Assembly: GCA_002794465.1 (NCBI GenBank) | Contig: MTSL01000169.1 | Span: 76,546 to 108,545, forward strand | Origin: Paramicrosporidium saccamoebae KSL3 | Lineage: Eukaryota > Fungi > Cryptomycota | DNA: 32,000 nt | Reading direction: 5' to 3' | Shown here: positions 1 through 32,000 of the stretch, piece by piece | How the letters are laid out: the number at the start of each line of letters is the position of its first letter | Position numbering within the stretch: position 1 is the stretch's first letter | The notes under the pieces: model-generated | What the model was told of the DNA's origin: nothing | Database searches by the model: none | What the model saw: only the letters and a program-made list of their open reading frames with translations | Translations under genes and position numbers: made by a program

Positions 1-99
1 CATCTCGGAGACTTGATTGCCAAAGCGGATGCGTTCGCCGGCATAGAGACCGTGCTGAGCGCGTTTAAATGCCTCGAGAAGAAGGGCTGTCGGACGCAT
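1..99 (-). CDS. MRPL24: Mitochondrial ribosomal protein bL28m (yeast MrpL24-like), 5' part; runs off the window
   Basis: Minus strand from ATG at 99 reads MRPTALLLEAFKRAQHGLYAGERIRFGNQVSEM, matching the fungal bL28m motif FKxxxxGLYGGxxIxFGNNxSE. Not in the ORF track. Confidence 0.75.
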   Translation of the reverse strand, partial: MRPTALLLEAFKRAQHGLYAGERIRFGNQVSEM

Positions 100-141
100 C
101 AATGGAAAATTGTTTATCCATATAATTCTATCGACTGTATT

Positions 142-713
142 TTAGCATTCGTCTACAGATCAATCACAACTGAAGGTTACCATGGAACGCCCAGATTGTC
201 TTTTTGGGAGAGCCTCGACAGTTGCTTACATACTGATCGTTGTCCGGTGGCCGCATCTATCGTTGGAGTATTCAACAACAGCAGCTTACTTTGATCTTGC
301 TGGAAGATAGCATGGATTGTATGCTCAAGCAGATGGCAGAGACTGTGAGTGCTGGTGACCATTGGTCGTACAGGATCGATAGACAAATGTGTCCATTTGT
401 GTAAACATGCTCATTATCCGGGGACTCGTCAATGAACACCACCTGCCGCACACATTAGCAACCATTCCGGCAGGCACCTCTGGAGCCTCCATGGGATAAT
501 CATTGGAGAATCGGAACTGCAACAGATATCGCTCACCTTCGTACAATGTGCCGGGTGCCCCAACAATCGATACGAACCAGCTAGAATTTAGAAACTCTAC
601 GAGCAGTACCACTGCAGGTCTGAAGAGTCCTCTATTGAGACACCGGTAGGGGCAGCACCGCTGAGAAGCTCTGATAATTCGGCACGAAGTCGTCGTAGAT
701 GCAGCTCGGCCAT
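142..713 (-). CDS. UBE2W: Ubiquitin-conjugating enzyme E2, UBE2W-like (4 introns)
   Basis: Splicing GT-AG introns 581-609, 443-477, 257-289 and 153-180 gives [17 protein letters not shown]...[31 protein letters not shown]...[34 protein letters not shown]...RPPDND...WAFHDEC*. The catalytic HICLSIL and the C-terminal RPPDN...W.FHD are typical of UBE2W. Confidence 0.88.
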
Positions 714-1220
714 TTAAGGAATTGTTGTTTTTATGTTTTTAACACCCCACCTCTTGTGTACGCCTGCACAATAGTCTGGGCATTAGGCAGTTTGGTTTGT
801 AGTAAACAGACATTATTGGGGTTGATCCGTTGCATTTTAGGAGGTTTTTAAAGGTTGTTTTTGGGGACTTTGACTCCTCGCATCTTGACAGAGACTTTAT
901 GGGGGATTGGAGCTGCTATATTTTGTGCAAGTTATAAAGACTCTTTATTGAGAAGCTTTTGATACGTTACATACTCGCAATATGTGTGACAGTTCTTTAT
1001 TGGGTGCTTTAATCTCTTTCATCTTAACCTTCAAAGCAAGTTTTCTGTTAAAGCATTAGTCCCACTCTGTAAAAGGCATCGATTCAAATTGGGATTCTGG
1101 GGGGTCTAAACGTAGTCGATTGGCTCGCCGTAAATCCGTGAGCTGTGCGCTCCAATCAGCGTTGCGGAATACCAGGCTAGCAGCATATAAAAGCTAGGAC
1201 TGCATCAGGGGCCCACAGAA

Positions 1221-1618
1221 ATGATGCTAGCAGTCAGCAAGTACATGTCTTGGATCTGCGCCGCCGGTATAGCCCTCCTGGCATACGCTTTTCTTGCCAA
1301 ATCCTGTCAATTTATGAAATCCTACGTTATGAACGCTGTTGTATCCCGCCTTATAAACTACGCTATCACTCACATTTTTCATATCGAAAAATAAGAAGAA
1401 CGCTTGTACTGCTACGTGTCCGCTGGCCGGCAGCTAGTAGCTGTAGCCCGATACCTCTTGTGCTACAACTACGGTGGATCGCACTGTCACTCAAACAAAG
1501 TCAATTTTCTGCCTTCTGGTTTCTTTTTGAAATTCGTGTGCTCCTCTTTCAGGCTTCTAGTCTTGTAAGCCTTGCTACTTCGGGGACTACATTTTCGCTC
1601 GCATTGCATAGATCATGA
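1221..1618 (+). pseudogene. Pseudogene copy of the 4-TM protein gene at 2402-2839
   Basis: MMLAVSKYMSWICAAGIALL aligns to MHLVVNKYVYWFCIVSMVAL. Later segments (TLLYPAL*TTLSLTFF; CYVSAGRQL...LCYNYGGSH) align in shifted frames, with a Tyr-to-TAA stop and frameshifts. Confidence 0.85.
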
Positions 1619-1657
1619 TAAATTGCCTTTTGTTTTATATTTTTGCAGTCTGTAGTA

Positions 1658-1685
1658 TAGTATATAGTATATAGTATATAGTATA
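1658..1685 (+). repeat. (TAGTATA)4 microsatellite
   Basis: Four exact heptamer units immediately left of the TGAT target duplication of the element at 1690. Confidence 0.9.
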
Positions 1686-1689
1686 TGAT

Positions 1690-1889
1690 TGTGATGTAGA
1701 GGATTGATTGGTTGGGCATTTGAGGATAGTTCTCTAGTTTGGAGAAGACATAGTTGGAACAATCGACGAAAGATAATGAAATCTATACTTTTACCTTTTA
1801 GGATCGCTACTACGGCGGTTGAGAGGCCATCAAAGGGCATATAAATTTATAACAGACTTTCCTCGCCTTCCGAATAAAGAATGGTGACA
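1690..1889 (-). mobile_element. TGT...ACA insertion element, copy 4 (reverse orientation, divergent left part)
   Basis: Starts tgtgatgtagaggattgattggttgggcatttgagga, the reverse complement of the family right end. It also shares tagtt.ctctagtttggagaagac with copy 3 and ends ggtgaca. Flanked by TGAT at 1686-1689 and 1890-1893; absent from the paralogous TRF4 site. Confidence 0.85.
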
Positions 1890-2297
1890 TGATAGCAATG
1901 CCTTAATAGCTTGGGATCCAGAGTGATGATACCCCCTAGCAAAGAAGGCGCCTGCTGTGGATCATTATTTCATTTTCGGCCTGTTTCCTTTGGAGAACCT
2001 CCAATTCCTGTGTTACACACTGATGTCCACGATATCTGAATCGAAGTTGTGGCCGTAGAGCTCAGAGAATCACAAGACGAGAACTCAGGTTCTCATGAAC
2101 ACGGATGAGCCCCGCCTGGATGAGGGGATGCATTTGTAGGGTTATAAGACCCTTTGGTGCGATTCCTGATCCATAGATATACCAGCTCACACCCTCCCAT
2201 GTCATAGGACATTGGTGTGAGTTGGGGATTTGGGGACCGAGACGTAGCCAATTGGGGCGGTCACGAAACAACCTCGGCATATCGGATCAGCTCATAG

Positions 2298-2373
2298 CCA
2301 ATCAGTGACGCAGAATACCAAATGGACTGGGGATTTGGGTGGATACCCATGTTTGGGGAGCTTGTATAAATAA
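2298..2373 (+). promoter_or_regulatory. CCAAT box and TATA box of the 4-TM gene
   Basis: CCAAT at 2298-2302 and TATAAATAA at 2365-2373, about 30 nt before ATG 2402. Both are conserved in the decayed duplicate (CCAAT near 1152, TATAAAAG 1186-1193). Confidence 0.5.
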
Positions 2374-2401
2374 GGAGGGATTGCGTCAGAGTCTCACAAA
2401 C

Positions 2402-2839
2402 ATGCATTTAGTAGTCAACAAGTACGTATATTGGTTCTGTATCGTCAGCATGGTCGCCCTGGGGTCCATGTTTCTCATTGCCTCCTGGGAACAGCCGAAA
2501 GTATACACCTACCGAATGTTGTTCCATCCCGTTCTATACACTGTGCTGTCACTCGCCTTTTTCCTGCTGGCCGCCTCTAAAAAGAGCATCCGCTGCTGCT
2601 ACATAGCTGCCGGCCTGCAGCTAACAGCTATGATCTGCTACTTTATGTGCTACAACTACGGAGGCTCATACCATTACCCAGGCGAGGTCCCGTGGCTGCC
2701 TCCTGTTAACTTTTCGAAAATTGCAGTGGCCGTTCAAGCTCTCAACATTGCAGCCTTTGCCATGTCTGGGACCAAATTCTTGTTCGCATTGCTTCGGTGG
2801 GAGTCTACTGATGGCGTGATGGGTGTTTTTACATCATAA
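2402..2839 (+). CDS. Small orphan membrane protein, about 4 hydrophobic helices (145 aa)
   Basis: Open frame from ATG 2402 with four long hydrophobic stretches. It has a TATA box upstream and a paralogous pseudogene. No family recognised. Confidence 0.7.
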   Translation: MHLVVNKYVYWFCIVSMVALGSMFLIASWEQPKVYTYRMLFHPVLYTVLSLAFFLLAASKKSIRCCYIAAGLQLTAMICYFMCYNYGGSYHYPGEVPWLPPVNFSKIAVAVQALNIAAFAMSGTKFLFALLRWESTDGVMGVFTS

Positions 2840-2855
2840 TCAATTCATTTTCGGT

Positions 2856-4091
2856 TTATATATTTGCAGTCTGTTGTATATAGTAGCGATGTCTCAGCAG
2901 CTTGGGATCCAGAGTGATGATACTCCCTAACAAGGAAGGCATTGGCTGTGGATCATTTTTTCCCTTGTCGGCTTGCCTCCTCTGGAGAACCTCAAACTCC
3001 TGCATCGCACACCGCAACACATTAAACGCATGCTCAAAGCAATGCCTCACTGCCCCATAGGCAAATGAGCCCTTGGAAATGTCATTCTCCTCGGTTTGTG
3101 GATCCTCAATGCTGAGAAGATGCGGCTTGGCCTCTTGTAACCATCCACGTTCCTCTTTGTCATAATAGCTACCGTCCTTTTGCACACTAATGCCCACGAT
3201 ATCTGAATTAAAGTTGCGACCGTAGAGCTCAAAGAACTCCAGGACAAGGACTCCCAGGTTTTCATGAGCACGGATCAGCCCCGTCTGGACTAGTGGATGC
3301 ATTTGCAAGAATGAAATGACCAAGCACATTATGGAAAAGCTGCCCAATCCGCCATGGAAGACTTCGTTTAGCTCGCGCATATGGAGGAAATGTTTCATCA
3401 CCAACGTGAATGGCCGGATGGCAGACTGGGCCTTCATCTGTTTCTGCATAAACGTGGCCGCTTCCAAACCAGAGGTGACGTTAAATGAGACGTCAATTTC
3501 GAAATCGGTATTATGGTCTACATATTTGATGATTGGCACTCTGGCCTTTGTAATCACCTTGACCGTCTCGGGGATGGGAATTCCTGCCTTGAGTAACGCC
3601 TTTGCAAGCTTCTTGAGGGGAGGTTTAGTGTAGTCATCCAGCTGCAGATCTTGGTGCACCACGACGACATCCAAATCACTGCTTGGCAGGTAGAGTTGCG
3701 AATCAAAGCTGCCAAAAACCTGCACGGTGGCCTCTCTCCAAAGCGATTGCACCACTTCGGTTAGTCTTCGTACTGCTTCAGAACGACTGTAGCGCTCCTC
3801 CTCGGTGGGAGAGACGTAGTTTGCAAAGTCGACAATCTCTTGGTGGAGACGTTCAGTTGGATGAGTGCTGTAGCGTCGCTGACGGTCCATCCAAGGGACG
3901 TTGTATCGAAGCACGGATGTCACAGGTGCAGGTTTACCTCTTGGGCGCGTCTCTTTAGGCTTTTCCGGCTCCTCGAGTACTTCGACATCAAATTCAATAA
4001 ATTCAGCGTCCATGACTTCATAATGTATCGTGTTAGAGCGGTGCTGCTCTTGTATCCTTTGGAGCTCGTCTCTATCAATCTGAATATCCAT
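2856..4091 (-). CDS. TRF4: Non-canonical poly(A) polymerase Trf4/5 (TENT4/PAPD5-7 family, TRAMP)
   Basis: 411 aa: RLHQEIVDFANYVSP, nucleotidyltransferase VFGSFDSQLYLPSSDLDVVV, ARVPIIKY...IDVSFN, LNEVFHGGLGSFS, LSIEDPQTEENDISKGSF. Confidence 0.93.
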   Translation of the reverse strand: MDIQIDRDELQRIQEQHRSNTIHYEVMDAEFIEFDVEVLEEPEKPKETRPRGKPAPVTSVLRYNVPWMDRQRRYSTHPTERLHQEIVDFANYVSPTEEERYSRSEAVRRLTEVVQSLWREATVQVFGSFDSQLYLPSSDLDVVVVHQDLQLDDYTKPPLKKLAKALLKAGIPIPETVKVITKARVPIIKYVDHNTDFEIDVSFNVTSGLEAATFMQKQMKAQSAIRPFTLVMKHFLHMRELNEVFHGGLGSFSIMCLVISFLQMHPLVQTGLIRAHENLGVLVLEFFELYGRNFNSDIVGISVQKDGSYYDKEERGWLQEAKPHLLSIEDPQTEENDISKGSFAYGAVRHCFEHAFNVLRCAMQEFEVLQRRQADKGKNDPQPMPSLLGSIITLDPKLLRHRYYIQQTANI

Positions 4092-4244
4092 CCACCAGGG
4101 CTATCCAGACTGACGCGTAGTAGGGAAATCTTCATAGATTCTGGTACGGGACAATATACGTTTGTTATCAAGTGGTTAATTAAGGAGGTGTTCTTTCCCT
4201 CAAACCCCTCGCATTCCCAACACACACGTTACACAATTTAGACT

Positions 4245-5075
4245 TTATTTTAGTAGATCCTTGTCCGTCCGAAGGGCCTTTTCAAACCGATCAATGTCTT
4301 CTAGCTGTTCTACCGAGATACAATCTTCTAGCCGAAATGCTCCCTGCATCGTCCGTACTAATGCAGACATTGCTGCAGCCGAGTCTAGCATTGTACCAAT
4401 GTCGTGGATCACTGACCGGACATATGTTCCACTGCCACATTCCATGTCAATCTCAAACTCGGGTAATGCAAACTGCGTCAACTCAATTCGGCTGATATTT
4501 ATGGGACGCATTGGCAGTTCCAGTTCAGGCTGCATGTCCTTCTCCTCTGCCGGATCGCTGGCAAGAAGGGTCTTTTGGCGTTTTCGGGAAATGTCGTAGG
4601 CGCGTTTTCCATTTACCCGAAGTGCAGAAAAGGCAGGAGGCCGTTGCATGACATCTCCGGTAAACTTTTCCACCAACAGTTGGCGCACCTTTTCCTCGGT
4701 GACATGCTCAAAGGGCCTCTCATGGACCAAAACGCCTGTCGTGTCGTATGTATCGTAATGCACACCAAAGACACCTGTTGCACGATATCCCTTTTTGCAC
4801 CCCTTCAGAAAACCCTCCAACATTTTGCATCCTCCATTGAGGCCAACGACAAGTACACCAGTAGCCATCGGGTCGAGCGTCCCGCCATGCCCAATTTTCA
4901 TCTTGCGCTGCACTGCAATAGCTTGTGAACGGTTCATGTTGGCGTGTTTCTGCAACATCGTCTGTATTACATTCTTGACGCGATTCAAAGTGTCGTTGCT
5001 AGTCTCTCCAGCGGGCTTAAGCACTGCCAATACACCATTCAGTGACTGTACTCTTTTTACTATTGACCGCTCCAT
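4245..5075 (-). CDS. PUS4: tRNA pseudouridine-55 synthase (TruB/Pus4 family)
   Basis: NGVLAVLKPAG, KIGHGGTLDPMATGVLVVG with the catalytic Asp, QRPPAFSALRVNGKRAYD, CGSGTYVRSVIHDIG. Confidence 0.93.
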   Translation of the reverse strand: MERSIVKRVQSLNGVLAVLKPAGETSNDTLNRVKNVIQTMLQKHANMNRSQAIAVQRKMKIGHGGTLDPMATGVLVVGLNGGCKMLEGFLKGCKKGYRATGVFGVHYDTYDTTGVLVHERPFEHVTEEKVRQLLVEKFTGDVMQRPPAFSALRVNGKRAYDISRKRQKTLLASDPAEEKDMQPELELPMRPINISRIELTQFALPEFEIDMECGSGTYVRSVIHDIGTMLDSAAAMSALVRTMQGAFRLEDCISVEQLEDIDRFEKALRTDKDLLK

Positions 5076-5401
5076 TATTTCGTGCCCTGGTGAAGCGGTT
5101 CAGACCGTATCATCTAGTGTATTGACCCATTTATTATCACTTGAACAGTGTTTTTGTGAACGAGCGCAACCACAAGTTCTGTTAAATAGCATCTGTCCAC
5201 GATTGGCAACCCAAATAACAACCTGCGATCCATTCCCGTCGTATTGAGGATGGCGGCCTGTGAAAGCACTACATGCTTTAACAACACGAATTAGCCCATT
5301 CAACGGGCTATCCTGTGTACAACTGGATGATAAATCTCAGTGATAGATTATAAGATCCATGATTTATTGCCTATATGGGCTGGTTTTTACACAAAATACG
5401 T

Positions 5402-6179
5402 CTAATCTCGTCTTGGCAGTCTCACAGGAACTATCTCCGCCTCTGCGTCAGCCACTAGTCTCACTGTGATATTACGCACAACGCTCTCCGTTTGCTGTAT
5501 CCTTGTAGTCGGTCTATAATCTGGCCGCCTTGGCCTTATCTCTGTCATAAAGGAAGTTGGTCGCGCCCTCCAGTCTGACTGTCGTGAGCTGGCAGACGGC
5601 AATTCCATTGAAAATTCCGCGGGGGATTCCTTTTTCCATTGTCCCTCATCCAATGCACGGTTGATACTGTTTAGTGCTGGTGTACGTCCCTCTTGCCGTG
5701 ATGCATTGGGGTCGTATGGTAGTATTTGCTCTTTTTCGTACACGGACGGCTGGAATTCCTGTACCAAAGTATTTGGGGCAGACTGTGACACAGCTGCCTC
5801 ACTGTTACTCACCACATTACTTTCGCCATTTTGGGCAATATCCCAGCTGGTTGCTTCCAGGCGTCCGCACTCCATGAGACTTGGACTACCCCCGTAAGTT
5901 TCAAAGGGATCTTTGCTGTAGTCAATCTCATCGCCTTCGTCCGCCCACGACTGTCCCACAAGCTTTAATCGGTCTTCTAGCTCTTTTTGCTGGGCCTGGA
6001 TGCGGGCATTTTCTTCCTCCGCTGTTAATTGTCTCGGCTTGGCCTCCTCTCGACGCCAGGCTATCCATCTGATTAGCACACTCTACTACATATTATGTAC
6101 GTTGTGATAGTGCGGACAGTGGTAATTGTGACGCAAATGATGAACGTTCAGTCGAATTTTTGCGACGCGGTGGGTGCAT
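5402..6179 (-). CDS. Hypothetical, largely disordered protein (one modelled intron)
   Basis: Long minus ORF (coiled coil EEENARIQAQQKELEDRLKL, then SWADEGDEIDY). A 40-nt intron at 6061-6100 (GTACAT...CTAAT...ATAG) joins it in frame to ATG 6179 (MHPPRRKNS...SQPWRREEAKPR). The start model is inferred. Confidence 0.6.
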
Positions 6180-6222
6180 TGGGGGGACAGTCTGTCTGCC
6201 GGGCCTTATAGACGCAACAAGC

Positions 6223-6845
6223 ATGTTGGGGTGTATCGTTGCCGGGCGACCGGTATGCCAATAACTAGAGGCCTAACATGGTAGGTGCAGACAAATTTGC
6301 AGACCATTTCGCCAGGAAGGTTTCTATTTGTGCTTCCTGAACCAGCCACCATCAACCACATTGTAGTTTTTCTCACCGGAAGTGTTCAATTTGATGAGGG
6401 AACGGGTGCCTCGATTTACTGCAATTCGGATGTGGGTGCTGCACAGGGAACAGCATGGAAATTCCTGGGTGTTCTTACCAACGATAAGCCCAGTGCCGTA
6501 TTCAAAGTCTCTGGATTCTCCGAGGGAATTAATATGCTGGAGGTGGGCATTGCCATAGAGCCAATATCTACACTGGAACAGCTGCTAATGGAGAGTGAGC
6601 CTCGTTCGCAGTGTCTCGTTCCCGTGTCTCCCACAACTCTGCCCAATCCTCTCACAATTGCACAGCGCATAGGCGAAAACTTGTTTAACTATGTCACGTC
6701 CTTTACACGTATGGCAAGTCTATTAGAGCCAAGTTTGCAGGTTGTTCCACTAAAGACTGTGCAGGAGTGGTACAATGGCCTTATTCGAAAGGTCACTTCT
6801 GATCCGGATGGGTTTATGCGCCAAGTTGCCAGAACAGCTGTCTGA
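6223..6845 (+). CDS. OPI10: Hikeshi/Opi10 family Hsp70 nuclear import carrier
   Basis: Exon 1 MLGCIVAGRP, 32-nt intron 6253-6284 (GTATG...CTAAC...TAG), then VQTNLQ...FLFVLPEPATINHIVVFLTG...WKFLGVLTNDKPSAVFKV...NLFNYVTSF...EWY. Confidence 0.9.
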
Positions 6846-6873
6846 ACGCGGGTCATCTTTAGAAAAATTTCAA

Positions 6874-7003
6874 GATCTTTACTACTACACAAGAGTTTAA
6901 CTACAGATTACCTGATCGTTACTACTGCGAGAGTTAACTATAGACTACTTGGTCTTTACCACTACAGATCGAAAACACTCAATAAAGGATCATTACTACA
7001 ATA
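6874..7003 (+). repeat. Degenerate intergenic tandem repeat (about 37-40 nt unit, gatc.ttactact...ttaacta.aga)
   Basis: gatctttactactacacaagagtttaactacaga / gatcgttactactgcgagagttaactataga / ggtctttaccactacaga / gatcattactacaa. Confidence 0.55.
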
Positions 7004-7016
7004 TTGCTTAATCATC

Positions 7017-7926
7017 ATGATGGTATTACTTGGCGCTCCTCATACCTAATGTTTAGCGTCTCCGGGTAAAGGTTGCTGATGGGAGGAAGACTGAAATTGA
7101 ACTAGAAAAAGACGCAACTTGGGGAGATTTACTCACAGTGTTGCTACTGAAATTGGACGAGCAACCTGTCGATATATCCACAGGCTTTCCTCCTCAGCTT
7201 CTGACTCCAAATAATATGGAACAACCGTTGTCCGGGCTTGGAGTCCATTCTGGCGACACTCTCACCGTCACCACCAGTAATGGCGAAGCTGTTGTGGCTC
7301 CGACTCTGCTTAATGCAGCGCCCACCATGCTGTTGAGAGAGATGCCAGACGACAACAGCTGTCTCTTTAACACAATCGGGTACGTCCTCTGCTCATGTTC
7401 TCGCTCCTCAGCCAAGGAGCTACGCGAGTTGGCAGCTGCATTGGTCCTTTCCTCGCCCAATTACACAGAGGCAGTATTGGGGATGCCTCCAGAAAGATAC
7501 GCGGAATGGATTCGAGGTGACACACATTGGGGCGGGGGCATAGAGTTGGCCGTATTTGCGGGACACTTTGAGACAGAAATAGCCTCCATTGATGTAGGCA
7601 GCGGACGGGTGGATATATTCGGAGAGGGAAACGGCTATGCTCAACGCGTCTATGTACTTTACAGTGGAATACATTACGACGCACTTGCCATGGGTGTTCC
7701 CCATAAAGAATCGGAAGATTGCACAGTCTTTGCTCCCACCGAGGATAATGCACTGGTGCAGGCGATGCAAGTAGCCGAGACGGCGAGGCTGGAACACCGA
7801 TATACTGATCTCGCCAAATTCACTCTCCGGTGCGAACAATGTCGCCAGGCGCTTGTTGGGGAACGAGAAGCAGAGAAGCATGCATCCACCACAGGACACG
7901 CCAATTTCATTGAATACTCTGAATAA
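7017..7926 (+). CDS. OTU1: OTU-family deubiquitinase Otu1/YOD1 (UBX-like + OTU + C2H2 zinc finger)
   Basis: ATG ATG (7017/7020), 34-nt intron 7023-7056, then RLRVKVADG...TGFPPQ (UBL). Catalytic MPDDNSCLF, WGGGIEL, YSGIHYDAL; C-terminal LRCEQC...HASTTGHANF. Confidence 0.93.
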
Positions 7927-7961
7927 ACATGAAGCAAATGTAGTAGGGCGTGAAATCCGTT

Positions 7962-8206
7962 TGTCGCGTAGCGGGGATAATACCACAGACGGGAAGGGGG
8001 GTTGTCTACTGCTAATCCTAGAATCGTATGGATGCACATGTCGCGTAGTGGGGATAAATAGTATGTATACATGTCTTACTGTCCCCAAATACCCAGCAAA
8101 GCGATCCACTCTAGCACACAAATACGTCTCACTGTTCTCAAATACCCGACTAATCAATCCTCTGCCTCTACGTCAAATACCCAACTAATTGATCCTCTAC
8201 GCCACA
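7962..8206 (+). mobile_element. TGT...ACA insertion element, copy 1 (245 bp)
   Basis: TGTCGCGTAG...CTACGCCACA imperfect inverted ends; exact 4-bp TSD CGTT (7958-7961 / 8207-8210); about 96% identical to copy 3 over roughly 158 bp by hand count. Confidence 0.92.
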
Positions 8207-8212
8207 CGTTTA

Positions 8213-8656
8213 TTAGAGCCGCTTTGCCTTGGGAGGACGACACCCATTGAAAGGAACTCTTGTCGTGTCAATCACCTCTGTCACTACCAGTCCCAATCTC
8301 CTCAAATGACCTACTAGCACTCCCCTTGCCGGATTTAATCCTCTAAAATTCAGCCTCACACTCCGCACACCAAGCTCCTCCAGTCTCCTTCTTAGTGTAT
8401 CCAACATGGCCATGGCGGCTTTCGGAGAGGTCTTTTGAGATCCGGAAAAACCGGCAGTGCCTGAGGATAATTTGAAAATGTGCCTCCCGGGCACGGTGGA
8501 CACTGTAAGGAAAATGTTGTTGCGCAGACAATTTATCAGCACCGTCGGTGACAAGTCTCCTCCCACATGCGGTGTGGATGTAGCCGAGGGCTTCTTTACC
8601 ACTGTCGACGAAAAAAATCGGACCATTCCGCCCCAATGTCTGAACAAGCTCAGCAT
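8213..8656 (-). CDS. MRPS11: Mitochondrial ribosomal protein uS11m
   Basis: N-terminal presequence-like region, then NNIFLTVS...SSGTAGFSGSQKTSPKAA...VRLNFRG...IDTTRVPFNGCRPPKAKRL (uS11 signature). Confidence 0.9.
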   Translation of the reverse strand: MLSLFRHWGGMVRFFSSTVVKKPSATSTPHVGGDLSPTVLINCLRNNIFLTVSTVPGRHIFKLSSGTAGFSGSQKTSPKAAMAMLDTLRRRLEELGVRSVRLNFRGLNPARGVLVGHLRRLGLVVTEVIDTTRVPFNGCRPPKAKRL

Positions 8657-8753
8657 AACGGTTAATGAATTGTTTGTTACCCTCGGTTAGCTGTTGAATA
8701 AATTTTTCGAGATCCTGGAGCCCGGTCGTTTAATAGATTGTTTGCTATCCTAG

Positions 8754-8933
8754 TGTCGCGTAGTGGGGATAAATAGTATGGCCCAGTTTAGGCGGGAAGA
8801 AGGGGTTTGTTCCCTGCTAATACTAGAATAGTATGGATGCACACCTCATTGTCATCAAATACCCAAAAAAGCGATCCACTCTAGCACGCAAATACCCAAC
8901 TAATCAATCCTCTGCCTCTACCTCTACGTCACA
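8754..8933 (+). mobile_element. TGT...ACA insertion element, copy 2 (180 bp, internally shorter)
   Basis: TGTCGCGTAGTGGGGATAAATAGTATG...CTCTACGTCACA; exact TSD CTAG (8750-8753 / 8934-8937); shares aagcgatccactctagcac and aaatacccaactaatcaatcctctgcctctac with copy 1. Confidence 0.92.
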
Positions 8934-9080
8934 CTAGAGCTCGGTCGTTTAATTAATTGGCTGCTACCCTGGGGTTTGGTCGTTTGATGAATCGTTTGTT
9001 ACTTTAGGCCTCAGTTGTATAATGCATTTGACCGTCGCAGAATGGATTGTCTGTCAGCCTTGGTAAAGCTTATCGGGGGG

Positions 9081-12000
9081 TCATACAGTCCTGGAGAGCA
9101 AGTCATCGATTGCCAGGATACGGTCAAAAATGTTTTCGGGACTACCAATGACACCCTCTGCACCCTCGGTCATATCGTCCGGGATATTATCCAGTATAGT
9201 CTCAATTCCCACCTTTTGTCCAAGTTGGCTCAGGGTCGATTTCCAGAACTTGCCAAGAATTGCCGGATCAGAACAAAAGGTCAGCAGCTGCTTGCGAATC
9301 TCTGATTCGAGAGCAAAGAATTGACTGGATTGGGTGGGACGTACTGTACGACTGGCCGTTGATGCTAGGAGTAAGCGGTTAGATGTCCAAAGTAGACCAT
9401 CTCCATCAATCTGAACAATAGCCACACCGCTTCGATGGACGTATTGCATTAAATGATGGTTCTCGCGATCATAAGACCATAAGAGCTGCCACTTTGAATT
9501 CTCCGGATCAGGGGCCGGCAGTGCAGAGCTGCTCTCAAAATCAAGTACAAATCCATGCACGCGTAGTAGCTCTTCTGCAAAAAATGTCGGGGAAAAATTC
9601 ATGGTAGAGCCAAAAATTCGGTCCAGCTCTTTGACACATGGAGGAGGAACGGAGAACCCTATTGGCAGGGGAGCATGAAACGGCAAAGAGTGTAGCGAGC
9701 CGGGTATTTCGACAGGTGCCTCTAGCATTATGAAGCCACATTGAAATGCCCTCCTGGCCCAAGCCTGAATCAAATCGTCAATGAGACGAGCAGAGCAAGT
9801 GAGCCAATGCAATCTGAAGTGAAACGTGTTCTTTGGATTGTGCGTCGAATCGTAATGTAGAAACGCCCATTCCCTCCTGTCAGCCGATCTCTTCTGATTA
9901 TCGACATCAATGATGGCAGTACGTGACATGATTATGGGGTGCACCGTAGCCTTGCACGCCTCTCCAGTCAAATGCTCTCTGCTGCTTACCGTCTTTAAAA
10001 TCATGGGGTTGCTCCTTCGCAGTGTTCCAATATCATAAGCGGATGAGAAACGGTAATAGTAGTAGCCATCAAGGAAGCGATGTGCTCCTAGAATATGCTC
10101 CCAAACTCCCTCGTCAATAAGACGATTACCATACTCAACAGCAGCCTCGCGGCTCGTAATATTCTCAAAGAATTTCAACATCCAATCTACGGCCACATTT
10201 CCAACAAAGACAGACCTGTACATTCGCCAATGCCATCTTCGATCTCTAATGCTCATTCCCACCAAGGGATGTTGCATCATTACGGCAACACGTTCTATAG
10301 GACTTGAAATGCTCAGCGGCTCGACGTCAATTACACTGTCGGGAACGGCGGATTCCTCCCGGAACACTTCGGGGCTAATCATTTCAATTCTTCTGGCTTC
10401 ATGATGAGCGTAGGATGAACAGGTAGATGTTGTTAGCACAATCCCCAGACCGTCTATTGACGACTGTCGGGGCTCAGGGGGTCGAAACTCAAATTTCCCA
10501 ACAGAAGTTGGAGTGGGCTGTGATAAAATGCACCTTTGAAACATTTCAATAAACTTTAAGAAACCAGCGATGCGCAGCTCTTCATCGTCCAAAATTTCAT
10601 TAGAGGCCGTAGCCATGATAAGAGACGATCTGGGAGCTTCCTCGGCCGGAATCAGTATAAAACGACTCTGCCACGAATGCCCCTCGGCAACTTCTCGTTT
10701 ACCATTTCCAGAGATCATGTTATCGACCAATTCCCACGGATAGTCTTTGTTGTTCGAGGGAAAAAAGGTTAGCTGACGGAAAGAATATGCGCTATGAAGC
10801 TTTGGACGGATGTATGCAGAGTAAGGCACAACTGATTCAGAAGTATCATGGTCACGACGAGTAAAAATTTGCACTCGAATTGTCTCATCGACAGCTTCAA
10901 TAATGTGTATCTCATGGCCATAGACAAGTGCAGTCTTGTCGAGCTCTCCAATCGTTTCCTGCATCCCTAGTGCAATCCGAAGTGCGATCAGCTCATTTTT
11001 TAAATCTGTCAAAGTGTAGGATTTCCGAAGAAACAGTGTTTCCTTGGCAAGAGCCACCCGATAATCTAACGTGACGCTGAATTCTTCCGCGAGCAATTTC
11101 CGAGTGACTGTAAATTTCGACGTCAAAGGGAGACAAGGGGGAGAGACTAACGTGGGCCAGTGCGGTGGAGAGTGGATCAAATCGTCAGTAACAGTTGTTA
11201 AAATACCCATGAGACATGACCATTTTAGGGAGCAAATTTGACAATGACGGACACGTGTAGTTGTTGGGTCACAAGGATTATAACTATGCGATTGATCCCA
11301 TTGTGTCGTTTCGTCGAATGACAAGAGACTGAAAAGAGAGGCGCCGGGTGGTGATTTGGCGCGACAGCGGTAGAATTTGGCTGCGGTGACATGGTCGTTT
11401 CCAGGATGGAGACGAAGAGTGTTTGGAATGTGACAAACCTCGCCGTCTTTTTGATTCCACTGGGATTTACCCGAAAAATAGCTGCATGTCATCCAGTACG
11501 GTCGATAGTAATTTTGTAAGACACTATCTTGTCGCTTTACAATCTCCAAAAGAGGAGCAGTGTACAGAGGCGGATTGGATAGACAAATTATTTGCAGCCA
11601 GATTCCATCATCAACAATTTTTCTCTTTGCAAGTTTACACAAGGTGTAACTGTGCTCATCGTCAATGACAAAATGCCCATTTCCAGGTGTTATTGATATA
11701 ATTGATATCCCAGTCTTTGACAAGTCACGGTCCAGAAAATGCTTATCGAATATCATCAGGGCGAAATGAATCGCCTCTAAAAAGTTTCCGTCCTTTGCAG
11801 GCACCATTTCTCCCTCATTGGCTTTTTCAACCAACAATTGGGCCTCTCTTCGAATGTCCCTTAGCTTTAGTCTCCAATCTGCATGACTCTCCCACTGCAT
11901 GGCCACCGAGTATAGGTCCCTCAGCTCGTTGTCTTCAATTATCCTTGTGTAAAGCAGAATGGAAACAATGTGATTAACGTTTTCTTCCTTCCATTTTGTA

Positions 12001-12687
12001 AACAAATCTGCCAAAAAGCCATCGATCGACTTTTCCAAGAACGTCTGTCCAGTCATAGGATCCCATTCCAGAGACTCTTTAGCAATTTGCACAAGAATCG
12101 TGACCTTTCCCGTCTCGGACAAAAAAGTCACAGCAACATTCTCCGCACTGACAGCTCCTGATGAGATTGGTTGTTGTGAGCTATCATATAATGCATCAAT
12201 ACGTGCTTTGACGCACGCATTTGGCAAGACCAGATGCTTGCCAACATATGCTCCCCCACCCCGAAGACAATCTCGAATCTGCCTCATCGGCAGACGTCCG
12301 ATATATTGCTCACGGAAACGGACAATTGCATATGTTGCCTCTGGCACTTCCTTCAGCGTGAGCGCGCGGACAAAGACTTCGCCACGCGATTCAAAGTCAA
12401 AACGCTCTGCAATATCCTTGTGCAATGATAGCTAATCGTTAGTAAAGTGGCAAGTCTACTTGAAACGAGCTTTGCTTAAACGGCCCCCGTTCAGTTGAGG
12501 AAACTGCAAGATAGGCTCGTCTGCCCGTAGTTGGGTGCACCAGCGCAACATATCCCGTCACTTTAGGGAACAATTCGGGATTCAGCACGAGCTCGTGGGT
12601 GGAGACGTTGTCATCGTGCACCCACAGGGTATGTCGGGTGCCCCATTCCGCCGGTTTGCGGAGAAGCTCGGTAAGAGCGGAGCGCAT
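9081..12687 (-). CDS. IML1: Iml1/Sea1/DEPDC5, GATOR1/SEACIT subunit
   Basis: Exon 1 (TLWVHDD...ELVLNPELFP) is joined by a 28-nt intron (12432-12459) to a 1114-codon ORF. Motifs: EQYIGRLPMRQ, ILVQIAKESLEWD, GNFLEAIHFAL...FLDRDLSKTG, DEP domain IRDRRWHWRMYRSVFVGNVAVDWM, HYDSTHNPKNTFHFRLHWL. Confidence 0.92.
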
Positions 12688-12852
12688 TAGACCCGGCTGA
12701 TGATAAATTTACCTTTTAGGAAGGTCTACTGTTGGGGCTAATACGACGATCTAAAATTAGATTTGTCGAATAGATGGCCCAAATCAGCGTGCAATATGGA
12801 TAGCCTCTTGTCAGTATAGAATCTTATCGGCTAATCTGACCAATCATTGAGA

Positions 12853-13623
12853 ATGTCCTCAAAGATATTCACACCCGTCAACCAAGTCAAGCTCACAAAC
12901 GTCTCGGTGGTGCGACTGAAGAAGGGGGGAAAGCGGTTTGAGTTGGCTTGCTACAAAAACAAGGTCCAGGACTACCGCAATAAACTGACGAAAGACTTGG
13001 ACGAAGTGCTCCAAATCCATAGTATCTTTTTGAACGTGTCCAAAGGCCAGACTGCCAAAGACTCGGACCTCCAGAGTTCCTTTGGCACCACTGACGTCGA
13101 CACTGTCATTCTCGAGATTCTCAACCGCGGCGACCTGCAAGTCGGCGCTGAAGAGCGCGGGCAGCACCTGCAAATGATGACACGCGAAGTGGCCACCATT
13201 ATTGCTGAAAAGTGTGTGAATCCGCGCACAAGGACACCCTACCCAGTGGGGATGATTGAACAGGCAATTGCCGAATTGCACTTTTCCCCCAACCTAACAC
13301 GGAGTGCGAAACAACAGGCGCTGGAGGTGATCAAGGGATTAGAGAAGCAGACCAAGTTTCCAATTGCAAGGGCGCAGATGCGGCTTTTGGTGGAAGTACC
13401 GGTGAGCGACATCAAACGGGTAATGGAAGCAATCCGGCCGATGATTGCCTCTGTGGAAGAGGAACGAAATGATGGAGTGGCAGACTTGAAGTTAACCTGT
13501 CTGATCGATCCAGGCCAATTCAGGCCACTCACCGAATCGGTTGCCAAATTAACCAAAGGTCGGGGCATTGTCAATCTCCTCTCATTAAAAGATCTCAAAG
13601 ACGCCTCGTCGCCAATAGAATAA
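12853..13623 (+). CDS. SDO1: Ribosome maturation factor Sdo1/SBDS
   Basis: MSSKIFTPVNQVKLTNVSVVRLKKGGKRFELACYKNKV...VNPRTRTPYP...RSAKQQALEVIK...IARAQMRL. Confidence 0.96.
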   Translation: MSSKIFTPVNQVKLTNVSVVRLKKGGKRFELACYKNKVQDYRNKLTKDLDEVLQIHSIFLNVSKGQTAKDSDLQSSFGTTDVDTVILEILNRGDLQVGAEERGQHLQMMTREVATIIAEKCVNPRTRTPYPVGMIEQAIAELHFSPNLTRSAKQQALEVIKGLEKQTKFPIARAQMRLLVEVPVSDIKRVMEAIRPMIASVEEERNDGVADLKLTCLIDPGQFRPLTESVAKLTKGRGIVNLLSLKDLKDASSPIE

Positions 13624-13756
13624 AACTTTTGAGAGATTTGAAAGTATTTACTACAAACCCAATCTCGCCGAGTCCCACTTGTTTATGGATTAGGGAGAAA
13701 TCAGTATTATCCAACCGACCACATTTACTACAAATCTAAAAAAGAAATCAATTTTA

Positions 13757-14592
13757 ATGGACCGGCTACACTTGGCATTCGGGGAACTGGACCGACCTCA
13801 AACCAAGAGTAAACTTGCTAACACTGGAATACAGCCATGGTCGCAAGAACAGTACGTGAGACGAGCACGTTCGTTTCATTGGAGTTGGGCGAGTCGCCAG
13901 TCGCCCGCTGATGTGACAACATGCGCACGGTATGGCTGGTGCCAACCGGACGCTGACCAGGAAGTAAATGTCCTTGTTTGCTCTGCCTGCAAAGCCAGCC
14001 TGTACTTGCCATGGGACGACACCATTGTCTCGGACGCAAGTAGACGCAATGGAACGAATATTGATATTTAGAGACGCTAATTTCTCAAGAATACTTTGAA
14101 AAGATAAGCAGCAGTGGACATGCGTCCGGTGGATACTGTCCTTGGAGGATAGCACCGTGTAGGCCAGAAATTACCGCTTTGGAGTTTCCGTCCTGGAAGA
14201 CGGAGTTACAGGCTTTCACAGAACGAATTGCAACAATGGCTGAATTTGATCGAATTAGCGTCAAGGTTTCTGAGGATACCATTGATGAAATAATTCAGCT
14301 TGCCAAGTTGCAATTCCCAGACATTCATACAAGTGTCCTCTTATTAGCTTTACTGCAGTGGAAAAGAGTTGGGGATAGTCTCGCTTGCGTTCTCGGATGC
14401 TGTGAACTCTCGTTGCTCGTACTGACGGATGACTTTGATCCCGTCGGGGGACATGCGTGGTTTTGTCCCACAGTATTTAATAGTTCATGGAAGCAACTTG
14501 CAAGTCTTTTGCGCCCCACAATGACGAAGCATTTCTATGCTCCTCTGCTAAGTCAGTTCACTTGTGATCGTCTCAAGGAAGTTTTTGAATAG
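13757..14592 (+). CDS. NIPA/ZC3HC1/Rsm1-like C3HC zinc-finger protein
   Basis: PWSQEQYVRRARSF...CARYGW...LVCSACKASL, 32-nt intron 14040-14071, then GHASGGYCPW, LLLALLQW and FDPVGGHAWFCP. This fits a zf-C3HC plus Rsm1 repeat. Confidence 0.82.
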
Positions 14593-14600
14593 AGTTTTTT

Positions 14601-15746
14601 TTATCTATAATATCTCGCTCTACCTTCTCTCGACCGCGATCGTGACCGTGACCGCGACTGCGATGTAGAATATCTCCTAGACCGATATGAGCGAGAATGG
14701 TAATGTTCACTAGTTCGATTTCGAGATTCTGATAGACGGTCTCGCGATCTAGAGGAGTGATCAGTCCGAGATTCTGCTGGACGGTCTCGTGATCCAGAGG
14801 AGTGATCATGTCGAGCTTCTGGTAGACGCTCCCTTGTCCCTGAAGAATAGTCATCTCGAGAACCCGATTGATAGTCTTGTGACGAGGAAGGATCCTGATC
14901 TCTTGACCCAGATGGACAGTCTGTTTTCCTCTCGACATTTAAAACTTTGGGCTGTGAATGCATCAAATCATCAGAAATTAGCGGGATATCAAAAACTACG
15001 TTCATCTCATAAACATTGCTCAACACTTGAGCACACTTGTCCATCTCCTCTTTCTCCACGTTAAAAACTTCGGCCCATTTATCCGGCAAGACCACCCCAC
15101 ACTCCTCAGCAGCCCAACTCACTGCTGCACAGGCTAAAACTGCGGGCTGCCAACACACATAGGCAACAGTGCGGAGTCCGTCGTTGGTCAAATTAATGGC
15201 ACGTTGTGCAAGACGGGGATCGTCGAGTTCAAGGGCATTCAGATAGTTGGCAAGAAGTCCTATGGGATGACGGGGCTGAACGTGGAATCCAAGCTCCCGC
15301 AAGACGCACATTTCGGCAGAGGTTGTTCTGTCCCTCCATTTGTAATATTCATCCGCCACATAGTCCATTATCCGTATTGGTCGCGCTCCCCGTATTTCCT
15401 GGTGTAACCAAAAGTAAATATTAACGACATCCCGGATGCGACGACAACATTCCTCCACCTTTCCAGCAATCAGCGTGCAGGCCATTGCTACATCAAAAAG
15501 TGGCAGCTTCTTGACCGACTGCTGGCAGTAGAACTGCTGAAGGAGGATCTGTCCTGTCATAATTCCCGACTGCGGCATTTTCAACAGTCGTCCAGCCCGC
15601 TGCACAAGGTGACTACCAATATATCTGTAGCGCGTCTCCTCCTCCCACCTCATATCTTCTTTTTGCGAGGGACTCTGTCCAGCCACGAAAAAGGCATTAT
15701 AGTCCACCAAGGGATTCAACCAGTCCACTCCCTCCAGCAGCGTCAT
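14601..15746 (-). CDS. CCNL: Cyclin L with C-terminal RS domain
   Basis: SPSQKED...EETRYRYIGSHLVQRAGRLLKMPQ...GQILLQQFY...VAMACTLIAGKVEE..RRIRDVVN...EMCVLRELGF..HP; SRSRSRSRS tail. Confidence 0.88.
   Translation of the reverse strand: MTLLEGVDWLNPLVDYNAFFVAGQSPSQKEDMRWEEETRYRYIGSHLVQRAGRLLKMPQSGIMTGQILLQQFYCQQSVKKLPLFDVAMACTLIAGKVEECCRRIRDVVNIYFWLHQEIRGARPIRIMDYVADEYYKWRDRTTSAEMCVLRELGFHVQPRHPIGLLANYLNALELDDPRLAQRAINLTNDGLRTVAYVCWQPAVLACAAVSWAAEECGVVLPDKWAEVFNVEKEEMDKCAQVLSNVYEMNVVFDIPLISDDLMHSQPKVLNVERKTDCPSGSRDQDPSSSQDYQSGSRDDYSSGTRERLPEARHDHSSGSRDRPAESRTDHSSRSRDRLSESRNRTSEHYHSRSYRSRRYSTSQSRSRSRSRSREGRARYYR
14725..14830 (-). repeat. 48-bp (16-aa) coding tandem repeat in the cyclin L tail
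   Basis: gacggtctcgcgatctagaggagtgatca / gacggtctcgtgatccagaggagtgatca; protein (T/H)DHSS(G/R)SRDR(P/L)xE. Confidence 0.75.
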
Positions 15747-16008
15747 TTAACAATTTATCGTCAATTTCCCATAAGTGGGATACATTGCTTACGACTGCAG
15801 GCCATAAGCGCCGAGCTAATACTGAACAGAGTAGATGGTACATTTAGACAGCAGGGATGGGGGGTCTTGATTACAGACCTCACAAAAAGTCACTTTATTA
15901 AAAAACGTACTCCTTCTATAAGTGGCCACTTTCAGCACATCGAATTGGGCTTATGGGATAGATATCTTGATGGGGCCACCAATAGTGAGCAGATATTGTT
16001 GTAGAGTA

Positions 16009-16371
16009 TCATTTGTAGGCTGTCGTTGTGGCTGGACCATAATAATTTGCACAGATTCTCCACAGAATATTGTGCATCCTCGCCCTCGGATGCGGCAATT
16101 TCATTGAAATGCTTTGCTCATATGGTGCAAATAGATCTACTTGGTAATTCAGAGTCTCGTCACTCGACAAGACTTTTAAGCATGCGTCTACCAAGTCGTA
16201 TTTCCTGAGGGGTTGCATGATCACAAGCAAATCGAGACTAAGAATAGTCTCGTTTGCTCCATATTCCAACTGGGCCGAAGAGTGACTGGCGTCACCCGAG
16301 ATACATATTTGACGCAATTCAACGTCGCTTGCCAAGACGGTGAGCGGGAACAAGAGCCAAGATAAGTGCAT
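16009..16371 (-). CDS. Small putative secreted protein (120 aa), unknown function
   Basis: ATG with a signal-peptide-like MHLSWLLFPLTVLAS; three Cys; no family recognised. Confidence 0.5.
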   Translation of the reverse strand: MHLSWLLFPLTVLASDVELRQICISGDASHSSAQLEYGANETILSLDLLVIMQPLRKYDLVDACLKVLSSDETLNYQVDLFAPYEQSISMKLPHPRARMHNILWRICANYYGPATTTAYK

Positions 16372-16447
16372 GATGTTAACGGAGATATGCGATCAAGAGC
16401 TTTATATTAGTGGCGCAGTCTACATCCCAATCCGGCATATCTTGGAT

Positions 16448-16738
16448 CTAGCATAGGCCTTCCCGCGAATTTGAAATAATGCTTGTGGACTGAATTTTCT
16501 GTTCTGCATGGTTGAGTAGTTGTGAGAGTTGTCTGTCAAGCTCGACAGTGGTGAGTTGGTCGATGGGAGTGGAAAAGAGGTCGTCAGACTGACTGTCTCC
16601 ATCTGATAATCCACTGCTATCATCGTCTGCAGGAACCATTTCCGTGACAAAGAGCTCTTCTCTTTTAGCAGCACCCTCCACTTCGGAAAGACCAAAGCAG
16701 CAAAATAAGCCTATGAAGCGCGTCAACACTGAATTCAT
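16448..16738 (-). CDS. Hypothetical small acidic protein; 3' end uncertain
   Basis: MNSVLTRFIGLFCCFGL... followed by an acidic/Ser tract and a short amphipathic helix (LDRQLSQLLNHAEQKI). It may be spliced. Confidence 0.4.
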   Translation of the reverse strand: MNSVLTRFIGLFCCFGLSEVEGAAKREELFVTEMVPADDDSSGLSDGDSQSDDLFSTPIDQLTTVELDRQLSQLLNHAEQKIQSTSIISNSREGLC

Positions 16739-16883
16739 GAGGTGCCACAAATAAATATAGCCAATTTATGTACGACCCGGTTATCAAGGCGACTCGAAAA
16801 TTTATAAACAAATCTATACATGGTGTAGCAATGTAGTAAAGGTGCTTCTTGTGGTGCTCACTGGACTTTTATGACTGCCTCCT

Positions 16884-18076
16884 CTAACCTTGTTTAAGCA
16901 TGGCCGTCCTGAATGAAGGTAAAGAATAGTCGTCTTCAACAAAACTCAAAGAACCGTCATCGTCCTTGTCATCTGTAGTGGTACCATCTTCATCCTTGTC
17001 ATCCGTGGTGGTGCCATCTTCATCCTCGTCGTCTGTAGTGGTACTATCGTCATCATTCTCGGATAGTTCATGCTCGAGTTTATCTAATGTCTCTGAAAAG
17101 TTTAGTTTTCCTTCTTCCTCCGCTTCGGTAGCTTCAAAATCCTCAAAATTTTCCAGAGTATCAGCAACTGTTTTTCCAAATTCGCAAAGAAATTCTCTCA
17201 TTTCAGAAGAGTCGGTAATTCGGCTCAATTTGCCATCAGCATTATCATCCAGCTTGGATCTCTTGGTACCGATAGTCGTCCGTTTCACATTTTCAATCAT
17301 CTCTTCTGAGAATCCGTTCATTTCTAATGATACAGAAACGCTGTTCCAGCCGATGACAGGCGCTTTAGGTCTTCCAACTCGAAACTGCTCCTCTACGACT
17401 AGCACATCCTGCACAACTTTTCTTGTCCATTCAATCAATATTCTCAAAAATTCACGCGCTGCCTGAACCGTTACCATGGCTTCAGAACTTCCAGTCAGCT
17501 CGGCAGCACGTTTCTGTAATCTATCAGGACGAAGTATCAGATGCACAAAAGGGTCCTTCCGTCTATTTTTTTGCAGACTACGAACATCTGCCTCTTCTTT
17601 TTTACAAAGCAGCTCTGCATTTTCAATCTCCAACTCCAGGTCGTGTTCATTAGTAACTAGCGCCTCCTCCAGCCGTGGTGTCATATCAAATCCGGCATTA
17701 TGCACTACAAGTTGTAAATAGAAATCTGATCATTACAATAGCGGCTCACGTCATCTAAAATAGCACAACGATATGCAGCATCGGTGGGCCGATACGGTCG
17801 ATAATCTTTCCTAATGTGGACCCTCTCGTTGACGGCCTGCGCATATCGGTCATAGTCCCCCCGACACGCGTACTTTTGCATGGCCTCGCCGGTGTATCGA
17901 ATCTTTTGTAGACCGTAGCTCTGTGGGTGCGAAAATAGTCTTTTAATGCATTCATGCACCCGTCGTGTGTCTCTCACCCTGCCACCGGGAACTTTGCGTT
18001 TTCCTTCCAGTCGTTCCAGACTGTCCAGTTCCCTGTCATCCAGTTCAATAGGTGTCTCTGCCGCCGGTGGAATCAT
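16884..18076 (-). CDS. Hypothetical protein of about 386 aa with acidic tail, possibly Rrn5-like (Pol I UAF)
   Basis: ORFs 17705-18076 and 16884-17705 are joined in frame by a 32-nt intron at 17705-17736 (GTAATG...TTGTAG). The segment AAREFLRILIEWTRKVVQDVL...VSVSLEMNG resembles a histone-fold-like region; the Rrn5 call is weak. Confidence 0.65.
16955..17054 (-). repeat. 3 x 30-bp coding repeat (DG/DSTTTDD(K/E)DE)
   Basis: DDSTTTDDEDEDGTTTDDKDEDGTTTDDKDDDG in the acidic tail. Confidence 0.9.
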
Positions 18077-18958
18077 CTAAAGGAAATTGTATTAAGCATA
18101 TCGTCTACCTGTCACCTGTCGCGTAGTAAATAATCACCACGGACTTTTTACTGCCGAGTAACTCACCGTAATATGTAAACATGAGGACAGTAATGTTTTG
18201 TGGTGGGAGTATTATCACGGCGTCAATATAACTGGGCGACAGGGAATTAACAGCTAATACGGATTCACCAGCATAGTGTCCACTACATTGGCGAGTCTAT
18301 ATTCCAAATATTGGAAAACACTCAGCACACAGGTAAATATTCCACTATTTCACAATAGTACAAGTAGTTTTATTAACGAGTCAGGTTCCGAGCATTCCAG
18401 CATTGATGAATGGTCTTGCGCTTATTCCTCCGGTGTGTCGGTTTATGCAGGGACGACGTTGAATTTGATCGCTTGAGTTGGCTATCGAGAAAACTACCCC
18501 ACGGACATTTACAGTTATCCAGCCAATTACACACAATGGACATGCTATCTACAGCTGGCCCAATATAGGAGCCATGCTCGGCTATCCGAAACAGGTGGAT
18601 AAGCTCCTCCATTTCGTTTGTCCCAAGAGCATCAACACTTGGCCGACGTGTCAGAGACAGAAAACTGTTACTATTAGAATCCGCAATGACAAGGGATTCA
18701 GTACCGGAAGTGGTGCAGCCAGGCATGACAAGACTAGGCGGCACGTTCCAGCAAAAGTTTGTGGGTACCCCCAACAAAAAGTTGCATTAATTACCAAATG
18801 ACGCCTCATCATGTGATTGGCCAGAAAAGTCATTATTACAAAGTTATCACGGCCAAGGAGATCAAGGAGCTTTGATCCGTTATATAGTCTCGTAGTAGTA
18901 ATAAACTCTTTATCAGGGCGCCCAATCCATCATACCCTTGCATCACGACACAGGTTAT

Positions 18959-21859
18959 TTAGTTTAAATTTGCAATAATCTCGGCATAGCCTTGACGAAT
19001 CTGTCGTTCATAATCTTGTTTGCCCTCAATCAAGCGGCCGCAGAGGGACAAGCTAAGCTCGCAGAATTTCTTTGCCCAATCCATCTCACCAATTCTAATG
19101 CCATTAGTTTTGGCTATATAAAGTACTCGGTCACGGACTGACTAACGTTAAAAGCAGTGATTATTAGCCATAGAATTTCATCTTGAGGGTACTACAAAGA
19201 TTAAAATTATCAATTGCACGCTACGGAATCGGCCATCTGAACAATGTCTTTGCCTTGAGAAATCAATTCAAACGTTTCTGCAAAATCTTCATCGATCAAT
19301 GTACAGATGATCATTCCCCTAAAAAGCATGGAGAATCTCCTAACACCATCGGCGTCAGTGTCCTTTAGATTCGACTCTGAAAGCTTTTGAAGCAAAACCA
19401 AGTATACTAGAACAAATGTCAAATGCAGGCCGTACTACCTTCAGATGGTATTTTGTGAGTGGTATGAATTAGAAAATGGACAATGGATTCTGCAGAAAGA
19501 GCTCCAATTTCCTACAGTCGTACTCGCCGCTACTTGGATTACCGTAACAATTGACTTGTAGGTCTGGTCACCCTTTAGGATCAGCAAAAGAGCTTCAGTG
19601 ACGCGGATCAGTGATTCGAGGCTGCTTCGTATCCTGTGCGCAGAGCTGTGGCCTCCGGCCTTCATGCGCTTTGTAGGCGCCAGTGGGCGCATCATTTCAA
19701 TGTCATCCAGAAAGTCCTTGCCATCATTCAAGGCATGCTCCACAGCTTTGATCAAATCAGAGTCGCAATATTTGCAATGAGCGAAAGCCTCCATAAGGAT
19801 TGAAGCGAACATGATTCGTTTTTCATCATCATTACATTTCTTGGCTAGACATAGTGCCTTTGACGCAATTGCAATACATCTTTCGTGTTTCCCGGCATTG
19901 TACAAGTCAATGGCACAATTCCAAATTGAATCTAGCGCACTAGTTGACAATTTACTCAGCCCAACAACTACATGTCAGCAGTCTGTGATGAAAAGTACTC
20001 TTGGGTAAATACTTTTCAATATACTCAACACCATCAGGAAGCATTCCCGACATTGAAGCAATGTTTTCAAGACAAATGCATCGCAGCTCATCTGATAGTC
20101 CTGATGCACTTAGCGCATCCTCGAGCGCTTTAATCGATTCGCCAGGAAATTGGCATTCAAAAAAGATTCGACTAATTTCTAGTAGCCACGCAGCTGAATA
20201 TTGTGTTCGGTGCTTCTGGTAAACAGCCGATGCTACGCCATGGAATATAATCATAAGGGTACCTTGGTGTCTACGTCCCGCGCTGATGGCAATCTCAAAG
20301 ATTATCAAGGAACCCAGCTCTGTATCTTCCACGTCTCTGGCAACCTTTTCAGCTTCGTCCACCAAACTCATTTTTAAGAGGCACTGGGCCTTGAATCTAC
20401 TGATTAAACCCCGATTGCTATTTCGCTACACTCGGTATCGTTGGATGTTAGAGGAATCGTCAGAAAGTCTTAGTAGCACATCCAGAAGACTTTGAGCGAG
20501 ACTATATTTTGATTCCTACTAAATGACAAGATATTTACGTCAGTACTTTGAAACACTGTCGTGCCTTTTTGTACAGAATCGCTTCCAATTCCCAAATCTT
20601 TTTGATCCCTTTGATCCGGAACTCGTGACACTGCATCATATCCACCAGCATTGGCACTCCCTGGGCTGCTTGGATGGCCCCCAAAATTGTTGCTTTCAGA
20701 ATAACATATGACGAAAATTCAGCATCGTTGACCTTTGACAATGTCGATCGACCCTCAAAGCAGCTAAAAAGGTTCAATAGAATGTCTGGCCTAATTGTTT
20801 AGTCAATTTGACAGTTCTACTCGGTTGTCGCCTTCAACAGAGTGATAACTTGTATAAGCTCTTTTACTGTTAAATCAGAGGGAAGAGTTCCACTTGTGGA
20901 ATCCACCTGTCTAGCCGTGTTGATAACCCTTCCGCAAGGTCGATCAGAGATTGAGGGAAAAGCTTCAAAAAGCGCGCGGCAATCGTCTGGAGTTTTAAGT
21001 AAGCTCTTTTGCAGCATGTATTCAAGCGCAGATTCCACCAGATCGACCGCCATGTCTTGAGTAAATACAGTTCCGCATGTCACCAAAGCCGAAAGCACGG
21101 CCCCTGCGTCGTTTGTGATGACAGAGTTCAAGACTTGTTTAATGGCTCCTTTATCGAGTTCGCCATTAATTTTCTCCAAAGTCAACTTTACATCCTCAGA
21201 GTGTCCAAGATTCTAAAAGTAACTTTTCGGTCCCAATAGAAACCATCAACAGCTCTGCTTCATATGCCACCTGCATAACTTGAGCTGATTTCACTTTTTG
21301 CGCCGCACTGAGCATGCCGAGACGCGATTTTAACTAGCGGTGTAAGTATTGAACGGAATGCTTACCATGAAAAGTTCTTGTAGATAGAGGGTACAGTAGC
21401 CAGGCTCCGGTAGTTCCAGAAATGCTTTTGATGCAAGCGCGCACATATGCATGGCATCTAGCATTCCTAGTCAATGTTAGTGTCACAACTGCCAAGTAAT
21501 TACCATCATCGTCAAGATACTCCAATGACGTCCCTTTGAGTAAGAGAATGGCTAGCTCACGACCTAAACAATGATCCTACTGACATTCCTCTACCATATG
21601 CAGCAATCTTTTGTGTTATCATGGATTTTTGAGAGTTTCCGTTACCAAGGTGCACCATGTGGTTCCATAATTGAATTGCTTCAATAAAAAATGGAGTGTG
21701 AGCCATACCTTCACTGCGGCAGTCACCAGGCTGTAAATCACCTCTTGAGATGCACTCTGTCAATGTTGCCTTGGCATCATGGATGGCAGTCAGACATTCT
21801 TGACTATAGTCGGCAACTTTGAGATGCGCAAATAGACTTGCAAGCTTTGTCTCCAGCAT
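18959..21859 (-). CDS. TEX11: Meiotic ZMM TPR protein Zip4/Spo22/TEX11 (about 13 mini-introns, about 826 aa)
   Basis: Seven ORF-track fragments join through GT-AG introns of 30-40 nt into one frame (2901 - 420 = 2481 nt = 827 codons). N-terminus EAIQLWN...RELAILLL...ASKAFLE. C-terminus YPQDEILWLIITAFNVSQSVTEIGEMDWAKKFCELSL...DYERQIRQGY aligns without gaps to the TEX11/ZIP4 C-terminal YPxxEILWL..xxWN...AEKWCxLAL...YExQM motif as recalled. Confidence 0.8.
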
Positions 21860-21874
21860 CAATGTCGAATTTAT

Positions 21875-22699
21875 TCATGCGTTAATGTGTAATACGAGTT
21901 TTCTTCCATAAATGGAAACGGCCGCATAAAGGTCTTCATTATCGCCGACTTGGATTGAATCCCCGTCCTTGTCTTTGAACGTCAGAGAAAGGCTCGAGTC
22001 TTCAGGTATGCCCGACTTTTCCTTAATAAGTCTATCAACTAGCTCAAAGGAACAGCCCGGATCATACTCGAAAGCAAGAATGTCTCCACGACACTTTACT
22101 TTTACACGGATCTGCGACTGTGCTATGCTCAGAGACCTTTTGCTTGAATTTGTCATCGACAAGGACGGTACATTACTGTGGAGCGATACACGATCTAAGA
22201 GAGAATTGGTTCTGCTTGGCGTGCTAGGAATTTCTGTCATTCTAGGGATCTCTGAGTGGGAGTCATGCTCTGTTGGTAGAAAGAAATCAAGAACCACTCG
22301 TGTTCTACTAATATATGGTGGCAAGATGAGCAGATCGCGACAGTACTTGTCCACTGCTTGCCGCAGCTTTAGAACCATTTTGGACGGACTTGACAGAATC
22401 ATCAAGACTCGCTTTGTTGCTGGACAGGAGGGCAGTATCCGCCGATGCCCACGACGTCCAGCCTCTACTGGAAAAATGACTTTGAGAGATTCAGAGAGCT
22501 TTTGAAAGGAGGAGAGGGATTTGCGGAGATGCCAGGAGCCAGTAAGATTCTCGATGAGCAACTCAAGATGGGGATTGTTTCGGTCTGTAATATCGGCTTG
22601 GAGGGTTCTGGCCTTGGATATCTGGCATCCAGCCACCACGGAAGACATGTGGGACCTCCACCTCTCCAATTCTTGATGTGCTGCTATCTTGTCTTGCAT
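21875..22699 (-). CDS. PX + PB1 domain protein, Bem1/Scd2-like C-terminal half
   Basis: PX: FPVEAG...RILP...VDKYCRDLLILPPYISRTRVVLDFF. PB1: IRVKVKCRGDILAF...FKDKDGDSIQVGDNEDL...KLVLHI. No SH3 domain is visible. Confidence 0.8.
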   Translation of the reverse strand: MQDKIAAHQELERWRSHMSSVVAGCQISKARTLQADITDRNNPHLELLIENLTGSWHLRKSLSSFQKLSESLKVIFPVEAGRRGHRRILPSCPATKRVLMILSSPSKMVLKLRQAVDKYCRDLLILPPYISRTRVVLDFFLPTEHDSHSEIPRMTEIPSTPSRTNSLLDRVSLHSNVPSLSMTNSSKRSLSIAQSQIRVKVKCRGDILAFEYDPGCSFELVDRLIKEKSGIPEDSSLSLTFKDKDGDSIQVGDNEDLYAAVSIYGRKLVLHINA

Positions 22700-22798
22700 C
22701 CGAACAGAATGCCGCTAGCGTGTCATGCAGGCAAATAGACCCACAGAATCACAGCATGACAGACGTACTGGTAATTTCTACCGCCGTTTCATTAGAAC

Positions 22799-22882
22799 GG
22801 CAAGATGGTCGAGTGGTCTAAGACGTTAGATTCAGGTTCTAATCTCAGAAATGGGGCAAGGGTTCGAATCCCTTTCTTGTCA
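22799..22882 (+). tRNA. tRNA-Leu(CAG), intronless
   Basis: Acceptor GGCAAGA/TCTTGTC plus discriminator A; D arm with TGGTCGAGTGG; anticodon arm TTAGA-TTCAGGT-TCTAA; long variable arm TCTCA-GAAA-TGGGG; T arm AAGGG-TTCGAAT-CCCTT. Confidence 0.96.
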
Positions 22883-22886
22883 ATAC

Positions 22887-22890
22887 TTTT
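22887..22890 (+). terminator. RNA polymerase III T-tract terminator
   Basis: TTTT four nt after the tRNA discriminator base. Confidence 0.6.
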
Positions 22891-23021
22891 GCAGTGCCTG
22901 TCTAGTTGAATTTTGTCTTATTTGTATCTCCAATGTAATAGCTATGATTTTACAAAAGCTGCGAGTAGTCTACAAATTAGCAGAGTATCAACAAAGGTGA
23001 TCTCTGGGTGCCGGGGATGGG

Positions 23022-23867
23022 ATGACGATGGAGGCGAACCCTCTAGAGCTCGCTCTTCAGCAGCTTGCCAAGACCATGGGAGTAAATCTCCCTGGAGGCG
23101 AGCAACCTGTAAAAACTGAACAAAATATACAGAAGCCAGCAGCCGCCGAGGCTGCAAATGTAGTCTCGGAAGAAGAAGGAGAACTGCTCGAGGAGCCAGA
23201 CCCTTTTGTCAACCGAAAACGGGGGCAGCTCGAAGGGTCAGACCCTTCTGTCAACCGAAAACGAGACCAGAGACGGTCGCCCAGAAAGTCAGCGCCAACA
23301 TTTACGGGCGAAGTCGACGCAGAGAGTCTTCTCCGCGGCCCAAAAACCCCCAAGATGAAGCGTCCCCGGGTTGACAAAGTTGTACGACAAGAAAAAAAGG
23401 AACGCCCCAAGGTGCCTTGTCGGTATTGGATGGAAGGGAAATGCAGCAAAGGTGATGAGTGTACCTTTTCACACGCTAGCCGCCCAAACCGATCTGTGGA
23501 GGATGCCAAGAGTGAAGATGTGTGTCGTTTCCACATTGCGGGAAACTGTTTGAAGGGAGACAACTGCATGTATAGTCACGATCTGTCCAAAGTCCCATGC
23601 AAATTCTTCCATGTGAAGGGGGACTGCGGAGCGGGTGCATCATGTAGATTTTCACACGGTGCTATTAGTGAACAGGAGAGACATTTGTTGTTTGTAGAAA
23701 TGATGGGGACGAGAGATCCACGATTACCGCAGTCTAATGCGCCTGCCCGGCCGATCTCTCCGCCTCCATCACGGCCCGCTGTCACAATCGCTGTCCTGAC
23801 CAGGAATCCGACCATGATTCTAGATCCCGAGGTACAGAAATACAATCCATTTGGATCGCCATTTTAG
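23022..23867 (+). CDS. Triple CCCH zinc-finger protein (ZC3H4/6/8-like)
   Basis: CRYWMEGKCSKGDECTFSH, CRFHIAGNCLKGDNCMYSH, CKFFHVKGDCGAGASCRFSH. It also has a 42-bp internal duplication (DPFVNRKR / DPSVNRKR). The start could be 23028. Confidence 0.85.
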   Translation: MTMEANPLELALQQLAKTMGVNLPGGEQPVKTEQNIQKPAAAEAANVVSEEEGELLEEPDPFVNRKRGQLEGSDPSVNRKRDQRRSPRKSAPTFTGEVDAESLLRGPKTPKMKRPRVDKVVRQEKKERPKVPCRYWMEGKCSKGDECTFSHASRPNRSVEDAKSEDVCRFHIAGNCLKGDNCMYSHDLSKVPCKFFHVKGDCGAGASCRFSHGAISEQERHLLFVEMMGTRDPRLPQSNAPARPISPPPSRPAVTIAVLTRNPTMILDPEVQKYNPFGSPF

Positions 23868-23937
23868 AATTTGTATAATAAAACTAATCATACCGCACAA
23901 ATGGATCAATACTGGCCCGTTGTAACCCTGGCTCATA

Positions 23938-25470
23938 ATGGACGACCTATTCCGAAAACTCTCTTCGGGAGCCCGTTTTTCGCAGAAATCGTATCGCGCC
24001 GAGAAGCGCCGCGATCTAAAACTGCAGAATAGCGACAAGAAACACACGACGCAAGAGAGGGACGACGAACTCGACTTTTTCGGATCCCAGACGGCCACGA
24101 CAGAGCCGGCTGCGGCTCGGACAACGGAACCTATTGGGAAACGGCCCATGTTCAAGACCGAAACAGATATGCATGTATTCCGGAAGGAACAAGAGATAAA
24201 AGTGTATGGTGAAGATGTACCTCGGCCAATACGCAAGTTTCGTGACCTTTGTCGACCAGACTATGGCGTCCCTGAGGAGATGGTGGAAGCACTCGTTGCG
24301 GCTGGACTGAAAAAGCCCACGCCAGTGCAGACACAGGCCACTACTGTGCTCCTTGCTGGCCGAGATGCCTTTATCACTGCTCCCACAGGATCGGGGAAGA
24401 CCCTCGTCTTTGTCTTGGCGATACTCTCGCGACTGCTTAAGACTGAAGAACGGAGTGGAAAGATTGAGGCAGTGATAATATCGCCTACAAGAGAGCTGGC
24501 TGCGCAGATACGAAACGAGTTTCGTCGTTTCACACCCACACTGGCTGGTAAGCCCGTCATAGGCAGTGTTCTGCTCAATAAGGCCGTCCTGAATTCGTGG
24601 CAAAGCAAGCCCCCAAAGACCTTTCCCTCGATCCTAATTACTACGCCGAAGCGACTGGTGCATGGAATTGAGAAAAAGATTATTGACTTGTCGCTGACAA
24701 GTCAACTAATGTTAGATGAGGCAGACAAGCTGCTGGATTTGGGACTAATGGAGCAGATTGACGATATCTTGGCAGCCTGCACCTACAAGGATGGACCGAT
24801 ACAAAAGGCGCTGTTTAGTGCAACAATCCCCACCGGAGTGGAGGAGCTGGCCCGATCGTTTATGAATGCGGATCCGGTAAGAGTGACCGTGGGCACTTTG
24901 AATGGAGCAACCAAGACGATCAAACAGAAACTCGTCTATGTGGGTCAGGAAGAGGGAAAGCTGATGGCTATCCGGCAGATGCTTGCCAAAGGTGTGGAGC
25001 CCCCCGTTATTATCTTTACCGAGACGATTGATCGTGCGCAAGAGCTGTTCCGCGAGTTAGTGCAGCACGGAATTAACGCAGACATTATCCATTCGTCGCG
25101 TAGTCAGACGGACCGTGAACGCGTAATCACACAATTCCGGAACGGTCGCATTTGGTTCCTAATCACCACAGAACTGCTTGCACGGGGTCTCGACTTTCCG
25201 GCCGTGTCCTGCGTCATCAACTACGACTTTCCTCTCAGCACAGCCAGTTACATCCATCGCATTGGTCGCACTGGTCGGGCCGGCAAGCGTGGCAAGGCAA
25301 TTACATTCTTTACGCGTGAAGACGCGGATGCTCTGCGCATTGTGGCCAATGTGATGCGTCAGTCGGGCTGCGAGGTGCCGGAATGGATGCTGCAGCTGGA
25401 CCGCAAAAAGACCAAAGACATTTTATATAATAGAAAGCGCAAGAACCGAGAGGAGGAAGTAGTAGTGTAA
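23938..25470 (+). CDS. ROK1: DEAD-box RNA helicase Rok1/DDX52
   Basis: MDDLFRKLSSGARF N-terminus typical of DDX52; PTPVQ, APTGSGKT, SPTRELAAQI, LDEADKL, FSAT, LLARGLDF, YIHRIGRTGRAG. Confidence 0.94.
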   Translation: MDDLFRKLSSGARFSQKSYRAEKRRDLKLQNSDKKHTTQERDDELDFFGSQTATTEPAAARTTEPIGKRPMFKTETDMHVFRKEQEIKVYGEDVPRPIRKFRDLCRPDYGVPEEMVEALVAAGLKKPTPVQTQATTVLLAGRDAFITAPTGSGKTLVFVLAILSRLLKTEERSGKIEAVIISPTRELAAQIRNEFRRFTPTLAGKPVIGSVLLNKAVLNSWQSKPPKTFPSILITTPKRLVHGIEKKIIDLSLTSQLMLDEADKLLDLGLMEQIDDILAACTYKDGPIQKALFSATIPTGVEELARSFMNADPVRVTVGTLNGATKTIKQKLVYVGQEEGKLMAIRQMLAKGVEPPVIIFTETIDRAQELFRELVQHGINADIIHSSRSQTDRERVITQFRNGRIWFLITTELLARGLDFPAVSCVINYDFPLSTASYIHRIGRTGRAGKRGKAITFFTREDADALRIVANVMRQSGCEVPEWMLQLDRKKTKDILYNRKRKNREEEVVV

Positions 25471-25497
25471 GCGATATAATAGAATTGTGGTTATGAT

Positions 25498-25753
25498 CGT
25501 CGCGTAGTGGGGGTAAATAGTATGGACGGGAAGGGGGATTGTTCACTGCTAATCCTAGAATAGTATGGATGCACATGTCGCGTAGTGGGGATAAATAGTA
25601 TGCATACATGTCTTACTGTCCCCAAATACCCAGCAAAGCGATCCACTCTAGCACACAAATACGTCTCACTGTCCTCAAATACCCAGCAACTCGGTCTTCT
25701 CCAAACTAGGGAACTATTTCCAAAGGCCATGTTAATCAATCTTCTACGTCACA
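25498..25753 (+). mobile_element. TGT...ACA insertion element, copy 3 (256 bp; first base C instead of T)
   Basis: CGTCGCGTAGTGGGGGTAAATAGTATG...TTCTACGTCACA; exact TSD TGAT (25494-25497 / 25754-25757). Confidence 0.92.
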
Positions 25754-25986
25754 TGATAGCGGTGAATGCATGATGGGCTTCTACATTAGATGTTATCGGG
25801 GGAACAGTCACACAAATATAGTATCGCTGATAGTACGGGGTAATGCTATCGCTATAAAGATTGCACACATTGCATCAACACTAATACATCACGGATCACA
25901 CCAATATTAGTACGTTGCGGATACAATGGTCGCGTTGGCAACAGAATGGTCGAGATTGTTATGGCTGCCAATCGACAGTGTGCAGT

Positions 25987-26880
25987 ATGAAGACTTGGAC
26001 GTTCATTCTTTTGCTTATTTTCGTCCCCTTCATTGCTGCAGTAGAGCCGGGAGTCGATGAATTCCTATGGGACGGCGAGGATGAATTAAAACTGGCCGGA
26101 CAGATTCAACCGGTTGCCTTCGTAGCAGAACTGTGCACCATCGGCGCCTGCCAAACGGGCACCTTTACTCCGGCGACAAGAAACCCCGAGGTGACAACTT
26201 ATACCATCTTGACCACCTCCTGGACGACCGAATTTACTACAAAAACGCAGGTCACACAATTTACATTGACCACTACCAGCACGCGCACCCTCACCACGAC
26301 CATTACGAATAATGCGCTCTCCGTAACCATACGCACCTCCTTCACCACCATTCCTCTGACCGTCACCGCCCACACCTCACTGACCCGCTACGTCTTTTCC
26401 GATGACACTGTCCTTACCACCGTCACATCCACCACCATGATCTTTACCAGTCTCTCCTTTTCCCTGAGAACTGCCCGCACAACCACTACCACCTCCACTA
26501 CTCTTGTCCGACGTTCCACCATTGTTCAGTCCTTCCAGGTCTCTGTCACCAGCACCAACACCATCTTCTTCACCACCACCACCATTGGATCCTTTGTCAC
26601 CTTTACCGCTCTCGAAGTCACCACTGTCACCACCACTCTTCTCACCCAAAACTTTTTCGTCTTTGAGACGAGCACCGAGCCTGGCGGTTTTGTCACCGCC
26701 ACCATAAGCTTGCAGCCATCCACATTCACTGAATCAGTGTTCACGGAGGCCACTGTGACTGTGCCCTTCTTCCAACTCGATTTTGTCTTTGACACAACGA
26801 CGTTTACTGAGACGGTTCCCTTAGCCACAGCGACCTCGACAAATCTCTTTTCCTCCATCGGCTACTCGTACTATATATAA
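25987..26880 (+). CDS. Secreted Thr/Val/Phe-rich protein A
   Basis: Signal peptide MKTWTFILLLIFVPFIAA, a Cys pair (LCTIGAC), then about 230 aa of Thr-rich beta-type sequence. No obvious TM or GPI tail. Confidence 0.8.
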   Translation: MKTWTFILLLIFVPFIAAVEPGVDEFLWDGEDELKLAGQIQPVAFVAELCTIGACQTGTFTPATRNPEVTTYTILTTSWTTEFTTKTQVTQFTLTTTSTRTLTTTITNNALSVTIRTSFTTIPLTVTAHTSLTRYVFSDDTVLTTVTSTTMIFTSLSFSLRTARTTTTTSTTLVRRSTIVQSFQVSVTSTNTIFFTTTTIGSFVTFTALEVTTVTTTLLTQNFFVFETSTEPGGFVTATISLQPSTFTESVFTEATVTVPFFQLDFVFDTTTFTETVPLATATSTNLFSSIGYSYYI

Positions 26881-27146
26881 CTGACCAGTGCCAGCGCATT
26901 GTAGACTCACAGATCGATGATAAAGATAATGTTGATGAGCAAAAGTCGGGTTTACTAAAGTACGTGGCTTCTTTACAAGCAGCCATCCTTAATATGACAG
27001 GAATGGAATGAGGATGGAGGCATCTTTGCTGCTCGTCGATAGAGTCCTATCCCTGATCCATAATGCATAATAAAGGATACATGATAAATATAATCTCTCT
27101 CTCCCCCCCCCCACATGATGGTATTATTAAATTTATTAAAAATTTG

Positions 27147-27845
27147 ATGCGGATTAGGGCCTTGTGGCAACTAGACTTGCTTAAACGAAACATTCGCAAC
27201 CTTTTCATACAGACAGAAAGCACGCCGAATGAAAATTCCCTCAAATTCAAACCAGGCCAGCCCGTTACCGGCAGCACCAAAGTGCTGGAATTCCTGGACC
27301 CCAACAGTGCCCGTCGCTCTTCGGAGCTGGCCGATGACATTTTCCGTCTCAGCGGGGTACGAGGTGTCATGTTCGGCAGCGACTTTATCACAGTCACCAA
27401 GACTCCCGAGGTGAAATGGACACAGCTGAAACCGTCCATCTACGCAGCAATCATGGATTTCCTCAGCACAGGCCGTCCCCTGATCAAAGAGGTACCGTCC
27501 GAGCCGGAACAAAAGGAGGGGGACTATCGACAGGAGGACCATGAGGTTGTGATGATGATCAAAGAGATCCTGGACACGCGGATCCGACCAACGGTGCAGG
27601 ATGATGGCGGAGATGTGCAATTCGTCTCATTCCACGACGGAATTGTAGCACTACAGTTGAAGGGAGCCTGTCGGTCCTGCTCATCGTCTGTTGTTACCTT
27701 AAAGCTCGGAATTGAAAACATGCTAATGCACTACATTCCCGAAGTAAAGGAGGTGCGCCAGGTAGAGGACCCGCTGGAAAAGGCATCGGAAGAGTACTTT
27801 CAGCAGGTTGAGCGTAGCACAAAGAACCCGGATGACCGCGAATAA
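27147..27845 (+). CDS. NFU1: Mitochondrial Fe-S scaffold/carrier Nfu1
   Basis: Presequence-like MRIRALWQL..., LFIQTESTPNENSLKF, IRPTVQDDGGDV, LKGACRSCSSSVVTLKLGIENMLMHYIPEV (CxxC). Confidence 0.95.
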   Translation: MRIRALWQLDLLKRNIRNLFIQTESTPNENSLKFKPGQPVTGSTKVLEFLDPNSARRSSELADDIFRLSGVRGVMFGSDFITVTKTPEVKWTQLKPSIYAAIMDFLSTGRPLIKEVPSEPEQKEGDYRQEDHEVVMMIKEILDTRIRPTVQDDGGDVQFVSFHDGIVALQLKGACRSCSSSVVTLKLGIENMLMHYIPEVKEVRQVEDPLEKASEEYFQQVERSTKNPDDRE

Positions 27846-27901
27846 AGCCAAATTGTTGGCATGACAACCCGTCGCTTATTTATAGCATCGAAGGGGGAAT
27901 A

Positions 27902-28696
27902 ATGCGCATGAAAGGGGCGCTATCTGTGGTATTGTTCCTTTTTGCATTCCTTCTGTTGCACGCCAATGCACAGGGCGCCTGCGGCTGCAATGGATGCTGT
28001 CCGAGCACTGCGCGGACGGTATTTGTGACGTCAACCGTGACGGAGACGGACACTATTTCTTACACGACGACATCATCGCGCACCGTCTTCCGCATCATCC
28101 AGAGTACTACGACAACGGCTACTACCATCACGCGCACTTCCAATATTGTCCTTACCAAGACGGAGACGAATGTCACCACCAAGACTACCTCCTCGACGAC
28201 TTTTCTAACCACAACGCTGAATCGGACATTTACAGTGCGTACTACGACGCTCATCCCGGACACTACGTCAGGCATTGCATTCTTAACAGACTTTACCACC
28301 ACCACTGTCACCCGTCGTACCACCACCACCACCACTACCATTCGCAGCTCAACCAGCACCATTCTCTTTAGCGAAACGGTCTTTGACGTCCTCACTTTGA
28401 CGGGCACAGTCGTCACTGCAGTGAGCAGCACTCTCACTGTCACCGAATACTCACAGATTCTCTTTACTAGCACCACCCAAGTTACCGTCTCTGAAGATCC
28501 CACCACCTACTTTAGTACTGTCCCGTCCTTTGACACTATTGTCGTTACTGGCGACACCTTTTACTTTATCGAGTTGACCACATTGGAGACGCTGACATTC
28601 CTCAGCACGGCCTCCTTCATCACTGGTGCCGACACTACGACCATCCAGGTGGACGACACGGTGGCCTTTACCCAGACCTTTTCCAGGATCCTTTAA
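27902..28696 (+). CDS. Secreted Thr/Val/Phe-rich protein B
   Basis: Signal peptide MRMKGALSVVLFLFAFLLLHANA, Cys cluster ACGCNGCCP, then about 230 aa of Thr-rich beta-type sequence. No obvious TM or GPI tail. Confidence 0.82.
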   Translation: MRMKGALSVVLFLFAFLLLHANAQGACGCNGCCPSTARTVFVTSTVTETDTISYTTTSSRTVFRIIQSTTTTATTITRTSNIVLTKTETNVTTKTTSSTTFLTTTLNRTFTVRTTTLIPDTTSGIAFLTDFTTTTVTRRTTTTTTTIRSSTSTILFSETVFDVLTLTGTVVTAVSSTLTVTEYSQILFTSTTQVTVSEDPTTYFSTVPSFDTIVVTGDTFYFIELTTLETLTFLSTASFITGADTTTIQVDDTVAFTQTFSRIL

Positions 28697-28918
28697 TATG
28701 GATTCTATAGACAGGTCTGTCCTGGACCTTTTCTAACCTGAATCCGTAGATAGGTCGGTCTTGGATCTTGTAAATGCGCATCCAGTCCTAAATCCCTAGA
28801 TCCCTAGATATAAACATTATTAACTGCGCATTAGCCACCCCATACACATTATTATTATAGGAAATGTTTGGTTTACTGACATATTGCGGACTAATAAGAA
28901 GGGCCCAATTAAAGGGCG

Positions 28919-29751
28919 TTAGGCGAGCATTTGTTGAAAGGAATCATTAGACTCCTCATGGAGGGTCCTGATGGGCATTTTCTTGGTCAGCAGCGGAATT
29001 GGCTCTTGTTGGTGGAGCTGTTGCTGTAGAACCGCCAGCACCGCTGACTGGTTGGTCTGTGTCTCCACTACTGTGGCCAAGGCCTCACGCGTCTCACGAA
29101 GCTGTTTTTGCATCTCACCCACCACGCGACTGAGATATGCGACGTGTTCCACCTGTTGTGCCATGCGTTTGGCTGCCGAGCCTGTCGTGCTGCCCGGGGG
29201 ACGACCGCGCTTTCCTGTGCGCACCGGCGTAATTAGCATCGAGCCTGACGACAGACGGCTCAGATAGTCCTCATCAAAGCCGGTCATAGGCACCTGACTC
29301 GCAGCGTGTACCAGTTCGGCTTCATTTTCCGTCAGTAAGAGCATCCCATCCGTGTCTGCAGACCGGACCAGACCACCGCCCATTCCAATGTTCACCGCTG
29401 CACCGGCTTCTTCCAGGATGCTGTGATGAATGGCCATTGCCCGATCCATAAATTCACGCCATTCTTCTGCTAATTCAGTTAGATCGGCTAGAAGCGTCCT
29501 ACCTGATGGCTTCTTTGCATATGCCAGCACCATGAACCGACGTTTCAATGCGTCTGCGTCTCGAGGACACCAGTCCTTTCCTGCTATTTGATCATTATAC
29601 GCCACGGCAACTTCTTCCCATCGTTGGCGCTGCAGAGGTCGAATTTTCTCCACAATGTCCAAAAGTACTACACCCATAAGCCACCATTTTGCAAGAGCTT
29701 ACTTTGTGTTTCAGTAGATGTGAAACTCTTTGAACCTGCAGTGCGAACCAT
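28919..29751 (-). CDS. Myb/SANT-like (trihelix-type) DNA-binding protein with AT-hook and coiled coil
   Basis: Exon 1 MVRTAGSKSFTSTETQ, 35-nt intron 29668-29702 (GTAAGC...GTAG), then ILLDIVEKIRPLQRQRWEEVAVAYN...RDADALKRRF..L...KKPSG; AT-hook GKRGRPPGS; heptads LSRVVGEMQKQLRETREAL. Confidence 0.75.
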
Positions 29752-29935
29752 ATTTCTCTTATTTTCCCGCGAAATGCGTTAAACGGCCGGATGGTTTTGT
29801 AGTTTCTTTTCGCTACGAGCGGATGGGCTGGACAGGAAAAGCTCGCCGTTAAATTAAACGGTTTCTCGGAATCCCTGGTCGAATTACGCCAATAAGGGAG
29901 GGGCTGGTCGAGCCCGACAAAGGAGGATTAATTGA

Positions 29936-30593
29936 ATGATTCCCAAGGCTGCCTTTGTGACGGGGAATGAAAAAAAATGGGCCGAAGTGCAGGCAATTCT
30001 CGGCACCGATGTTATCCAGCTCACCCGGGCCAACGTAGATTGTACGCGTCCATCCGATCGATCGTCTTGATGCATAGTGCCGGAAATACAAGGATCGGTC
30101 CAAGAGGTGGCCAAGTGGAAGTGTCAAGAGGCTGCCCGTCTCTCCAACGGTCCAGTAATCACCGAAGATACAGCGCTTTGTTTCGATGCCTTGAACAGTC
30201 TTCCTGGTCCATACATAAAGTGGTTCCTAGAGGGCGTCGGCTTAGATGGCTTGAACAATATGCTCACCGGCTTTGACAACAAGACTGCCAAGGCAATCTG
30301 CACCATGGCCTACTGTGCTGGTCCTGGTGCCGAGCCTATTCTCTTCCAAGGCATCACCACCGTATCTCCCCATCCAGTGCGCAATTTGTAGGGATGCATT
30401 GTACGGCCACGCGGACCAAAGAGCTTTGGATGGGACCCGATATTCCAACCCGACCATCCATCCAACCTCACGTACGTCAGCCTTTTTTCATGCTAATTTC
30501 AGTTATGCGGAAATGACATCGGAGGTTAAAAATTCCTTATCGCATCGTTCCAAAGCTTTAACTCTTTTGCGCGATCATTTTTCGTCTCTTTAA
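29936..30593 (+). CDS. HAM1: Inosine triphosphate pyrophosphatase Ham1/ITPA (3 introns)
   Basis: Introns 30042-30077, 30362-30391 and 30472-30502. Motifs [53 protein letters not shown]...[11 protein letters not shown]. Confidence 0.95.
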
Positions 30594-30849
30594 AAATAAA
30601 GACCATGTATTTGTACTCTGTAGAGGAGAGTTGTGTTCTATGGGCTATTATGGGGATGATTAAGGGGGCGTGCTCTGTGAGTTAGTAAGCAGAGTATGTC
30701 CTGTGAGCTATTAAGCATGATATATTCTGCGAGCTATCAAGAAAAATCTATTTTGTGGTGTAGTTGACGTCACGATGCGTGAATACGCTTGATCGTGAAT
30801 TTAACAGTAGATCCCCATGGCGACTTGATTATTCTTGACTTGGCGCTCA

Positions 30850-31350
30850 TCACGATTGCTCCAATCCCTGTAGTTCATCCATCTGTCCTAACGCAGCGTG
30901 GACCTCGGCACTTTCCTGCTCTGCAACATAGGCTAGTTCATCAAAGCCTTCCTGTGCCCTTCGTAACGCCAGATAATATGCCTACAATCAGTCATCCCAC
31001 CCGCCTACCTTCATCGACTGTATCCTACACTGTTTTTCCGTCTTGTCCACAAAGTCGCGGAACACAAACTTGGGATACATGCGGTGTGCCCAGTCTCTAT
31101 ACACGGCCATCAGCCTATCCAAGTCCCGTGCAGGATCATTTGTCCATTCAAGATTTTGGGTTTGAGAGCGAAGGGCGCGGAATCCGCGCGGGCCGAGAAG
31201 AGTATTGGGACCATATTTGGGGGCGAGCGGACGAACATTGGGAGTCTTTACAATGCGTTCAGTGGCTGCTTGGATGACAGTCTCTGTACGGGTGGGTCGC
31301 GGGGCGGGCTCATCATTGACATCATAGTCGTCCCATTCATCATCCGTCAT
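30850..31350 (-). CDS. CSM3: Replication fork protection factor Csm3/Swi3/TIPIN
   Basis: Swi3 domain LLGPRGFRALR...DLDRLMAVYRDWAHRMYPKFVFRDFVDKTEK; 27-nt intron 30982-31008 leads to the terminal exon AYYLALRRAQEG...LEQS*. Confidence 0.88.
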
Positions 31351-31519
31351 GTTGTATCGCAGAAATGAAATATCTTTTATTCACATTGAACCAGCTCAGC
31401 TTTAAATAATAGTCTAGCATATAAGGTTAGAGTGTGCAGGCAGAATGGCTCGAAGCAGCCGTTCTGTGATAAGTCAAAGAAGCGATAAGATGGAGGCGGG
31501 TGCGCTCATTGGTGGAAAA

Positions 31520-32000
31520 ATGTCAGTTCCTCTTCTTCGATGGGGGATAGAGAATAGCGACGCAGACGCGCTCCAGAAGGAAGTAGAGACAGGCACAGTA
31601 AAGAAATTTGTACAAAATGAGCAGCATGTATTTATTGGCAGGACCCCGAGTTGATAGAGATGATCCTTGGCAAGGACGATCCAGTCCGTATGAAAGGTAG
31701 TCTCACGATGTGACCTGTCATGTTAGAGAGCGTGGGAGTGTTGGAGAACGAGGAAGGGACAGTCGAGGACAAGGTGACTGCATTTGAAATGCTCATAGAG
31801 TTGGCGGCTCAAATAGATAATGCTAACAGTACGCCATGATAGAGTACTAACCCCATAGATGTCGCCAAGATGGGACTCTGGCCGCGCATTTTGCCGTTTT
31901 TAGACTCTAAAGAATATGAGCTACAGGTGCATGCCGCCTGGTTAATGGCAGTCTGTGCACAAAACAACCAGGAGGGCGCAGAACACTTGTTGTCTTTGGG
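31520..32000 (+). CDS. FES1: Hsp70 nucleotide exchange factor Fes1/HspBP1, 5' part; runs off the window
   Basis: MSVPLLRWGIENS..., introns 31610-31641, 31697-31726 and 31829-31858, then DPELIEMILGKDDPVRMKES...KVTAFEML...IDNANNVAKMGLWP...AAWLMAVCAQNN. Confidence 0.9.

Follow-up and report, generated by a model that had tools for sequence, protein, structure and literature searches.

The TGT...ACA insertions dispersed along a contig of Paramicrosporidium saccamoebae KSL3 (Rozellomycota) are supported as a real family of mobile elements whose ends are of the TG...CA type and whose target-site duplications measure 4 bp. They probably represent solo LTRs left by a Gypsy-like LTR retrotransposon of the Metaviridae type, a placement to be read with the proviso that the superfamily (Gypsy, Copia or BEL) is not assignable from an LTR alone.

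The window, i.e., the whole 32-kb stretch of contig MTSL01000169.1 (assembly GCA_002794465.1) that was analysed, contains four copies (c1 to c4), and widening the region read to 54.6 kb of the same contig adds two more (c5 and c6). Of this region, 7.8 kb were added through a protein search with a neighbouring metalloprotease, which returned a single P. saccamoebae match, located on that contig. P. saccamoebae is an amoeba parasite with a tiny genome. According to its genome paper, 0.53% of the genome consists of repeats, most of them simple or of low complexity, and transposons are not mentioned; a literature search for transposons in Paramicrosporidium found no paper.

Copies, termini and target-site duplications

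Direct reading of the sequence bears out the four elements that an earlier note had located in the window, each enclosed by an exact 4-bp direct repeat. The divergent subfamily is represented by c1 (1690-1889, minus strand, 200 nt), with TGAT on either side (1686-1689 and 1890-1893). The other three copies lie on the plus strand, namely the long variant c2 (7962-8206, 245 nt) between two CGTT repeats (7958-7961 and 8207-8210), the short basic form c3 (8754-8933, 180 nt) between two CTAG repeats (8750-8753 and 8934-8937), and the mosaic c4 (25498-25753, 256 nt) between two TGAT repeats (25494-25497 and 25754-25757). The copies resemble one another right up to the TGT and ACA ends and no further, the flanking DNA being unrelated. 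With the ends set by homology, a 4-bp repeat has a 1/256 chance per copy, so the four exact duplications are not attributable to chance; since a 5-bp duplication is possible for c1 and c2 only, 4 bp is the consistent length. The flanks of c5 and c6, outside the window, agree at only 2 of 4 positions and form no exact duplication.

The insertion of c1 can be compared with an uninterrupted counterpart. This element sits in the left-hand copy of a segment that was duplicated in tandem long ago (1409-2136 vs. 2596-3305, ~80% identical), and the right-hand copy runs without interruption through the corresponding point, which constitutes a paralogous empty site at 2876-2890.

Five of the six copies start with TG and all six end with CA. 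The TGT...ACA ends described previously hold for the start of c1, c2 and c3, but c4 begins with CGT, its first base being C instead of T. The 5′ ends read TGTCG or TGTCA (CGTCG in c4) and the reverse-complemented 3′ ends TGTGA or TGTGG. Both termini of all six copies, including c4 with its CGTCG, fit the pattern TGTNR, which is shared by Ginger transposons and is thus not exclusive to Gypsy LTRs. The inverted ends ascribed to c1, c2 and c3 are present in c2 and c3, where 9-10 of 12 positions match, but not in c1, where only 4 of 12 do; c1 has no terminal inverted repeat beyond TGT.A, yet its duplication is exact. The inverted ends span ~10-13 nt; in an ungapped comparison of the ends, no match extends past ~13 nt, which contradicts the ~23 nt of end similarity reported earlier.

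The elements display a strong strand asymmetry. In c2, c3, c4 and c6, G accounts for 30-35% of the 5′ half, and the 3′ half contains 32-40% C and 8-12% G. Single-stranded DNA folds of c1, c2 and c3 were no better than those of 200 shuffles (z of +0.45, +0.63 and +0.37, respectively), revealing no fold-back potential. The elements are non-coding, as previously proposed: the longest open frame changes strand and frame from copy to copy, no Pfam match was obtained, and no reading frame conserved between copies was found.

Relations between copies

The close pair of the family is c2 and c4, positions 2-187 of c4 being 93.0% identical to c2 (173/186); the ~96% identity formerly attributed to c1 and c3 is wrong. 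The remainder of c4 (positions 190-256) matches the 3′ end of c1 at 79.1%. In element orientation, c1 reads TGTCACC...ACATCACA; it is related to the other copies over its 3′ 67 nt only, and its 5′ two-thirds are unrelated to the family. Finally, c3 shares 71-81% identity, piecewise, with c2 and c4, and 89.8% with c6, outside the window.

The sizes of the six copies spread from 178 to 274 nt as a result of 5′ internal duplications. The basic form (c3 and c6) measures 178-180 nt and lacks an internal repeat. In c2, the 27-nt motif of the 5′ terminus recurs directly after nt 77 (8039-8065); c4 shares this internal duplication (25576-25602), and c5 likewise has a second internal copy of the motif. 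This 27-nt motif was found four times with ≤3 mismatches vs. none in 100 shuffles. The long composite form of c2 and c4 occupies two loci, each with its own, different target-site duplication.

The view that the family was recently active receives no support. The closest copies differ by 7-10% and none are near-identical, which points to past rather than current activity, and the best reading of this divergence is that the family is moderately old.

Genomic setting

All elements sit between complete ORFs, never within them. The convergent spacer between an OTU1-like gene (stop at 7926) and the gene for mitoribosomal protein S11 (stop at 8213) is occupied by c2, and amounts to 37 nt once c2 and its duplication are subtracted. 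On the other side of the S11 gene, c3 precedes the S11 start codon by 97 nt and follows the IML1 stop codon at a distance of 147 nt; its position falls on a unit boundary in a 35-nt tandem repeat. The S11-IML1 spacer, with c3 inside, measures 424 bp, vs. 40 bp in a syntenic relative. The possibility that c2 and c3 are the paired LTRs of a single element was rejected: the two have separate duplications, and the intervening 547 bp are the host S11 gene. The fourth copy, c4, is inserted 23 nt past the ROK1 stop codon.

GenBank gene models cross c2, c4, c5 and c6 as though these were intronic. The public models fuse Hikeshi with OTU1 and ROK1 with Nfu, which are separate genes in relatives, and overwrite the unannotated S11 gene. 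Because they join unrelated neighbours and overwrite S11, these models look like annotation artefacts.

The family amounts to 881 bp of the 32-kb window (2.75%) and, with c5 and c6 included, to 1,333 bp of 54.6 kb, that is, 2.4-2.8% of a 32-55-kb stretch. It is the only dispersed repeat in the 54.6 kb. The extrapolation to 125 copies per Mb made in the earlier note sits badly with the published repeat content of 0.53%.

Origin of the elements

As a rule, LTRs have TG...CA ends and are bordered by 4-6-bp duplications (PMC12440569), and most Gypsy LTRs carry TGTNR at their termini (PMC2836005). Between the two origins initially suggested, solo LTRs and MITEs derived from a Ginger transposon, the former is favoured and the latter fails on inverted-repeat and target features. 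The solo-LTR reading is backed by the exact 4-bp repeats at homology-defined ends, the empty site of c1 and the TGTNR termini, together with the short inverted ends, the lack of fold-back, the strand asymmetry and the absence of a conserved frame. It further draws on the c2/c4 composite found at two loci, the mosaic structure of c4, the status of the family as sole dispersed repeat and the 40-bp spacer of the relative. The copies resemble Ty3/Gypsy solo LTRs in their TG...CA/TGTNR ends, 4-bp duplications and short imperfect terminal inverted repeat, in being non-coding and ~180-270 nt long with a variable 5′ and a conserved 3′ part, and in their mosaic copies and intergenic location in a compact genome.

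Several observations weigh against solo LTRs. The earlier note saw no autonomous partner in the window, and Pfam searches likewise found none there or in the 54.6 kb. No internal region, primer-binding site, reverse transcriptase or integrase adjoins any copy or lies within the 54.6 kb, nor do two direct copies surround a retroelement body there; in contrast to Ty3/Gypsy, no full-length element, paired LTRs or gag-pol was seen in this region. The published repeat content of 0.53% and the inexact flanks of c5 and c6 also run counter to this reading. Targeting to tRNA genes in the manner of Ty3 is absent: the 54.6 kb contain one tRNA gene (22799-22882), 2.6 kb from c4, the copy closest to it.

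If the elements are solo LTRs, a retroviral-type DDE integrase would have joined the TGT...ACA ends of reverse-transcribed DNA to a 4-bp staggered cut. The targets would have been short intergenic spacers, in which repair of the stagger would produce 4-bp duplications such as those read next to the element ends. Recombination between LTRs may later have deleted the internal coding part, leaving a single LTR inside its duplication. Several variants were propagated, namely the basic form (c3 and c6), the 5′-duplicated form (c2 and c4), the mosaic c4, and c1 with its unrelated 5′ two-thirds. Such variants would fit the fast-changing U3 and the conserved 3′ part of LTRs, as well as template switching during reverse transcription.

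Alternative origins

By its ends and duplication alone, an LTR cannot be distinguished from a non-autonomous DNA element that depends on an integrase-type transposase. It is unlikely that the copies are MITE-like DNA transposons mobilised by a cut-and-paste DDE transposase, of Ginger type or otherwise integrase-like, whose gene lies elsewhere in the genome. The TGTNR termini and 4-bp duplications are common to Gypsy and to Ginger1, Ginger2/TDD and their possible non-autonomous derivatives, in all of which retroviral-type integrase chemistry is implied. The imperfect inverted match of c2 and c3 and the lack of retroelement genes in the 54.6 kb would also suit such an origin, as would the general likeness to MITEs, which are short, non-coding and multi-copy, have target-site duplications and lie near genes, here in intergenic spacers. 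However, Ginger elements have terminal inverted repeats of 40-270 bp and insert into CCGG/CCGT (Ginger1) or RTATAY (Ginger2) (PMC2836005), whereas the inverted ends here do not exceed 13 nt and the sites TGAT, CGTT, CTAG and TGAT, the only four that are exact, fit no Ginger target. An exact duplication without an inverted repeat in c1, the lack of hairpin potential and of substantial inverted repeats, and the strongly unlike base composition of the two element halves argue in the same direction. Heterogeneous lengths (178-274 nt), 5′ duplications, a mosaic copy and the unrelated 5′ two-thirds of c1 are likewise unlike MITEs.

The copies could also be complete non-autonomous LTR-type retroelements rather than deletion remnants, either miniatures akin to TRIM/LARD elements or an element with terminal motifs that is copied in trans, which we regard as rather unlikely. 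They share LTR-type ends, duplications and a lack of coding capacity with TRIMs and LARDs; a second 5′ terminal motif is present inside c2, c4 and c5, and the composite form has spread to at least two loci. However, what is repeated internally is no more than ~27 nt of the 5′ end, with no counterpart at the 3′ end; an LTR-internal-LTR arrangement is thus lacking, as is any pair of terminal direct repeats enclosing an internal segment. Moreover, the basic form has no internal repeat at all, and inspection by eye identified no stretch resembling a primer-binding site or a polypurine tract.

There is a slim chance that the elements are self-standing minimal integrase substrates, LTR-like and ~180-270 bp long, that need only TGTNR termini and are inserted in trans by a Gypsy- or Ginger-type integrase in a 7-Mb genome otherwise devoid of retrotransposons. 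If this were true, they would be intermediate between LTRs and Ginger inverted repeats and would supply most of the spacer DNA, thereby shaping transcript ends in a genome with ~40-bp spacers.

Introner-like elements or host regulatory cassettes (introns, terminators, promoters) in very short spacers are highly improbable: the models that span c2, c4, c5 and c6 as introns and the position of c2 and c4 2-23 nt from stop codons, in spacers otherwise ~37 nt long, would favour them, but those models appear artefactual in joining unrelated genes that are separate in relatives, the elements lie between rather than inside complete ORFs, and the 62 kb of loci from relatives contain none.

Significance

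Among reduced genomes, that of P. saccamoebae is a key one, placed close to the base of Microsporidia and Rozellomycota, and a dispersed family with integrase signatures shows that mobile elements have been active in its lineage. The kind of element is ordinary, most likely belonging to an undescribed retrotransposon, and had not been annotated in P. saccamoebae. Its value is local and concerns annotation and the transposon history of reduced parasite genomes: the family fills spacers that are otherwise ~40 bp long, and masking it could improve the public annotation, with its fused neighbours and missed mitoribosomal S11 gene.

Further searches

Metagenome, viral and prokaryotic genome contigs, scanned for exact patterns of the 5′ motif, the 3′ motif or a core 20-mer, gave 0 matches. 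When 62 kb of loci from uncultured relatives, syntenic or related (L001-L004, L009 and L010), were searched by nhmmer using every copy, none was obtained at E ≤ 10. The 5′ end of the family loosely resembles pol III box motifs, but a SINE or tRNA origin was discarded, as ARAGORN detected no tRNA in the elements, which have no tail and a duplication fixed at 4 bp; a permissive Rfam scan of 7900-9000, which covers c2 and c3, found nothing. Two nhmmer matches, at 15916-16005 (E ~1e-3) and 26931-27010 (E ~0.05), were dropped as weak and devoid of termini. A 20-nt match to the 3′ end of the family lies in inverted orientation 10 nt from c6 (L008, 4069-4088); the 180 nt that end at this match gave a marginal score against c1 (z of 4.0), equalled by 2 of 300 shuffles.

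Insertion sites and target-site duplications

Direct reading of the sequence bore out the four elements described in the earlier note, namely c1 (1690-1889, minus strand), c2 (7962-8206, plus), c3 (8754-8933, plus) and c4 (25498-25753, plus), each of which is abutted at both ends by an exact 4-bp direct repeat (TGAT, CGTT, CTAG and TGAT, respectively). Similarity between copies ends at the TGT and ACA termini, and the flanking sequences are unrelated. A TGT start had been claimed for every copy; the first bases of c4 are CGT. Since only c1 and c2 would accommodate a duplication of 5 bp, the length consistent across the copies is 4 bp. The 27-nt motif at the 5′ end occurs four times, vs. no occurrence in shuffled sequences.

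There is also an independent, paralogous empty site for c1. An old tandem segmental duplication (1409-2136 and 2596-3305; about 80% identical, 68-82% in pieces) spans the 3′ part of a Cid1-type nucleotidyltransferase gene, of which the intact copy lies at 2856-4091 (minus), and the region downstream. The left duplicate (1409-2136) is a truncated fragment that lacks about 175 bp and bears c1, whereas the right duplicate (2596-3305) is uninterrupted where the left has c1 and one extra TGAT. A short AGTATAT-type microsatellite (1653-1686) directly adjoins c1, with about four units against one at the paralogous site.

The spacer between S11 and IML1, inside which c3 lies, measures 424 bp in the window vs. 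40 bp in the syntenic contig of an uncultured relative, and the convergent OTU1-S11 spacer is 37 nt once c2 and its duplication are subtracted. Three units of a tandem repeat of about 35 nt occupy the IML1-S11 spacer at 8715-9010, with the insertion point of c3 falling precisely between two units.

Copies beyond the window

The contig was extended via the proteins encoded at the window edges, and 54.6 kb (record 61624-116222) were read. Two further copies were found, both on the minus strand: c5 (window-equivalent 32308-32581, 274 nt), just past the right edge, and c6 (178 nt, c3 type), 10.6 kb left of the window at 4099-4276 of the left-hand sequence, L008. The most diverged copy is c5, which bears an additional 5′ segment of about 143 nt opening with a family-like terminus. 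The flanks of c5 (ATGG/CGGG) and c6 (CCGT/GCTT) match at only two of four positions. A 20-nt match to the 3′ end of the family lies 10 nt from c6 (L008 4069-4088, plus), inverted and tail to tail; it could represent the remnant of an older, truncated copy or result from rearrangement of the site. Self-comparison revealed this family as the sole dispersed repeat in the 54.6 kb, of which the six copies make up 1,333 bp (2.4%); those in the window amount to 881 bp (2.75%). The copy nearest to the sole tRNA gene of these 54.6 kb is 2.6 kb away from it.

Structure of the copies

The basic form of the element, 178-180 nt, is that of c3 and c6, a close pair with 89.8% identity. The other close pair, c2 and c4 (93.0%, 173/186; 11 transitions and 2 transversions), has a longer form, with the 27-nt 5′ terminal motif present a second time after the first 77-78 nt, ahead of the remainder of the element. 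This composite is present at two loci with its own duplication at each, and it has therefore propagated as a unit rather than originated locally. In addition, c4 is a mosaic of a c2-like part (first 187 nt) and a c1-like part (last 67 nt). The earlier estimate of about 96% identity between c1 and c3 is incorrect: only the 3′ 67 nt of c1 are shared with the family (79.1% identical to c4), the 133 nt at its 5′ side showing no relation to the other copies. Between subfamilies, the 3′ terminal 25-35 nt are the most conserved stretch. The two strands are markedly asymmetric in composition: in c2, c3, c4 and c6, the 5′ half contains 30-35% G and the 3′ half 32-40% C and 8-12% G, and each carries two to four repeats of a short A/C-rich motif. 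The elements are non-coding, as had been proposed; their longest open frames lie on different strands and in different frames from copy to copy, without a Pfam match.

The suggestion that the family was recently active is not supported, since the closest copies diverge by 7-10% and the flanks of c5 and c6 are imperfect, which argues for old rather than recent activity.

Nature of the elements

LTR retrotransposons are generally marked by TG...CA ends and by duplications of 4-6 bp (PMC12440569), and TGTNR is the terminal pattern of most Gypsy LTRs and of Ginger transposons (Bao et al., PMC2836005). This pattern fits both ends of every copy, with C as the first base at the 5′ end of c4. Ginger elements are defined by inverted repeats of 40-270 bp and by CCGG/CCGT or RTATAY targets (PMC2836005). 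In the present family, 9-10 of the first 12 nt match between inverted ends in c2 and c3, 4/12 in c1, and fewer in the other copies than in c2 and c3; matching stops at about 13 nt, short of the 23 nt or so formerly reported, and the targets are TGAT, CGTT, CTAG and TGAT. Of the two origins put forward in the earlier note, solo LTRs or MITEs derived from Ginger, the former is thus favored, both defining features of the latter being absent.

The most telling copy for the mode of insertion is c1, whose TGT...ACA ends and exact duplication are not accompanied by an inverted repeat. This combination is the trace expected of an integrase that recognizes only a few bases at each of two dissimilar LTR ends, not of a transposase binding symmetrical repeats. 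A derivative of an integrase-type DNA transposon with unusually short inverted repeats is an unlikely origin.

In retroelements, U3 is usually variable and R-U5 conserved, and template switching usually produces mosaics. The variable and duplicated 5′ part of the copies, their conserved 3′ part and the mosaic could correspond to U3, to R-U5 and to template switching, respectively. On the basis of the TGTNR ends, the duplications, the missing Ginger features, c1 and this U3/R-U5-like variation, the copies are probably solo LTRs of a Gypsy-like element. A retroviral-type integrase would have inserted the elements, which would have passed through reverse transcription, and recombination between LTRs would have removed the internal part.

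The solo-LTR reading is weakened by the genome paper, which reports almost no repeats (PMC5701793), and by the 54.6 kb themselves, in which no internal region, primer-binding site or reverse transcriptase/integrase gene was found; the claim that the window holds no autonomous partner thus extends to the whole of this sequence. It is further weakened by negative searches: 62 kb from relatives yielded no homologue, and family motifs had no match among metagenome, viral or prokaryotic contigs. High-copy repeats may have been excluded from the genome bin. A self-standing non-autonomous element of LTR type, which likewise has LTR-type ends, is quite unlikely. A functional cassette, intron- or terminator-like, is very improbable. 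All copies are placed between complete ORFs, often very near stop codons (the S11 stop is 2 nt from c2 and the ROK1 stop 23 nt from c4). Single-strand folds of c1, c2 and c3 are no better than those of shuffles (z +0.45, +0.63 and +0.37), and tRNA and Rfam models have no match inside the elements.

Relatives and novelty

Loci from relatives, i.e., L003 (GCA_047514055.1, JBCAWG010000236.1), L009 (Logan SRR21707646), L001/L002 and L010, share gene order with the window at 55-72% protein identity, in one block of cyclin, zf-CCCH, ROK1, Nfu and DUF6818 and another of TruB, Hikeshi, OTU1, S11, IML1 and SBDS. Several public datasets therefore contain organisms resembling Paramicrosporidium. In the literature, no description was found of this family or of any Paramicrosporidium transposon. 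Elements of this kind are themselves well known.

Gene models and genomic setting

Public gene models run across several copies. A 491-aa model (6223-8690, plus) joins Hikeshi-like and OTU1-like genes, continues across c2 and terminates antisense to the mitoribosomal S11 ORF (8213-8656, minus; 147 aa; Pfam Ribosomal_S11 at 4.7e-18), which is missing from the called genes; Hikeshi, OTU1 and S11 are three separate genes in a relative. Similarly, a 978-aa model (23938-27845, plus) fuses the DEAD-box helicase ROK1 with Nfu/NifU across c4 and a Thr-rich ORF; in relatives, ROK1 and Nfu are distinct genes encoding 507 and 247 aa. Comparable fused models cross c5 (685 aa) and c6 (781 aa, nucleoside transporter and arrestin-like).

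The genome of P. saccamoebae, an intranuclear parasite of amoebae placed in Rozellomycota, bears accession MTSL00000000 (PMC5701793). An SBDS protein from the window has its record on MTSL01000169.1, a contig of 181,930 bp in assembly GCA_002794465.1 (window at record 76546-108545), and a neighboring protein is PSACC_02623. Genes for a Cid1-type nucleotidyltransferase, TruB, Hikeshi, OTU1, mitoribosomal S11, IML1, SBDS, cyclin, PX-PB1, tRNA(CAG), zf-CCCH, ROK1, Nfu and a DUF6818 protein are tightly packed, most with few introns. The tRNA (22799-22882, plus; 84 nt, anticodon CAG, long variable arm, Rfam 58 bits) is a putative tRNA-Leu, assigned by ARAGORN from the anticodon alone. On either side of the Nfu gene, Thr-rich predicted secreted proteins are encoded at 25915-26880 and 27902-28696 (both plus), each with an N-terminal hydrophobic leader and without a Pfam family; the pair has composition and a 30-nt DNA repeat in common, and their protein similarity is not significant (BLASTP E 0.78). 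In-frame tandem repeats occur within the coding regions of the cyclin-like gene (45 nt, 14722-14856), of an acidic protein without assigned function (30 nt, 16954-17060) and of the zf-CCCH gene (42 nt, 23186-23269).
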